A stretch of DNA of 64,000 nt from an uncultured Gemmatimonadales bacterium (GTDB lineage: Bacteria > Gemmatimonadota > Gemmatimonadetes > Gemmatimonadales > Gemmatimonadaceae): contig CAWBZV010000005.1 of the NCBI GenBank assembly GCA_963793305.1, positions 416,001-480,000 of the forward strand. The letters are read 5' to 3'. The notes under the pieces were generated by a model. The model did not search any database, had not been told where the DNA came from, and saw only the letters and a program-made list of their open reading frames with translations. A program made the translations under genes and the position numbers. Below are positions 1 through 64,000 of the stretch, one piece after another. Every line of letters begins with the position of its first letter. Positions within the stretch are counted from its first letter, which is position 1.

Positions 1-420
1 GAGGTGCCGCTCCACGACGAGATCGACTTTCTCGAGCGGTACCTCGAAATTCAAAAGATGCGCCTGGGCGACCGCCTGCAGGTGACGCTGGACGTCCCAT
101 CGGAGGTCGCCGATATCCTGGTCCCGTCGTTCGCGATACAACCGCTGGTCGAGAACGCGATCCGTCATGCGATCGCCCCGCGGCGCGCCGGCGGCCATCT
201 CGAGATCCGGGCGACGCAAGTCGATGGCCGCTTGCGTGTGACGGTAGCCGACGACGGGCCGGGCTTTCCGGCCGAAATGGGGTGGGGGATAGGCCTGGAG
301 AACACCCGCGCGCGCCTCACGCAACTGTACGGCGACGAATGCCGATTCATCATCGCCGACCGAGCGACGGGAGGCGCGTCCGTGACGATCGAGCTCGTCG
401 CGCGCACGAAGACCGCATGA
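1..420 (+). CDS. LytS/YehU-family sensor histidine kinase, C-terminal part (begins before window)
   Basis: HATPase motifs QPLVENAIRH, DDGPGF, GIGLENTRARL; ATGA overlap with LytTR regulator. Confidence 0.9.
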   Translation, partial: EVPLHDEIDFLERYLEIQKMRLGDRLQVTLDVPSEVADILVPSFAIQPLVENAIRHAIAPRRAGGHLEIRATQVDGRLRVTVADDGPGFPAEMGWGIGLENTRARLTQLYGDECRFIIADRATGGASVTIELVARTKTA

Positions 421-1196
421 ACATCACGGCGGTCATCGTCGACGACGAACCGCTCGCCCGCCGGCGCATTCGCTCGCTGCTCGCCCGGGAGCGCGATATC
501 GAGGTGCTCGAAGAATGCGCCGACGGCACGAGCGCCGTCGACGCGATTCGACGCCGCCGACCGGATCTCGTGTTTCTCGATGTCCAGATGCCGGAGATGA
601 ACGGCTTCGCGGTCCTTCGCGCGCTCGGGAGAGACCTCACGGCGGCCGTCGTCTTCGTGACGGCCTACGAGCAATTCTCGCTGCGCGCCTTCGACGTCCA
701 CGCGCTCGACTATCTGCTCAAGCCATTCCATCGCCGACGCTTCCAGGAAGCGCTGCGCCGCGTTCGACAGCGCTTCACCAACGAACGCGAGCTGGCCGAC
801 GTCCGCGTGCGCCTGGCCGCGCTCCTCGAGGCCTCCGACGACGGCGCCGACACGGTCCGCGCGGCTCCGATCGAGCGCCTGGCGATCCGCACGACGACCA
901 AGGTCGCGATCGTGCGCGTGCGCGAGATCGACTGGATCCAGGGCGACGGGAACTACGTTCGGCTGCACGTCGGGGGTGCCGTGCATCTGCTCCGACAGAC
1001 CATGAAGGCGCTCGTCGGCCAGCTCGACCCGAGCCTGTTCGTCCGCATCCACCACTCCTGCATCGTGAACGTGGAGCGCGTGCGTGAGCTTCAGCCGTGG
1101 TCGCACGGCGACTACGTCGTCGTCCTCGACAACGGGAAGCGCCTCATGTCGAGCCGGACCTACAGCGGGAATCTGCGCCGCGCGTTCGCGCTGTAA
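417..1196 (+). CDS. LytTR-family response regulator
   Basis: Receiver motifs IVDDEPLARR, FLDVQMP, FVTAY, DYLLKP; LytTR motifs GNYVRLH, FVRIHHSCIVN, SRTY; start at ATG 417. Confidence 0.95.
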   Translation: MNITAVIVDDEPLARRRIRSLLARERDIEVLEECADGTSAVDAIRRRRPDLVFLDVQMPEMNGFAVLRALGRDLTAAVVFVTAYEQFSLRAFDVHALDYLLKPFHRRRFQEALRRVRQRFTNERELADVRVRLAALLEASDDGADTVRAAPIERLAIRTTTKVAIVRVREIDWIQGDGNYVRLHVGGAVHLLRQTMKALVGQLDPSLFVRIHHSCIVNVERVRELQPWSHGDYVVVLDNGKRLMSSRTYSGNLRRAFAL

Positions 1197-1278
1197 CTCC
1201 AGTTGGTGTCACGGGTGGTCCGCACGGTCCCGTCGCCGCTGCGAAGTCACCCGCGAGCGTGCCACCGTTGGCGCATTC

Positions 1279-1770
1279 ATGCGCAACCTCATTCTAGGTT
1301 TCACCGCGGGCCTCGCGACCATCCCGTCGGTTCTGTTCGTCGCAGGCCTACTCGGTCTTCTCCCGACTCGGTCCACGGACACTCCGCCAGCCTGGGAGAC
1401 AGCCTTCGGGCGCCACGCTCTGCACGCGGCCGCCGCGATCCACGCCCCTCATCTCCAGAATCCGGTGGCCCCAACCGACTCCAGCCTCCGTGCGGGCATG
1501 AAATACTTCAACGACCAGTGCGAGGGATGTCACGGCTCCGTGAAGCGAGACAACTCGGTCGGTCTCTATCCACCCCCACCGCGTTTCGCGACCCATCCGC
1601 CGACGCTTCCGGACTGGCAGTTGTTCTGGATCGTGAAGAACGGCGTTCGGTACTCGGGAATGTTCGCGAACGCCAACGTCGCCGACGAGAAGATCTGGAC
1701 TGTCGTGACCTTTTTGCGCCACCTGGACTCGCTCCCGCCCTCAGTCGCCGCCGAGTGGAAGTCGCACTAG
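1279..1770 (+). CDS. Membrane-anchored c-type cytochrome
   Basis: N-terminal hydrophobic helix, CEGCH haem motif, LFWIVKNGVRYSGM (distal Met). Confidence 0.85.
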   Translation: MRNLILGFTAGLATIPSVLFVAGLLGLLPTRSTDTPPAWETAFGRHALHAAAAIHAPHLQNPVAPTDSSLRAGMKYFNDQCEGCHGSVKRDNSVGLYPPPPRFATHPPTLPDWQLFWIVKNGVRYSGMFANANVADEKIWTVVTFLRHLDSLPPSVAAEWKSH

Positions 1771-2348
1771 GTCAGCGAATTCCAGAATTCGATCGTGCGA
1801 GGATTGACCGGTCGCTGCCGTCTGATCCGCGAGCTGATCTGGTGCGCGAGAATCTGACGCAGCACGCCGTCGGGGTCGCGGGGGACGCGCTTCGCCAGTT
1901 GCGCGCGCTGCTTGCGCCGGCTCTTGCGGCCGGGTTCCAAGAAGTCGGCCAGATAGAGCATCTTCCCCACGTCATCCCAGCGCGGGTGCCCCACGCTGTG
2001 GTACCGGACCGCGCTCAGCACCCCGCGGTCCGACTCGCCGTGCGACGCCGCGAGCTCGGCCGCCGCGTGGCCATGGCCGATGCCATCCGGCAGCTCGGCG
2101 TCCCTCAGCGCGTCATGCAGCCAACACGCCGTGAGCCACCGCTGGCGCTCCTCTTGGCTCACGTCCATATCGTCTGCCCACTCGTCGAGAAGCGCGATCA
2201 TGCGCCGCACATGGGCCCGCCGCTTCTTGCCCGCTTGCGCCCAGTCCGGCAGGTCCGTCGCTGCTTGCGCAGGCGCCGGTCGCCCCCGGACACGTCGGCC
2301 GAAGAGCCGTAGCAACAGGTTGCGGGTGCGTTGAGCGAACTGGGGCAT
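1767..2348 (-). CDS. HD-domain phosphohydrolase (YqeK-like)
   Basis: WLHDA, GHGHAAA, VRYHSVG, LYLADFLEPGR. Confidence 0.8.
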   Translation of the reverse strand: MPQFAQRTRNLLLRLFGRRVRGRPAPAQAATDLPDWAQAGKKRRAHVRRMIALLDEWADDMDVSQEERQRWLTACWLHDALRDAELPDGIGHGHAAAELAASHGESDRGVLSAVRYHSVGHPRWDDVGKMLYLADFLEPGRKSRRKQRAQLAKRVPRDPDGVLRQILAHQISSRIRRQRPVNPRTIEFWNSLT

Positions 2349-2384
2349 GGCCGGACATAAAATAAAAGCTCCCCGCCGTTCTGG

Positions 2385-2873
2385 TCAGCGCGTCCCGTGG
2401 CGGGTGTATAGCCCGTCGAACACGATCTGCCAGGTCGCGCCGCCATCCGACGACGTATCCCACACCTGCCGGACGCGATTCGGATCGCCGTGCTCGCGTT
2501 GCCACGTGATGCGATTGATGATCGCGCCACCCGTCGCACTCACGCCGGGTCCGCTCAAGACCATCTTGTCGCCGGCGAACGACCCGTCGAGCAACAGCAG
2601 GGTGCCCTGATCATCGACCCAGGTCTGATGCCATTGCTTGCGCGTCGCGTCGTACACGTTGAAGCTCGACCCGCGCGTTCCACGCGCGCCGACCCAATGC
2701 TCTTGCAACACGCAGCCGCCGAGTGGCCGATCGATGGAGTTCGTGCCGACGACATTGCCTTTGGGTCCGGTCACTGTCCAATCGCCGACCCAGAAGTCGA
2801 ACTGATGGTATTCGGGTGCCGCGCAGGCGGGGGCGACGAGCATCGTCAGCACGAGACCGACAGAGACGATCAT
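2385..2873 (-). CDS. Secreted hypothetical protein (DUF1579-like)
   Basis: Signal peptide; QFDFWVGDW, WHQTWVD, SSDGGATW motifs. Confidence 0.75.
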   Translation of the reverse strand: MIVSVGLVLTMLVAPACAAPEYHQFDFWVGDWTVTGPKGNVVGTNSIDRPLGGCVLQEHWVGARGTRGSSFNVYDATRKQWHQTWVDDQGTLLLLDGSFAGDKMVLSGPGVSATGGAIINRITWQREHGDPNRVRQVWDTSSDGGATWQIVFDGLYTRHGTR

Positions 2874-2962
2874 GGTGCGCTCCGATGGTGGGTGTCGCAT
2901 CCAACATGACGGTGACCCACGCACCGCACCAGACGCGTGACGATTTCCGCACAACCCGATGA

Positions 2963-3328
2963 CTAATTCTCGTCCCGATGCACGGTCGTCGTCGAAAACG
3001 CCGGAATACAGATCGCGACATACTCCGCGCCGCCGGCATCTGGGCTGCTATAGCGAATCCATTCCCCCGGTTGCGCGATGACGGCCTGTCCCGCCTTCAC
3101 CTGGAGCGCGCCGCCGTCGTACTCCACTCGCAGCATCCCGCGCAGCACGACCGTAATCTCCTCGAACTCCGGTCGTTGACCCGGTTCGGCCCACCCTTCT
3201 GGAGAAACCATTCGGGCCACACTGACTGTCGCATGACCGGACCGCATCCGCCCGGCGTACTCCTCGATGCGTTTGGGCTTGTTCCCGACGGCCGGGATCA
3301 CGGCCGGTGAGTCGATCAGTATCGGCAT
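2963..3328 (-). CDS. Cupin-domain protein
   Basis: EPGQRPEFEEITVVLRG...AGQAVI...GEWIRYS cupin pattern. Confidence 0.85.
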   Translation of the reverse strand: MPILIDSPAVIPAVGNKPKRIEEYAGRMRSGHATVSVARMVSPEGWAEPGQRPEFEEITVVLRGMLRVEYDGGALQVKAGQAVIAQPGEWIRYSSPDAGGAEYVAICIPAFSTTTVHRDEN

Positions 3329-3421
3329 TTTTATCGGAGGGGGAAAGCACGTCCGTGATTTCGCGGATTCGACCTGGCGAGTAATCAGTGGAAGTACAGC
3401 CTCGTCGACAAGTGGGTGGAG

Positions 3422-4546
3422 TTACAGGATGCTTTCGACCAACGTGGCCCAATAACTGGCGCCAATCGGCAGGATGTCGTCGTTGAAGGCATAGCGGGAG
3501 CTGTGTAGGCCGACGCCGTCGACAATGGGCCCATTGCCGATCCACAGGTAGCAGCCTGGCCGCGCCGCCAACATGAACGCGAAGTCCTCGCACCCCATGC
3601 TCGGCACGACGTCGCGCTGCACCTGCTCGTCGCCCGCGACCGTTGCCGCCGCCCGAGTCGCCCACTCGGTTGGCCCGTCGGCGTTCACCGCGGGAGGAAT
3701 CGGCTTGTAGTACGCGATCTCGCTTCTCACCCCGTAGGTCGCGGCCACGCCGTCCGAGACTCGCCGGATCGCATCCCTGAGAACCGCCCGAAGCTCTGGC
3801 CTCAAGTACCGACAGGTCCCGCGCAACACGACCTGCTCGGGAACGATGTTCCACGTATTCCCGCCCTGGACCTGCGTGACGCTGACGACGGCCCCGTCCT
3901 GCGGATCGATCGTCCGACTCACGATGGTCTGGACGGCGCCGATGCACGCCGCCGCGGCAACAATGGGGTCGTCGCCCAGGTGCGGCATGGCGGCGTGCGC
4001 ACCGCGCCCGGTGATGGTGATCTCGAACTTGTCGTCCGCCGCCATGATCGGCCCGACGCAGACGCCGAACGAGCCCACGGCCAGCCCCGGCCAGTTGTGC
4101 ATCCCGTAGACCGCCTCGACGGGAAACCGCTCGAACAGCCCATCCTCCACCATCTTCTGCCCGCCGCACTCATTCTCCTCGGCGGGCTGAAAGATGAAGT
4201 GCACGATGCCGTCGAAATGCCTCGTCTCCGCCAGATATCGCGCCGCGCCGAGGAGCATGGCGGTATGACCGTCGTGGCCGCACGCATGCATAATGCCGTG
4301 AATGGGTAGCGCGTCCATATCCGCGCGCAGCCCGATCGCCCGTCGCCCACGACCGGCGCGGAGCGTTCCGACGACCCCGGTGCTGGCCAGGCCTCTATGG
4401 GTCTCGATGCCGAACCCGGCCAGTGTCCGGGCCACCAGCTCCGATGTTCGATGCTCTTGAAAGGCCAGCTCGGGGTGCATGTGAATGTCATGCCGCCAGG
4501 CTTTCATGTCGGCATGAAAATCGACAATGCGTTCGATGAGGGGCAT
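3422..4546 (-). CDS. M20D amidohydrolase (hippurate hydrolase-like), with short internal deletion
   Basis: HPELAFQE, LRADMDALP, MHACGHDGH, FQPAEE, GxHAAMPH, EDFAF, LH motifs. Confidence 0.93.
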   Translation of the reverse strand: MPLIERIVDFHADMKAWRHDIHMHPELAFQEHRTSELVARTLAGFGIETHRGLASTGVVGTLRAGRGRRAIGLRADMDALPIHGIMHACGHDGHTAMLLGAARYLAETRHFDGIVHFIFQPAEENECGGQKMVEDGLFERFPVEAVYGMHNWPGLAVGSFGVCVGPIMAADDKFEITITGRGAHAAMPHLGDDPIVAAAACIGAVQTIVSRTIDPQDGAVVSVTQVQGGNTWNIVPEQVVLRGTCRYLRPELRAVLRDAIRRVSDGVAATYGVRSEIAYYKPIPPAVNADGPTEWATRAAATVAGDEQVQRDVVPSMGCEDFAFMLAARPGCYLWIGNGPIVDGVGLHSSRYAFNDDILPIGASYWATLVESIL

Positions 4547-4561
4547 GGCCGAAATCGTAGT

Positions 4562-5377
4562 CTATGCCCGATCTCCCGGATTGAACGTTATTGCACCCGG
4601 CGTGACGCCATACGCCGCCTTGAATTTCCGGATGAGATGACTCTGATCCGAAAATCCCACGGTAACCGCCGCGATCGCCGCCGACTCGCCGTCGAGCAAG
4701 AGTCGCTTCGCGCGCCGGAGCCTGAGCTGTGTCTGATACCAATGCGGCGGCAGCCCGACGTGTCGGCGAAACGCGCGGAGCAGTTGAAATCGATCGACGC
4801 CGGCCATGGCCGCGAGCTCCGTCAACGAGCAGTCGTCCGCGAAATGCTCCGAGAGATACTCCCTTGCGATCCTCACTGCCCGCGGCGTGGATCGTTCGCC
4901 CCCGGCCCGCGGCGGAACCCCGCCATGCCGCCGCGCCAGCGCGGCGACCGCGGTCAGCAGTCGCGTAAGACTCTCGAGCCGGGGCTCGGGACGCTCGAGT
5001 GCGCGGTGCGCGTCGAGGATGCACTGGGCGAGCGCGCGATCACTGACGACGGCGTCCGGGAAGAACGGCGTAGCTTCGAGCACGGTCTCCACGACCGCGC
5101 GGTCGAGGTAGATCATACGATACGAATACTCGTCACCGCGCCCCGCGGGCCCGCCGTCGTGCTCGTCCTCGGGATTGACGATGATGACGCGTCCCGGAAT
5201 AGCAGTCCACACTCGACCGCGTGCCCAGAACGCGTGCGCCCCAGCGACGACGGCGCCGAGCGCGTAGCCCTCATGCGAATGCCGCGCGTAGCGATGGGAG
5301 CTGGCGTCCCATCGCAAGAGCTCCACGCCAGCAATCCCTGCGGGTCTCCAGTATCGGGAAACCATACGATCATACAA
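4562..5377 (-). CDS. AraC-family transcriptional regulator (cupin sensor + HTH)
   Basis: RHSHEGY, NPEDEHDG; LLRAFRRHVGLPPH; GFSDQSHLIRKFKAAYGVTPG. Confidence 0.95.
   Translation of the reverse strand: MYDRMVSRYWRPAGIAGVELLRWDASSHRYARHSHEGYALGAVVAGAHAFWARGRVWTAIPGRVIIVNPEDEHDGGPAGRGDEYSYRMIYLDRAVVETVLEATPFFPDAVVSDRALAQCILDAHRALERPEPRLESLTRLLTAVAALARRHGGVPPRAGGERSTPRAVRIAREYLSEHFADDCSLTELAAMAGVDRFQLLRAFRRHVGLPPHWYQTQLRLRRAKRLLLDGESAAIAAVTVGFSDQSHLIRKFKAAYGVTPGAITFNPGDRA
4578..4595 (-). promoter_or_regulatory. Variant AraC-type box in the araC 3' end, upstream of amidohydrolase
   Basis: TGCAATAACGTTCAATCC; TACGAT starts 19 nt and ATG 32 nt past its end. Confidence 0.6.
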
Positions 5378-5390
5378 ATTAACTCACACC

Positions 5391-6255
5391 ATGAAATTAC
5401 AAATGCTGCACGTCGTACTGCTCGCCGGCGCCGTCGCGGCCTGCCATTCGTCAGATCCGTCCGCTCGCGCGCCGGTCCTCAGGATTTCGGCCATTCCAGA
5501 CCAGGACCCCGAAAAGCTGCAGCGGCTGTACGGCAAGGTCTCGACGTATCTCTCGACCGCGCTCGGCGTCCCGGTCGAGTATCGCCCGGTGACCGATTAC
5601 ACCGCATCGGTGACCGCATTCAAGGTCGGCGATCTCGATCTCGTCTGGTACGGTGGCCTCACCGGCGTGCAAGCGCGACTACAGGTCCCCGGCGCACACG
5701 CGATCGCCCAGCGCGACATCGACACGGCGTTCCACGCGGTGTTCATCACCCGTCGCGCGTCGGGCATCCGATCGCTCGCCGATCTCAAGGGCCATACGTT
5801 CACATTCGGCAGCGAGACATCAACGTCGGGGCGGCTCATGCCGCAGTACTACCTGCACCAGGGGGGCGTGGAGCTCTCTGACTTCCGTGGCCCCCCGGGA
5901 TTTTCGGGGTCGCACGACAAGACGATCGCCCTCGTCGCGGCCGGCACCTACGACGCCGGAGCGCTGAATGCCCAGGTGTGGCAAGCCCGCGTCGCCAGCA
6001 AGGCGGTCGACACAACGCAAGTCGTCGTCTTCTATGTGACGCCGGCATTCCACGACTATCACTGGGTCTTGCGCCCCGAACGTCGAGCGGCGCTTCGGCG
6101 CGGGATTCGCCGATAAGGTGCGGTCCGCGCTGATCACGCTGGATCAACAGGACATCCTCGACCTCTTCGGCGCGCACCGCTTCGTGAGCGCGGCGGACAG
6201 CGATTACACACAAATCGAGTCCGTTGGTCGCGCCATAGGAACGATCGTACAGTGA
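5391..6255 (+). CDS. phnD: PhnD/PtxB-like (putative selenate/phosphonate) ABC substrate-binding lipoprotein; +1 frameshift at CCCC 6074-6077
   Basis: Lipobox VAAC, SAIPDQDPEKL, TFGSETSTSGRLMP, GSHD; removing one C restores PNVERRFGAGF...VQ* ending at TGA 6253-6255, which overlaps the next GTG. Confidence 0.85.
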
Positions 6256-6944
6256 TCGTCGCGTTACGGCACGTGAGTCGCCGGTTCGGCGAGCGGCTCG
6301 CCGTCGACGACGTGTCGCTCAATGTTCGCGCCGGCGAGCGTGTCGCGCTCATCGGTCCGAGCGGCGCCGGCAAGACCACGCTGCTGCGGTTGATCAACGG
6401 GAGCGTCGGGCCGACCGCCGGTCACGTCACCGTTTCGGCGGCGCGCCGCGAGATCGGGACCATCGACCAATCCTTGGCGCTCGTCGACGCGCTCCGGGTC
6501 ATTCACAATGTCAATGCCGGTCACCTGGGTCGCTGGTCGACGCTGCGCGCGCTCGTCTCGTTGATCGTCCCGCGGGAGCGACCACACGCCGCCGCGGTGC
6601 TCGAAGGACTCGGCATCCCCGAGACAATCGACGCACGCACTGGCGATCTATCGGGCGGCCAGCGCCAACGAGTCGCGATCGCGCGCGTTCTGGTACAGGA
6701 CCCGCTGCTCGTCCTCGCCGACGAACCGGTCTCGCAGCTCGACCCCGAGCGCGCGCGGATGATCTTGACGCTCCTCGCGAGTCGCGGCGGTACGCTGATC
6801 GCCAGTCTGCATCGTCCCGATCTGGCCCGCGAATACTTCGACCGAATCATCGGCCTCCGTGCCGGGCGCGTCGTCTTCGATCGGCCGCCAGCCAACGTCA
6901 AAGCGGCGCTGCTCGAGCAGCTCTACACGGTCGCGCCGCCGTGA
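6252..6944 (+). CDS. phnC: PhnC-like ABC transporter ATP-binding protein
   Basis: Walker A GPSGAGKTT, LSGGQRQR, LADEPVSQLDP, SLH. Confidence 0.9.
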   Translation: MIVALRHVSRRFGERLAVDDVSLNVRAGERVALIGPSGAGKTTLLRLINGSVGPTAGHVTVSAARREIGTIDQSLALVDALRVIHNVNAGHLGRWSTLRALVSLIVPRERPHAAAVLEGLGIPETIDARTGDLSGGQRQRVAIARVLVQDPLLVLADEPVSQLDPERARMILTLLASRGGTLIASLHRPDLAREYFDRIIGLRAGRVVFDRPPANVKAALLEQLYTVAPP

Positions 6945-8428
6945 AGCTCGACCGGCCGCGGCGTGCCCGCGGCGTCGGTCTCGTTGTCGTGCTGCTGCTC
7001 GGGTGGTCTTTTGTTCGGGCGGTCGGCGGGCATAGCGCCATCGCGAACCCCGCGGGCTGGCCAATGGTTCGCGCGTTCGCGACCGCGGCGTTGCACCCGG
7101 ATCTCTCGCCATCGCTCGTCCGACTCGCGTTCGTCTCGAGCGGCATAACGCTCGCATTCGCCACCGTCGGAACGGCCGTCGCCCTCGTCATCGGCACGGT
7201 CGGCGGAGTGCTCTCGTCGAACATCTGGTGGGGCGACCATCGACCCGCCGCGACGATCTGCCGCGGATGCTTCGCCATCCCGCGCGCACTCCACGAAGTC
7301 GTCTGGGGCCTGCTCCTGCTGAGTTGCTTAGGGCTGTCGCCACTCACCGCGATTCTCGCGATCGGCATCCATTACGGCGCGATCACGGCGCGCGTCACCG
7401 GCGAGACGCTCGACGACACGCCCGCGGCCGCGTTCTATGCGCTCCGCCTGGCCGGCGCCCGGCGTCTCACGGCGCTGTGCTATGGATTGCTGCCCGGCGC
7501 GGCCCCGGATCTCATCGCATACGGCTTCTACCGATTCGAGTGCGCGATCCGCGCCAGCGTCGTCCTGGGGATGATCGGCGCCGGCGGCTTGGGATTCCAG
7601 GTGCTCCTCAGCATGCAGTCCTTGCGCTACGGCGAAGTCTGGACGTTCGTCTACGCGCTAATGGTGCTCTGCGGTCTTACCGACGTCTGGAGCGCGGCGG
7701 TACGGCGAAGGCGCTTTCGGTCTCCTCGGGGCTCGCTCGCCCTGGCGGCGCTGCTCCTCGCGTGGTCGCTCTGGTCTCTCCCACTCGACCTGTCGCGACT
7801 GGTCAGCTCCCACACCTATCATCTGCTGGGGGACGTTCTCTCACGCGCCTTCCCTCCGCGTCCCGCGTCGAATCTGCTTTCGCTCTCCGCCGACACCCTG
7901 GCGATGTCGATCCTGGCGATCGCCATGGCCTTCGCGGCTGCGCTCCTCGTCGCTCTCCGACGGGGTATCGTGAGCCGGTTCGTGTTGCTCCTCAGTCGTG
8001 CCGCGTCCGCGCCCGTCTGGACGCTGATCGCGTTGTTCGTACTGTTCCCCGGCACACTGCCCGGCGCCGTGGGCTTGGCGGTGTTCAACTTCGGTGTGCT
8101 CGGCCGTCTCTTGGGGGATGCGATCGAGGACTTGCCTCGTTCTCCGATCGCGGCGCTCGAAGCAATGGGCGCCCGACCCTGGAGCGTCGCCCTCTACGCG
8201 GTGCTCCCCGCGCTCAGGCCGCGGGCCATTACGCTGGCCGCCTATCGGTGGGAGGAGTGCGTGCGCGGCACTGTCCTAGTCGGCCTCGTCGGTGCGGGAG
8301 GTCTGGGCACGCTGCTCACACAGCAACTCGCCGCGTTCGACTATCGCGGTGTCGCCGCCACGCTCGGCGCGTTCATCGTTCTGACGCTCGTCGCCGAGTG
8401 GTTGGTCCGGGCCATCTCGAGGTCGTGA
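6941..8428 (+). CDS. phnE: PhnE-like ABC permease, two fused permease domains
   Basis: Two copies of YRFECAIR/YRWEECVR...GxxGAGGLG; many TM helices. Confidence 0.88.
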   Translation: MKLDRPRRARGVGLVVVLLLGWSFVRAVGGHSAIANPAGWPMVRAFATAALHPDLSPSLVRLAFVSSGITLAFATVGTAVALVIGTVGGVLSSNIWWGDHRPAATICRGCFAIPRALHEVVWGLLLLSCLGLSPLTAILAIGIHYGAITARVTGETLDDTPAAAFYALRLAGARRLTALCYGLLPGAAPDLIAYGFYRFECAIRASVVLGMIGAGGLGFQVLLSMQSLRYGEVWTFVYALMVLCGLTDVWSAAVRRRRFRSPRGSLALAALLLAWSLWSLPLDLSRLVSSHTYHLLGDVLSRAFPPRPASNLLSLSADTLAMSILAIAMAFAAALLVALRRGIVSRFVLLLSRAASAPVWTLIALFVLFPGTLPGAVGLAVFNFGVLGRLLGDAIEDLPRSPIAALEAMGARPWSVALYAVLPALRPRAITLAAYRWEECVRGTVLVGLVGAGGLGTLLTQQLAAFDYRGVAATLGAFIVLTLVAEWLVRAISRS

Positions 8429-8467
8429 TGATCGTCTACGCGAACGACGATTCCAATGGGCGGCGCC

Positions 8468-8860
8468 CTACCAGCGCGCCAGCTGGGTGATTTGCACGAG
8501 GTTGCCGCAGGTGTCCTTCAGCTGGGAGATGGTCGCCCCGGTCACCGAAGTGGGCGGCATGGTGAACTCGGCGCCGCGTCCCTTGATGCGCTCGTAGTCA
8601 CCTTTGACGTCGTCGCTATAGAACATGACCGCGGGCTGATTCTGCTGAAACATCGCTTGCTGGTAGGTCGCGGCCGCGGGATTGCTGTTCAACTCCAGAT
8701 GCAACTGGGTGCCGTCCGGTTCCTCCGTCGAGCCGACCGTGAGCCAGCGATACGGACCCTGCGAAAAGTCCGCTTTCTTCACGAGCCCCAACACGTTCGT
8801 GTAGAACGTGAGCGCCTTGTCCAGGTTATCAACGTAGATATTCGTGAGCTTGATCTTCAT
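8468..8860 (-). CDS. VOC/glyoxalase family protein
   Basis: IYVDNLDKALTFYTNVLG, RWLTV, DTCGNLVQI. Confidence 0.9.
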   Translation of the reverse strand: MKIKLTNIYVDNLDKALTFYTNVLGLVKKADFSQGPYRWLTVGSTEEPDGTQLHLELNSNPAAATYQQAMFQQNQPAVMFYSDDVKGDYERIKGRGAEFTMPPTSVTGATISQLKDTCGNLVQITQLARW

Positions 8861-8877
8861 ATGACTCTCCTCGTGTC

Positions 8878-9300
8878 TTACTGCAGTTCCGCGGCCACTC
8901 GTTCCAGGCCGCCAATGAATTTGTTCCAACCGTACTTCGCGCCGTTGTAGGCCGCGGTCTGCTCCGCGCCGAATCCCGAGTGCTCCATGCGCACGAGCGT
9001 GCCGGCCTCCGTCGGCGTCAACGTCCATGCGACGACGCTCACCAGTCCCAACGAGCCCCAGGTGTAGGACAACCGCTTATTGGGTTCGTCGACCACCAGC
9101 ACTTTGGAGTCGATGATGCCATCCCAACCGGGCACCGGCGTCGAGCGGAACTGGAACGTGTGGCCCACGGTCGGCTGAAAGTCGTTGTCCATCAGCCACT
9201 CCTTGATCAGCGCGCCGTGCGTGAGCGCGCGCCAGATCTTCTCGGGCGGATGCGGCATCTCGCGTTCAATGACAACCGAGCGCGTCGTGGCGGTGCTCAC
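8878..9300 (-). CDS. SRPBCC/Aha1-domain protein
   Basis: PPEKIWRALT, LSYTW, GTLVRMEHSGF, GW. Confidence 0.9.
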   Translation of the reverse strand: MSTATTRSVVIEREMPHPPEKIWRALTHGALIKEWLMDNDFQPTVGHTFQFRSTPVPGWDGIIDSKVLVVDEPNKRLSYTWGSLGLVSVVAWTLTPTEAGTLVRMEHSGFGAEQTAAYNGAKYGWNKFIGGLERVAAELQ

Positions 9301-9620
9301 GTGTCCATCCGGTTCAAGAGATCCTCGAGCCGATCGAACTTGTCGGGCCAGAAGTCGCTGTAGAAACTCAACCAGTCGATCAGCGGCGCGAGTCCGCGCC
9401 GTCGAGCGCTGTAATGCGTCTCCCGGCCCGTCCGACGCCCGCGAACCAGCCCCGCGTGTTTGAGCGCGCCCAGGTGCTTGGATACCGCCGGCTGAGATAC
9501 GCCGGAGCTATCGGTCAGCACCCGCACCGTCAGTTCGCCCTCTCGACTCAGGCGCTCGAACAACGCCCGACGGGTCGGATCAGCGAGAGCGGTGAAGAGT
9601 TTCCCGGACGCGGCCAGCAT
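9297..9620 (-). CDS. ArsR/SmtB-family regulator
   Basis: FTALADPTRR, SQPAVSKHL, AGLV; head of ArsR-SRPBCC-VOC operon. Confidence 0.92.
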   Translation of the reverse strand: MLAASGKLFTALADPTRRALFERLSREGELTVRVLTDSSGVSQPAVSKHLGALKHAGLVRGRRTGRETHYSARRRGLAPLIDWLSFYSDFWPDKFDRLEDLLNRMDT

Positions 9621-9655
9621 GGAGTATTCATAACCCACGAGTTATGAATTGTCAA
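9621..9655 (-). promoter_or_regulatory. sigma70 promoter with overlapping 9-bp inverted repeat (ArsR operator)
   Basis: TTGACA-17-TATGAA-6-ATG; ATTCATAAC-N6-GTTATGAAT at 9626-9649. Confidence 0.75.
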
Positions 9656-9706
9656 GCGACGCCCATCCCGTTGCTCGGCCGATCCACGTGGCCTCATTTT
9701 ACCGGC

Positions 9707-10225
9707 GTGGACGCATCCGGTTATCTCTACACCATCGCGACCGTCGGCATGACCTTCGCGGGCCTGTCTGTCCTGACCATGATCCTTCGGCAACTGCTGG
9801 GGGGTCGAATGACCAAGTGGGACAGCTTCGTGGCGCGCACGTGGCTCGAGCTGGGATTCATGACATCGTTCGGCTCGATCCTGCCGCCGCTGTTGATATT
9901 GTGTGGGGCGCCGACGCCGACCGCATGGCGCATTTCCAGCGGCGTCGTGGCCGTCATTCTCGGGAGCTGGGCGCTGTCATTTCCGCTCCGTCGGCTCCGT
10001 GTCAACGCGACGCGTTTGCCAATACCGGTGGTGATATTCTCGCTGGCGATGGATATCACGGCGCTCGCTCTGGCGGCAAATACGATCGTTGTTCGTGGCG
10101 AGCTACTGGCAGGCGTGTATTCCGCCGCGGTGACGGCGATACTCGTCGGTGCCGCGATGTTGTTCCTGTTCGCCTACGTGCATTGGTACGACGCGATCAT
10201 CACGCACGAGCAGCCGACATCGTGA
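9707..10225 (+). CDS. Hypothetical integral membrane protein
   Basis: About 5 hydrophobic segments; start uncertain (GTG 9707 or ATG 9644). Confidence 0.65.
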   Translation: MDASGYLYTIATVGMTFAGLSVLTMILRQLLGGRMTKWDSFVARTWLELGFMTSFGSILPPLLILCGAPTPTAWRISSGVVAVILGSWALSFPLRRLRVNATRLPIPVVIFSLAMDITALALAANTIVVRGELLAGVYSAAVTAILVGAAMLFLFAYVHWYDAIITHEQPTS

Positions 10226-10229
10226 GTCA

Positions 10230-10267
10230 GGGGTGTACGACCGGCTTTCGCGTCGGTCGTACACCCC
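10230..10267. terminator. Hairpin between convergent genes
   Basis: 14-bp stem GGGGTGTACGACCG/CGGTCGTACACCCC. Confidence 0.65.
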
Positions 10268-10282
10268 CGTGAGACACGCCGC

Positions 10283-12745
10283 CTACCGTCTCGCCGAGCC
10301 CACCCGTCGACCGGCGCGGTTGTACAATGGGAGAAATTCAGAGTGCGGGTAGAACGCGAGCGTCCACGGCTGGTTGGCCGCCGACCCGTTCGCCGTACCG
10401 ATGGCGATGTTCGGTGTCAGTGACCCACCGGTCGCCAACTGACTCGTCGTGAATTCGTCAACGCCGTTGGCGACCGCATCGACGACCCACAGGTTCCTGT
10501 TGGTGTCGAACCCGAGCCCTTCGAACTGCGCGCCGCTCGCGGTGATGGTGACCGCCGGCGTGACCGTCGCGGTTGTGCCGAGCTGAGATGACGAGAACTC
10601 GATGACGCGACTGCTCCCGCTCGTCACCCAGAGGTTCCCGCTGTCATCGAATGCCAGATACTGCCCCACCATATTGTCCGTCGTATTCAGCCGCACGACC
10701 GGCTCGACGTTGGCCGTTCCCGATGCCGCGAGCGAGGCGGCCGTGTACATGTACTCCTGGCTGTTGTCGGTGTCGACGACCCAAAGGTTCCCGTTGAAAT
10801 CGAACGCCAGTGCCGACGGACCGCTCAAGGTCGCGTCGAACCGGCAACTGTTCAGCACCAAGGCTGGCGTCACGGTCGCCGCCCCGCTCAGCCCGGACAG
10901 TTGCGCGGCGCTGTACTCGTCGATCTGACACGGGCCGTAATTCGCCAGCCACATGTTGCCGTTGGCATCGAAGGCGAGGCCCTTGACGTAGCTGAGGCCA
11001 CTGTAGGTGAGCGACCCGATCGGTGTCGCGCCCGGAGTGCCGAGCGACGCAGCCGCATACTCTTTGAGCGTGTTCGTTTGCACGTCGACGCTCCACAGAT
11101 TGCCGCTGCGATCGAACGCGATGTTGATCGGATTGCCCCCGGGTAACGTCCCCGTAATCACATTGGCCGGCGTCTGGGCGCCGCTCGACACCAGCTGCGT
11201 TGGAGTGAATTGCGCATACTCATCGGCGCCGGTGGCGTCGGCCACCCACATCCCGGTCGGCTCCGGCACGTAGGTGACGGTGACGGACGCGGTCGCGTTG
11301 CTGGCGACCGTGGCGGGTGAGCCAGTCACGAGGGCCGTGTCCCGATACATACTCTCGCAGACTCCGCCCACGATGATGCTGGCGGTCACGCTGTAGCTGC
11401 CCGGCACGAGCCCGGTCAGTGTCTGTGTCGCACTGAGGCTTCGCGTGTACCCGCTCGGGCCCGTCACGGAGACGCTGGGGGTCGAGCCGCCTGGCGCGTT
11501 GACCGTGATCGTCAAGTTGCCCGTGAGTGGGGTGCACGTGACCGTCACGTTTGCGGTCACCGTCTTGCCAGACGTGAGCCCGGAATACGCGACCGGGCTT
11601 GGCGCCGTGCAGTTGGTCGGCAGTGACGACACGGCCACACTTCCGCTCCCGGCGCCGATCGGCACGGTCGCCGCGTACACGCCCGTGCCGGATGTCGTGA
11701 CCGCGGGAGCCGCCGAACCACCGGACGGTGTGACCGTCACGTTCGCGTTCGCGATCCCACCACCCAGACTGCTCGTGACCGTGCCACCGACCGTTCCCGT
11801 GAGTGGTGTGCACGTCACCGTGACGTCGACGGTCAGTGCGGCACTCGACGTGAGACCGGAGTATGCTTTCGGGCCCGGCGCGGTGCAGTTCGTCGGCAAG
11901 GAGGAGACCGCGACGGTGCCGGTCCCAGCGCCAACCGGCACGCCGGTGGCCGAGTAGCCACCGGACGACGACAATGTCACGGCCGCGATTGCCGTGCCGC
12001 CAGTCGGAGTCACCGTGACCGACGCACCCGCGATCCCACCACCCAGGCTGCTCGTGATCGTGCCGCTGATGGTGCTCGTGAGCGGGGTGCACGTCACCGT
12101 GATGTTGACCGTCACGCCGCCCCTGAATGTCAGGCCGGAATACAACGTCGGACTCGGCGTCGTACAGTTCGGCGGGAGCGACGACACGGCCACCGCGCCC
12201 GTGCCATCGCCGACCGATACACTGGAGACCGTGTAGGCGCCAGCGGACGACGACTGCACGGCCGCCAAGGCCGTGCCGCCGGTCGGAGTCACCGTAACCA
12301 ATGCACCCGGGATCCCGCCGCCCAAGCTGCTCGTAATCGAGCCGGTGATCGAGCCCGTCAAGGGAACACATGGGACCACGATCGGAACGATCACCGAATC
12401 ATCGGCGAAGAGCCCGGTATAGCCCACGGTCGGCGGCGCCGTGCAGTTCACCGGCACGCCGGACACCGCAATCGAGCCTGAGCCCGTGACGGCCGGGACG
12501 TCGATAACGCGGAACGTGCCGGTGCTGCCGCTCGTGACCTGCGCCATCGCTTTACCGCCGGTCGGTGTCACGACCAGCGAGACTCCGCTGAGCGAGCCGC
12601 CAAGGGAGCTCGTGACCGAGCCGACGATGACGCCGCTCGGCGCGAGGCCCGCGGACGTGTCATGGCAGGCGACGGCGAATGCGCCGAGCGCGAGCACGAG
12701 GCCGAACATGAGAAAAGACCAACGGGAAGCGCGGACCACGGCCAT
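10283..12745 (-). CDS. Lipoprotein with four tandem Ig/carboxypeptidase-regulatory-like repeats and a C-terminal NHL-like beta-propeller
   Basis: Lipobox AVAC; 4 x ~93-aa repeats; repeated (L/I)AFDxxGNLWV blades. Confidence 0.85.
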   Translation of the reverse strand: MAVVRASRWSFLMFGLVLALGAFAVACHDTSAGLAPSGVIVGSVTSSLGGSLSGVSLVVTPTGGKAMAQVTSGSTGTFRVIDVPAVTGSGSIAVSGVPVNCTAPPTVGYTGLFADDSVIVPIVVPCVPLTGSITGSITSSLGGGIPGALVTVTPTGGTALAAVQSSSAGAYTVSSVSVGDGTGAVAVSSLPPNCTTPSPTLYSGLTFRGGVTVNITVTCTPLTSTISGTITSSLGGGIAGASVTVTPTGGTAIAAVTLSSSGGYSATGVPVGAGTGTVAVSSLPTNCTAPGPKAYSGLTSSAALTVDVTVTCTPLTGTVGGTVTSSLGGGIANANVTVTPSGGSAAPAVTTSGTGVYAATVPIGAGSGSVAVSSLPTNCTAPSPVAYSGLTSGKTVTANVTVTCTPLTGNLTITVNAPGGSTPSVSVTGPSGYTRSLSATQTLTGLVPGSYSVTASIIVGGVCESMYRDTALVTGSPATVASNATASVTVTYVPEPTGMWVADATGADEYAQFTPTQLVSSGAQTPANVITGTLPGGNPINIAFDRSGNLWSVDVQTNTLKEYAAASLGTPGATPIGSLTYSGLSYVKGLAFDANGNMWLANYGPCQIDEYSAAQLSGLSGAATVTPALVLNSCRFDATLSGPSALAFDFNGNLWVVDTDNSQEYMYTAASLAASGTANVEPVVRLNTTDNMVGQYLAFDDSGNLWVTSGSSRVIEFSSSQLGTTATVTPAVTITASGAQFEGLGFDTNRNLWVVDAVANGVDEFTTSQLATGGSLTPNIAIGTANGSAANQPWTLAFYPHSEFLPLYNRAGRRVGSARR
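11522..12634 (-). repeat. Four intragenic ~279-bp tandem repeats
   Basis: Units start at 12634, 12355, 12076, 11797 (G(S/T)xTSSLGG...TPxGG...PxNC...YxGL...VxCxPLT). Confidence 0.85.
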
Positions 12746-12941
12746 CGCGACCTCGACGCAAAAAATGCGCAGTGGAGGAAATCGACATGCGCGACCGCGG
12801 CACGCGGCGACGCACACTGCGGCAGGGACGAGGGGCGCGACGTTTGGTTACTGATTAGCGCGCGCTAAGAGAATGCTCAGTACTGATTGATTGGACGCTG
12901 CGTTTGCGTCACGCCATCGGCACGAACGGACTCCGCGCAAG

Positions 12942-13808
12942 TCAGAGAGTGAACTGGCCCGTCGCGACGGATGCGACGTTCCCGCCGACGTCGATGGTGT
13001 CGCCGTCGATGGCGACGTGCAGGAAGCTGCGCCGTCCCATCTTGGTGCCTTGCTCGCTGGTCATGCGGGACGCGGTCAGGAGGCCGTGCCGCGTCATGAA
13101 CGAGGCGAGCGGGCCGGTCGCGCTCCCCGTCCCGGCATCTTCGGACATACCGAAGTCGGGCGCGAACATTCGCGAGTACGCACCCGTCAACGTCGGCGCG
13201 AAGGGAAAGATGCCGAACCCATCGACCATGTCGCCGCCCTTGAGCGTGGCGAGACGCTCCGGGTGCGCGCGATCCACGACGCCGGGGTCCTTGAGGGGGA
13301 TGAACAGCATCTGCAGGCCGGCACTGACGAACTGCGGCGCGATGTCGAGGAGGTCGTCGACGCCAAGACCCAGCGCGGCGGCACAGGTGGCGCGGTCGCG
13401 GGTCGGGCCATACGTAATCGGTGGCGTCCGCAACCAGATCAGCGGCCGATCGCCGGGGTCGACCCGGATCGGCACCGGGCCAACCTTTTCTTCCAGCGCG
13501 AAATTGGACGTGTTCCCCGGGACGAGGCCTTCGTCCAGCAGCACGAAGCTGGTTCCAATGGTTGGGTGGCCGGCGAACGGCAACTCCTTGGTCGGTGTGA
13601 AAATCCTGACCTGCGCCACGCAGTCGGGGCGCGTGGCCGGAAAGCAGAAGGTCGTCTCCGAGAGGTTGAGCTCCCGGGCAATGAGTTGCATCGCGCGGTC
13701 GTCGAGGCCGTGCGCGTCGGTGAACACGGCCAGCGGATTCCCCTCGAACGGCTCCGTCGTGAACACATCGACGAGGCGATACCGGTAGGGCCGGCGCACG
13801 TGGCTCAT
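12942..13808 (-). CDS. PhzF-family isomerase
   Basis: VDVFT..FEGNPLAV, NLSET, RIFTP, ELPFAGHPT, EDAGTGSA. Confidence 0.93.
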   Translation of the reverse strand: MSHVRRPYRYRLVDVFTTEPFEGNPLAVFTDAHGLDDRAMQLIARELNLSETTFCFPATRPDCVAQVRIFTPTKELPFAGHPTIGTSFVLLDEGLVPGNTSNFALEEKVGPVPIRVDPGDRPLIWLRTPPITYGPTRDRATCAAALGLGVDDLLDIAPQFVSAGLQMLFIPLKDPGVVDRAHPERLATLKGGDMVDGFGIFPFAPTLTGAYSRMFAPDFGMSEDAGTGSATGPLASFMTRHGLLTASRMTSEQGTKMGRRSFLHVAIDGDTIDVGGNVASVATGQFTL

Positions 13809-14182
13809 CGCGCGATGACCTCCAGCTCGACCAGGCCGCCCAGCGGCAGCGCGACGACCGCCACGGTCGTCCGAGCCGGATACGGCGCGCTGAACTGACG
13901 GCCGAACACCTCGTTCATCGCGGCGTAGTGCGTCATGTCCGTCAGGTACACGTTCACCTTGATGACGTTCTCCAAGCTCAAGTTCGCCGCCTGCAACGTC
14001 GCCTCGATGTTGCGAAAGATCCGTTCCGTCTGTGTCGCGACATCGCCGGCAATGAGCTTGCCGGTCGCGGGATCTTGAGCGACCTGTCCACTCAGGTACA
14101 GCGTCTCACCGGCGCGAATGGCTGGCGAAAAAGGACCGACCGGCTTGGCGATTTTATCCGTGGTAATGGCGGTTCTGGCCAT
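13805..14182 (-). CDS. RidA-family enamine/imine deaminase
   Basis: GPFSPA, LYLSGQV, KVNVYL, MNEV, PART, LPLGGLVELE. Confidence 0.92.
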   Translation of the reverse strand: MARTAITTDKIAKPVGPFSPAIRAGETLYLSGQVAQDPATGKLIAGDVATQTERIFRNIEATLQAANLSLENVIKVNVYLTDMTHYAAMNEVFGRQFSAPYPARTTVAVVALPLGGLVELEVIAR

Positions 14183-14193
14183 AAGGCGCCCGA

Positions 14194-15165
14194 TTACAGG
14201 GTGAATACGATGGAGCCGTGGGTGCGGCGCGCCTCGAGATCGCGGTGCGCCGTTGCCGCATCGGCGAGCGCGTATCGTCCGCCGATGGTCGGCGTGATCG
14301 CGCCCCGCGCCACCATGTCGAAGACCGACGCGGCCGATTGCTCCAGATCGGCGCGGCTCGCGATATAATGCGCGAGGCTCGGCCGCGTGAAGTGCAACGA
14401 GCCCTTCTTCATGAGGGTGAGCGGCTCGATCGGCGGCACGGCGCCCGACGCGTTGCCGAACGTGATGAGGCTGCCCGTCGGTTTGAGACAATCGAGAGAG
14501 GGCATGCACGTATCGCGGCCGACGCCATCGTAGACAACGTCGACGCCGCGACCACCCGTGAGCTCTTTGACGCGGGCGACCCAGTCCGTCGTGCGATAGT
14601 TAATGACGAAGTCCGCGCCGAGGGCCGTGGCCGCCGCGCACTTCTCGTCGGACCCCGCGGTCCCGATGACCGTCGCGCCGAGCGCCTTGAGCCAGCCCAT
14701 CGCGATCGTGCCGGTGCCGCCGGCCGCCGCATGCCACAACACCCATTCTCCGGGTACGACGTGGTAGCAGCGCTCGACCAGGTACTCGACCGTCATGCCC
14801 CGCAGCATGAGACCAGCGGCAATGTCATCGGCGACCGTGTCCGGCAACGGGATGAGGCGATCGGCCGGCGCCAAGCGCGCCTCGGCGTAGCTTCCCGGGA
14901 GAAGCGCATACGCGACCCGCGCGCCTGGCTCGAGACCGGTCACGCCCGGTCCAATCGCTTCGACCACGCCCACGCCCTCGACACCAGGGATGAACGGCAG
15001 CGGCTGCGGGTACAGGCCGCTCCGGTGGTACGTGTCGATGTAATTGATCCCGATCGCCGTATGCGCGAGGCGCACCTGTCCAGGCCCGGGTGCGCCGAGC
15101 GCGATCGTCTCCCAGCGGAGCACTTCCGGGCCGCCTGTAGCGGATATGCGAATAGCACCCGTCAT
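14194..15165 (-). CDS. qor: NADPH:quinone oxidoreductase (zeta-crystallin family)
   Basis: GGPEVL, GINYIDTYHRSGLYP, HAAAGGTG, VVYDGVG, FGNASG. Confidence 0.93.
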   Translation of the reverse strand: MTGAIRISATGGPEVLRWETIALGAPGPGQVRLAHTAIGINYIDTYHRSGLYPQPLPFIPGVEGVGVVEAIGPGVTGLEPGARVAYALLPGSYAEARLAPADRLIPLPDTVADDIAAGLMLRGMTVEYLVERCYHVVPGEWVLWHAAAGGTGTIAMGWLKALGATVIGTAGSDEKCAAATALGADFVINYRTTDWVARVKELTGGRGVDVVYDGVGRDTCMPSLDCLKPTGSLITFGNASGAVPPIEPLTLMKKGSLHFTRPSLAHYIASRADLEQSAASVFDMVARGAITPTIGGRYALADAATAHRDLEARRTHGSIVFTL

Positions 15166-15191
15166 GCGCACAATCTGCGTCTCGTGGAGAG

Positions 15192-15206
15192 TTGCGTCAA
15201 ATGCAA
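15192..15206. promoter_or_regulatory. LysR-type binding site (T-N11-A)
   Basis: TTGC-N7-GCAA between divergent qor and lysR. Confidence 0.55.
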
Positions 15207-15231
15207 TGTTTTCACTATTATGTTGCTCGAT

Positions 15232-16122
15232 ATGCTGGATGAGATTCGATCGTTCATCGTGCTCGCCGAGTCCGGCTCGTTGCGGCGCGCGTCCGAGCGG
15301 CTGTTCCTGACGCCGTCGGCGCTCACGCGGCAGATTCAGCGCCTGGAGCACGCGCTCGGGACTTCGCTCCTCGATCGCCGCGTCAAGCCGGCGCGGATCA
15401 CCCGTGCGGGTCGGGCGGTGCTCGATCGCGGACGGCACGTGTTGCGGGTCATGGATGATCTCAAGGCCACGGCGTCGCCGAACGCCGAGCCGACCGGCAC
15501 GTTCCGATTGGGGATCGCCCACGCGCTCGCGCAGGCCAGTCTCGTCGGCGCGATTCAGAGATTGACGAATCGGTTCAGCCAACTGCGGCCGGTGATCACG
15601 ACGGATCTCACGCGGACGCTCCTCGAGCAGGTGCGGACGGGCGCCCTCGACGCGGCGCTGACGCTCATGCCCGCCAGCGGGGGCGCGCCGAGCGACGTGG
15701 ACGCCGCCGTCGTGGCCACGGAACGGCTCGTGCTGATCCGCTCGCGCGACCGCGAACGCCGGTTGCCCGGGCCCGACCTCGACGCGCCGTGGGTGGTCAA
15801 TCCACTGGGGTGCCTCATTCGGCAGGCACTCGAAGTGAAGCTGCGCGAAATGGGATTACCGTTCCGCGTCGCCGCCGAGATCCACAACGTCGAGATGCAG
15901 CTGTCGCTGGTCGCCGGTGGATTGGGGCTCGGGGTCGTGCCGGCCCGCCTCCTCGCCACGCATCCGCGGCGCCGGCATCTGGAGCAGCTCACGCGGACCG
16001 GCGTGACGCTGTCGGCCGCGATCGTCTTCGTGCGCGCCGGTCACCTCGGACAGCTCGACATCGCAGCCGAGTTCTTCCAGGACGCGCTCACGGAACACTT
16101 CGCGCCTAAGGGGACGAAATGA
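15232..16122 (+). CDS. LysR-family regulator
   Basis: GSLRRASERLFLTPSALTRQIQRLEHALGTSLLDR; alternative start ATG 15220. Confidence 0.92.
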   Translation: MLDEIRSFIVLAESGSLRRASERLFLTPSALTRQIQRLEHALGTSLLDRRVKPARITRAGRAVLDRGRHVLRVMDDLKATASPNAEPTGTFRLGIAHALAQASLVGAIQRLTNRFSQLRPVITTDLTRTLLEQVRTGALDAALTLMPASGGAPSDVDAAVVATERLVLIRSRDRERRLPGPDLDAPWVVNPLGCLIRQALEVKLREMGLPFRVAAEIHNVEMQLSLVAGGLGLGVVPARLLATHPRRRHLEQLTRTGVTLSAAIVFVRAGHLGQLDIAAEFFQDALTEHFAPKGTK

Positions 16123-16733
16123 GGAAGATTATTGCGACCGCGTTTGTTTCGCTCGACGGTGTCATGCAAGGTCCTGGCGGCCCAGCAGAAGATCCGAGCG
16201 GCGGGTTCGGTCTCGGGGGATGGTCCGCGCAATACTCTGATGAAAAATCCGGCGCCGCTGTCATGCGGATGGTGGGCACCATCGCCAAGCCAAATGACGT
16301 TCTGCTCGGGCGCAAGACGTACGACATCTGGACCGGCCATTGGCCGCATGTTCCTGCGAACGATCCCATTGGACCGGTGTTCACCAAGGCCAACAAGTAT
16401 GTGATGACCGGCGGCACGAGCGCATTGGCGTGGGCCAACAGCCACCAGCTGCACAACATTGACGAATTGAAGAACGTCAAAACTGGCAACGGGGCTGACA
16501 TTGTTCTGTGGGGCAGTTCGACGCTCTATCCGCAGCTGTTGGAGGCCAATCTCATCGACCGCCTGCTGCTGCTGACATTTCCCGTGATGCTCGGAAAGGG
16601 GAAAAAGCTCTTCGGCAACACCACGCATCCCGTCGCCATGAAGCTTTTGGCGAGTGAGGTAAACTCGACCGGCGTCATCATCGCCACGTACGAGTCGCCC
16701 AGAGCCCCGACGTTCTGGAACGCGTCCACGTAA
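16119..16733 (+). CDS. Dihydrofolate reductase-like (RibD C-terminal) protein
   Basis: SLDGVMQGPG, LLGRKTY, WGSSTL, LGKGKKLF. Confidence 0.9.
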   Translation: MRKIIATAFVSLDGVMQGPGGPAEDPSGGFGLGGWSAQYSDEKSGAAVMRMVGTIAKPNDVLLGRKTYDIWTGHWPHVPANDPIGPVFTKANKYVMTGGTSALAWANSHQLHNIDELKNVKTGNGADIVLWGSSTLYPQLLEANLIDRLLLLTFPVMLGKGKKLFGNTTHPVAMKLLASEVNSTGVIIATYESPRAPTFWNAST

Positions 16734-16841
16734 ACCTGGTCACTCCGACGTCCACATCACGAAGGTGCGGACGCGGCATGCTGGGCTGATCGTCTCGAGC
16801 CATCCGCCAGTCGCGCGATAGGTGAGCAGCCAATGGAGGAA

Positions 16842-16915
16842 TAGGCCGAGGTGGAGTTGAACCACCGACCTCACGCTTATAAGGCGTGCGCTCTAACCAC
16901 CTGAGCTACCGGCCC
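16842..16915 (-). tRNA. tRNA-Ile, anticodon UAU (CCA not encoded)
   Basis: GGGCCGG TA GCTC AGGTGGTTA GAGC G CACGC CT-TAT-AA GCGTG AGGTC GGTGG TTCAACT CCACC TCGGCCT A; complete cloverleaf. Confidence 0.93.
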
Positions 16916-16980
16916 CGAAGCAATCGGCCCCCAAGCGAATCGATCGACAATGCGACGCACGCTCGGGCATCCTTCTGGGA

Positions 16981-17458
16981 TTAGCGCCTGATCCCGCGCT
17001 CTTTCGTCACTTCATGGAGTACGTGCGTAGCCTGTCGGGCAGTGTGTACGGTCGCCGCATGTACGAGGTCATGCGGTATTGGGACGAAGACCTTCCGGAC
17101 TGGGACGCGCAGGACCACGAGTTCGCGGGCGCTGTGGCGGAACCAACCGAAGTGGGTCGTGTCGCGCTCGTTGAAGTCAGTCGGTCCCAACGCCACACTC
17201 GTCGAGGATGACATCGAGGCGGTGATACGTGGGCTGAAGGCTCAGCTCGCTGGGGAGATTGCAGTTGGTGGACCAGACCTGGCGCGAAGCCTGGCCGACC
17301 TTGGTCTTATCGATGAGTATCGACTCTACATCCGGCCCTATGTGCTTGGTCATAGCAAGCCGTTCTTCGCGGGCCCCCGGCCCCCGCTCCGTCTCGTGGC
17401 CAGCGATCGACTCAGCGAGGACACGATTCGACTGACGTATGTTCCTGCCGCTTTGTAA
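16981..17458 (+). pseudogene. 5'-truncated, frameshifted DHFR-like (RibD-C) gene
   Basis: APDPALFRHF...YGRRMYEVMRYW / WRNQPKWVVSRSL...LIDEYRLY in two frames (extra G near 17128); N-terminal SLDGY segment absent. Confidence 0.75.
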
Positions 17459-18003
17459 GTCTGCTCCAAACCATAACACGCGCCCGCCTCTTGACCAGTC
17501 GGCGCTTGCCAAGCACGCACGCCTGCTTCCGCAGCGTTGAGCGTGGCGGATCTGACCTTCTCCATGTGCATGCGCTCACCGTAGGAACGTCTACCTTAAG
17601 CATCGAACAGTTGGACGTGGCGTGGTCGGGAAGCGCCGAAGATCATGAGCGCAGGTGAAGCAAGTGCTATGGCGACCTAGCGCCCGCCGATGATCACCCC
17701 GGCACCTGGCGGCGCGACGATTTATCGCGGCGGTGTACTGGGCCATCGCGGTGGCAGCGGCAGGCCAGCCGACAAAGTTCGGCGGGCTCTCGTGGGGCTC
17801 GCGAGCGCTCACGTAGCCACGACGCCGCAGCTCGCATCGAGAGAAACACTCCAGTCATCATCCTGCCGGAACTCGGGACCGAGCGGACAACGCGGACATG
17901 GCAAGATTTCACGGGTCTAGTCCAATGCATGTGTCACCCGATGGCAGCAAGATCTTGATCGATCTCTAGTGCGGTATTCACTGTGCGCTCACGAATTGAG
18001 GCG

Positions 18004-19086
18004 ATGAAGCGCGTAACCCTTGGCGCCTTTCTCCTGGCGGCAAATCCGGCCGTCCGGAAACCACAGATTGTTGGCGCTCAGGAGCCTGCGCGCGTACAGG
18101 CGGACCCCAGACAGCTGATCGACCATATCACAAAGGCTGTGCTCGCGGACAACACGGTTTGGCTCTTGGATATCAACGGGCGACTCTCGCATGTCCCATT
18201 GGATTCGATGCGCCTCGTCCCGGATACCGCACTTGGCACCGTTCTCGATTTCGGGGTCGACCGTAAGAACCAAATCGTCGCGGTCGTGGAGCAGTCACGC
18301 GTTGCCGTCGTTTCGCGACGTGATGCGCGCGGGCAGTGGCATGTCGATGCACAACTGCCGCTGCGCAATACGACGGCAACCGTGATAACGATCGTGTCCG
18401 CTAGCGACCCCATCATGTTCTTGACGGCAGAAGCCATCTACACCGAGCAGGGGAGGTCTTGGCAGCGCCGCCAATTGGTCCCTGCGCTCGATTTGCATTC
18501 CGTGCAACGATCGGTCGCCGTGACATTGGACGGCAGCGTATACGTTGGCACCAACGTCGGCGAATGGGGCGGCACGCTGTGGCGCGTGAGTGGAGGCTTG
18601 GCCGGCGATCGCGCGCAGTCGGTGGCAACGGCGAGAATCGCCAGATCATTGGCACTTCCCGTGACCGGCATTGCCCAGGACCCGGAGCATTCTGCCTGTG
18701 TGATCGCGTCTATGGGGCTACTGCACATGTTAGAACGCGGCGGCATCGTCAGGGTTTGCGGCGACTCGGCCACGGTGCTCTTTGAGCAACCGTGCCCCCG
18801 CGCGGCGGGTATCGATACGGTCAAAGGCGCGCGGCTCGCCCGCTCCTGTCGGTTGGCAGTGTTCGCCATCGCGCCCTCTCATGGAGGCTTCTGGGCCGCA
18901 ACATCTCGCGAGCTGGTGCGATTCCACGATGACGGGATAGCTGAGCGATTGCCGATGCCGAGTTTCAGGAACATGGGCGGAATACCCCTCTCGGTGGCCC
19001 GTCCAGGACTGGTGATCGTTCGGACCAACATCAACTGGAGCGTATCGCTCAGTGGACCGACGCCGCTCATTCTCTCGGAGCCATAG
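18004..19086 (+). CDS. Hypothetical secreted protein (possible beta-propeller)
   Basis: Long ORF, signal-like N-terminus, YVGTNVGEWGG motif. Confidence 0.6.
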   Translation: MKRVTLGAFLLAANPAVRKPQIVGAQEPARVQADPRQLIDHITKAVLADNTVWLLDINGRLSHVPLDSMRLVPDTALGTVLDFGVDRKNQIVAVVEQSRVAVVSRRDARGQWHVDAQLPLRNTTATVITIVSASDPIMFLTAEAIYTEQGRSWQRRQLVPALDLHSVQRSVAVTLDGSVYVGTNVGEWGGTLWRVSGGLAGDRAQSVATARIARSLALPVTGIAQDPEHSACVIASMGLLHMLERGGIVRVCGDSATVLFEQPCPRAAGIDTVKGARLARSCRLAVFAIAPSHGGFWAATSRELVRFHDDGIAERLPMPSFRNMGGIPLSVARPGLVIVRTNINWSVSLSGPTPLILSEP

Positions 19087-19374
19087 CTTGGCTGTCGCTC
19101 CGTTCCGCGATGGGACTCCGATCGAGATCGTACCCAGTCCGGCCGATCGCCTGCGTGCGAGTCACGGCGGCGACACTTCGGCGCGGCGCGGTCCGTCACA
19201 CCGGGCGGTTGCCCGTCGACTAACCAGGGCGGCCTCCGCCGCCTGTCGACTGCCGCTACCAGCGATTAGGCGGTGAGCTCGAATGCGTGATGGCGCACGT
19301 GTTTGCTTGCGTGTCGATCTCGTGCGCTCGCGCATTGGCCACGATGCATGGTTCATGCGACCCGATCGTCTGCT

Positions 19375-19392
19375 GTCTTGAACAAATGCAAC
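19375..19392 (-). promoter_or_regulatory. Regulon box 1
   Basis: GTTGCATTTGTTCAAGAC. Confidence 0.7.
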
Positions 19393-19496
19393 ATGCCGCG
19401 TCTTACGTCGACACAGTAGGCCGGTTGTGCATGATGGCGTGTTGTGACGTCACGCGACCTTGCGCCGCCTAGCGCTGACGAATATTGATGTTCCCT

Positions 19497-19680
19497 ATGC
19501 GTGCCATGCTCATTCTCGTTTGTGCTCGCCGCCGCCTGCGTGGGTCATGCCACGCCTCGGTTGGACCCCGCGGTCTACTCGAAGCTCTGCTCACCGACGA
19601 CCGATGCTGAAACCGCAAAGCGCGGCGGTTGCGTACTGAACGACCACGTCACCTCGAAGCCTGAATGGGTGCTTCCCTAG
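19497..19680 (+). CDS. Small (~60 aa) lipoprotein, masked by an extra T near 19520
   Basis: Removing one T gives MRAMLILVVLAAAC-VGHATP...C...C...WVLP*. Confidence 0.45.
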
Positions 19681-19850
19681 TCTCGCAATAGCCCCGGTGA
19701 TACTTCAGTAGGGGTAAGTTCCGAGAGGATTCGGTCGGCCTCGTCTCGCCCGGTACGGTGGTCCGTACGCGGCGGTGGACATTTGGTGCCAAATCCGACA
19801 TGGGCGTTGCCGCTCTCGCGACCTTGACCGGACATGGTAGGTTTGCGATC

Positions 19851-21017
19851 ATGCGCCTAAGCGCTATTGTCGCCGCGTTCGCCATATCGCTGCTGGCGGC
19901 GCCGCTCCGCGCACAGTCGGCCCAGGCCCCGCCAGGGTGGCCGACCTTCACGCGCCTGTTCGACGATGCCACCGATCACGACAGCATTGTCGGCGCCAGC
20001 ATCGTGCTCGTCCGCGGCGGCCGCGTCGTGGCGCACCACGAACATGGCTGGGCCGACCGCGCTCGCCACCTTCCCGTGACGGAGCGTACGATCTTCCACT
20101 ACGGCTCTGTCACCAAGACATTGACCGCCATCGCCATCATGCAGCTGCGCGATCGTCACCGGCTGACGTTGGACGATCGCGTGACGAGCTACGTTCCCGA
20201 GCTGCGGCTCGTTCACGACCCGTACGGTTCTATAGATAGCGTGACGATTCGCATGCTCCTCTCCCACGCGGCGGGTTTCCAAAACCCCACCTGGCCCTAC
20301 ACCACCGGCGCAACCTGGGAGCCCTTCGAGCCCACGACCTGGAACCAGCTCGTGGCGATGATGCCCTATCAGGAGCTCTCGTTCCCGCCTGGCTCGCGCT
20401 ACAGCTACTCGAACCCGGGGTTCATTTACCTGGGCCGCATCATCGAGCAGTTGAGCGGCGATCCTTGGGAGACCTACATCCAGAAGAACCTCTTCTCGCC
20501 ACTCGGTCTCTCGCACAGCTACTTCGGCGTCACTCCGTACTACCTCGCCGCGGACCGATCCCACAACTACACGCGCGTCCGCGACTCCTCCGGCCATGAG
20601 TTCGTCCGCGACAACGGCGCGGATTTCGACCCCGGCATCACGATTCCCAATGGCGGTTGGAACGCCCCCCTGTCCGACCTTGCCGCCTATCTCGCCTTTC
20701 TCACGGGCGCCACACCAGACAGCGTGGTCCTGGCACGATCCAGCCTGACCGAGATGTGGCGCGCACGCTATCGGACGTCCAATGACACAGTCGTGGTGCC
20801 GGATTCGATCGGCCTCTCGTTCTTCGTGCTTCACCGCGGACAGGATACGTTCATCGGCCACACGGGAAGCCAAGCCGGATTCCTGGCCTTCCTGTACCTT
20901 AATCCCGCCAGTGGTGCGGCCGTTGTCGCGACGTTCAACACGGCGAGCGAGATTCCAACGTCCACGCCGTCGGCCTTCCGGCGCATTCGGGAGGCCGCCC
21001 TCACCTTGATTCAATAG
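19851..21017 (+). CDS. Serine hydrolase, beta-lactamase/D-peptidase family
   Basis: SVTK (SxxK), YSN, HTG; signal peptide. Confidence 0.92.
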   Translation: MRLSAIVAAFAISLLAAPLRAQSAQAPPGWPTFTRLFDDATDHDSIVGASIVLVRGGRVVAHHEHGWADRARHLPVTERTIFHYGSVTKTLTAIAIMQLRDRHRLTLDDRVTSYVPELRLVHDPYGSIDSVTIRMLLSHAAGFQNPTWPYTTGATWEPFEPTTWNQLVAMMPYQELSFPPGSRYSYSNPGFIYLGRIIEQLSGDPWETYIQKNLFSPLGLSHSYFGVTPYYLAADRSHNYTRVRDSSGHEFVRDNGADFDPGITIPNGGWNAPLSDLAAYLAFLTGATPDSVVLARSSLTEMWRARYRTSNDTVVVPDSIGLSFFVLHRGQDTFIGHTGSQAGFLAFLYLNPASGAAVVATFNTASEIPTSTPSAFRRIREAALTLIQ

Positions 21018-21026
21018 GAGAGACCC

Positions 21027-22334
21027 GTGCCCCTCCTGCACGCCGCGATACTCGCGCTCATCATGCAGAGTCCGGATTCGGGCGTGACGGCGCTCCGTGC
21101 CGCTCGACTCCTCGATCCCAAAACCGGCACGATCACCACGAACGCCGTCGTCGTCGTCCAATTGGGTGTGATCAAGGCCGCGGGTGCCGGGGTCGCAATT
21201 CCGTCCGGCGCGACCGTCATCGACTTGGGCGCCGTCACATTGCTGCCCGGACTCATCGACTGCCACACCCACCTCTTGCAGAACTACAAAGGGGCATACG
21301 GTGGCGATGATCCCAACATGGCGCTCACCGTGGCCACGCTGGGCACGACCCGTCGCGTCCTCCTCGGGGTCGCGATGGGCCGGCAAGACCTCGAGGCCGG
21401 AATCACCACGGTGCGCGATGTCGGCAACTCCGGTTGGGGTGGCGACGTCGCGCTGCGCGATGCGATTGCTGACGGATGGGTGACCGGGCCGCGCATCATC
21501 GCATCGACGCGTGCGCTGGCTGCAGCCGGCGGCCAGTTCGGCACACTCGCTCCGGAAGCGCAGCCGCTCATTCAGCAGGAATACGTCGTCGTGAGCGGCG
21601 TCGAGGACGCGCGCCGGGCCGTCCGACAGGCGTTCTACGACGGCGCCGATCTCATCAAAGTCATCGTGAACACGGGACCGCGCGTCGTCTCGCTCGAGGA
21701 GATGAAGGTCATTGTCGACGAGGCCCACCGTGTCGGCAAACGCGTCGCGGCCCACGCGACCAACGATTCCGCGACGCGGATCGCGGCCCTGGCTGGTGTG
21801 AACTCCGTGGAGCACGGCTATACGATTTCCGACGACGCGCTACGCATGATGGCGGCGAAAGGTATCTATCTCGTCCCGACCGACTACCCGGCTGCTTTCT
21901 ACGCTGACGCTCTGGCCCCGAGCGGACGGAGTGCGGCGGAGCACGATCGCGAGCTCGCCGAGGCGCGCGAGTTCGAGGCGCACTCGCGCGAGCGTCTGAC
22001 CCGCGCCATCAAACTCGGCGTCCGGATCGCGTTCGGCTCTGACGAGTATTACGACGTCTCTGGTCGAACGCGCGGCCAGGCGAGCCTCCTGCCGCTCGAA
22101 GCCTATCAAAACGACGGCATGTCCCCACTCGATGTGATCCGCGCCGCCACCATCAACGCCGCCGATCTCATTGGGTGGGGCGACCGGCTGGGCGTGATCG
22201 AGGCGGGGAGGCGCGCTGATATCATCGCGGTCGATGGCGATCCGCTGAAGGACGTACGCACCCTCGAGCACGCCCGCTTCGTCATGAAAGACGGCATCGT
22301 CGTCCGCAACGACGTGGCCGGCGCTGCCAGGTAG
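21027..22334 (+). CDS. Amidohydrolase (Xaa-Pro dipeptidase-like)
   Basis: PGLIDCHTH, GITTVRD, IK, AAHA, SVEHG, GSD, ADIIAVDGDPL. Confidence 0.92.
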   Translation: MPLLHAAILALIMQSPDSGVTALRAARLLDPKTGTITTNAVVVVQLGVIKAAGAGVAIPSGATVIDLGAVTLLPGLIDCHTHLLQNYKGAYGGDDPNMALTVATLGTTRRVLLGVAMGRQDLEAGITTVRDVGNSGWGGDVALRDAIADGWVTGPRIIASTRALAAAGGQFGTLAPEAQPLIQQEYVVVSGVEDARRAVRQAFYDGADLIKVIVNTGPRVVSLEEMKVIVDEAHRVGKRVAAHATNDSATRIAALAGVNSVEHGYTISDDALRMMAAKGIYLVPTDYPAAFYADALAPSGRSAAEHDRELAEAREFEAHSRERLTRAIKLGVRIAFGSDEYYDVSGRTRGQASLLPLEAYQNDGMSPLDVIRAATINAADLIGWGDRLGVIEAGRRADIIAVDGDPLKDVRTLEHARFVMKDGIVVRNDVAGAAR

Positions 22335-22422
22335 GCCCTAGGGCGCCACGAACGCCCTTGAGCTACCTTGGCCCATGCTCGCTTATCATGACGCAGCCTA
22401 TCAACGTCACCCGGAGCGTCAG

Positions 22423-22851
22423 ATGTCGGATTTCGTCACGTACCGCGGCGCGATTTTGCCGTGGCATTGTGATCACATGGGCCACATGAACGTGATGTGG
22501 TACGTCGGCAAGTTTGACGAGGCCAGCTGGAATCTGTTCGCGCACATAGGGCTCACGCCGTCGTACCTGCGCCAAGCGACGTACGGGATGGCCGGTGTGC
22601 AGCAGAACATCACGTACAGTCGTGAGCTACTGGCCGGCAACGTCATCGAGATTCGAAGTCATCTCGTCGAGGCGCGAGCGCGGCTGATACGCTTTGTCCA
22701 CACCATGCGCAACGCCGAGCGCGATGAAGTGGCGGCGACGTGTGATTTGACGGCTGTGCATCTTGACCGTCGTTCACGGAAAGCGTGTGCGTTGCCCGAT
22801 GCGGTGCGCGGGGCCGCAGAGCGGCTCGTGACGCGGCCAGGCTCACCGTAG
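22423..22851 (+). CDS. Acyl-CoA thioesterase (hot-dog fold)
   Basis: WHCDHMGHMNV..Y. Confidence 0.88.
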   Translation: MSDFVTYRGAILPWHCDHMGHMNVMWYVGKFDEASWNLFAHIGLTPSYLRQATYGMAGVQQNITYSRELLAGNVIEIRSHLVEARARLIRFVHTMRNAERDEVAATCDLTAVHLDRRSRKACALPDAVRGAAERLVTRPGSP

Positions 22852-23378
22852 ACTGCGCTCGCGTTCAGCGCGCCGTCGGCATTCGCGCCCGACGCGGTAT
22901 CGAGTCGCGCTCAACAGGATCTTGGGCACGCTCGGTGAGCTCGTGCCGGCGACTTCCGATGCCGAGGTCATCCCAATGCGCGAACGCGCGCACGATCAGC
23001 CCGACCATGGAGGCGTTCGTTCTTCGCAATGGCCGGTGGGTGAACCCATTCTGGCATCTGGGTAAATCGGTCAGATGTCGCTCACGGAGCTTCATCTATC
23101 CTGGTCTCCGCGCTCGGACGGGTTGTCAGCGGCGTTTCGTCTGGTTCTGTCTTGGGCATTGCGGCGCGAATCTGCTGCGGTTGTTGGGTCCGTTCAGAGA
23201 CGTCGTGCCAGTCATTCGGCTATCAAGAGTGCGCGACCACTCACCACCTGAGACCTTCGGTCACGATGCCATCGTCCGCAATCCTGGCCCCCGTCGGTGC
23301 CATCGCGCGTCTGGTCGGCCGTGGGCGGCGGACGACGGGCGCGGCGACGGAGGCGCACGTCTCGAATCTGACCGTGAG

Positions 23379-23990
23379 GTGAGCGCGGGGGCGTGGGTTG
23401 CGCTCGCTGCGCTCGCGCTGAACTGCGCGAGCACGTGGGATTCTCCCGAGACGGAGCCGCATCATCATTTGGTGCTGGCGAACGATCGGGTCCGCGTGTT
23501 CGACGTTCGCGTGGCTCCGCACGATGGGACTCCGCTGTACGCGCACGACCATGACCATTTAACGGTCACGATCGGGCCGGCGCGGATGTCGGATATCCCG
23601 TACCATGACTACGTCCACACCATGGTGCGCGAGCTGCGCGGTGGGGAAGTGGAGTTCACGGAGAATACCGCGGTCCACTCCGAGGACAACATTGGCAGCG
23701 CGCCATTTCACGAGGTCGTGATCGACTTCGTACGCCCGTCGATCAACGTGAGCCCGTGCGCGGCGCCTTGCGTCTTCAGGTCGGATCATTGGGCTGTTTC
23801 GTCGGTCACGCTGGCGCCGTCGGCGCGCATCGTGACTGGCGAAGCGGTGATCGTCGCGTTGTCGGCGGTCAACCTGACCCAGGCCGGGCCGGCTTTCAGC
23901 GGCGGCCCGGGTGGGGTCGCGTCCATGCACGGACCCATCGCCAACGTTGGGACGGCCGACGCGCGATTCGTCTTGCTCGAGCTCAAGTAG
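23379..23990 (+). CDS. Secreted cupin-like protein
   Basis: EPHHHLVLANDRVRV, HDHD, VHSEDN; signal peptide. Confidence 0.7.
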   Translation: MSAGAWVALAALALNCASTWDSPETEPHHHLVLANDRVRVFDVRVAPHDGTPLYAHDHDHLTVTIGPARMSDIPYHDYVHTMVRELRGGEVEFTENTAVHSEDNIGSAPFHEVVIDFVRPSINVSPCAAPCVFRSDHWAVSSVTLAPSARIVTGEAVIVALSAVNLTQAGPAFSGGPGGVASMHGPIANVGTADARFVLLELK

Positions 23991-24017
23991 ACGTTGGCGG
24001 CGTTCTGCCCCGGCGCT

Positions 24018-24494
24018 TTACGGCGTCGAGTCGTGCTGGGTGTTCGCGTGCACGATCACGTGCCACCCGCGTGCATCCTTGCGCCAGATGTCGAGCCAGG
24101 CCGCGGTGAATGCGAAGTGCTGCCGAGCGCCATCGGCCGGTGTCACGACGCCACGGATGCGGGCATGGCCGATCACCGTGGCGGTGCGGCCGTCGGGTGA
24201 GATGTCGATCCGAGGTGGCTCGATCAGCGACGCTTCCGTGAACATTCTGCCCCCGAGATACGTGCCGGCTTCCGCGAGATGTTCGGCGCGCGTGCGTGAC
24301 TGCACATCGCCGTCGGCGATCACGAGCACCGTGTCCGCGTCGGCTGCCACGAAGCCCGCGGGGTCGCTCGCGAGGTGCGCATCACCCACGGCTTGTAGCG
24401 CTTGCAGAATCGCCGCGCGGTCGGCGGCTCTGTCGGGCGTAACACAAGCGACGAGAGTCATGCCAATACCTATGTACAGGATCAAGCTGCGCAT
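24018..24494 (-). CDS. NTF2-like (DUF4440/SnoaL) lipoprotein
   Basis: Lipobox LVAC; DRAAIL, WRKDARGWHVI. Confidence 0.8.
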   Translation of the reverse strand: MRSLILYIGIGMTLVACVTPDRAADRAAILQALQAVGDAHLASDPAGFVAADADTVLVIADGDVQSRTRAEHLAEAGTYLGGRMFTEASLIEPPRIDISPDGRTATVIGHARIRGVVTPADGARQHFAFTAAWLDIWRKDARGWHVIVHANTQHDSTP

Positions 24495-24564
24495 GTGGTG
24501 TGTTCCGGGAAGCTGCCGTGATGGTTCTGCGGAGTGCGATACCGTCGAGTTCAGGCCCTGCGTT

Positions 24565-24582
24565 GTCTAGAACGATGCCAAC
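24565..24582 (-). promoter_or_regulatory. Regulon box 2
   Basis: GTTGGCATCGTTCTAGAC; 13 nt before TTGACC-18-TAGCAT on + strand. Confidence 0.7.
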
Positions 24583-24657
24583 ATCTCTGTATGGTTTGAC
24601 CGCGCGAGGGGCGCAATGATAGCATGACCATCATTGCACTCTCACCAGGAGCGGGTG

Positions 24658-25755
24658 ATGCGCTTTTCAGTGTGGGCGCTCGCGACGTACGGCGCGACGG
24701 TCCTTGGTAGTCGCCCGGCTCACTTCACATTGACAATCGACGAGAGCGGCGCACAGGCCGTCCTCGAGGCGGCCACGGCTGACTCGTCGCACGCCGCCGC
24801 CGCGGCGGATGCGGCGCTCGAGAACCGCGCGGTACGTGCAATGATCGCGAAGATGGCGAAGTATGACTCGACGGTCACTCCCGCTGCGTTCAAGGCTGCT
24901 GTCCGCGCGTTGGCCAGCGGCGGTTCGGGACAGCCATTCGATCTGGACCGGTTACGGTCGGATCCGGCCCCTACGCGGCGGATGCTCGAACGAGTCACGC
25001 GTGATAGCGCTGTCATCGCGCGCCAGCTGGCTGACCGCTTGCAGTCGTTCACGCCGGAAGGAGTCGACGTGCAGGCGACGCTGTTCGTTCTCGTCGGCGC
25101 GGCGCATCAGAATGGCTGGGTGCCCGATGGGGAGAAGGCAAGCTTCTACGTCGACCTTGGGTTTCACGGCGAGGAGCTCGAGAGCGTGGAGAACGTCGCG
25201 ACGCACGAGCTCTTTCACGTCGTACAAGAAGTGTCGCGGCCTGGATTCGATGACGATTTCACCGACCGCCCTGACCTCCCCGTCGCGGCGCGCGAACGAC
25301 GCCGGGCCCATGCCGTGCTCACCAACCTGGTGATCGAGGGCATGGCCACCTACGTGGGTGACGCGGCGCGCTATCCATCACCCGGGCCGCGGCTGACCCG
25401 CGAGCAGGGGGAGCTCCGGCGTGAGCTGGGCCGGGCCGGTGACATCTTCGGGTTGTTCGACACGATCCTCTACCGGGCGCGGCATGATCCCGATGCACCG
25501 CTCGCGACGCTGCTGCGCATCGGGTTCGGCGGGCAGTGGGACCAAACGGGGTACTATGTCGGGTATCGGATGGCCAAGACCATCGATCGCTACGCCGGTC
25601 GCGACCGCCTGCGTGCCTTGGTCACTGTGCCGCCTGAGGCGTTTGTGGCCGAGTATATCCGGATCGCTCGGGCTCACCCCGGAGACCCGGAGATCACGCC
25701 GCTCGCACCGGCGTCGATTGCGACGGTCGAGGAGCTCGCGGTGCCGCGTTCGTGA
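24658..25755 (+). CDS. Putative Zn-dependent protease (DUF2268/DUF5700-like)
   Basis: HELFH...EGMATY...GYYVG. Confidence 0.75.
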   Translation: MRFSVWALATYGATVLGSRPAHFTLTIDESGAQAVLEAATADSSHAAAAADAALENRAVRAMIAKMAKYDSTVTPAAFKAAVRALASGGSGQPFDLDRLRSDPAPTRRMLERVTRDSAVIARQLADRLQSFTPEGVDVQATLFVLVGAAHQNGWVPDGEKASFYVDLGFHGEELESVENVATHELFHVVQEVSRPGFDDDFTDRPDLPVAARERRRAHAVLTNLVIEGMATYVGDAARYPSPGPRLTREQGELRRELGRAGDIFGLFDTILYRARHDPDAPLATLLRIGFGGQWDQTGYYVGYRMAKTIDRYAGRDRLRALVTVPPEAFVAEYIRIARAHPGDPEITPLAPASIATVEELAVPRS

Positions 25756-25773
25756 GCGTGTACCCGATGCGTT

Positions 25774-25791
25774 GTCTTGAACGAACCCAAC
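25774..25791 (-). promoter_or_regulatory. Regulon box 3
   Basis: GTTGGGTTCGTTCAAGAC; 14 nt before TTGACG-17-TAGCAT-7-ATG. Confidence 0.75.
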
Positions 25792-25841
25792 GTACGATCG
25801 CGGGTTTGACGGCATGCGTCCGCCGTGATAGCATGGGCACC

Positions 25842-26780
25842 ATGTTCGCGCGAGCGTGGTGTGCGGCTCTGTTTGTGCTCGGCGCAGGCGTGGTGGGCGC
25901 GCAGCCCGTGCTGTTCGCGCCCGGTGTGGTGTCGACGCCGGACAATGAGCGCAACGCGACGTTCACGCCGGACGGCGACACGGTGTATTTCGTCAAGCGT
26001 GGTGCGGGTGGTGCGTATTACTCGGCCATTTGCATCAGTGCGCGCATCCACGGTCGCTGGACGACGCCACGCATCGCGCCGTTCTCCGGTCGATACATCG
26101 ATGCCGATCCAGCCATCTCGCCCGACGGGCGGACGTTGGTGTTCACGTCCACTCGCGGCGGTGCGTCGCATCTCTGGGTCGTGCGCCGGACGAGTGATGG
26201 TGGATGGAGCGAGCCGGATGCGTTACCGGCGCCGATAGCGTCGGATGCGGCCGAAGGCACGCCGTCGTTCGGTCCCGATGGGAGCCTTTATTTCAGCTCG
26301 AATCGCCCGGGTGGTGCGGGGTCCTTTGACCTCTATGTCGCCGCTCGCGACGGTGACCATTGGTCGGCGCCGGTCGCGCTCGCGGCCGTCAATACGGCGG
26401 CCGCGGAGTTCTCGCCGGCAGTCTCGAAGGATGGCACGCTCCTCGTGTTCGCATCGGTGGGGCGTCCCGACGAAATCCTCGGCGCTGGCAGGATATACCG
26501 GAGAGGGGATCTCTATGTCAGTCGCAAAGTCGGCGAGGGGTGGGGACCTCCAGTTCATCTGCCGCCGCCGATCAACTCCGCGGCGGCGGAGTGTTGCGTG
26601 AGCTTTTCACCCGATGGAGAAACGATGTACTTCACGAGCGAGCGGGGTTTCGCGATGGATACGCCGACGCAGGCATTGACGTGGACGGGGATGCGTCAAG
26701 GGCTGCAGTCGATTCTCAACGGCCTTGGGAACATTTACGCGATACAGACGCGCGAGGTGCGCGCGTTGGTCACACCATGA
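25842..26780 (+). CDS. PD40/TolB-like beta-propeller protein
   Basis: Repeated (S/T)PDGxxxxFxSxR units; signal peptide. Confidence 0.85.
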   Translation: MFARAWCAALFVLGAGVVGAQPVLFAPGVVSTPDNERNATFTPDGDTVYFVKRGAGGAYYSAICISARIHGRWTTPRIAPFSGRYIDADPAISPDGRTLVFTSTRGGASHLWVVRRTSDGGWSEPDALPAPIASDAAEGTPSFGPDGSLYFSSNRPGGAGSFDLYVAARDGDHWSAPVALAAVNTAAAEFSPAVSKDGTLLVFASVGRPDEILGAGRIYRRGDLYVSRKVGEGWGPPVHLPPPINSAAAECCVSFSPDGETMYFTSERGFAMDTPTQALTWTGMRQGLQSILNGLGNIYAIQTREVRALVTP

Positions 26781-28057
26781 TGCACACGCTCGCGGTGCTC
26801 CTTGTCGCGGCGCTCGTGGGGGATACGGCGCCGGCGCCCGAGATGATCGCGCCGGGCGTCATCTCGACGGAGTTCGACGAGTTCGGCGGCGCGCTGACGC
26901 CGGATGGCGATACGATGTATTTCTCGCGTGGGGTCACGCGATCCTACACGTACGCCATCCTTCGGAGTCACCGGACGCGTGCGGGGTGGAGCACGCCGGA
27001 GATCGCGCCATTTTCGGGTCGCTTTCGCGATCATGATCCGGTTCTTGCGCCCGATGGCCGGCGGTTCTATTTCGCGTCGGATCGGCCGATCGATGGCGTG
27101 CGTCCGACCAACTATCACATCTGGGTCATGGATCGGACGCCAAACGGCTTGTCTGAGCCGCGGGTGCTGGGTGCGCCATTCGACCAGTTCGGATTTCTCT
27201 GGTTTCTCTCCGAGACGCGCGACGGCGTGATCTACTTCAACGCGCAACCGGACAACGGGCCCGCCCGCATCTATATGACACGCCGGACGTCGACGGGGTA
27301 CACGGCGCCGGAGCTCTTGCCGAGCGAGGTCAACATCCCGAACTGGGACGCGCGGGAGCCGTATATCTCGCCCGACGACAGTTTCATGGTCTTCGATGCG
27401 GGGCCGGCGGGGGCCGTCAATCTGTACGATCTCTATGTCAGCGATCATTGCAATGGCGCGTGGACGCCGGCGCGGAAGCTGACGGCGCTCAGCACGCCGA
27501 CGCGCGACTATAGCCCGCGGATCACCCCGGACGGTCAGTGGCTGTACTACACGACCGAGCATGGGTTCGCCGACCCGCCGTTGGATCGGGCCCTGACGTA
27601 CGACGAGATGGAGCGGGCGCTTCACGGCGTGCTGAATGGACTCGGCAACATCTATCGGGTGCCGATCGCGGCGGTGCATGACACCACGCCGAGCTTGGAC
27701 AGCATCAATCGGGCGTACATCAAAGCGTACGAGGACTCTGATGCGAAGGCGGTCATCGCCTTCTACGATACCGGCGCGACGGAGCTTTTGGATCATGGCC
27801 GGATGGTGCACGGTCACGACGCGCTCTTGGACTATTGGGGGAAGTGGATCGCGCACAACGGCCGAATCGGGTTGTCGATCTCGGTCGCGAGCACCTGGGT
27901 CACCGGCCCGAGGCTCTACGAGACGGGTACCTACACCACCCGGTTTCACACGAAGAAGGGGACGACGGACAGCGTGAGCGGAAACTACGCTCGAATATGG
28001 AAGCGCCAGTCCGATGGGGCGTGGAAGATCGAGGCGGTGTTCGATACGCCGAAATAG
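26777..28057 (+). CDS. PD40 beta-propeller fused to C-terminal NTF2/DUF4440 domain
   Basis: PD40 repeats followed by YETGTY...GNYARIWKRQSDGAWKI. Confidence 0.85.
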   Translation: MMHTLAVLLVAALVGDTAPAPEMIAPGVISTEFDEFGGALTPDGDTMYFSRGVTRSYTYAILRSHRTRAGWSTPEIAPFSGRFRDHDPVLAPDGRRFYFASDRPIDGVRPTNYHIWVMDRTPNGLSEPRVLGAPFDQFGFLWFLSETRDGVIYFNAQPDNGPARIYMTRRTSTGYTAPELLPSEVNIPNWDAREPYISPDDSFMVFDAGPAGAVNLYDLYVSDHCNGAWTPARKLTALSTPTRDYSPRITPDGQWLYYTTEHGFADPPLDRALTYDEMERALHGVLNGLGNIYRVPIAAVHDTTPSLDSINRAYIKAYEDSDAKAVIAFYDTGATELLDHGRMVHGHDALLDYWGKWIAHNGRIGLSISVASTWVTGPRLYETGTYTTRFHTKKGTTDSVSGNYARIWKRQSDGAWKIEAVFDTPK

Positions 28058-28119
28058 TATCAGACCATGGTCCAGATCCGGCGGACGGCGTGACGCTGGG
28101 TGAAGGTGCACCGCCACGG

Positions 28120-28260
28120 GCGTCGATAGCCCTCCGCACGGGTTTCGCGGATCAGAGTCACTTCACGCGAGCCTTCACGTCGACGGTCGGTTGGCCTGCC
28201 GGTGCCGTCCGCGTGTGGTGTTTGCCGACCTCCGGGTCGTCAGCGAGCAACGTGGCATAG
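28120..28260 (+). pseudogene. C-terminal stub of an AraC regulator
   Basis: IALRTGFADQSHFTRAFTSTVG, with no N-terminal domain. Confidence 0.7.
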
Positions 28261-28306
28261 CGTTCACGTGACGGCAACGTCTCGCACCAATTCGACTTTC
28301 GTCTGT

Positions 28307-28324
28307 GTTGCGTTTGTTCAAGAC
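28307..28324 (+). promoter_or_regulatory. Regulon box 4 (upstream of SusC-1)
   Basis: GTTGCGTTTGTTCAAGAC; CATGTT at +19. Confidence 0.75.
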
Positions 28325-28469
28325 CGGCCACGATGTCACGTCCATGTTGCGCGGTGATACGCGCTCGGTTATGGGCTGCGACGATGCGACCGTCTCAGGC
28401 ATGCGTCCTGGGACGGTTGTCCGCGCCTATTGCGTTCCACCCGCACCCGCGAGAGAGGGGGATCGGCAC

Positions 28470-31400
28470 ATGAGACGTTAGTGGTTGGTGTACGGAGTCG
28501 CACTAGCGATGCCATGGTGTGCAACTGGAACCGCCATGGCGCAAGTGACCGGCGGTACGGTGTTGGGCCACGTCACCGATCGGTCGAGCGGTTTGTCTGT
28601 CGCAGGCGCTGTGGTGAACGTTGTCGGCACCGCGATCCGAGCGGCGACCAACGCGGACGGTACCTATCGCCTGCGCGGCGTACCCGCTGGCTCGCAGGTG
28701 CTCCGAGCGGTGCGCTTGGGCTTCGCGGCGGCGAACAGCGCTCCCGTCACCGTTGTCGAGGGTGGTACGGCGACGGTCGATCTCGTGTTGGTCCCAGCGT
28801 CGGTGACCTTGACGACGGTTCAAGTCACGGCCACCGGTCAGTCAGAGGAATCGCGTGAGATCGCGACGCTGACGCCGCAGTTTACGCCGGACTCGCTCAA
28901 CCTGGCTGCGGCACCGACCTTCGCCAGCGTGCTCGAAGGATCCGCGCCGGGCGTCCAAGTTTTTCAGCCGAGTGGGACGAGCGGAACGGGAGCCAAGATC
29001 CGCATCCAGGGATCGAGCAGCGTCTCGCTGAGCAATGAGCCGCTGCTCGTGATCGACGGCGTCGAAGCGGTCAACGAACCGAACGCAATTGCCACGAGCT
29101 TCGGCGTCGGCGGCCAGTCGACCTCGCGCATCGACGATATCAATCCGGATGACATCGCCTCCGTGCAAGTGCTCGAGGGGCCTGCCGCGACCGGGTTGTA
29201 CGGCACGGCGGCGGCGAACGGCGTGATCGTCGTCACGACCAAGCGGGGCCAGGCCGGAAAAGCCCACTGGGATGGTTTCGTCGAGAACGGCGAGCTGCAC
29301 GACGACACCAACTATCCGTTGGACTACATTCTCGTTCTCGCCAGGTGGCGGAGGGAAGCCGACGCCATCCGACTGCCCCATATACTTGACCACCACCCCG
29401 GCGGCCATGGGTGGGTGCACCATCGACAGCGTCTCCGGCTTTTCGCCACTCCGTTCGGCGACGACCCCGATCCGCGTCGGACGGCGTCAGGAGTACAATC
29501 TCTCCACCAGTGGTGGTACCGATGTCAACACGTATTACGTGAGCGGCGACTATCAGCTCGAGAACGGTACAGACCAGGCGAATCAAGTCCAGAAAACGAA
29601 TGCCCGCGCGAACTTCACCACTCGTCCGCGGTCGGATCTGTCCTTGAGCGCGAGTACGGGATACCTCGCCAGCAACACCCAATTACCCCAGAATGACAAT
29701 GACGTCCTGGGTGACCTGTCGACGGGTCTGCTGGGCAGCGGCTTGAGCGGCGCGGCCAACAACTACGGCTACTACGGCGGGGTCTATCCGGCGCTCAGCG
29801 ATCAGCTGCGCTCGTTCTCGGACATTCAGCGCTTCACGCCTTCGCTTACGGCGAACTATCAGCCCTTGTCGTGGTTGTCCGCGAACGCCACGGGTGGGTT
29901 CGACCTGGTGAATCAGGATGATCAGCAGACGGTTCAGCCGAACGTCGTACCGTTCGCCTTTCTTCCGCTCGGCTTCAGATCGCGCAACCGCTTGGAGTTC
30001 GAGAACTACACGATCAACTCGAACCTGAGCGCTACCGCGCAACTCCCGGCCGACATTGCCTCGACTACCACAATGGGTGGCAGCTGGCGTCGCAACCTGT
30101 TCACTGGCAATTACGCAGCGGGCTACGGCCTGACGGGCGGGTCGAACTCGTTGACCGCCGTGTCACAGCTGATCACGGTCAGCGAGGTGAACCAAGACAA
30201 CCGGACGATCGGCGGATTCGTTCAGCAGCAATTCAGCTGGCGCAGCAAGCTGTATCTCACCGGTGGCGTCCGCCTGGACAAAAACAGCTCCACCGGATTC
30301 GCGGCGGGAACGACCGCCTATCCGACTGGCAGTCTTGCCTACGTGCTCAGCGACGAGCCGTGGTTTCCGAAAGGCGGCGTCATCTCCGCGCTCAAGTTAC
30401 GTGCCGCGGTTGGACAATCGGGACTGCACCCGGCCTTTCTCAATGCGCTGACGTACAAGAACCCGGTCGCTGCCGTCACACCGCTCGGCAACTCGACGGC
30501 GGCGTTCACCGCCGGCAATCCGGGGAATCCGAACCTCAGGCCCGAGCGCACCACCGAGATCGAAACCGGGTTCGACTTGTCGCTGCTGCACGATCGTCTG
30601 ACGATCAACGCCACGTACTTCGACAAGCACACCCAAGACGCGCTCATTCAACAGGAGCTCGTGCCGTCACTTGGCGACACCAACTTCCGTTGGATCAACG
30701 TTGGCAAAGTGAGAAATCGCGGCGTCGAGCTCGATGCGTCTGCGACGCCGATCGATATACGCGCCGTGACCTTCACGGTCCACGGCAACTTCTCGACGCT
30801 CGAGAATCGGCTCCAAGAGCTGGGAGCGGTCAACGGGCAGCAGATTCAACCCATTCTGACCGGCTTCGGTGGCAACACGCAAGAGTTCGCGCAGGGCTTC
30901 CCCCTCGGAGGCTATTGGCAACTCCCCTACACGTACGCCGACAAGAATCACGACGGGATCATCGAGCCGAACGAGGTCACGCTGACGAGCAACACGCCCA
31001 GGTACATGGGCACGCCAACCCCGACCGAGCTTGCCTCGCTCTCGCCACAGCTCACGGTGTTCAAGGTTATTCGACTGAGCTCCCTGTTCGATTTCCAGGG
31101 CGGGCAAAAACTGTTCGATGCCACGGCGCTATACCGGGACGCGGTCATCGGCAACGGCAAGGCGGACTATGTCAAGGGAGATCTCGCGGGCGAGGCCGCT
31201 GTCATTGCCTCGCAACAGGATGGCACCTTCGCGGGATACTTCCATGACGCGACATTCTGGAAATGGCGGGAGGCGGCCATCTCGCTGCTCGTTCCAACCC
31301 AATGGGCGCACCGCATCTACGCCCGCGGCGTCACCCTCACATTTGCCGCGCGCAATCTGCGCACGTGGACGAAGTACCCGGGCCTCGACCCGGAAACGTC

Positions 31401-31491
31401 ATTCCTCGGACAGGACAACTTCATCGTCGCCGATTTTCTGACGCAGCCACCCGTCCGCTACTATACGTTCCGCGCCACTCTCAACTACTAA
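28470..31491 (+). CDS. SusC/RagA-family TonB-dependent receptor 1 (TAG at codon 4; +1 frameshift near 29328)
   Basis: Carboxypeptidase-like N-domain, PLLVIDG, INPDDI...GPAATGLYGTAAANGVIVVTTK, NPNLRPE, C-terminal aromatic residue; split across two ORFs. Confidence 0.88.
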
Positions 31492-32864
31492 TGCCCATGC
31501 GACGCCTTTCGACACACGCGCGCGCGGCCGGCGCGGCGATAGCTTTGACGCTCACCCTCATGGCCTGCGACAACCGCATTCTGCGGGTGACTGCCCCTGA
31601 TGTTGTTCTGCCATCCGCTCTATCGAGCGCGAGCGCCCTGCCGACAGTGACCGCATCCGTCTACGGTGATTTTGCGTACGCCTACGCCGGGACGTTGGCG
31701 GAAGAGGACGAAGGGATGATCGAGGACGGCGGCCTCCTCGGTGACGAGTTCCACTCGAGTGACACATTCACGACCCGCATCCAGATCGATCAGCGGGCGG
31801 TCACGAGCGATAACAGCCAAAATGAGATTGATTTTCGCCGCATCGAGCGCGCTCGAGCGACGGCGGAATTCGCGGTGGCGCAGTACGAGCATCTCGAGCC
31901 GAACGCGGCCCTCGAGGCGGAAGCTTTCAGCTTCGTGGGCTTCGCATACCTCTTGGCCGGCGAGAACTACTGCACGGGCATTCCCTTCAGCAGCGCTCTG
32001 CCGAACGGCACGATCCAATATGGCCCGCTCGAGACGACCGCTCAGGTGTTCGCCGATGCCCAGGCGCGATTCGATTCGGCCATGAGCGTACTCGCGAAGG
32101 ATACCATGAGCGCCGATGCTGCACTCATTCCGACCGAACAGAGTCTGGCGGCCATCGGCCTCGGCCGCACGCTGGTCGACGCCGGCAACTACGCGGCGGC
32201 TGCGGCGGCGGTCGCCAACGTTCCCACGGACTTCGAGTTCGATCAAGGCTATTCCTCGACCAACCCGCGAACCGGCAACGGCGTCTACGAGTACACTGCC
32301 GTTGAGGGTCGGTATTCGGTCGCCGACTTGGAAGGTGGCGTTGGGCTGCCCTATCGCTCGGCCAACGATCCGCGCGTGCTGTGGCTGGACACGCATAGCT
32401 TCGGGTTCGATCGCACGGACTCGTTGTTCCTCGAGCTCAAATACACGTCCCTGAGTTCCCCAATTCCGTTGGCGACCGGCATTGAGGCGCGCTTGATTCA
32501 AGCCGAGGCCGCGCTCGCCGCCAGCAACATGGCGGGCTACTTCTCGAACTTGAGCGCGGCGCGCTCCCAATCCTATACGGCGAACGGCGCCGGAGCCGCC
32601 GCCCCAATCACGGCCGTGCCTGCCGGCATGACGGCGCTCCAGTTCCTGTTCCAAGAACGGGGCTTCGATCTCTGGCTCACGGCGCATCGCCTCGGCGACA
32701 TGCGTCGTTTGATTCGTCAGTACGGTATGAACGTGAACGCAGTGTACCCGAACGGGCTGTATAAACCGCGCCCTGGTATCTTCGGCAATGACGTGGCGTT
32801 GCCGATTCCGATCACTGAGGAAGGAAACCCGAATTTCAAGGCCTGCGACCCGACGATACCATAG
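31491..32864 (+). CDS. SusD/RagB-like lipoprotein 1
   Basis: Lipobox LMAC; EARLIQAEA, ERGFDLWLTAHRLGDMRR, PIPITEEGNPN; TAATG coupling to SusC. Confidence 0.9.
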   Translation: MPMRRLSTHARAAGAAIALTLTLMACDNRILRVTAPDVVLPSALSSASALPTVTASVYGDFAYAYAGTLAEEDEGMIEDGGLLGDEFHSSDTFTTRIQIDQRAVTSDNSQNEIDFRRIERARATAEFAVAQYEHLEPNAALEAEAFSFVGFAYLLAGENYCTGIPFSSALPNGTIQYGPLETTAQVFADAQARFDSAMSVLAKDTMSADAALIPTEQSLAAIGLGRTLVDAGNYAAAAAAVANVPTDFEFDQGYSSTNPRTGNGVYEYTAVEGRYSVADLEGGVGLPYRSANDPRVLWLDTHSFGFDRTDSLFLELKYTSLSSPIPLATGIEARLIQAEAALAASNMAGYFSNLSAARSQSYTANGAGAAAPITAVPAGMTALQFLFQERGFDLWLTAHRLGDMRRLIRQYGMNVNAVYPNGLYKPRPGIFGNDVALPIPITEEGNPNFKACDPTIP

Positions 32865-32875
32865 CGCGGATCATC

Positions 32876-32904
32876 CGGAGGCGGCGGTACTCGCGCCGCC
32901 TCCG
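32876..32904 (+). terminator. GC-rich hairpin after SusD-1
   Basis: 11-bp stem CGGAGGCGGCG/CGCCGCCTCCG; no U-tract. Confidence 0.55.
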
Positions 32905-33071
32905 ATCGCGTTGATCAGCAGCACGGCGCCCCATATTGCTGGGTACCAGAGCACGAGACCCCTCCCCAGACCAGCGAGCCACACGGCGACGGTTGGCGTC
33001 CGACGGGCATGGTCGCGCGCGAGCCGGCTGACTCACGATTCGACACACTCGAGGAGCCAATCGTGCCATCC

Positions 33072-33788
33072 ATGATGCAACGAACGCTAGTGATCGCGAT
33101 GCTGGGGGCGGCGGCCTCGGCGGCCGCCCAAGAGCATGCGCTCACCACCACGGCGGGACTCACAGCGATTGGCGCCCACATGAAGGTCGCGACACTCGCC
33201 GGCCGGCAAGCGGTGGAGGTGACGCCGGCTACCCGCGATACCGGGCAGGTCGATGCGATGGCAATGGTCGACGGTAGCGGATTCGCCGATGGCACGATCG
33301 AGGTATGGATCACGGGTCATGTCGCGCCCGATACCCCGGATACGTCGTCGCGCGGGTTCATTGGCATCGCGTTCCGGAGCGCCACTGAGGGGAAGCAGTT
33401 CGAGAACATCTATCTGCGCATGACCAACGGTCGGGCTGAGCAGCAGCTGCGGCGGAACCACTCGGTGCAGTACGAATCGGTTCCGGAGTATCGGTGGTTT
33501 CGCCTCCGGAAGGAGACCCCAGGACAGTACGAGTCGTACGTGGACATCCAGCCTGACGTGTGGGCGAAGCTCCGGATCGTCGTCAGCGGTCGACACGCGA
33601 CGTTGTACGTGAACGACGCGCCGCAGCCGATTCTCATCGTCAACGATCTGAAGGGGCCAATGACCGGAGGCCGAGTAGCGTTGTGGGTGGGCCCCGAGAG
33701 CGTCGGCTACTTCTCGCATCTCACGATCCACTCGAGGCCGGCGAGTCCTGGTGCAGCAGGTGGAGCTGGGAGCGGGCCGCAGCGATAA
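33072..33788 (+). CDS. Secreted concanavalin/DUF1080-like protein (paralog A)
   Basis: RGFIGIAFR, IYLRMTNGR, YESYVD, LIVNDLK, ALWVG. Confidence 0.75.
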   Translation: MMQRTLVIAMLGAAASAAAQEHALTTTAGLTAIGAHMKVATLAGRQAVEVTPATRDTGQVDAMAMVDGSGFADGTIEVWITGHVAPDTPDTSSRGFIGIAFRSATEGKQFENIYLRMTNGRAEQQLRRNHSVQYESVPEYRWFRLRKETPGQYESYVDIQPDVWAKLRIVVSGRHATLYVNDAPQPILIVNDLKGPMTGGRVALWVGPESVGYFSHLTIHSRPASPGAAGGAGSGPQR

Positions 33789-35052
33789 TGTCCCGGTCGT
33801 TCGCCCACACGAGGATGGAGGCGGTGGCGCGCATCTCGGCTTCGCCGATGGTGACCGCGGTGCGCAGCTCGGTGACTGCGTGCGGCGTGTCGCCGGCGGC
33901 GGCGAGTGCTTCGCCCAAGCTCTCGTGGGCGTTGGCCGAGTGGGGGTAGTGATCGAGGTTCTCGCGGAAGAGCATCGTGGCGAGTCCGGTGTGCTTGACC
34001 TGCAGGCTGTAGGAGCCGAGCACGTCCAGCGGACCTTCGGGGAATGGCGTGGGGATTCCCAGGGACTTTGCGGCGGTGGTGTAGCGCGATTCGAGGTCGC
34101 GAGCCACTTGGTGGATTGCCGCTGAGTCCTCGGTGTGGCTATTCGTGAGTTGTAGGAATACCGAGTCAATCGGCACGACGATCGGTTCGAATGCCATGCG
34201 GAGCCCGTCGACCAGGCTTTGCATGGGTGTTACGTCGTGCTCGGTGTTGGGATAGGTGCGGCGATCGAAGCGCAGGGTTGTGTTGTGCGTGCTATCGAGC
34301 GCGGCGTGCAGTTGATCGGTAAACGTGGTGGTTGCGATATCGATCGGCCCTTGGAGGCCGCCGACCTCCAGTCCGCCGCTGGTGACGAATAGCGTCCGTT
34401 CCCGCTGCGTGTCCGCCGCGAGGTGTGCCGCTGCCTGCTTGCTGAAGGCGCCGTCGTTCCAGTAGACGGCCGGGCTCATGGCAATAACGATGCGAAACAC
34501 ATCCGGTCGGGTGACCATCGCGTGGAGCGCGATGAGGCCGCCCAACGAGTGCCCGGCCAGGATCCGGGTCGGCAGCGTGGGATAGTGTGCGTCGGCCCAC
34601 GGGAGGAGCTCGTCGGCATAGAACTGGAGGGTCTCATCGGCGCCGCCGGCTTGAGGGAACCGCTGCGCTGTAGTCCCGGTGGCGGACGGCGAGAGCTCGT
34701 GCATGCGGTTCGCGAGGAACGGGACGCCGAGGACCATGATCGGCGGTACCAGGCCGCGATCGATCAGGAACTGGATGTTGGCGAGCGCTGCGCGGAACTG
34801 GGTCTTCTCCTCGGCATCCGGAAAGACCAGAACGACGTAGCGGACGCCCGTCTTGGGGAGGCCGGACGGGAGCCAGACGGAGACATTGCGCGCGGTGTTG
34901 TACACCTTGGAAGGCACATGAACGTGAGTCACGGTCATCAGGGTCTCGTGCGGGTCCGCCGACGTGTAGCGGAGGCCGGGTTGGGCTTCGAGATGACTGG
35001 CGAGGACACACGCGCAGGCCGGGAGCCAGCATTTGCGGAGGAGTGAAGTCAT
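33721..35052 (-). CDS. Alpha/beta esterase (IroE/Fes-like) with C-terminal TPR
   Basis: GHSLGG, MSPAVYW, YPHSANAHESLGEA. Confidence 0.88.
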   Translation of the reverse strand: MTSLLRKCWLPACACVLASHLEAQPGLRYTSADPHETLMTVTHVHVPSKVYNTARNVSVWLPSGLPKTGVRYVVLVFPDAEEKTQFRAALANIQFLIDRGLVPPIMVLGVPFLANRMHELSPSATGTTAQRFPQAGGADETLQFYADELLPWADAHYPTLPTRILAGHSLGGLIALHAMVTRPDVFRIVIAMSPAVYWNDGAFSKQAAAHLAADTQRERTLFVTSGGLEVGGLQGPIDIATTTFTDQLHAALDSTHNTTLRFDRRTYPNTEHDVTPMQSLVDGLRMAFEPIVVPIDSVFLQLTNSHTEDSAAIHQVARDLESRYTTAAKSLGIPTPFPEGPLDVLGSYSLQVKHTGLATMLFRENLDHYPHSANAHESLGEALAAAGDTPHAVTELRTAVTIGEAEMRATASILVWANDRDIIAAARSQLHLLHQDSPASSGS

Positions 35053-35108
35053 GAGAGTGATCGTCAGCGGAGGTTTGCTTCAGGTGAGGTGACGGGGTGT
35101 CGTCGCGC

Positions 35109-35813
35109 TCATTCCGTGGGTTCGATGCGAAAGTTCGAGAAGTAGGCGTCCGTGCTGATGCGCGCCCAGAGGGCGATCGGTCCGTGGCTGTCGCCCAGCT
35201 TGAGATCATTGACGATGAGGCACGGCTCTCGAGCGTCGTTCACATAGAGCGCGGCGCGGGTGCCGGACACGACGATGCGGAGATGCTCCCAGGCGCCGGG
35301 CTCGAGGTCCACGTACGACTCGTACTCGCCCAGGTGTTCGCCGCGGAGGCGGTCGAACGGGTAGTCGGGCATGGACTCGTACTGCGTGGAGAGGTTCCGG
35401 TACAGTTGGTTTCGGAGGCGGGCGTTTTCGGGGCGGACGTAGATCCGTTCGAGGCTGTCGCCGTGAATGCGGAAGCTGACGCCGATCATCCCCTTGAAGC
35501 CGATCATCTCGTCTTCGGTTTTGGGGTAGCCTTCGCGTCGCGCGCCGGCCACATTGACTTCGATCACCCCGTTGTGAAAATCGGATTCCGTCAATATCGC
35601 AGAGAGGCGGACGTTGGTGTCATGCTCGTGGCCTTCGAGGGGCGCCAAGTTGAGTGCGCGCCGGCCGCGATAGTCGACCCAGCGAATGCGGGCGTTGGAG
35701 AGTTGGAGGGGGGTCGAATCGAGCGCGATGTGACCCTGTGTCGGGGTGGTCTGGGCAGACGCGGTTGCCGCGGCGAAGCAGATGGCAATGCCGTTTCGCG
35801 CGGAAGCGGGCAT
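35109..35813 (-). CDS. Secreted concanavalin/DUF1080-like protein (paralog B)
   Basis: GMIGVSFR, IYVRPENAR, YESYVDLEPG, LIVNDLK, ALW. Confidence 0.75.
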   Translation of the reverse strand: MPASARNGIAICFAAATASAQTTPTQGHIALDSTPLQLSNARIRWVDYRGRRALNLAPLEGHEHDTNVRLSAILTESDFHNGVIEVNVAGARREGYPKTEDEMIGFKGMIGVSFRIHGDSLERIYVRPENARLRNQLYRNLSTQYESMPDYPFDRLRGEHLGEYESYVDLEPGAWEHLRIVVSGTRAALYVNDAREPCLIVNDLKLGDSHGPIALWARISTDAYFSNFRIEPTE

Positions 35814-35888
35814 GGGCAAGCTGGGACTCCAGTGGTCATGCAGGCGACTGAGGCGCCGATCGAAATCTCCCGTGCCTGAGTGCGCTGT

Positions 35889-35906
35889 GTCTTGAACGAT
35901 CGCAAC
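35889..35906 (-). promoter_or_regulatory. Regulon box 5
   Basis: GTTGCGATCGTTCAAGAC. Confidence 0.75.
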
Positions 35907-35931
35907 ATGCGGTTCGAGCGGTCGAACCCGC

Positions 35932-37035
35932 TCAGAACGACTCCGCGCGGAGCTCCTCGAAGGCCCGCGGGATAGCGAAGGTGAGAAAATAGTTCTTGAA
36001 ACTCCACTGTCGGCCAAAGTCATTGCCCGCCATCTCGGCTGCGAAGCGCGAGAGGTCTACGCGTTTTTTCACAGAGTCGACTTGATTGGCGTCGACAAAT
36101 CCTGCGCGCATGGCGGCACGGACCTGGGACAGGAGCGCGTCGATCAGCGCCTTTTCGGAGCGGACGTAGTCCCAGGATGACAGCACGGGGCCATGACCGG
36201 GAACGATCACTTTGACGCCGTCCATTTGTTCGAGGCGGGCGAGCGATTCGCTCCACGCACGAAAGTGCGACAAGATGCCGTAGGGGACCGGCGCGATCAC
36301 CAGGTCGCCGGTGATAAGCGTGCCCTGTTCCGGGATGAACGCGACGACGTCCCCTATCGTATGGCCGACGTACTTCCGCAGCTGGACATGGCGATCGCCA
36401 AGGTCGAGGTCTAGGTCGCCTTCGAACGTCAGCGTCGGTTGGACCAGGCGTGTCTCTCGCCACGTTGGCCATTCCAGCGCCGCTTGGTCCAAGCCGGCCA
36501 TGTCGTGCGCGGCTTCTTCCGGCGTGTAGGGCGAGCCGTCGGGGTCCTTCCCGGTCGCTTGTTGCTGGATCACCTTCTTGCGCTGTCCGGCGACCACCTC
36601 GGGCGTGAGCGCGAGCTGTTGCGCGAGATACCATGGGTTGCGCCACACCGAGTAGTCCCGGGTCGCGCCGCTGGCGATGATCTCGACGCCAGGGAATTGC
36701 TCGGCGTACACCTGATTGCCCGCCATGTGGTCCAAGTGCCAGTGCGTGTTGACCACGTACTTGACCGGAAGAGATGTCTTCGTCCGAATCCACTTGACGT
36801 GCTCGCGCGACAAGCGCACGCTCGGGACATCCACGACCAGGACGGCCTTCGAGCCGATGATCACCGTGGTGTTGCCATCGGGAAAGAAGTCGGTCGTGTT
36901 GTTCGGCGTGAATGCGAAGATACCCGGCGCAACTTCGGTCGGCGCCTGCGCGCACAGCTGGGGCGCGGGCAGCAGCGAGCGCACCAGGAGGGTGACCGCG
37001 ATCGAGGCGCGGCGTGGCGGGGCAAGAGAGAGCAT
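35932..37035 (-). CDS. Metallo-beta-lactamase-fold hydrolase
   Basis: THWHLDH, GHT, TGD, PGHG. Confidence 0.9.
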   Translation of the reverse strand: MLSLAPPRRASIAVTLLVRSLLPAPQLCAQAPTEVAPGIFAFTPNNTTDFFPDGNTTVIIGSKAVLVVDVPSVRLSREHVKWIRTKTSLPVKYVVNTHWHLDHMAGNQVYAEQFPGVEIIASGATRDYSVWRNPWYLAQQLALTPEVVAGQRKKVIQQQATGKDPDGSPYTPEEAAHDMAGLDQAALEWPTWRETRLVQPTLTFEGDLDLDLGDRHVQLRKYVGHTIGDVVAFIPEQGTLITGDLVIAPVPYGILSHFRAWSESLARLEQMDGVKVIVPGHGPVLSSWDYVRSEKALIDALLSQVRAAMRAGFVDANQVDSVKKRVDLSRFAAEMAGNDFGRQWSFKNYFLTFAIPRAFEELRAESF

Positions 37036-37066
37036 TGGTGATGTGTACGCTCGCGGGGGCGGTGCG

Positions 37067-37084
37067 GTCTTGAACGTCCGCAAC
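37067..37084 (-). promoter_or_regulatory. Regulon box 6
   Basis: GTTGCGGACGTTCAAGAC; ATG 37035 at +32. Confidence 0.8.
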
Positions 37085-37089
37085 CTGAC

Positions 37090-37107
37090 GTTGGGTTTGT
37101 TCCAGAC
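37090..37107 (+). promoter_or_regulatory. Regulon box 7
   Basis: GTTGGGTTTGTTCCAGAC; TAGGTT at +19, ATG 37139 at +32. Confidence 0.8.
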
Positions 37108-37138
37108 GCGAGGGCGCGACCAGGCTAGGTTCGGACGA

Positions 37139-37726
37139 ATGCATCCTGTCGATTCGCTGTCCCTCCGGTCCATTGGTCGCGCGATCGGTGTCGCCGCCGC
37201 GTTGGCGCTGGCGTCCACGCGGCCCGCAGCTGCGCAGGCACCGCCGGCGACGGATACGTCGTCGCCGCCCGCCGCACCCGCCGACGTGCGCTCGCTCGAT
37301 GCGATCATGCACGCGGTATACGATGTCGTTTCTGGTCCGGCCGGTGGGCGCAACTGGCCGCGAATGTATTCGCTGTTTATCCCGGGTGGACGATTCGTAC
37401 CGACCTACCGTGACACGACTGGCGCGATCCACGTCGAGACCATGACGCCGCAGGGGTACGTGCGGTTGTACGGCGATTATTTCTTGCATCATGGCTTTTA
37501 CGAGCGAGAGATCGGCCGCGAGGTGACGGCGTTCGGGCCGATGACGCACGTGTTCAGCACCTACGAATCGAGACACGCGAGTGACGACCCGAAACCGTTC
37601 GTTCGCGGGATCAACAGCTTTCAATTGTTCAATGATGGCACGCGCTGGTACGTGGTGAATGTCTACTGGGCTGAGGAAGGCCCTCACGACTCGATCCCTC
37701 GCCGCTTTCTGGGGGAGGATAAGTGA
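37139..37726 (+). CDS. Secreted NTF2-like hypothetical protein
   Basis: DVRSLDAIMHAVYDVVSGPAG, FSTYE, RGINSFQL. Confidence 0.8.
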   Translation: MHPVDSLSLRSIGRAIGVAAALALASTRPAAAQAPPATDTSSPPAAPADVRSLDAIMHAVYDVVSGPAGGRNWPRMYSLFIPGGRFVPTYRDTTGAIHVETMTPQGYVRLYGDYFLHHGFYEREIGREVTAFGPMTHVFSTYESRHASDDPKPFVRGINSFQLFNDGTRWYVVNVYWAEEGPHDSIPRRFLGEDK

Positions 37727-39681
37727 TCGTGCCGCTCCGTGCGTTCGCGTGCGTCGTGCTGGCCGGCGGGTGGGTGACCGCTGCGGCGCAACCGGCACGT
37801 CCGCGCTTCGATAGCACCGGTGTCGGTGATACATTGATCTTCGCGCCGCTCCTGCTTCCCGCGCCCAGCGTGTATCGCGCGGGGTCTGGTGCGCCAGGGG
37901 CGCAGTACTGGCAGAATCGCGCGGATTATGATCTGACCGCGGTCCTCGATACCGCTACGCAGAGTATCCGAGGCACCGCCCATATGCGGTATACCAATCA
38001 CTCGCCGGATACGCTGCGGTTCCTGTGGTTTCAGATGGAGCAGAACGCGTTCATGCCGGGGTCGCTCAACGGATTGGTGTACGACCAAGACACACGGTTC
38101 GGCGGGCGCTCGTTCGAAGGCGGCGATCGCATTGATCATGTCACGCAGATCCGGGGGGCCAACGCGACCGCGCTCGTCGCCCGCGTCGACGGTACGCAGA
38201 TGAAAGTCGATCTGGCGCAGCCGTTGGCGCCCGGTGGTATCGCCGTGATCGACATTGCGTGGCACTTCGCGGTGCCTGAGCACGGCGCGGACCGGATGGG
38301 CCACGACGGTACGCTCTACGAAATGGCGCAATGGTATCCGCGGGTCGCGGTCTATGACGACATTCATGGGTGGAACATTGAGCCGTATCTGGGGCAGGGT
38401 GAGTTTTACCTGGAGTACGGCGATTTCACCTACGCGGTCACGGTGCCGGCGGGCTATATCGTCGGTGGGACGGGAACGCTCCAGAATCCGGAACAGGTGC
38501 TGACCGCGGTCGAGCGCGAACGGCTCGCGCGCGCCGCGCACAGCGCGAAGACGATCGCGATCGTGACGGCCGCCGAATTGATGAGTGGCGCGGCCAGGCC
38601 GTCGCGGACCGGGATGCTGACCTGGCGTTTTGCGGCGCACAACGTCCGCGACGTGGCGTGGGCGGCCTCGCCCAACTATCAGTGGGATGCCGCGAGCTGG
38701 CACGGGATTCTCGCTCAGGCGTACTATCGGCCGAAGGCCACGGAGACGTGGTATGAAGCCGCGGATATGTCGCGCACGTCGATCGAGGAATACTCGACGC
38801 GGTGGTTCCTGTATCCCTATCCGCAGATCACCGCCCTCGAAGGTCCGGTGAGCGGTATGGAATACCCCATGGTGGCCATGGAGTCCGTCACCCCGGACCG
38901 GTACTCGCTCTACAACGTGGTGACGCACGAAATCGGGCACACGTGGTTCCCGATGATCGTGGGCTCGAACGAGCGCGTGCACTTCTGGCAAGACGAGGGG
39001 CTCAATACGTTCATTAACACATTCGCCGAAGCCGCTCGGTATCCGGAGCAGGGCGACCAGATGCAGCGTGCGGCGGGGGAGCGCGAAGACATTGTGCAGT
39101 CGGAGTCACTCGGTGTCGACGTGCCGACGGAGCTGGGCGCCGATCGCGTGCCGTCGAATCGCCTGGGCTCCGACGACTATAACAAACCCTCGGTTGCCCT
39201 TCAGCTGCTCCGGCAGGAGATCTTGGGGCCGGCGGCGTTCGACGACGCGTTTCGCGAGTACATTCGCCGTTGGGCTTACAAGCACCCGGCCCCCGCTGAC
39301 TTCTTCCGGACGATGGAGGATGTCGGGGGCCGGCGGCTCGACTGGTTCTGGCGAGAGATGTTCGTCGAGAATATTCACTTCGATCAAGCGATCGACACGG
39401 TCATTGTGAGGGCGGCGCCCGGCGTGGACTCGGTCACGGTCGCGTACGCGAATCGGGCGCGGGGTGTGCTCCCGATTCGAGCGCGGTTCACCTTCAGCGA
39501 CGGCGCGACGCAAGATTTCTTCTATCCGGCCGAGGTGTGGAGCCGGAATACCACGCGCTACGTGCGTCGCTACGTGTTCGAGGGCAAGCATGTCACGCGT
39601 ATCGAGCTCGATCCCGAGCATCGGCTGATCGACATTGATCGCAGCAACAATGTCTGGTCCGTGAATCGTCCGACCACGTGA
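37723..39681 (+). CDS. M1-family metalloaminopeptidase
   Basis: GMEYP, HEIGHTWF-x-DEGLN, YNKP. Confidence 0.93.
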   Translation: MIVPLRAFACVVLAGGWVTAAAQPARPRFDSTGVGDTLIFAPLLLPAPSVYRAGSGAPGAQYWQNRADYDLTAVLDTATQSIRGTAHMRYTNHSPDTLRFLWFQMEQNAFMPGSLNGLVYDQDTRFGGRSFEGGDRIDHVTQIRGANATALVARVDGTQMKVDLAQPLAPGGIAVIDIAWHFAVPEHGADRMGHDGTLYEMAQWYPRVAVYDDIHGWNIEPYLGQGEFYLEYGDFTYAVTVPAGYIVGGTGTLQNPEQVLTAVERERLARAAHSAKTIAIVTAAELMSGAARPSRTGMLTWRFAAHNVRDVAWAASPNYQWDAASWHGILAQAYYRPKATETWYEAADMSRTSIEEYSTRWFLYPYPQITALEGPVSGMEYPMVAMESVTPDRYSLYNVVTHEIGHTWFPMIVGSNERVHFWQDEGLNTFINTFAEAARYPEQGDQMQRAAGEREDIVQSESLGVDVPTELGADRVPSNRLGSDDYNKPSVALQLLRQEILGPAAFDDAFREYIRRWAYKHPAPADFFRTMEDVGGRRLDWFWREMFVENIHFDQAIDTVIVRAAPGVDSVTVAYANRARGVLPIRARFTFSDGATQDFFYPAEVWSRNTTRYVRRYVFEGKHVTRIELDPEHRLIDIDRSNNVWSVNRPTT

Positions 39682-39809
39682 TGGGGGCTGTCGCCGCAGC
39701 ATTGGTGCCGCCGCTCGAGCCATTCCGGCAGGCGTTCGATGCGCTACGGGATCTCATGCGGGTCCCGGGGGCGTCGCAGCTGCCGTATCGGGTGCTGCCC
39801 GAGGAGCTT

Positions 39810-40011
39810 CCCACGCATTCTCATTGCGCTCGATAGTGGCACCGCTGCCCGCGCGACCGAGCTCGCCCGGCGCCTCGCGCGCCGGGGCGTCGTGGCATCG
39901 CCGCGGGGGTCGCGTCTTCGTTTCGGGTTTCACGCGTTCAACACCACGGCTGATGTTGCGCGTGCGCTCGCGTGGCTCGCGCGCGCCGCGCACCACACTC
40001 CCGGCGCATGA
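39810..40011 (+). pseudogene. C-terminal stub of class-V aminotransferase/cysteine desulfurase
   Basis: LARRGVVASPRGSRLRFGFHAFNTTADV, with no PLP domain. Confidence 0.6.
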
Positions 40012-40520
40012 CGCACGCGCTGTTCGTCCACACCGACGTCCTCGCGCCGGAGGACGGTTGGACGCCGGTTGAGCCGCTTCGCGCGCTGGGTCCGATTCGC
40101 TCATTCGTGTCGGGAGATCCGGCGAGCGAGCGTATACGGATCGCGTATTTCCGACGAGAGGCCGATGGGATGCTCGTGGCGAAGGTCTGGTTCGGGCCTG
40201 ACGCCGAGGGGCCGCCTGGACACGCGCACGGTGGCGCGATCGCTTCGGTGCTGGATGACGCGATGGGTGCGGCGGCGTGGGCGGCGGGCCGCCGCGTGGT
40301 GACGTTGACGCTCCAGGTGCGTTTCCGGGCGATGGTGCCGTTACAGGTGGTGGTGATAGTGGAGGCGCTCGTGCGCGCGACGCACGTCGGTCGACTGCAT
40401 CTGACCGCGCAGTTACGCGACAGCGGTGGGGTGCCATTCGCCGAGGCATCGGGGGGCTTCGTGCGGATCGCGCTGGAGCAGATCGGGCTGTCGCGCGCGC
40501 AACTGGTCGATCGCACGTGA
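40008..40520 (+). CDS. PaaI-family thioesterase
   Basis: EGPPGHAHGGAIASVLDDAMG. Confidence 0.9.
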   Translation: MTHALFVHTDVLAPEDGWTPVEPLRALGPIRSFVSGDPASERIRIAYFRREADGMLVAKVWFGPDAEGPPGHAHGGAIASVLDDAMGAAAWAAGRRVVTLTLQVRFRAMVPLQVVVIVEALVRATHVGRLHLTAQLRDSGGVPFAEASGGFVRIALEQIGLSRAQLVDRT

Positions 40521-43500
40521 CGGACCAGGATCGACTCCAGCGCGCCGTCGAGGGGCGCTATCGTCTCGTTCGCCGGCTCGAGGGTGGCGGGATGTCGACC
40601 GTGTATCTTGCGCGCGATGAGGCGTTCGACCGCCAGGTGGTGATCAAGGTGTTGCCGGTTGAGCTGGCGAGCACCGAGGCCATCGAACGGTTTCGGCAGG
40701 AGATCGACCTGGTGGCGACGCTCTCGCATCCGCAGGTGGTCCCCGTGCTCACGGCGGGACAGGTCGATGGGCTTCCGTATTTCGTCATGCCGTATGTCGA
40801 CGGTGAGTCATTGCGGCGCCGGCTGCATCGCGGACCTCTGTCGGTTCGCGAGACCGTCTCGGTCCTGGTCGATGTGGCGCGCGCCCTGGCGGCCGCGCAT
40901 GCGCAGGGCATCGTCCACCGTGACATCAAGCCGGACAACATTCTCCTGACGGCGCAGTCGGCGGTGGTCACCGACTTCGGGGTGGCGAAGGCGCGCCAGC
41001 GCGCCGGTCGACCGCGCGTCGGCGGCGCCGCGGGTGTGCAGACCAGCGAAGGCACGTCGCTGGGGACGCCGGCCTACATGGCCCCTGAGCAGATCGCGGG
41101 GAGTTCGGATGTCGATGCTCGCGCCGACCTGTACGCCCTGGGTGTCGTGGCCTACGAGATGCTAGCCGGACGGCCGCCCTTCAACGACGCGTCGCCGCGG
41201 AAAGTCCTCGCCGCACATCTGGTGGAGACGCCACCGCCCCTCTCGAGCGGCCGGCGAGACGTCCCTCCGGGTCTCGAGCGCCTCATCGTGCGGTGCCTGG
41301 CCAAGGACCCTGGCGACCGGCCGCGATCGGCCCTCGACATCGTCCGGGCGCTGCAAGAGTCGGAGACGATCGCCCAGCCCGGACTTCGGTTCACTGCTAT
41401 AGATCTTCGCTCCGCGGTGCGCGGACTGGGGCGTGCACCCCTGCTCACGGTGTACGCGCTCGTCTGTCTCGCGCTGGGTGCGGGCTCGACCATCGCCGTC
41501 TGCGGGGCGATCGATCAGGCGCTCATTCGCGAGCTGCCGTTCGCGCATGCCCGTTCGCTCGTCACGGTCTACCGCACGACACCACAGTTCGACCGTGGGC
41601 CGTTTTCCGCGCCCACGTTCCTGGATCTCGCTCGCTCGCTGCACCGAATCGACCACTTGGCGGCCATCGACTTTGTCTTCGGTGTGCTGGTGCTGCCGGG
41701 TGACGCGGTGCGGGTCAGCATCCGTCGCGTCACGGAGAACCTGTTCTCGACGCTCGGCGTCACCGCCCAGGCGGGGCGGCTCTTCGATAGCAGCGATGCC
41801 CAGCGGGCCGTGCCCGTCGCCGACATCAGCGATGCCCTGTGGCGATCGCGTTTCGGCGGCGACCCATTGATCGTTGGTCGATCGGTCGATCTCGACGGCC
41901 GTTCGACGGTGATCCTCGGGGTGCTGCCTCGCGGCTTTCGTATTCCGCGTGCCGCTGTCGAGCTCGAGGCGGACATCTGGACCCCTCTCGTCTTCACGCC
42001 CCACGAGATCGCCCAGCGCCGCGCGAACAGCTTGAGCCTCCTCGGTCGTCTCGCGCCGGGTGCCACGGTATCCGCTGCGGAACGCGAGCTCCGCGATCGG
42101 ATGGCGGACATCACGCGGATCTATCCGGAGCTTCGTGACGAATCGATCCGTGTCGCCCCGATGCGCACCGATAGCGCCGCTTTTGTCCGGGGGTCGTTGA
42201 TGCTGCTCTTGGGCGCCGCGGGATTGGTGCTGGTGGTTGCAACAGCGAACGTGGTGTGCTTGCTGCTGGCCCGCGGTGTCCAGCGCCAGCAGGAGTTCGC
42301 GATCCGATCAGCCCTCGGCGCGTCACCCTGGGCCGTGGTTCGTCCGGTGCTCGCGGAGAGTGCGCTCCTGGCGGTTGCTGGGGTTCTCGTGGGAATCGCC
42401 TTGGCGTCGGCGGGTGTCCACCTCACCGACGCCCAAATCGCGGGTGATCTGCCGCAACTCGCCGGCCTCGCGCTCGGCGCCCGGATCATTCCGTTCGCCC
42501 TGGCGACCGCGGTACTCCTCGCGGTGCTCGCCGGCGTCCTGCCGGCCTGGTACGGCACGCGAGTCCTCGCCCAGGAAGCGCTTGGTGGCGCGCGGGGCAG
42601 TAGCGTTGGCCGCAGGCGAGTTCGGGCGCTCAATGCGCTCGTCGTTGCCGAGGTCGGCGTGGCGCTGGTACTGACGATTGCGACGGGCCTTGTGCTCAAG
42701 GCGTTCCTGCGGCTCAACGACCAGGATCCCGGCTTTGATCCAGCGCCCGTGTTAACCCTCGAAGTGGCGGTACCCGCATTGGCGTATGCCAACAGGAGCG
42801 CGGTGTCGCGTCTGCTCGAGCCGGCCCTCGACGCGGTGGCGCGCGTTCCAGGCGTCGCGGCTGACGGGGCTATCTCTATCCTTCCTTACCGGAATTGGGG
42901 CGCCAATTCGAACGTTCGCTATGAGGGCCAGCCGAACGACACGCCGACACGCTTACCGATCGTCGAAATGCGAGACGTGACGCCCGGCTACTTTGGGGTC
43001 ACCCATCAGCGGCTGATCGGCGGTCGCCTTCTTCGCGATGCTGACGCCACCGTCGACGCACCTGACGTTGTCGTCGTGAACCAGGCGCTCGCGCAGCGGG
43101 ACTTCCCGGGACAGGACGCAGTCGGCAAGCGCTTTTATGACTCTGACACGACGCTCGCGACCATCGTCGGCGTCGTCAGTACGATTCGCAACATGGGCCC
43201 GATACGGGTCCCCACGCCCGAGATGTACTTCCCCTACAAGCCGGGCGACGATAAGACCGCGTTCAATGTGATGATTCGAGTCCAGCGCGGCGACCCGGGG
43301 GCGCTCGGCGCGGCGGTCAGTGCCGCGATTCGTGCCGTCGATTCCCGGACGGCCATCACGCATGTGCAGACCATGCGAGAGGTCATGCGCGACAGTATTC
43401 GGACGCAGCGCTTTTTTCTGAGCGCCATCGTCTTGTTCGCATTGATCGCCGTCCTCCTCGCTGTCGCCGGGTTGCACGGTCTCCTGACCTTTACCGTGGC

Positions 43501-43798
43501 GGAGCGTGCGCGCGAGATCGGCATTCGCACGGCGCTGGGGAGCTCCCCGTTCCGGACGGTCGGCCTCGTCGTGCGTCGGGGACTCCGTCTCATCGCCGGC
43601 GGCGTGGTCTTCGGAATTGTCGGCGCGAGTCTGGCCGCTCGTGTATTGCAAGCGATGGTGTACGGCGTCGAGTCAATGGACCCTGCTCTGTGGCTCGTCG
43701 CGACGGTCGGATTGATGGGGATGGGTTTGCTCGCGTGTCTCCTGCCGTCCTGGCGCGCGGCGGCGGTCGATCCCGTTACCGCCATGCGCATCGAGTGA
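40517..43798 (+). CDS. Ser/Thr protein kinase fused to MacB/FtsX duplicated (ADOP-type) permease
   Basis: GGGMSTV, VVIK, HRDIKPDN, DFG, YMAPE; then DLRSAVRGL...LALGAG, ANVxxLLLAR..EFAIRSALGAS, EIGIRTALG, DPVTAMRIE in one frame. Confidence 0.92.
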   Translation: MTDQDRLQRAVEGRYRLVRRLEGGGMSTVYLARDEAFDRQVVIKVLPVELASTEAIERFRQEIDLVATLSHPQVVPVLTAGQVDGLPYFVMPYVDGESLRRRLHRGPLSVRETVSVLVDVARALAAAHAQGIVHRDIKPDNILLTAQSAVVTDFGVAKARQRAGRPRVGGAAGVQTSEGTSLGTPAYMAPEQIAGSSDVDARADLYALGVVAYEMLAGRPPFNDASPRKVLAAHLVETPPPLSSGRRDVPPGLERLIVRCLAKDPGDRPRSALDIVRALQESETIAQPGLRFTAIDLRSAVRGLGRAPLLTVYALVCLALGAGSTIAVCGAIDQALIRELPFAHARSLVTVYRTTPQFDRGPFSAPTFLDLARSLHRIDHLAAIDFVFGVLVLPGDAVRVSIRRVTENLFSTLGVTAQAGRLFDSSDAQRAVPVADISDALWRSRFGGDPLIVGRSVDLDGRSTVILGVLPRGFRIPRAAVELEADIWTPLVFTPHEIAQRRANSLSLLGRLAPGATVSAAERELRDRMADITRIYPELRDESIRVAPMRTDSAAFVRGSLMLLLGAAGLVLVVATANVVCLLLARGVQRQQEFAIRSALGASPWAVVRPVLAESALLAVAGVLVGIALASAGVHLTDAQIAGDLPQLAGLALGARIIPFALATAVLLAVLAGVLPAWYGTRVLAQEALGGARGSSVGRRRVRALNALVVAEVGVALVLTIATGLVLKAFLRLNDQDPGFDPAPVLTLEVAVPALAYANRSAVSRLLEPALDAVARVPGVAADGAISILPYRNWGANSNVRYEGQPNDTPTRLPIVEMRDVTPGYFGVTHQRLIGGRLLRDADATVDAPDVVVVNQALAQRDFPGQDAVGKRFYDSDTTLATIVGVVSTIRNMGPIRVPTPEMYFPYKPGDDKTAFNVMIRVQRGDPGALGAAVSAAIRAVDSRTAITHVQTMREVMRDSIRTQRFFLSAIVLFALIAVLLAVAGLHGLLTFTVAERAREIGIRTALGSSPFRTVGLVVRRGLRLIAGGVVFGIVGASLAARVLQAMVYGVESMDPALWLVATVGLMGMGLLACLLPSWRAAAVDPVTAMRIE

Positions 43799-43873
43799 GG
43801 CGTCCGATGTGACAGCGGCGTCGCACCGGTGACGATGGGCGAGCTCCTGTCGTTACCCAAGCTCGACCGCCGA

Positions 43874-44461
43874 TCAGGTGGTCGTGAATCGTTCGGGGTG
43901 CCAGTCGTACTCCATGTAGCGCGCGGTGTCGCGGGCGATCTCGGGCCCGAGGAGTCGGTGGACGACATGCAACGCGCCATCGATGCCGGCCGATACTCCG
44001 GCCGCGGTGATGCAGCGGCCGTTGTCGACGAAGCGCCGATCCGCGTGCACGCGTGTGCGGGGCGCGGCGACGCGCAGTCGGTCGACGGCGCCATACCACG
44101 TCGTCGCCTCGAGACCGTCAAGGAGTCCAGCGCCGGCGAGCAGGAACGCGCCGGTGCATACTGAGAGCACGACCTCGGCGGTGCCGGTGACGTTGCTCAG
44201 CCAGGACGTGAATCGGGCGCTCTCGAGGAGTGGCTCGGCGCCGCCACCGGGGAGCACGACAATGTCCGGTCGCGGACAGGTCTCGATGGTGTACTCGGGG
44301 AGGATGCGCATGAACCCTTGGCTCACGATGGGGCCCGGGCGATCGGCTACGGTGTAGACCTGGAATGCCCGACCGTTATCGGCGGCGGCGAATACTTCCC
44401 CTGGCCCCGCGAAGTCGAGCAGCTCGGCCTCATCCCAGACGCAAATCGCGACGCGGCGCAT
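43874..44461 (-). CDS. DJ-1/PfpI family protein
   Basis: ELLDFAGP, PGG, SVCTGA, AGVSAGID. Confidence 0.92.
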   Translation of the reverse strand: MRRVAICVWDEAELLDFAGPGEVFAAADNGRAFQVYTVADRPGPIVSQGFMRILPEYTIETCPRPDIVVLPGGGAEPLLESARFTSWLSNVTGTAEVVLSVCTGAFLLAGAGLLDGLEATTWYGAVDRLRVAAPRTRVHADRRFVDNGRCITAAGVSAGIDGALHVVHRLLGPEIARDTARYMEYDWHPERFTTT

Positions 44462-44537
44462 GGTTCAGTCCTCCGGTGGGGCGGCGATGCTCACGTATGG
44501 GCCACGGTCTCAGACGGTACGGAGCGAACGATCCGAC

Positions 44538-44555
44538 GTCTTGGACGAGTCGAAC
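44538..44555 (-). promoter_or_regulatory. Regulon box 8
   Basis: GTTCGACTCGTCCAAGAC; TACCGT at +19. Confidence 0.6.
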
Positions 44556-44632
44556 ATCGCGCCTCACGTTGCGCGCGTCGGTGCGTGGAGTGTATCGATA
44601 TATTGGATTCGCCACCTCGCATCGATGATGCC

Positions 44633-45856
44633 GTGACTCTGCGCGACCTGACCAGCGTCCTGAGCGGCGCACTCCTGACGGCTTCGATCCTCGGAGCCCA
44701 GTCGAGTGGTGCCGACGCGGCGCGCATTCCGTTCATCTACGATGATGCGCGCGTCTTCGTGCCCGTCGGCATCAATCGGGATCCACCGCGATGGCTCATC
44801 CTCGACACGGGCGCCCCCGACGTCATGTTGGACGCCGATGTTGCGCGGGGCCTCGGGATTGCCGGCGTCGATGCGGGCCGGACCGGTGGCGCGGGGGCGG
44901 GGAGCATGGCGATCGCCCATGCGTCGGGCGCGACCCTTCGCATTGGCCCGGTGTCCCTCGGTGCGGTCGATGTCAATGTTGCTCCCCTCGACTCGGTGTT
45001 GGCGGCGTTCGGTGGGCGAGCGGCACTGGGAGTCGTCGGCGCACCGTTCTTCAGTCGCTACGTGGTGGAGCTCGACTTCAGTAGCTCGACGATGACCGTG
45101 CGGGATCCGGACACGTATCGATATCGCGGACATGGCATTGTCCTCCCGATGCAACTGGTCGGGGGGCTTCCGATGGTCGAAGCGCGATTGACGCCATCGA
45201 GTTCAGCGGCGGCTATTCCCATGAAGGTCGTCGTTGATATCGGAGCCAAGGCGACGCTATTGGTAACCGAGCCGTTCATCGCGGCGCACGACCTGATGCA
45301 CCAGTTTGCCCACCGGGTGGAAAGTCCGCTCGGGGCCGGGGTCGGCGGTGAGACGCGCTATGCGTTCGCGCGGGCAGCGTCGCTAGCGCTGGTCGATTCC
45401 GTCGGAGGGGCGACGGCGCGGCTCGACGACCCCGTCGTCGGTTTGTCGGTTCGGGGTACGCTCAAGTCCGGTTGGTGCGACGGACTCCTCGGCGCGGAGT
45501 TTCTGCATGCGTATCGCGTGATCTTTGACTATCCGCATCGGTCACTCATCCTTGAGCCGCGGGGCTCGGCGCCAACGGCCGCGGAGTACGACATGAGCGG
45601 GCTGTTCATTGTGAGCGACCGAGCGGATCACCATCGGTTCACGATCCACGAGGTTCTGTCGGACGGGCCTGCCGCGCATGGCGGCCTGCGCGTGGGGGAT
45701 CGTGTCGTATCGGTTGACGGCCGGCCGGCCACGAGCCTGACGCTCGGGGAGTTGCGCAACGTGCTGCGCAGCGCCCCGGGACGTGATGTGGCGATGACGG
45801 TGGAGCGCGATGGCGCTACGCTCCGGCGGACGGTGCGTCTCGTCCGTCTGGTCTAG
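44633..45856 (+). CDS. Aspartyl protease (two retropepsin-like lobes) + PDZ
   Basis: LDTGA, VDIGA, GLLG; GPAAHGGLRVGD PDZ; start approximate. Confidence 0.85.
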   Translation: MTLRDLTSVLSGALLTASILGAQSSGADAARIPFIYDDARVFVPVGINRDPPRWLILDTGAPDVMLDADVARGLGIAGVDAGRTGGAGAGSMAIAHASGATLRIGPVSLGAVDVNVAPLDSVLAAFGGRAALGVVGAPFFSRYVVELDFSSSTMTVRDPDTYRYRGHGIVLPMQLVGGLPMVEARLTPSSSAAAIPMKVVVDIGAKATLLVTEPFIAAHDLMHQFAHRVESPLGAGVGGETRYAFARAASLALVDSVGGATARLDDPVVGLSVRGTLKSGWCDGLLGAEFLHAYRVIFDYPHRSLILEPRGSAPTAAEYDMSGLFIVSDRADHHRFTIHEVLSDGPAAHGGLRVGDRVVSVDGRPATSLTLGELRNVLRSAPGRDVAMTVERDGATLRRTVRLVRLV

Positions 45857-45895
45857 AGGGCCCTTAGGCGCTCCTCGTTCGCTCCGTCTTGGTTT

Positions 45896-46507
45896 CTACT
45901 TGCTCCATGGCGGCGTGATGCCGTTTATCCTGGCGTAAGCGATCAGCTGGCCCAGGTGCTCGTGTAGGTCGTCCGTCATACCGATGGTCGTTTGCGTGAT
46001 CGTTGCCTGTTGGCCAAACCAATCGACGGAACCCACCGCGGCCGGGTCCACCGGGGCGAGCGTCGCCTTGGCGTACGCGTAGCTGTCGTTCAGGTGCTTG
46101 ATCACCGCTTCCTTGGTGGGATTGGCCTCGAATTTCGCCAGCGCTGCGTCCGTGTTGGGAACTACTGAAGACGGCTTGGCGCCATAGGCCATAGGTGCGT
46201 ACAGGTAATATTCACTTGCGACGTGCAGGAATACGGCGCCGACGGAGCGCACGCCCTTTTCTGGACTCCACGAGTACTTGTCGGCTGGAAACGCGTTCGC
46301 CAGCGCGAGGAACTTCGTGTGCGCGTGATCGAGGTCGGCCAGGAACTCCTTCTTCACATCTGTCGGCCCGTTCGCGGCTCGTGCGGCCGATTGCGCGGCG
46401 AGCGGCGGCGCGGGATGCGTGAACGCGATGGCTAAGGCGACGGTCGCGGCGCGGGTGAGGGAGGCGTGCCGGCGTGCGGTGGGCATGTCGCGCATAAGAA
46501 TCCTCAT
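45896..46507 (-). CDS. Secreted DinB-family protein
   Basis: VRSVGAVFLH, HEHLGQLIAYAR..GITPP; start may be 46486. Confidence 0.85.
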   Translation of the reverse strand: MRILMRDMPTARRHASLTRAATVALAIAFTHPAPPLAAQSAARAANGPTDVKKEFLADLDHAHTKFLALANAFPADKYSWSPEKGVRSVGAVFLHVASEYYLYAPMAYGAKPSSVVPNTDAALAKFEANPTKEAVIKHLNDSYAYAKATLAPVDPAAVGSVDWFGQQATITQTTIGMTDDLHEHLGQLIAYARINGITPPWSK

Positions 46508-46575
46508 TGGTGCGGGAGTGCGTGTGGTGACGCTGATAAGCCCGGCTGGAGAAGGTCGGCGGTGTCGGGCGTGAG

Positions 46576-46593
46576 GTCTTGTATGAACACAAC
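46576..46593 (-). promoter_or_regulatory. Regulon box 9
   Basis: GTTGTGTTCATACAAGAC. Confidence 0.7.
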
Positions 46594-46629
46594 GTGATCG
46601 GCGGGCAGTCGGTTGGCTCGCTGCGCGAC

Positions 46630-46647
46630 GTTGCGTCCATGCTAGAC
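46630..46647 (+). promoter_or_regulatory. Regulon box 10
   Basis: GTTGCGTCCATGCTAGAC; CATGAT at +19. Confidence 0.65.
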
Positions 46648-46712
46648 AAAACCCCTCCCACCGGCCATGATCGCTGCGGTGGCATGAATCATCATCTCGG
46701 GATTGGAGGGTA

Positions 46713-47344
46713 ATGTCCATGATGCGATTGGTTGCGAGCCTCTCAGTCGGCGCCCTCGTCGCGTGCAGTAGCTCCGCCGTCATCGTCGCGCCGTCGACGC
46801 CGGACGGGTTCCTGGCCGTTCACTTCGACGAGTTGCGCGGGCAGGCATGCCAGAACCCAAACGACGCGTCGCGGTGTCAGTTCCTGACGTTGTTCGCGGT
46901 GCCAGCGGCGTTCGGCGCGGCCCTATCCGCCGTCACGGTCGACACGGGTACGGGCCGCTCGCCTGGCTAGGGTTCGTCTTGGATATCGCGGATTCGAGCG
47001 CGAACGGTCAGGTCACCGATTCGGTGACGTTCATGGCGTTCAGCGACACGAACGTTGCGGCCGGGGTCGTCGTCGATCTAAACGGGGTCCTCGTCTTGTA
47101 CGATTCGACCAACGCGATCAGCGGCATCAACACCCAATACGGGTACAGCGTCGGCGACAGCGTGGGCGCGTGCGCGCGGCCGCCGACACTTCGTCACACG
47201 AGCGTGCCGTCGATGGGATCCGGCACATCCTGTACGATCCGTACGTTCAACATGCTATTGAATGACATGGTGACGTTGAACGTGACGATCAGCATCGCGC
47301 CGCAGAACGTGAACGGGATTCGCATTCTGCACGTCACCCCGTGA
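46713..47344 (+). CDS. Hypothetical lipoprotein, frameshift (missing G) near 46953
   Basis: GGAGG RBS, lipobox LVAC; adding one G joins ...DTGTG to PLAWLGFVLD... Confidence 0.65.
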
Positions 47345-47350
47345 ACGGCC

Positions 47351-48049
47351 TCACGTGAGTGAGCCGGACAGGAATGCCAGAATGAACGCCGTGGAATCGT
47401 AGAGGCCGTGGGCGAGGATCGTGCGCCAGAGGTTGCCGCGCGCGTGGACATACGACGTGCCGTAGACGAGGGCGATCACGCCGGCGAGAATGGCGCCCGA
47501 AGGGCCCTGATAGGAATGTGCCAGGCCGAAGAACGTCGCCGATACGACGATCGCCATGGCCTGTGCGGGGCGAGTGTTGCCGTAGGCGTCGGCGAAGCGG
47601 CGGATGAGAAATCCGCGGAAGACGATCTCCTCACCGAAGGCGGCGCCCGTCCAGATCACGAGGAGCCATTTGGCGAGCGCCCACGGATGGCCGCGGAGTT
47701 TTCCTATCGCGGAGAAGTCTGGGGTACCCCACAACGAGAGCACGAGTGGGGAGAGGAGGCTCACGGCCAGCTGACCCACCACCGCGGTGACCACCGCCAA
47801 TAGGATGGTCACCGTCCATGATCGGGGTCGCGAGAGTCCGAGGCGCGAGAGGCCCGCGCCGCCGCCGCCTTCCAGGTACCAGGCGACGGCCGACGCTGAG
47901 AGTACGCCGATTGGTCCAAACCACACGAACTTGGTAATCTTCCCGGCCGCGGCGAACGCGAAGACAAGGGCGAGTACGCCGCACCACTCGGCGACCCCAC
48001 GGAGCTTGGTCTTCGGCACGCGGTCGGGCGCGGTCAACCCATTGGTCAC
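47351..48049 (-). CDS. CPBP/Abi (CAAX) intramembrane protease
   Basis: EEIVFRG, FGLAH, AHGLYD. Confidence 0.92.
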   Translation of the reverse strand: MTNGLTAPDRVPKTKLRGVAEWCGVLALVFAFAAAGKITKFVWFGPIGVLSASAVAWYLEGGGGAGLSRLGLSRPRSWTVTILLAVVTAVVGQLAVSLLSPLVLSLWGTPDFSAIGKLRGHPWALAKWLLVIWTGAAFGEEIVFRGFLIRRFADAYGNTRPAQAMAIVVSATFFGLAHSYQGPSGAILAGVIALVYGTSYVHARGNLWRTILAHGLYDSTAFILAFLSGSLT

Positions 48050-48061
48050 ACCAACCTCCGT

Positions 48062-48820
48062 TTAGTGAGCGGCCCAGTGTTTCGCAGTCGTCCAGTGCGC
48101 GAGATCGAAGAGCGCCGGGTCGAGTGGCGGATCGGCTTTGATGTCGCTGTACTCCTCGCGCTGGCGGAGCGCGCCGTCGAAGTAGAACTCGCAGACCGGC
48201 GAGATCCATCCGCCGGCGAGCGGTTGGTAGTCATCGAAGCGCGCATCGAGAATCCGGGGAGACCCTGGACGCAACGGCCCCAGCATCCGAACGACAACCA
48301 GGCGCTCGGTGTCGATCCAGAACTGGGCGGTCTTGCGATCACCGGAGTCCGCGCCGACCACCGTCGTCCGTCGCCCCTCCCACATCTCAGTGTGCGTCTT
48401 CGACAGGTCGTATCCCGCCGCGCGCAACGTCGACGCGGACTGATCGACGGAGACGACGTAGACATTGAAGAGCAGCGGCATGAGGGGGTTGCCGCCGGCA
48501 TTCCGCTTCGAAACGGCGCCGTGGTCAATGACGAACGTGGAGTCGGCGGTCATCAAGATCCCGTTCGCATCGGTTAGCGGTGCGCGATCGATGCGCAGCA
48601 TGCCGGGGAGCTTCGAGGTTTCGTACCAGGTCTCGGTCGAGATTTTGCCGTCCGGCGAGTGGAGTGTTGTCTTTTGCTCGAAGGTGAGGGTGTGGTACCA
48701 CGTGGCGGCGTATCGATCGTGCATGCGGCGGATGACCGCTACGCCGGGGTCATCCGGGCGCGACGCGGCCGGCATCGTCATGGATAAGAGACTGGCACTG
48801 AGCAGGAGCAAAAATCGCAT
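48062..48820 (-). CDS. Secreted hypothetical protein (LolA-like fold possible)
   Basis: Signal peptide; WYHTLTFEQKT, PGMLRID, QFWID. Confidence 0.75.
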   Translation of the reverse strand: MRFLLLLSASLLSMTMPAASRPDDPGVAVIRRMHDRYAATWYHTLTFEQKTTLHSPDGKISTETWYETSKLPGMLRIDRAPLTDANGILMTADSTFVIDHGAVSKRNAGGNPLMPLLFNVYVVSVDQSASTLRAAGYDLSKTHTEMWEGRRTTVVGADSGDRKTAQFWIDTERLVVVRMLGPLRPGSPRILDARFDDYQPLAGGWISPVCEFYFDGALRQREEYSDIKADPPLDPALFDLAHWTTAKHWAAH

Positions 48821-48889
48821 CGTACACTCGTCGTAAGAATGGTGAGCGGCGAACCGGAATATAGGCGCGCGCGAACGTGTGCAAGGGAT

Positions 48890-48907
48890 GTTGGAATCGT
48901 ACAAGAC
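48890..48907 (+). promoter_or_regulatory. Regulon box 11
   Basis: GTTGGAATCGTACAAGAC; CAGGAT at +19, ATG 48939 at +32. Confidence 0.8.
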
Positions 48908-48938
48908 ACAATGCGGTATCACGGCCAGGATGGCTCTC

Positions 48939-50805
48939 ATGGGTACTGCGCAGACACTCGGGCTACGAGATCGGTTCGCGCTGACACTCTTGGGTGTATT
49001 GGTCCTGATCGGTGGGCCGCGAAGCGGCGGGGCGCAAACGGTCAGTGGTGTCGTGCTGTCGGCTGCGGACAGTCGGCCGGTGCCCTACGCGACGATCATC
49101 GTCGATCAAGCGCAAGGGCGGTTCGCCGATAGCGTGGGGCGGTTCGTGCTCAGCGGACGCGGTTCGTACCGCGTGCGGGGGCAGCAGATTGGATTCTCAT
49201 CGGTGGACACCGTGGTGAGTGCCGGCACTGGGAGCATCCGCATCGCGATGCAGCCGGTTGTCATCAACACGGCAGCGATCTCAGTGGCGCGCAAGGGAAA
49301 AGCGTGCATGACGCCTGGATTGTCGGAGGGGACTGCCCAAGCGGATCTGGTGGTCTTGTTTGACCAGCTGCGCGAGAATGTAGAGCGTTACGAGATCTTG
49401 TTCGACCAGTATCCATTCCGCTATCGGTGGGAGGCGCGGCGATCGATTGCGTTGCATGGAGTGAGTGATCTGCAGACGGACAGCACGGTCGGTGTGGACA
49501 CCACGTCCTACGACAGCCGCGATCGGCATCGGTACAGCGTGGGCTCGGTACTCTACGAGGAGCGGTCAGAGCGGGGGACGCCGCAGCTCATGATGTACCT
49601 GCCGACGCTCCGGGATCTCACGGATTCGGTGTTCCTGGCGGCCCATTGCTTCGCGTACTCGGGTGAGGCCAACCACGAGATGCGCATCGATTTTCGTCCC
49701 CTCGACCGCATCAAGACGGCCGACGTGGCGGGGTCGGTGTTTCTCGATGCGACCCGGTATGTCGTGAGGCGAGCCGCGTTCAGTCTCACGCGCCGAGAGG
49801 CGGTGAGCTCGTCGATTCCGAGTGTCATGGTGACGACGACATTCACGGAGGAGGTGCCGCTCGTCCCGATTCTGGTAGCGGCGCGCACGGAGGAGCCGCT
49901 GCACGGGGTCTCCGTCGCGGGGTTGGATCCAAACCATCCGGTGGTGGTGGCGCAAGGGACCGCCGGGGGGACGACGCCGGAGGGATTCCCGCACCCGGAG
50001 ATGGAGCGGCTGGCGGTCGAGGAGGATCGCATGCTGGACCACTCTTTTCTGGGAGAATCGATCGGGTCCCGAGGTGTGCCGAGTGCATTCAGAGGCACTG
50101 CCGGCGCCTCGCCTGACGCTCGGGGCTAGGTGCACGATGCCGGCTTCGTTCGAGACCGCTGACGTGCCGATTTACGCGACGCTCGCGGGGGCTGTGCCAA
50201 TAGACTGGCGGGCGGACAATGTACTGAGAGGCATCCGGTCGCTGTTCCATTTGCCGAGTGATGTCGCGCTTCCGGTGTATGGGTATGGAGTGGGGGCGAA
50301 GGTCACGCCGGGGCTGACCGGACAGGTGGCGTTCACGCTCGATGCGGCTGGTCGGTTAGTGCAGGTTGGCGTGACGGCGAGCTCGCTCGTGTCCGGGATC
50401 GACAGCGGAATGGTGGCGATGGTGCGGGGCGCTGATGCCGCGCACGCGTTCAAGGGTTGGCGTGCGGGGCGGTACTCGCTCGGGCTTTCGTCTGCGCCGC
50501 CGGCCGCGGTCTCGCACTCGATCGTGTTGGCGCGTGTGTTCGCGGCCGTAATGCCGTTGGCGCGCGCCGCCGCGCTCGATCCCGACTCCGTGCAGCCGCA
50601 ACTCCCCGTGGGTGGCCAGTTCGAGATCGTGGTCGACGAGGGTGGCCGAGCGATGCCATTGACCCTGCGGGCCGTGACGGCGTCGCCAGATGCCGTGATG
50701 GCCGCCGCGCTGCAGGTCGTACCGGCGCTTCGGTTCCGTCCAGCGCTCACGGGATCGTGTCCGATTAAACAAGAGGTTCTGCTCAGCGGACAGTCGGCAC
50801 GGTGA
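48939..50805 (+). CDS. Carboxypeptidase-regulatory-like + TonB C-terminal-like protein; +1 frameshift at 50088-50089
   Basis: VSGVVL..PVPYATI..QIGF; C-terminal FEIVVDEGGR...LRFRPA; removing one T joins the two ORFs. Confidence 0.65.
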
Positions 50806-50858
50806 GGGCTCGCGGTTGCGCAGCGGGAGAGAGATGCGCGCGCGCGTGGGCCAGAGAT

Positions 50859-50876
50859 GTTGGAATCGTGCAAGAC
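50859..50876 (+). promoter_or_regulatory. Regulon box 12
   Basis: GTTGGAATCGTGCAAGAC. Confidence 0.75.
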
Positions 50877-50980
50877 ATCACTTGGCGTGGTACGGCGAAT
50901 ATCCGGTTGGGGGTGAATCATCATCCCCGTACACCAATCGCCACGAGACACACGCATCGCGTCCCGCAGCCGCACGCGAT

Positions 50981-50998
50981 GTTGGGTTTGTTCCAGAC
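50981..50998 (+). promoter_or_regulatory. Regulon box 13 (upstream of SusC-2)
   Basis: GTTGGGTTTGTTCCAGAC; CACATT at +19. Confidence 0.75.
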
Positions 50999-51089
50999 TC
51001 GTTGGTGCGATCTCATCACATTGGGACTCCCGGTAGTCACCGGTGCCGCGCGGGTCGTCCACACCCGCATTCTTTTGCGGAGGAGTACT

Positions 51090-54000
51090 ATGGGTGTAGT
51101 CCTTGTCCGTACCGGACGGATGGTGACGATAGCCGTGCTGTGTGCGGCTGCCGTCACGCGCATTGCGTCCGGCCAAGAATCACAACGCATTACTGGTCAG
51201 GTCCTCGATCTCGACGCAAAGTTCCCGGTGCCATTGGTGCGCGTCGCGGTCCCCGGTACCACATTGGGGACGCTGACGACCGACAGCGGGAGGTTCACGC
51301 TGCGGAACGTGCCGGCGGATGCGAAGTCGATCGAGGTCCGTCGCATTGGCTACCTCGGGGTGACAGTGCCGCTGGTGCGAGGGCAGACGGACTATACGAT
51401 CTCCCTCAAGCAAGATGTGCTGCACCTCGAGCAAGAGGTGATCACGGGGGTCTCGACGACGACGTTGAGTAAGACCGCGGCGACCTATGATCCGGTGATC
51501 ACCTCCGAGCAGCTGAACGGTGCGCCGGCGGCAACGATCGAAAACGCGCTGCAAGGCAAAGTGGCTGGCGTCCAGATCGACCAGAACTCGGGCGCGCCGG
51601 GTGGCGGCATGCAGGTGAATGTTCGCGGCGTGACGTTGATCTTTGGCAACACGGAGCCGCTCTATGTCGTCGACGGCGTCCTCGTGTCGAATGCGGTGTT
51701 TGCGACCGGCCTCAATGCCCTCTCCGGGGCCGGCAGTCAGAACGGCACCGGTCAGCCAGGCAACCAGGACCAGTCGGTGAACCGCATCGCCGACCTCAAT
51801 CCAAACGACATCGAATCGATTCAGGTCTTGGAAGGCGCCGCCGCGGCCTCGATTTACGGCAGCAAGGCGGCCGCCGGTGTCATCGTCATCACAACGAAGA
51901 AAGGCTCGGCCTCGAAAGTCGCGATCGACGCCACCCAGCGGTTCGGCACGTACAATCTCGAGCACGAGCTCGATGTGCGGCACTTCACCCTCGCGCAGGC
52001 CGACACCATGGGCGCGGCCGTGGGAATGACTTCCGCCCAGGTGCTGTCGAACTTCGACGGGTGTAAGGGATTCTGCGACCTCCAGAAGTCGCTCTACGGC
52101 GGCGGAGAGCTGTCCAACGAAAGCGATGTCACCGTGCGTGGCGGCTCGGAGAACACGACGTACTTCATGTCTGGCCTCACGAAGTATGACAATGGTGCCC
52201 AAATCAATACCGGTTACAACAAGCAGTCGCTTCGCGCGAACGTCAACCAGACGATCTTCAACACGATCAGCCTGGCCGCCAATCTCGCTTATACGTCGTC
52301 CTTGACGCGGACCGGCGTCAACGGGAACGATAACTTGGGCATCGCCGGGTACGACGTGTTGTCCTACACACCGTCGTGGTTCTGCATGAACTGCCACAAC
52401 GCCAATGGGTATGTCAACAACCCGTTCGGCTCGGCCAACGCCTTCCAGGATGCATTGTTGATCCAGACGCCGGACGAGGTCAATCGCACGACGCTGGGCG
52501 GTGCGCTCAACTGGAAGCTGTTCACGGCGACGAAGCAGAGCCTCGAGCTGGCGGCGGTCGGTGGTGCCGACTTCGTGAACGAGCACGTGCAACTCTACAT
52601 GCCACCGAATCTCCAGGTCGAGCACTCGGCGCTCGTCACGACCCCGGGTGTGAGCACCAGCAACCAAGGTTATGATCGGTTGTCGAACTGGTCCGTGAGC
52701 GTCATCCACCGCTGGACCCCGAGCTCTCTTGTATCCGCGACGACCTCGATCGGCATCACGCGCAACAAGGACGCCACGTATCAGACGGTCGACAACGCGA
52801 TTGGCTTGGTGCCGGGTGCGACGGCGTTTACGAGCGGCGCGGCGCTCACTCCGTTCTACCAACAGACCGAGTCGAATGACGCAGGCTACTATGTGCAGGA
52901 GCAGCTGCTGCTCTTCAATGAACGGCTGACGCTCACCGGTGGAGTCAATGCCGAGCGGAGCTCGAACGATGGGGCGGTCAATAAGCTGTTCCCGTATCCC
53001 AAGATCGCTGGCTCCTTCCGCGTCTTCACTGGTGACAACGAGTTGAAACTGCGCGCCGCCTACGGTCAGACGGGAACGCTGCCGATCTACGGCGTGAAGT
53101 TCGATTCGGCGAAGACGACCAACTACAACGCGATTACCGGCGCGGCATTCGGCCAAACACTGGGTGACCCCAACGTTCGCCCGGAGACCAACACGAGCAT
53201 CGAAACTGGTGCCGATCTCGCACTGTTCAAGGGACGCCTGAGCCTCAACGCGACTCTGTTCCAGAAGCGCGTCACGAACCTGCTCCTCACCGAGTTCATT
53301 TTGCCGTCCTCGGGATCCCTCGCGGCCTGGACCAACGGCGGGCAGTTGACGAACCAAGGGATCGAGCTGGCCCTGAACGCTACGCCGATCACGACGAAAC
53401 AGTTCTCCTGGATCACGACGGAATCCTTCTCTCGCATTTACGATCGCGTCGACAATCTCCCGATTCCGGGGTTCGCCGCCGGCAATTTCTTCGGGTACAA
53501 CCCATTCGGCGGCTACTTCATTCAGCCCGGCGCGTCGGTGAACGAGGTCTATGGGTATCCGAATGCCGCGACCGCGGCGTCGCAGACGCTGACGCAGTTG
53601 GGGAACATTGCACCCGCGTACACCGTTAGCTTCGGTCAGGATCTGAACTACGGACCGCTGCACCTGCACGCGTTCTTCGATTGGCGCGTCGGGCAGGTGG
53701 TCGCGAACCTCACGCAGCAGTACTACGACTTTGCGTTCGGTGGCTTGGGCGTCGGGATCCAAGGCAACCTGACGGACACGCTCGGCACCAAGGCGAGGAT
53801 AGCGGCCGTCGACAACGGCCAGACGGTGTACACGGAGACCGCCTCGTTCCTCAAGCTGCGCGAGTTGACGGCGAAATTCGACTTGCCGCAGGCGTTTGTG
53901 AGTCGAGTCGGCCAGGGATTTCTCCGGTCCGCGAGTCTCGAGCTCACCGGGCGCAACCTGCTCACATGGACGAAGTATCCTGGACTCGATCCCGAGGTCT

Positions 54001-54095
54001 CGAACTTCGGCTTGCAGAGTTTTGGCCGTGGTCAGGACGTGACGCCGTATCCCCCGACTCGCAGCTACTTCGTCTCCTTAGACCTGGGCTTCTGA
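51090..54095 (+). CDS. SusC/RagA-family TonB-dependent receptor 2
   Basis: GGAGG RBS; LQGKVAGV, PLYVVDG, LNPNDIESI..GAAAASIYGSKAAAGV, RPE, YPGLDPEV, C-terminal F. Confidence 0.95.
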   Translation: MGVVLVRTGRMVTIAVLCAAAVTRIASGQESQRITGQVLDLDAKFPVPLVRVAVPGTTLGTLTTDSGRFTLRNVPADAKSIEVRRIGYLGVTVPLVRGQTDYTISLKQDVLHLEQEVITGVSTTTLSKTAATYDPVITSEQLNGAPAATIENALQGKVAGVQIDQNSGAPGGGMQVNVRGVTLIFGNTEPLYVVDGVLVSNAVFATGLNALSGAGSQNGTGQPGNQDQSVNRIADLNPNDIESIQVLEGAAAASIYGSKAAAGVIVITTKKGSASKVAIDATQRFGTYNLEHELDVRHFTLAQADTMGAAVGMTSAQVLSNFDGCKGFCDLQKSLYGGGELSNESDVTVRGGSENTTYFMSGLTKYDNGAQINTGYNKQSLRANVNQTIFNTISLAANLAYTSSLTRTGVNGNDNLGIAGYDVLSYTPSWFCMNCHNANGYVNNPFGSANAFQDALLIQTPDEVNRTTLGGALNWKLFTATKQSLELAAVGGADFVNEHVQLYMPPNLQVEHSALVTTPGVSTSNQGYDRLSNWSVSVIHRWTPSSLVSATTSIGITRNKDATYQTVDNAIGLVPGATAFTSGAALTPFYQQTESNDAGYYVQEQLLLFNERLTLTGGVNAERSSNDGAVNKLFPYPKIAGSFRVFTGDNELKLRAAYGQTGTLPIYGVKFDSAKTTNYNAITGAAFGQTLGDPNVRPETNTSIETGADLALFKGRLSLNATLFQKRVTNLLLTEFILPSSGSLAAWTNGGQLTNQGIELALNATPITTKQFSWITTESFSRIYDRVDNLPIPGFAAGNFFGYNPFGGYFIQPGASVNEVYGYPNAATAASQTLTQLGNIAPAYTVSFGQDLNYGPLHLHAFFDWRVGQVVANLTQQYYDFAFGGLGVGIQGNLTDTLGTKARIAAVDNGQTVYTETASFLKLRELTAKFDLPQAFVSRVGQGFLRSASLELTGRNLLTWTKYPGLDPEVSNFGLQSFGRGQDVTPYPPTRSYFVSLDLGF

Positions 54096-54098
54096 CCG

Positions 54099-55605
54099 AT
54101 GCGTATCTCTCGAAGCATCTCTGACGGTCCTGAGCACTGGCGGGGCGCTGGCGCTCGCCGGCTGCAACGAAGCGCTCATCCCGGACTACAATACGCTCAC
54201 CGGTTTCCCGCACGCGGTGGGCTCGATGCAAACCGAAATGACTGGCGTGTTCAATGGCCTCCGCGCGGCCGACGCGTTCAACATGGTCAACGAGATGGAC
54301 GCATTTGCTCGAAGCGCGGCCTACTATACGTCATCGGAAGCTCGGTTCGTGACGGAAGAGACCGGCAAAGCCTTGCTGGACGACGACAATTTCGGCGCGA
54401 GCATCTGGAACAATCCCTTTACTGCCATCAAGTCGGCCGACACGGTCATCGCCATTCTCCCGACGCTGATCACGCCCAACGGTTCCGCATACCCGGCGGC
54501 GAACGTGAAGGCGCTCCAAGCCGTGATGGAAACGCATAAGGCGTTCGATTACATGTACGTCGCCCTCTCGCACGACACGAATGGGGTGGCGATGAGCAGT
54601 CCCGGCGGCCCGATCACCGGGACGCTGGCGCCGATCCTCTGCGCTCGCGACTCATGGGCGGAAATCGTGGCCATGCTCGACACCGCGAAGGCCGAACTGG
54701 ATGCCGCCGGCGCGGGTACGGCGCTCGCTCTCCCTGGCGCGAGTCCCGCTTTCACCCTCCAGATGCCGCCGGGGTATGCCGCGCTTGGTGGCACGGCGGG
54801 TGGCTTCGAAGGCTTGACGTTGGCACTCCGGGGTCGGGCGCGCATCGAGTACGCGTACGCGATCGCCCGCGGGCCAGGTGGCACGGCTCCGACGGCCACA
54901 AGCGCCGGTTCGCCTGACCAGGCTCAACTCGACTCGGCGATCGCGGATATCACGGCTTCGTCCCTGTACAGCCCAAATCTTACCGCCAGCGAGGCCATCC
55001 CGGGGAGTGATCTCGGTGTATTCATGTCGTTCTCGCCCTCCGCGGGTGACGTTTCCAATCCCATCTTCGGGATCTCGGCGTCGACGTTCGTGCTCGAGGG
55101 AGCGGCGCAACAGATCGACACGCTGCATGATCAGCGGTTTCTGGCCAAGTTCGCGAAGGCTCCGGCCGCGCCCACGTCTACCGGTGCGTCCGCCGCGTCG
55201 AGCTACGCGTACTTGAACAACATCGACCTGTCGACGCCAATCCCTATGGTGCGGAACATTGAGCTCCAATTCTTGCTGGCCCGCGCGTACCTCGGCACCG
55301 GCCAACTCCTCAAGGCCGCGCAAACGGTCGATGCCGTGCGTACGACCGTGGGCGGGCTCGCGTCAGGCCTGGGCGGCGTCAATGCCTCGAGCTACACGTC
55401 GGTGCGCGATTTTCTCATGCGCGAGATGCTGCCAAGTCTCATGGAAGACGGGACGGGCGATCAGATCGTCGCCATTCGCGACTACGGTTTGATCATGCAG
55501 GATCTGACGACGTGGGGCGCTAGTGACTTCCACACGTCGATGTTGAATATCCCGGCTCCCGAAAGGGAGCAGCGCAACAACAATTTCGCAGCGGTCTGTC
55601 CGTAA
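54099..55605 (+). CDS. SusD/RagB-like lipoprotein 2; +1 frameshift in signal peptide near 54113
   Basis: Removing one A gives MRISRASLTVLSTGGALALAGC lipobox; PIPMVRNIEL, IPAPE. Confidence 0.8.
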
Positions 55606-55620
55606 TCTCCCGACCCCACG

Positions 55621-55651
55621 TGGCCGCCGTACGACAGTCGTACGGCGGCCA
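55621..55651 (+). terminator. Hairpin after SusD-2
   Basis: TGGCCGCCGTACGA-CAG-TCGTACGGCGGCCA. Confidence 0.6.
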
Positions 55652-55865
55652 TTGCGCGGTGGCATTCAATGTCGTGGGCGTGGACTTCCAGCGTGTGGAG
55701 GGTGCGGCGCGAGACGTGAACATTGCCGTTCGCAGTGGGTGTTTCTGCAATCCGGGGGCGGCGGAGCGGGCCGGTGTGATGGGCGCGGTCCGGGCATTGC
55801 TCGGCATCGCGAGCAACATGGGCGACATTGATCGATTGGCCGAGGTGCTCCAGGCGATCCGTTGA
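55652..55865 (+). pseudogene. C-terminal stub of class-V aminotransferase (Moco-sulfurase-like)
   Basis: VAFN...RSGCFCNPGA...GAVR..LGIASN..D. Confidence 0.6.
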
Positions 55866-55873
55866 GCGCGGAC

Positions 55874-55891
55874 GTTGGCTTTGTACAAGAC
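55874..55891 (+). promoter_or_regulatory. Regulon box 14
   Basis: GTTGGCTTTGTACAAGAC; ATG 55923 at +32. Confidence 0.75.
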
Positions 55892-55922
55892 CGCGCGCGG
55901 TCGAGCAGCGATACGTGGTGTC

Positions 55923-56382
55923 ATGGCCATCACGATACGACCGGCTCGACCAGGCGACGAGCCGCGTTGGAGGGAGCTGTGGACCGCGTACAACCGCTTT
56001 TACGAGCACGAGGTGCCGGAAGCGATCACGCGATCGACCTGGTCGCGGATTCTCGATCCGGCCTCGAGTGTCCGTGCGGTTGTCGCTCAAGACGTTGACG
56101 GGACGACCATTGGGTTTGCCAACTATATCGTCCATGACGGGACCTGGTCGATCGAGTCCGTCTGCTGTCTCGAAGATCTGTATGTCGATCGAGAGCGCCG
56201 CGCTCGCGGCGTCGGCCGGCTCCTCATTCGATTGGTTGGTCGCCGAGATGAAGGCGAAAGGGTGGGCGAAGCTCTATTGGATCACGCATGAGACCAACTA
56301 TCGCGCGCGGTCGTTGTACGATACGTATACCGCGCACAGCGGATTTCTGCGGTACGTCATTCCGAACCGTACCGAGCCCTGA
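55923..56382 (+). CDS. GNAT acetyltransferase; +1 frameshift near 56228
   Basis: LEDLYVD..RARGVGRLLI / DWL...LYWITHETNYRARSLYD. Confidence 0.85.
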
Positions 56383-56389
56383 GGGATCG

Positions 56390-58396
56390 TCACCTGCGCG
56401 CGACATCCCCGACGGCCGACAGATCGTGCGCGACGGTCGAGAGTCTGCGACGTGGCTCGGCGCCATTCTCTTGGCCGGCATGGGCGTCCAGTTGCGCGGC
56501 GAGCTGGCCGAGCAACGCTCGACGGCGTGCACCCGTAGCCTTCTCGGATTGGGCGAGCAGGATGCGCATCTTCACGATCTCGTCCGGGGTTGTCGTCTCT
56601 GAACGCGCGAGTTGGTCGAGGTAGGCCCGGGCCAGCGCGAAGCTTGCCGGCCAGACGAACTTGGGTTGGCCTTGGACGTTGAGCTCCGTGAATCGCACGG
56701 TTTTCGCGGCGTCGATCTCGTTTTGAGTCAGGAAACGGCTGGGCGTCAACTCGAGCACATTGAGGCCGCGAGTGATTTCGGAGCTGACGATGAGACCATT
56801 GTACCAGTAGGCCGACCAGGAGCCTCCGACGACCATCGTCGTCGAGTCGATGGGGCCGCGGTCGAAGAACGCGATCTCCCGTGGGTGTGAGGGGTCGGTC
56901 CAATCAAATACGGAGACCCCGCCCTGATACCAGGCCTGGACCATGACGTTGCGGCCGGGGATCGGGATCAAGGAGCCGTTGTGCGCGACGCAGTTCTCGT
57001 ACGCTGTCTGGGGAGCCGCCATCTTATAGTATGCCTTAAACACCAGTTTCCTGTCGGTGATCGTGAAGATGGCGTCCGCGCCCCACTCGCGCGGGTCTGA
57101 CGCGCGGCATTTCGGTCCTCCGCCGCCGCCCCATTCGTCGCTGAAAACGAGCTGAGTGCCGTCGTTGTTGAACGTGGCGGAGTGCCAGTAGGAGAAGTTG
57201 GTGTCGGCGACGGCGTCGATGCGGGCGGGGTGCGCGGGATCATGGATGTCCAGCAGCATCCCGTATCCGTCGCAGGCGCCGCCGGCCAAGCCGATCGCCG
57301 AGTAGACGGTGATATCGTGGCACTGGTCGGAGAGGGCGGGGGCGTTCATGCTCATGCTCATGTTCATGCTCATGCCGCCACCCAGATTCGTGGTGTCCAT
57401 CCCCATGGCTTTCGCCATTCGGACGGGGAGCGCTTGGCGCAAGACGGCGCTGTCGGCGGACGTGGGGCCACCAGTACCCCCGCGTGCCTTGACGATGCTA
57501 TCCAGCAGCGGGTCGACGAAGGCTGATGAGAGAATGGTCTCTTCGCCCATCATTTGTACGGTGAACGCGCCGCGGGCGTGCGCGGCGGCGAGGTCGTCAC
57601 GATCCGCTTGCGACGTGCCGTGTGTGCCGACGGCGTCGAGGTTGTTCAGGATGTGTGGCGTGCTGACGATCGCCGCTTGCTCGGGGTGCGCCAGCGGGAC
57701 CTTAATGACCTCGATCCGAAAGAGGGCCGAGTTGGCATCGTGGTCGGGAGTAGCGGCGCTGCATTGGGCCAGCTCTTCGGGCGGGCGTACAGGTGCCGTG
57801 CCCGAGACATACACGTAGACGTTGTCGTGGTCCGCAGGATCGACCAAGAGGGTGTGCGTGTGCGAGCCGCGACACGTTTGCACGTTGGCGACCGACTTGG
57901 GATGCGCGAGGTCGGCTATGTCGAAGATTCTGATGCCGCGGAATCGCTCGGCGCTGACCGTTTCTTTGACGCCGCCGCCCGCGCAGTCGAGCCGGCCTTC
58001 GCTGCCTTCGTTCGAGACGAAGAGCAGGTTGTGGTAGACCGATACGTCGCCTTGTGATGCGGGGCAATAGTGGGCGGCTTTGAGCGTGGGGTGACTCGGG
58101 CTGGCGATGTCCCAGATCTGGAAGCCGCTGTAATTGCCTTGAATCACATAGTGGTCTGTGAACGCGAGATCGGAATTGTCGGTGGCGGCGAATCTCGGCG
58201 AGGGATGTGTGTTCGACAGGAGCCTCATGTTCCGCGCGGCTTGTCCGGCATCCCACTGGCCGGCTTTGAGGCCAACGCGAGGATCAGGAGTTGCCGAGGG
58301 CTGGCTCGCCACTGACGGGCCACCGGCGTGTGCGCAGGCGAACATCGCCAGGCAGGCCAGCGCGAGGAGCGGGGCGTTCGTCAACGTTGTTGGCAT
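56390..58396 (-). CDS. LVIVD-repeat beta-propeller lipoprotein
   Basis: Lipobox MFAC; CPASQGDVSV, QTCRGSHTH, CHDIT, DEWGGG, CVAHNG, WSAYWYNG. Confidence 0.85.
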   Translation of the reverse strand: MPTTLTNAPLLALACLAMFACAHAGGPSVASQPSATPDPRVGLKAGQWDAGQAARNMRLLSNTHPSPRFAATDNSDLAFTDHYVIQGNYSGFQIWDIASPSHPTLKAAHYCPASQGDVSVYHNLLFVSNEGSEGRLDCAGGGVKETVSAERFRGIRIFDIADLAHPKSVANVQTCRGSHTHTLLVDPADHDNVYVYVSGTAPVRPPEELAQCSAATPDHDANSALFRIEVIKVPLAHPEQAAIVSTPHILNNLDAVGTHGTSQADRDDLAAAHARGAFTVQMMGEETILSSAFVDPLLDSIVKARGGTGGPTSADSAVLRQALPVRMAKAMGMDTTNLGGGMSMNMSMSMNAPALSDQCHDITVYSAIGLAGGACDGYGMLLDIHDPAHPARIDAVADTNFSYWHSATFNNDGTQLVFSDEWGGGGGPKCRASDPREWGADAIFTITDRKLVFKAYYKMAAPQTAYENCVAHNGSLIPIPGRNVMVQAWYQGGVSVFDWTDPSHPREIAFFDRGPIDSTTMVVGGSWSAYWYNGLIVSSEITRGLNVLELTPSRFLTQNEIDAAKTVRFTELNVQGQPKFVWPASFALARAYLDQLARSETTTPDEIVKMRILLAQSEKATGARRRALLGQLAAQLDAHAGQENGAEPRRRLSTVAHDLSAVGDVARR

Positions 58397-58570
58397 CGTC
58401 AGCGATGTCGAAGTGGAGATGGTGAGGGGCGTCCTCGCCGCCAAGGTAGCGCGCTTCGTCCTGCTGATTGTGCGGGTTTCGTGTCCGCTGTGCGCAGTGT
58501 GTGAAGGCGCGGTTCGCGCGCGCCACTCGAGAGCGCAACCGACATGCGCTAGCATTGCCGCGACGCGCTT

Positions 58571-58588
58571 GTCTTGCACGAACACAAC
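58571..58588 (-). promoter_or_regulatory. Regulon box 15
   Basis: GTTGTGTTCGTGCAAGAC; 13 nt before TTGACG on + strand. Confidence 0.75.
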
Positions 58589-58637
58589 GTCGCTTCGTGC
58601 CTTGACGCGGCCATTTCTTTGGCGCTAAGTAGCGGCC

Positions 58638-59423
58638 ATGCGATCCAGTCCTGATTGGTGCGTGACGCGACGGGAGTTCGTCGGTGACTCAATGCGAGCG
58701 TTTGTGGCGCTGCCGCTGCTGCGTGCGGCGACGCTCGCTCCGTTTCGGCGAGTGGCTGACGGCCGTCTCGCGGCGCGTCCGTTGGCGGGCGTGAGTGATC
58801 CGCTGCCGGCCGGTGTGCATACGCTGCCGGCGCCCGGGGCGCGTGCCTCGGTCCTCGTCGTGCCGTCGAACGTGTCGGCCGGGCATCCGGCTCCGCTCGT
58901 CCTGATGCTCCACGGCGCGACGATGGACAGCACTGAATCGCTGGATGCGATGCGGGAGGTGTGCGAACACCGGGGTGTGGTCTTGCTCGCCCCCAGCTCC
59001 ACGGGGATGACGTGGGACGCGATTCGTGGGGAGTTCGGCCCGGATCTGGGGGAGATCGATCAGCAATTGGCGCAGGTGTTCGCGCACTGTGTGATCGATC
59101 CCCTACGCCTGGCGATCGCGGGGTTCTCCGATGGGGCGTCGTATGCGGTATCCCTCGGTCTCATCAACGGCGATCTGTTCACGCATGTCATTGGATATTC
59201 GGCGGGGTTCCTGATTCCGGGCCCACGGCACGGACATCCGCGGGTCTTCATGGCGCATGGCACGCGCGATTCGATCCTTCCGATCGACCGGTGCGGGCGG
59301 CGTATCGCGGCGGATCTTCGTGCGGATGGATACGCGGTTGATTTCGCCGAGTTCGATGGCGACCATGAGATTCGTCCGGAGATCGTGCGGCGGTCGATGG
59401 AGTGGTGGCTCGGGACGCCATGA
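58638..59423 (+). CDS. Phospholipase/carboxylesterase, possible Tat export
   Basis: TRREFV; LHGA, GFSDGA, HGTRD, GDH. Confidence 0.88.
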   Translation: MRSSPDWCVTRREFVGDSMRAFVALPLLRAATLAPFRRVADGRLAARPLAGVSDPLPAGVHTLPAPGARASVLVVPSNVSAGHPAPLVLMLHGATMDSTESLDAMREVCEHRGVVLLAPSSTGMTWDAIRGEFGPDLGEIDQQLAQVFAHCVIDPLRLAIAGFSDGASYAVSLGLINGDLFTHVIGYSAGFLIPGPRHGHPRVFMAHGTRDSILPIDRCGRRIAADLRADGYAVDFAEFDGDHEIRPEIVRRSMEWWLGTP

Positions 59424-60565
59424 TGCGACTGCTGTCGCTTTGTGCGCTGGCGTTGCTCGGCGCGTCGGCGGGTCTGGCGCAGAGCGCCGGGACCGTGTCG
59501 CTCGCGCCGGATTCCCCGCGCTGGGCGTTGACCTCGGGGGCGACGGTGACGACCTATCTCGGGCGCCGCTCCTTGTTCATGGCTGGGGGGCTCGCGACGG
59601 TCAAGGATTTCGTTTTGCGGGACGGCGTGGTCGATGTGGACGTGGCGACTCCGGCGGCGCGGGGGTTCTTCGGGTTCGAGTTTCGCGTCGCGGACAGCGG
59701 AGCGAACTCGGAGCTGGTGTATCTCCGGCAGCACCAGTCGGGGCTGCCGGACGCGATGCAGTACACGCCGATCCTCAACACCGGTCGCAATTGGCAGATC
59801 TACAATGGACCGGGCTTCACGGCCCCGGTCGACATTCCGCGCAACGTGTGGTTCCACCTGCGCCTGGTGGTGGAAGGGCCGCATGCCAGTCTGTACGTCA
59901 CGGACATGCGCACGCCGGCGCTGGTCATGAGCGACTTGAAGAGCGGCGTGCAACGCGGTCAAGTGGCGTTGTGGGTGCTCGAGGGGGCGACGTACTTCAC
60001 GAATTTCACTGTGCGGTCGACGCCCGATGCGCCGTGGGAGCGGCATTTGCCGCCCATGCCGTCGGGGACGTTGGTGCATTGGAGCTTATCGCCCGAGTAT
60101 GACGCGCTCGCCCGGGACCTGGAGCATCCGCTGTCGCGGGCCGAGGAGGACAGCATGGCGTGGCAGCCCGTCGACGCGGAGGCGCCGGGGTTCGTGGTCA
60201 TCAATCGGTATCGCGTGAGCCCTCATGTGAACCGGACGTACGAGCATGATTTCTCGAGACGGTTGGAGCCGCAGCCGGGTACAGCCGTGGTATACGCGCG
60301 TACGACGATCGAGTCGGACCGCGCTCTGGTGAAGAAATTGGCGATCGGATATAGTGACGACGTTAGCGTCTTTCTCAACGGGCAGATTCTGTATCGGGGG
60401 CGCAGCGCGCAGAATTTTCGTGATCCGGAGTTTCTGGGGATCATGAGCGCTGACGATGACGCGGTCTACCTTCCGTTGCGACAGGGGAGCAACGAGCTCG
60501 TGCTCGCGGTGAGCGAGCTCGGTGGGGGGTGGGGGTTCATCTGCCGACTGACGGATATCGAGTAG
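59420..60565 (+). CDS. Secreted concanavalin/DUF1080-like protein with extra C-terminal domain (paralog C)
   Basis: RGFFGFEFR, VYLR, LVMSDLK, ALW; GYSDDVSVFLNG, LRQGSNEL. Confidence 0.75.
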   Translation: MMRLLSLCALALLGASAGLAQSAGTVSLAPDSPRWALTSGATVTTYLGRRSLFMAGGLATVKDFVLRDGVVDVDVATPAARGFFGFEFRVADSGANSELVYLRQHQSGLPDAMQYTPILNTGRNWQIYNGPGFTAPVDIPRNVWFHLRLVVEGPHASLYVTDMRTPALVMSDLKSGVQRGQVALWVLEGATYFTNFTVRSTPDAPWERHLPPMPSGTLVHWSLSPEYDALARDLEHPLSRAEEDSMAWQPVDAEAPGFVVINRYRVSPHVNRTYEHDFSRRLEPQPGTAVVYARTTIESDRALVKKLAIGYSDDVSVFLNGQILYRGRSAQNFRDPEFLGIMSADDDAVYLPLRQGSNELVLAVSELGGGWGFICRLTDIE

Positions 60566-60839
60566 TCGCGCTCAGCGCGTGCGTCGCGAGTCAGTTGACC
60601 CCCGCAAATTGGCCGGCCAGACCGACCGCCGCGGGGCGCCGGTGGGGGTTGATGGTCCGTCGGGGTCCGGATTCGTCATGCTGGGTGGGGGTGGCATCCC
60701 GACAGCGGATGGGATTCCGCTGGATCAGCTGGCGACCATTCGACGTGTGGCCGAGTACGGGCTCATCCGGCTGGCGCACGATTGGCGCTAGGTCGGTTCG
60801 TTCACGACGGCAGCACGCACCGACGCCCTTCAGTTTGAT

Positions 60840-60857
60840 GTTGCGATCATTCAAGAC
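60840..60857 (+). promoter_or_regulatory. Regulon box 16 (upstream of SusC-3)
   Basis: GTTGCGATCATTCAAGAC; CAAGTT at +19. Confidence 0.75.
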
Positions 60858-60990
60858 CGAGTAACCGCCCCGCCACAAGTTCCCGACGCAACTCGCGTGA
60901 AGGCAATAGCGAGCGTGAGTCGTACGCGGGTCACTCCTCCTCTCCGCGTGGCTCGCGTCTCACATTGCGTCAACACCAAGAGGTGCGTTC

Positions 60991-63900
60991 ATGAGACTAC
61001 GCTTCCGTCTGTCAGTGCTGTCCGCCGTATTGGTCGCGGCGCCACTCGGAGCACAGCGAGGTAGCATCGTCGGGCACGTGACCGACAAGTCGAGTGGCGC
61101 ACCCGTTGCCGCCGCGGAAATCGTCATTGCCGGTACGACTCGCGGCACGGTCGCGGGGTCCGACGGCCGGTATCAAATCCTGAGTCTCCCAGCCGGCGCC
61201 GCCACCGTGCGCGTGCTCCGCATCGGCTTCGAGGCGCAGGTCAAGAACGTGACGATCACTGCCGGCGTGACCGACACGGTGGATTTCGTGCTCACACCGT
61301 CCGTGATCACGCTCGATCAGGTCATCGTGAGCGCGTCCGGTGAGCAACAGCGCCAGCGCGAGACCGGCAACGCCGTGTCGACGATCAGTCCCGACTCGAT
61401 TGCGCAACCCACGGTCGCGGACTTCTCGGATCTCCTCAACTCGCGGGCGCCCGGTGTCTCGATCGTGCAGCAATCGGGCACGACCGGCGGCGCATCTAAA
61501 ATTCGCATTCGCGGCGCGAACAGCGTCTCGTTGAGCAACGATCCGCTGCTCGTCATCGACGGCAACCGCGTCGACAACAGCACGAACTCGGCGTCGAGCA
61601 ACCTGTTCACCGGTGGCCAGACCCCGTCGCGGTTCGATGACCTCAATCCCGACGAGATCGAAGACGTGCAGATCCTGAAAGGCCCCGCGGCCTCGGCGCT
61701 CTACGGCACGGCGGGATCGAACGGCGTCATCCTGGTCACCACGAAGCACGGCGTGCCGGGGCGCACGAAGTGGGACTCACACGCCGAATACGGCTCGGTT
61801 CGGAATGCGACGACCTACCCGCCGAACTTCTACGCCAACGGCATTGCGCTCGACAACAACGGCCAGCCGATCGCCGGCGACACGGTCCAGGGTTGCCAGA
61901 ACTACCAGCACGGCCAGGCGGGCGGCTGCAACATCATCCCGGCGGGCCTTATCGCGTTCAGCCCGATGAACTCCCTCTCGCCGTTCATCGCGGGCTATCG
62001 CGAGAGCTATGGCATCACCGCGGCCGGCGGCAGCAACAACCTCACGTACTTCCTGGGCGCCGACGACTACAACGAGCAAGGCATCTACATCAACAATCGC
62101 GAGCGGAGAACCAACCTCCGTGGCAACTTCGGCGCGCAACTGTCGCCGGTGCTCAACGCATCCGTGAATCTCGGGTATCTGCAGAGCCGGCTCTCGCTCC
62201 CGCAGAACGACAACTCGCTCTATGGCGTCATCGGACTCGCGGTCACGGGCAGCGCGTTCGACGATCCGATCTGCCATGGTTACTTCGCGTGCGTGACGCC
62301 CGCCAAGGCCAACCTGAACGACGCCGAGTCGGACGTTGATCGCTACACCGGCAGCGGGACGATCAACTACCACCCGACCAACTGGTTCAGCGGCGTCGCC
62401 ACCGGCGGCATTGATTACGGTGATCGATTCGACGGCACCTTCACGCCGGCCGGCGTCCTTCCCGGCGCCCAAGGGGCAGGGTTGGGCGCCGCGTCGCCAG
62501 CGCCGTACCAACTCTACACGTATACCGCGAACCTGAGCGCCATCTTCAAGTTCGATCTCGGGCCGTCCATTCACTCGACCACCACGTTCGGGACGCAGTA
62601 CGTCGACGAGGCACGGCGCGGCATTCTGACCTTCGGCGCCGGCATCGTGCCGGGCACGGGGAACCTCGGCGGCGCGACCTCGGAGTTCACCGCCACCGAG
62701 GCGGATACGGACATCGTGACGTTCGGCGGACTCGGCTCTCAGGAGTTCGCGTGGCGCGACAAGATGTTCGTGACCTTGGCGGTCCGTGCCGACGAGTCGA
62801 GCGCGTTCGGCAAACCGAATGACCTCATCTGGTATCCGGACTTCAGTGCCTCGTGGGTCGTCGGCGAGGAGCCGTGGTTCCCGAAGGTGCCTGGTATGAG
62901 CTCGTTGCGCCTGCGCGGCGCGTACGGCGAGTCTGGCCAACGCCCCGCGTTCCTGCAAGCGCAAACGTTCTATACCCCTATCGCGCAGTCTCGCCTCGGC
63001 GTCAACGAAGGCGGCTTGAGCGTCGGCGGCTTCGGCTTCACCAGCCTCAAGCCCGAGATCTCGCGCGAGATCGAAGGCGGATTGGACGCCGGATTCTTCA
63101 AGGACCGCATCAACGTCAGCTTCACGGTCTACAACAAGACCACGAGCGACGCACTGATCCAGGTCCAGGAAGCACCGGACGTTTGCGGCAACAACTTCCC
63201 CCTCATTGAGCAATGCCAGCTGTTCCAGAACCTGGGTGAGGTCAACAACAACGGGTTCGAGCTCGGGGTGAGCGGCGTCGTCGTCGACACGAAGCCATTC
63301 CGGTTCGACATGTCCGTCAACGGATCGGAGAACAACAATAAGCTGCTCAAGCTCGGCCTGCCCGCGCCGATCTTCTTCAACTCGGCGATCGACGGCAACG
63401 TCCAGCAGTTCAGTGAGGGACGCTCGCTCGGCACGTACTTCGCCGTGCCGTACACGTACAAGGACCTGAACCACGACGGTATCCTCGAGCCGAACGAGCT
63501 CACGCTCGGCACCAAACCCGTGTACCTCGGCGGCCCGAACCCCAAGGGTGAGTGGACGCTGGCGCCGGAGTTCACGTTCTTCGGCATCGTCAAGGTGAGC
63601 TCCACGTTCGACCGACGGTACGGCAGCCGGACCCTCAACTTCACCGAGGAGTTCCGCTGCTTCGCGTCATTCCTGTGCAGCGCGCAGTTCAATCCGCACG
63701 CGACGCTGCAAGCGCAGGCTGCCTACTTGGGCGCGCTCGAAGGCACCGACTTCGGCTATATCGAGAACAACGCGTTCTGGAAATGGCGTGAGCTCGCGGT
63801 GACGCTCATGGTCCCAGAACGATTCGTCCGCCGGACCCCGTTCTCGACGCTCAATATCCAGCTCGCCGAACGCAACGTGGCGACGTGGACCCGGTATACC

Positions 63901-64000
63901 GGGTACGATCCGGAGATCAACTTCGCGAGTACGACCCAGAACTTCCAGACAGCGGATTTCTTGACCCAGCCGGCCGTCCGGTATCTCACCATGCGCGTGA
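60991..64000 (+). CDS. SusC/RagA-family TonB-dependent receptor 3 (runs off window; absent from ORF track)
   Basis: Frame from ATG 60991 spot-checked in register to the window end: IRIRGANS, PLLVIDG, KGPAASALYG, LKPE, KWRE, YTGYDPE, DFLTQP. Confidence 0.92.
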   Translation, partial: MRLRFRLSVLSAVLVAAPLGAQRGSIVGHVTDKSSGAPVAAAEIVIAGTTRGTVAGSDGRYQILSLPAGAATVRVLRIGFEAQVKNVTITAGVTDTVDFVLTPSVITLDQVIVSASGEQQRQRETGNAVSTISPDSIAQPTVADFSDLLNSRAPGVSIVQQSGTTGGASKIRIRGANSVSLSNDPLLVIDGNRVDNSTNSASSNLFTGGQTPSRFDDLNPDEIEDVQILKGPAASALYGTAGSNGVILVTTKHGVPGRTKWDSHAEYGSVRNATTYPPNFYANGIALDNNGQPIAGDTVQGCQNYQHGQAGGCNIIPAGLIAFSPMNSLSPFIAGYRESYGITAAGGSNNLTYFLGADDYNEQGIYINNRERRTNLRGNFGAQLSPVLNASVNLGYLQSRLSLPQNDNSLYGVIGLAVTGSAFDDPICHGYFACVTPAKANLNDAESDVDRYTGSGTINYHPTNWFSGVATGGIDYGDRFDGTFTPAGVLPGAQGAGLGAASPAPYQLYTYTANLSAIFKFDLGPSIHSTTTFGTQYVDEARRGILTFGAGIVPGTGNLGGATSEFTATEADTDIVTFGGLGSQEFAWRDKMFVTLAVRADESSAFGKPNDLIWYPDFSASWVVGEEPWFPKVPGMSSLRLRGAYGESGQRPAFLQAQTFYTPIAQSRLGVNEGGLSVGGFGFTSLKPEISREIEGGLDAGFFKDRINVSFTVYNKTTSDALIQVQEAPDVCGNNFPLIEQCQLFQNLGEVNNNGFELGVSGVVVDTKPFRFDMSVNGSENNNKLLKLGLPAPIFFNSAIDGNVQQFSEGRSLGTYFAVPYTYKDLNHDGILEPNELTLGTKPVYLGGPNPKGEWTLAPEFTFFGIVKVSSTFDRRYGSRTLNFTEEFRCFASFLCSAQFNPHATLQAQAAYLGALEGTDFGYIENNAFWKWRELAVTLMVPERFVRRTPFSTLNIQLAERNVATWTRYTGYDPEINFASTTQNFQTADFLTQPAVRYLTMRV

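Follow-up and report, generated by a model that had tools for sequence, protein, structure and literature searches.

Why does one short motif recur between the uptake, hydrolysis and stress genes of this soil bacterium, and which protein would read it? In the 64,000-nt stretch of contig C5 analysed here (the window, C5:416001-480000), a sequence-only reading had listed 16 copies, all of them intergenic and most of them aimed at gene starts. All 16 were present, 13 as exact matches and three with mismatches (one at 46630, two each at 37067 and 44538), where none was expected by chance, and independent codon-based gene calls placed every one of them between genes. The box has the 20-bp asymmetric consensus AYGTTGnnWTYRTnCAAGAC, with an information content of about 30 bits. 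Exact matches to GTTGNNWTYRTNCHAGAC numbered 13 in the window, against none in each of 100 shuffles, and allowing up to two mismatches gave 19 matches against 0.78 expected. The three additional two-mismatch matches (15448, 47093 and 58001) lay within called genes and look like chance matches. When the 29 exact copies in the genome were turned into a PWM of 20 columns, it retrieved, at 16 bits or more, exactly the 16 listed sites in the window and no others.

The total of 16 is an effect of the window; the full set comprises about 50 promoters. In the whole assembly (5.72 Mb) there were 29 exact copies of the box and 49 PWM sites of at least 20 bits, and all 49, including the 20 strong sites without an exact pattern match, fell within C5:435375-609649, with none elsewhere in the assembly. 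This range belongs to a 186-kb island specific to this genome (G000), which makes up 3.2% of it. Among island PWM sites of at least 16 bits, 52 of 55 were intergenic, although intergenic DNA accounts for only 17% of the island (binomial 3e-36). Outside the island, 12 PWM sites reached 15 bits, 10 of them in coding DNA and the other two without a -10. Each promoter carries only one conserved site.

The left edge of the island lies in the window at 16107 (C5:432107), where homology to the same-genus genome G001 ends; G001 has no island at this locus. The island encodes SusC/D uptake systems, many peptidases and esterases, MBL hydrolases, DinB, DJ-1, YceI and SRPBCC proteins. No further copy (of at least 30 nt) of a 48-bp repeat of the tRNA-Pro 3' end was found between C5:420000 and 618000; this repeat, together with an integrase and a relaxase, occurs only in an adjacent 11.5-kb element (C5:618061-629552). 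With transcription units crudely defined, 35 of 107 unit starts in the island had a same-strand box within 400 nt. Nineteen boxes were left without such a unit, some of them through gene-calling misses, and at least two of them, perhaps up to five, have no gene ahead of them in forward orientation.

For 13 of the 16 boxes in the window, a gene begins on the same strand no more than 300 nt downstream. Those in front of the SusC receptors are all on the + strand: the box at 28307..28324 (PWM 31.8) lies 160 nt before the N-terminal ORF of SusC-1 at 28485, a receptor that is split between two frames (plug 28485-29696, barrel 29407-31491); SusC-2 (51120-54095) is preceded by a distal box at 50859..50876 (32.7) and by one at 50981..50998 (30.3), 121 nt from its start; and the box at 60840..60857 (33.4) lies about 135 nt before SusC-3, which starts near 60993. 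The claim that all SusC receptors carry the box is to be narrowed to those inside the island; the native SusC/D copy on contig C3 has none. Also on the + strand are the boxes at 46630..46647 (20.6), 199 nt before a 165-aa gene without a Pfam match; at 48890..48907 (32.6), 22 nt before a CarboxypepD_reg-domain protein gene (48930), a spacing that suggests a leaderless transcript; and at 55874..55891 (28.7), 290 nt before a 66-aa ORF. On the - strand, boxes were found at 24565..24582 (30.3), 70 nt before a DUF4440 gene (24018-24494); at 35889..35906 (34.4), 75 nt before a gene for a 233-aa protein, followed by an esterase gene; at 37067..37084 (weak, 18.2), 31 nt before an MBL-fold hydrolase gene (35932-37035); at 44538..44555 (weak, 18.2), 76 nt before DJ-1/PfpI (43874-44461); at 46576..46593 (30.1), 80 nt before DinB_2 (45896-46495); and at 58571..58588 (31.2), 174 nt before the gene for a 668-aa protein.

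The remaining three boxes did not follow this pattern. The + strand box at 37090..37107 (28.7) points toward the M1 peptidase gene (37723) from 615 nt away, with a small ORF between. The boxes at 19375..19392 (35.3) and 25774..25791 (33.9), both on the - strand, have no called same-strand gene downstream; the former has no -10 at the expected place and lies about 400 nt from the start of a + strand beta-lactamase-fold/amidohydrolase operon, and the latter stands in reverse orientation 41 nt before a + strand PD40 gene (25833). The boxes at 37067 and 37090 are arranged back to back and form an 18-bp inverted repeat. As to the gene names given by the sequence-only reading, Pfam confirmed the three SusC/TonB receptors, the MBL hydrolase, the M1 peptidase, DJ-1 and DinB. 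The labels DUF1080-like (the 233-aa protein, E 3.5e-4) and LVIVD (the 668-aa protein, E 0.012) corresponded to faint, sub-threshold matches only, and the GNAT label to no Pfam match.

Across the 49 strong sites, the box ends at a fixed spacing of 18 nt before a -10-like hexamer (box coordinates 36-41) and overlaps the -35 slot. A was found at +37 in 29/49, T at +41 in 30/49 and T at +40 in 20/49, against a background of 17.5% each (P ~1e-10). Native promoters of this genome read TAnnTT with a T-G-G signal 17 bp upstream and include a leaderless class; box positions 13-18 (AAGACa) sit where these promoters carry their weak TTG-type -35. The distance from box to gene start was 22-39 nt in many cases. 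The geometry is retained in other genomes, where 8 of 10 boxes keep A37 and T41 and the remaining two are shifted by 1 nt. Taking a predicted transcription start about 7 nt past the -10-like hexamer, the box is centred near -41. In PMC12052159, class II sites are described as forward-oriented, overlapping the -35 and centred between -36 and -55, and the box promoters, with their predicted starts, fit this class II activator geometry.

The gene for the regulator likely lies outside the window, in which sequence comparison revealed only an AraC remnant (28096..28227, + strand), comprising 44 aa of a second HTH. An intact AraC gene at window positions 4562-5323 was rejected as the regulator, being an unrelated family member outside the island. 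The remnant is 57% identical to AraC_308, a 308-aa protein encoded in the island at C5:586758-587684, and it lies between PD40 genes and the SusC-1 box (C5:444307), where genome G005 has an intact AraC gene. AraC_308 matched the Pfam families HTH_18 (6.4e-23) and HTH_AraC (7.5e-13), and its residues 179-279 aligned to structure chains of RamA, Rob, SoxS, MarA and AraC. Its AlphaFold model was confident only at residues 175-282, with a pLDDT of about 30 over residues 1-174, and this N-terminal part had no Pfam match even at E = 1. A language-model search with ESM Atlas features placed it nearest to AraC_binding clusters (0.97), and the N-terminal part of the homolog in genome G112 gave faint matches to Cupin_7, AraC_N and AraC_binding (0.006-0.024). 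A reverse-oriented box is found 170 nt upstream of the AraC_308 gene. A paralog at C5:573810-574731, behind the box at 573535, is 72% identical to AraC_308; in the assembled sequence, a single nucleotide is inserted between its first and second HTH motif, which may leave just one intact AraC gene for about 50 promoters.

The link between box and regulator recurred in other genomes. Relatives of AraC_308 in four other genomes and on two metagenome contigs each had the same box within about 1 kb, and the box-driven genes beside them (DinB, DJ-1, hydrolase, YceI or SusC) belong to the same families as those of the island. In G005, a 68% identical homolog is followed by a box and then by SusC/D, and the PD40 genes are syntenic. 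In G112, a 39% homolog is accompanied by three boxes within 1 kb, leading to DinB, DJ-1 and an alpha/beta hydrolase plus DUF4440, and no other box of at least 16 bits was found in the 214-kb contig. In G248 and G070, homologs of 35-36% identity are followed by a box and a YceI-like gene. The two metagenome contigs carry 93-96% identical orthologs with boxes adjoining the gene, and on one of them the match to G000 sets in right at the edge of the reverse box that lies 170 nt upstream of the AraC gene. Among the homolog loci outside G000 (n=29, 107 kb), four held seven sites of at least 15 bits, where about 0.2 were expected. In G383 and G386, no AraC gene was found within 5 kb of the strong boxes. 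In a tree of the homologs, all five box-linked AraCs and one homolog with a weak box fell on one side of a branch and the 24 homologs without a box on the other, with only moderate support (89/81). The recognition helices of box-linked AraCs were very similar to those of homologs without a box, and these helices therefore do not explain the specificity.

Together, spacing, linkage to AraC genes and the tree support the earlier proposal of an asymmetric AraC/XylS-type operator over uptake, hydrolysis and stress genes. We consider it likely that the box is a -35-filling promoter element at about 50 promoters of one island and the operator of the island-encoded AraC_308, which would recruit RNA polymerase in class II style. 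One DNA-binding domain with two helix-turn-helix motifs would read the invariant blocks GTTG and CAAGAC, the poor -35 would make the promoters dependent on the activator, and a small molecule sensed by the N-terminal domain could switch on the whole island. Points that weigh against this reading are the single conserved site per promoter, the similar recognition helices with and without a box, the strong boxes of G383 and G386 with no AraC gene nearby, the moderate branch support, the insertion in the paralog, and the unit starts without a box and boxes without a gene. AraC-type control is itself ordinary; the scale and the confinement to one island are unusual.

The nearest parallels are the MarA/SoxS/Rob/RamA marbox regulons, which share an asymmetric, forward-oriented site of about 20 bp overlapping the -35 (class II in PMC12052159). 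They also share what we infer for the box, one two-HTH DNA-binding domain per site, and the control of many dispersed uptake, efflux and stress promoters, and among solved structures RamA, Rob and SoxS are the closest in sequence to the DNA-binding domain of AraC_308. The likeness to MarA/SoxS/Rob drawn by the sequence-only reading does not extend to the candidate regulator as a whole, which has an N-terminal domain of about 175 aa and not a DNA-binding domain alone. Also unlike marbox regulons, the box carries far more information, all sites lie in one island and the host is a member of the Gemmatimonadota. Compared with the marbox consensus AYnGCACnnWnnRYYAAAY, the box agrees only at the initial AY and at an AA toward its 3' end, and it was rejected as a marbox. 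AraC_308 was likewise rejected as an ortholog of these regulators, with no NCBIfam equivalog at cut-off and with ramA_TF, RobA, SoxS and MarA matching far below cut-off over the DNA-binding domain only. ExsA (type III secretion genes), ToxT and HilD/InvF are island-confined AraC-family master activators with sites overlapping the -35, whose regulons of about 10 promoters serve one machine. As with these, the candidate activator is encoded inside a horizontally variable island whose promoters it would drive; here, however, about 50 promoters with heterogeneous scavenging and stress genes are spread over 186 kb, with no evident virulence function. Classical AraC/XylS/RhaS regulators share the two-domain layout, the length of about 300 aa and, in relatives of AraC_308, the regulator gene adjoining its target promoter. 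The AraC-type N-terminal domain usually makes a dimer that reads two half-sites; unlike those paired half-sites, there is one conserved site per promoter here.

If AraC_308 binds the box, it might mainly repress or act dually, with the box as an operator occluding the -35 region. Some AraC-family members do repress, a protein on a box that covers the -35 slot could block RNA polymerase, and the reverse box that travels with the AraC gene would suit autoregulation. Yet the AAGACa in the -35 slot is not of the native T-G-G/TTG type, a poor -35 being typical of activator-dependent promoters, and we regard repression as unlikely, given that the box has the placement and the forward orientation that PMC12052159 describes for class II activation. 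Another island regulator might read the box instead, either the tandem orphan OmpR-type proteins (C5:481992-483472) or one of six LytTR response regulators. The OmpR-type pair lies directly behind a strong box (483542) and finds no counterpart above 39% identity in five same-genus genomes; the island is rich in LytTR genes, and OmpR/PhoB-type sites also replace the -35. However, it is the AraC homolog, and neither of these gene types, that adjoins the boxes in G005, G112, G248 and G070; LytTR paralogs are common outside the island, where boxes are absent; and no internal direct repeat at 10-11 or 21 bp spacing was found in the box. This makes such a regulator quite improbable.

The box might also be an extended -35 element of alternative-sigma promoters: its 3' part occupies the -35 slot, and a 426-aa ECF-like sigma factor (C5:528645-529925) is encoded in an operon behind the box at 526399. 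But sigma region 4 would need far fewer contacts than 20 conserved bases provide, the -10 looks like those of native promoters of the housekeeping type, boxes in other genomes adjoin AraC genes and not sigma genes, and sigma paralogs (30-44% identity) elsewhere in the genome have no boxes, leaving this reading very unlikely. A non-regulatory repeat spread in the island (a recombination site, an attC-like or REP-like element or a mobile promoter) would agree with the start of metagenome homology exactly at a box edge, with a box duplicated along with a gene fragment and with the inverted repeat at 37067/37090. We nevertheless judge it extremely unlikely: no conservation was seen beyond positions -2 to +17 in either the 29 or the 49 aligned copies, the core is not palindromic, most copies are solitary and unpaired, the strand and distance of the copies go with gene starts and with a -10, and equivalent promoters in other genera have retained the box. 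REP and integron attC elements were specifically rejected, as neither conserved flanks nor an internal imperfect inverted repeat was seen in the aligned copies.

Gene regulation in Gemmatimonadota has, to our knowledge, hardly been explored, and the literature searched for this analysis yielded no paper that describes an AraC regulon or this motif in the phylum. AraC_308 and its box provide a concrete candidate regulator-operator pair, together with a predicted promoter architecture for these bacteria that includes frequent leaderless starts. We also know of few genetic tools for Gemmatimonadota, and box and activator could become an inducible expression system. The regulon is local in the relatives, with 1-4 promoters beside the AraC gene, as opposed to about 50 near-identical sites in one strain-specific island of G000, which makes this a clean natural case of regulon growth. 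The same contrast is useful for asking how acquired or duplicated genes become wired in, some sites lying on apparently re-promotered duplicates of native genes.

Among the roughly 50 promoters in G000 are some that serve such duplicates of chromosomal genes, at which box promoters appear to have taken the place of the native upstream DNA. Tentatively, the island may be a depot for duplicated genes (SusC/D pairs, MacB-type permeases, peptidases) that exchanged their own promoters for one AraC box, a regulon of 1-4 local promoters having grown about tenfold within a single locus; if so, the bacterium could build a switchable shadow gene set by promoter replacement and not by site evolution across the chromosome. 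For SusC-3, a duplicate with 90.6% identity to the native SusC/D pair on contig C3, the similarity reaches upstream no further than the ribosome-binding site. Three segments of the island resemble chromosomal copies at 89-91% identity, and in these the homology ends 5-16 nt before the start codon; orthologous intergenic sequence, in contrast, aligns at 92% between G000 and G001. Within the island, a 317-bp gene fragment is duplicated together with its box.

The motif GTTGNNWTYRTNCHAGAC had 13 exact matches in the window, compared to none in each of 100 dinucleotide-preserving shuffles. The 16 copies listed in the sequence-only reading were all recovered at two mismatches or fewer (13 exactly, the copy at 46630 with one mismatch, and those at 37067 and 44538 with two), and all were intergenic, as had been stated, when genes were called by codon statistics. 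Three additional two-mismatch matches in the window lay inside genes and look like chance hits. The aligned copies were conserved from 2 bases 5' of the motif (A, then T/C) through its last base, and no conservation was found in the flanks of this 20-bp box. A 20-column weight matrix (PWM) made from the exact genomic copies returned, at ≥16 bits, exactly the same 16 sites in the window. Between the MBL hydrolase gene and the operon of the M1 peptidase, two boxes with a 5-nt gap (window 37067-37107) point away from each other, and the pair makes up an imperfect inverted repeat of 18 bp. Similar divergent pairs were found at window 46576/46630 and at C5:523508/523547, C5:577580/577638, and C5:593310/593364.

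Across the whole assembly of the source genome, G000 (5.72 Mb, 26 contigs; the window is C5:416001-480000), there were 29 exact copies, all within C5:435375 to C5:609649. The same stretch held all 49 PWM sites of ≥20 bits, with none elsewhere; 20 of these misfit the exact pattern and are thus independent of the PWM training set. Outside this stretch, 12 sites reached ≥15 bits, 10 of them coding and the other 2 without a −10. No box occurs in the window's first 19 kb because the box-bearing region begins inside the window. A search with AYGTTGNNWTYRTTCAAGAC over the genome collection was uninformative, giving at least 119 stretches from unrelated taxa, with a single match each.

The boxes lie in a region that is missing from G001, a genome of the same genus with 91 to 93% identity. 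The left-flank match to G001 stops at C5:432106, and the right-flank match, which includes tRNA-Pro, lies only about 11.6 kb farther along the same G001 contig, so that 186 kb of G000 (C5:432107 to about 618060, referred to here as the island) has no counterpart there. An assembly artefact or chimera could produce such a region, but this is unlikely, since both flanks are syntenic with one G001 contig and pieces of the island, including the two boxes 5' of the SusC/TonB receptor gene SusC-2, recur at 99 to 100% identity in contigs from other studies' runs. The G+C content of the island equals that of the remaining genome. Internal duplication was rejected as its origin, as only 22 of 142 island proteins had their best paralog inside the island (79 had it outside and 41 had none). 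The island encodes four SusC/D-type systems, seven MacB/FtsX permeases, many peptidases (M1, M13, M16, M28, M61, S9, S41, DUF5700), esterases and MBL-fold hydrolases, DinB, DJ-1, YceI and SRPBCC proteins, protocatechuate genes, and several regulators. One product, the 1093-aa protein of window 40517-43795, has a Ser/Thr protein kinase domain fused to a MacB/FtsX-type permease.

Within the island, 52 of 55 sites were intergenic, where intergenic DNA makes up only 17% of the sequence. A same-strand box was present within 400 nt for 35 of 107 transcription-unit starts, the units being crudely delimited. Another 19 boxes had no assigned unit, several of them due to gene-calling errors (SusC-1, an AraC paralog, and a truncated M61 gene). 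SusC-1 (window 28485-31491) is read in two overlapping frames, with the plug at 28485-29696 and the barrel at 29407-31491; the gene is either frameshifted or misassembled.

Some of the island is made up of second gene copies, with the counterparts located elsewhere in the chromosome. In three segments that are 89 to 91% identical to the chromosomal copy, nucleotide homology ends 5 to 16 nt 5' of the start codon; the DNA upstream is unrelated to that of the chromosomal copy and holds a box in two of the three. Intergenic DNA that is orthologous between G000 and G001, by contrast, aligns over its full length at this same level of divergence. We read the break just 5' of the start codons as probable promoter replacement. 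A 317-bp duplicate, 94% identical between C5:515785-516099 and C5:570683-570995, covers the box promoter of an MBL-fold gene and the 5' part of the gene itself, and the second copy is truncated.

Downstream of the 49 strong sites, A was found at +37 from the first box base in 29, and T at +41 in 30 and at +40 in 20, with a background of 17.5% for each (binomial P about 1e-10 for this A/T enrichment). The signal corresponds to a −10-like hexamer, (T/C)AnnTT, that starts 18 bases past the box end. Native promoters of G000 have the same −10 type, preceded at 17 bp by a weak T-G-G signal; in a distinct class of them the −10 is positioned at −14 to −12 relative to the start codon, which would mean leaderless transcripts. 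Genome-wide, of the genes preceded by a gap of ≥80 nt, about one in ten has TAnnnT starting 14 to 12 nt 5' of the start codon; from this, leaderless transcripts appear to be common in G000. The native −35 signal is weak. Placed in the native-promoter register, box positions 13-18 (AAGACa) fill the −35 slot and the other 15 bases abut it upstream. The distance from box end to start codon is 22 to 39 nt in many cases, which fits leaderless transcripts. Taking the start about 7 nt past the −10, the predicted box centre falls near −41. This would be a class II position, described in PMC12052159 as a forward site that overlaps the −35, with its centre between −36 and −55. Of the reverse-oriented boxes, three sit 50 to 66 nt 5' of a divergent gene and one sits 170 nt 5' of the AraC gene taken up below; speculatively, these could be class I-type sites.

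Candidate readers of the box encoded in the island include six LytTR response regulators, a tandem pair of orphan OmpR-type proteins, an ECF-like sigma factor, BlaI-, PadR- and GntR-type proteins, and the 308-aa AraC-family protein AraC_308 (C5:586758-587684). A paralog of the latter (72%, C5:573810-574731) lies directly behind a strong box; in the assembly sequence, a 1-nt insertion near C5:574524 places its two HTH motifs in different frames. Just 5' of the SusC-1 box, at window 28096-28227, a gene of this type survives as a 44-aa remnant. The NCBIfam search gave no equivalog for AraC_308 at cut-off. Its N-terminal domain had faint Pfam matches only; a search with a language model favoured AraC_binding, and structure prediction from a 4-row alignment gave a mean pLDDT of 47.8, with about 30 for the N-terminal domain. 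Set against the respective consensus sequences, readings of the box as a sigma-54, ECF, sigma-32, LytTR (AlgR-like) or PhoB/PhoP-like site were dropped, both because orientation or repeat spacing misfit and because the comparative data favour AraC.

These comparative data came from genomes in which the box lies beside an AraC_308 homolog. The same-genus genome G005 has a 68% homolog in shared synteny (PD40 genes, AraC); next come a box with one mismatch and a SusC/D pair. In G112, from another genus, three boxes lie ≤1 kb around the gene of a 39% homolog and precede DinB, DJ-1, alpha/beta hydrolase and DUF4440 genes, families that are also boxed in the G000 window; the rest of the 214-kb contig had no site of ≥16 bits. 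G248 and G070, from another family, have 35 to 36% homologs followed by a box and then a YceI-like gene; YceI likewise adjoins the AraC paralog in G000, with boxes. Two metagenome contigs carry 93 to 96% orthologs with boxes adjoining the gene, and in one contig the point where homology to G000 begins coincides exactly with the outer edge of the reverse box that lies upstream of AraC. The −10 distance was kept in 8 of 10 foreign boxes and was shifted by one base in the other two. No rival regulator was encoded beside the boxes in G005, G112, G248 and G070.

Homologs of AraC_308 were found at 1e-18 in 84 of 401 genomes of the phylum (G012 among them). In 29 homolog loci from the phylum (107 kb in total), seven sites of ≥15 bits occurred in 4 loci, compared to about 0.2 expected. 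A maximum-likelihood tree of 31 homologs placed the five box-linked proteins and one weak-box protein on one side of a branch with support 89/81, and the 24 boxless homologs on the other; their recognition helices differed little. Counts of the two-mismatch pattern in five relatives were discarded as too noisy (55 to 119 matches per genome versus 35 to 68 for the reversed control, mostly coding-like). An identical strong box (32 bits) follows an arginase gene at about position 5001 of the loci L157 (G383:C73) and L156 (G386:C29), two genomes from another family. In G383 the gene after the box encodes a MacB/FtsX permease. Neither box had an AraC gene within 5 kb.

The sequence-only observation is borne out and extended by these results. 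The proposal that the box belongs to an AraC/XylS-type regulator is supported by co-location with AraC_308 homologs, and among the island regulators the comparison of genomes singles out AraC_308 as the candidate reader. The data support a mechanism of known kind, in which a class II AraC-family activator would act at an asymmetric 20-bp putative operator. As far as literature searches show, this operator and the AraC_308 subfamily are undescribed. The sites seen in G005, G112, G248 and G070 lie close to the AraC gene; G000 has the box at about 50 promoters, and none of 40 close relatives or 400 sampled phylum genomes had more than two exact boxes. It is noteworthy that the regulon is so large, that its sites are so very alike and strictly confined to a single strain-specific island, and that it includes re-promotered duplicates of genes.

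At the left island edge (window 16119-17455), a full RibD_C gene is followed by tRNA-Ile (anticodon TAT, window 16842-16915, minus strand) and a 99-aa C-terminal fragment of RibD_C; relatives have their RibD_C gene at another location. Between the last box and the right edge, C5:612919-617904 holds a DUF6941, DUF4258, TIR-domain, RES-domain and NikA-like cluster that resembles a patch of defence or toxin-antitoxin genes. Directly right of the island lies a separate 11.5-kb integrative mobilizable element (C5:618061-629552) that adjoins tRNA-Pro(GGG); a 48-bp stretch of the tRNA 3' end, directly repeated, marks its two ends. It encodes FtsK/SpoIIIE, NikA/MobC, a MobA/VirD2 relaxase, an excisionase-like HTH_17 protein and a tyrosine integrase. 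G001 carries a different small element at the same tRNA-Pro.
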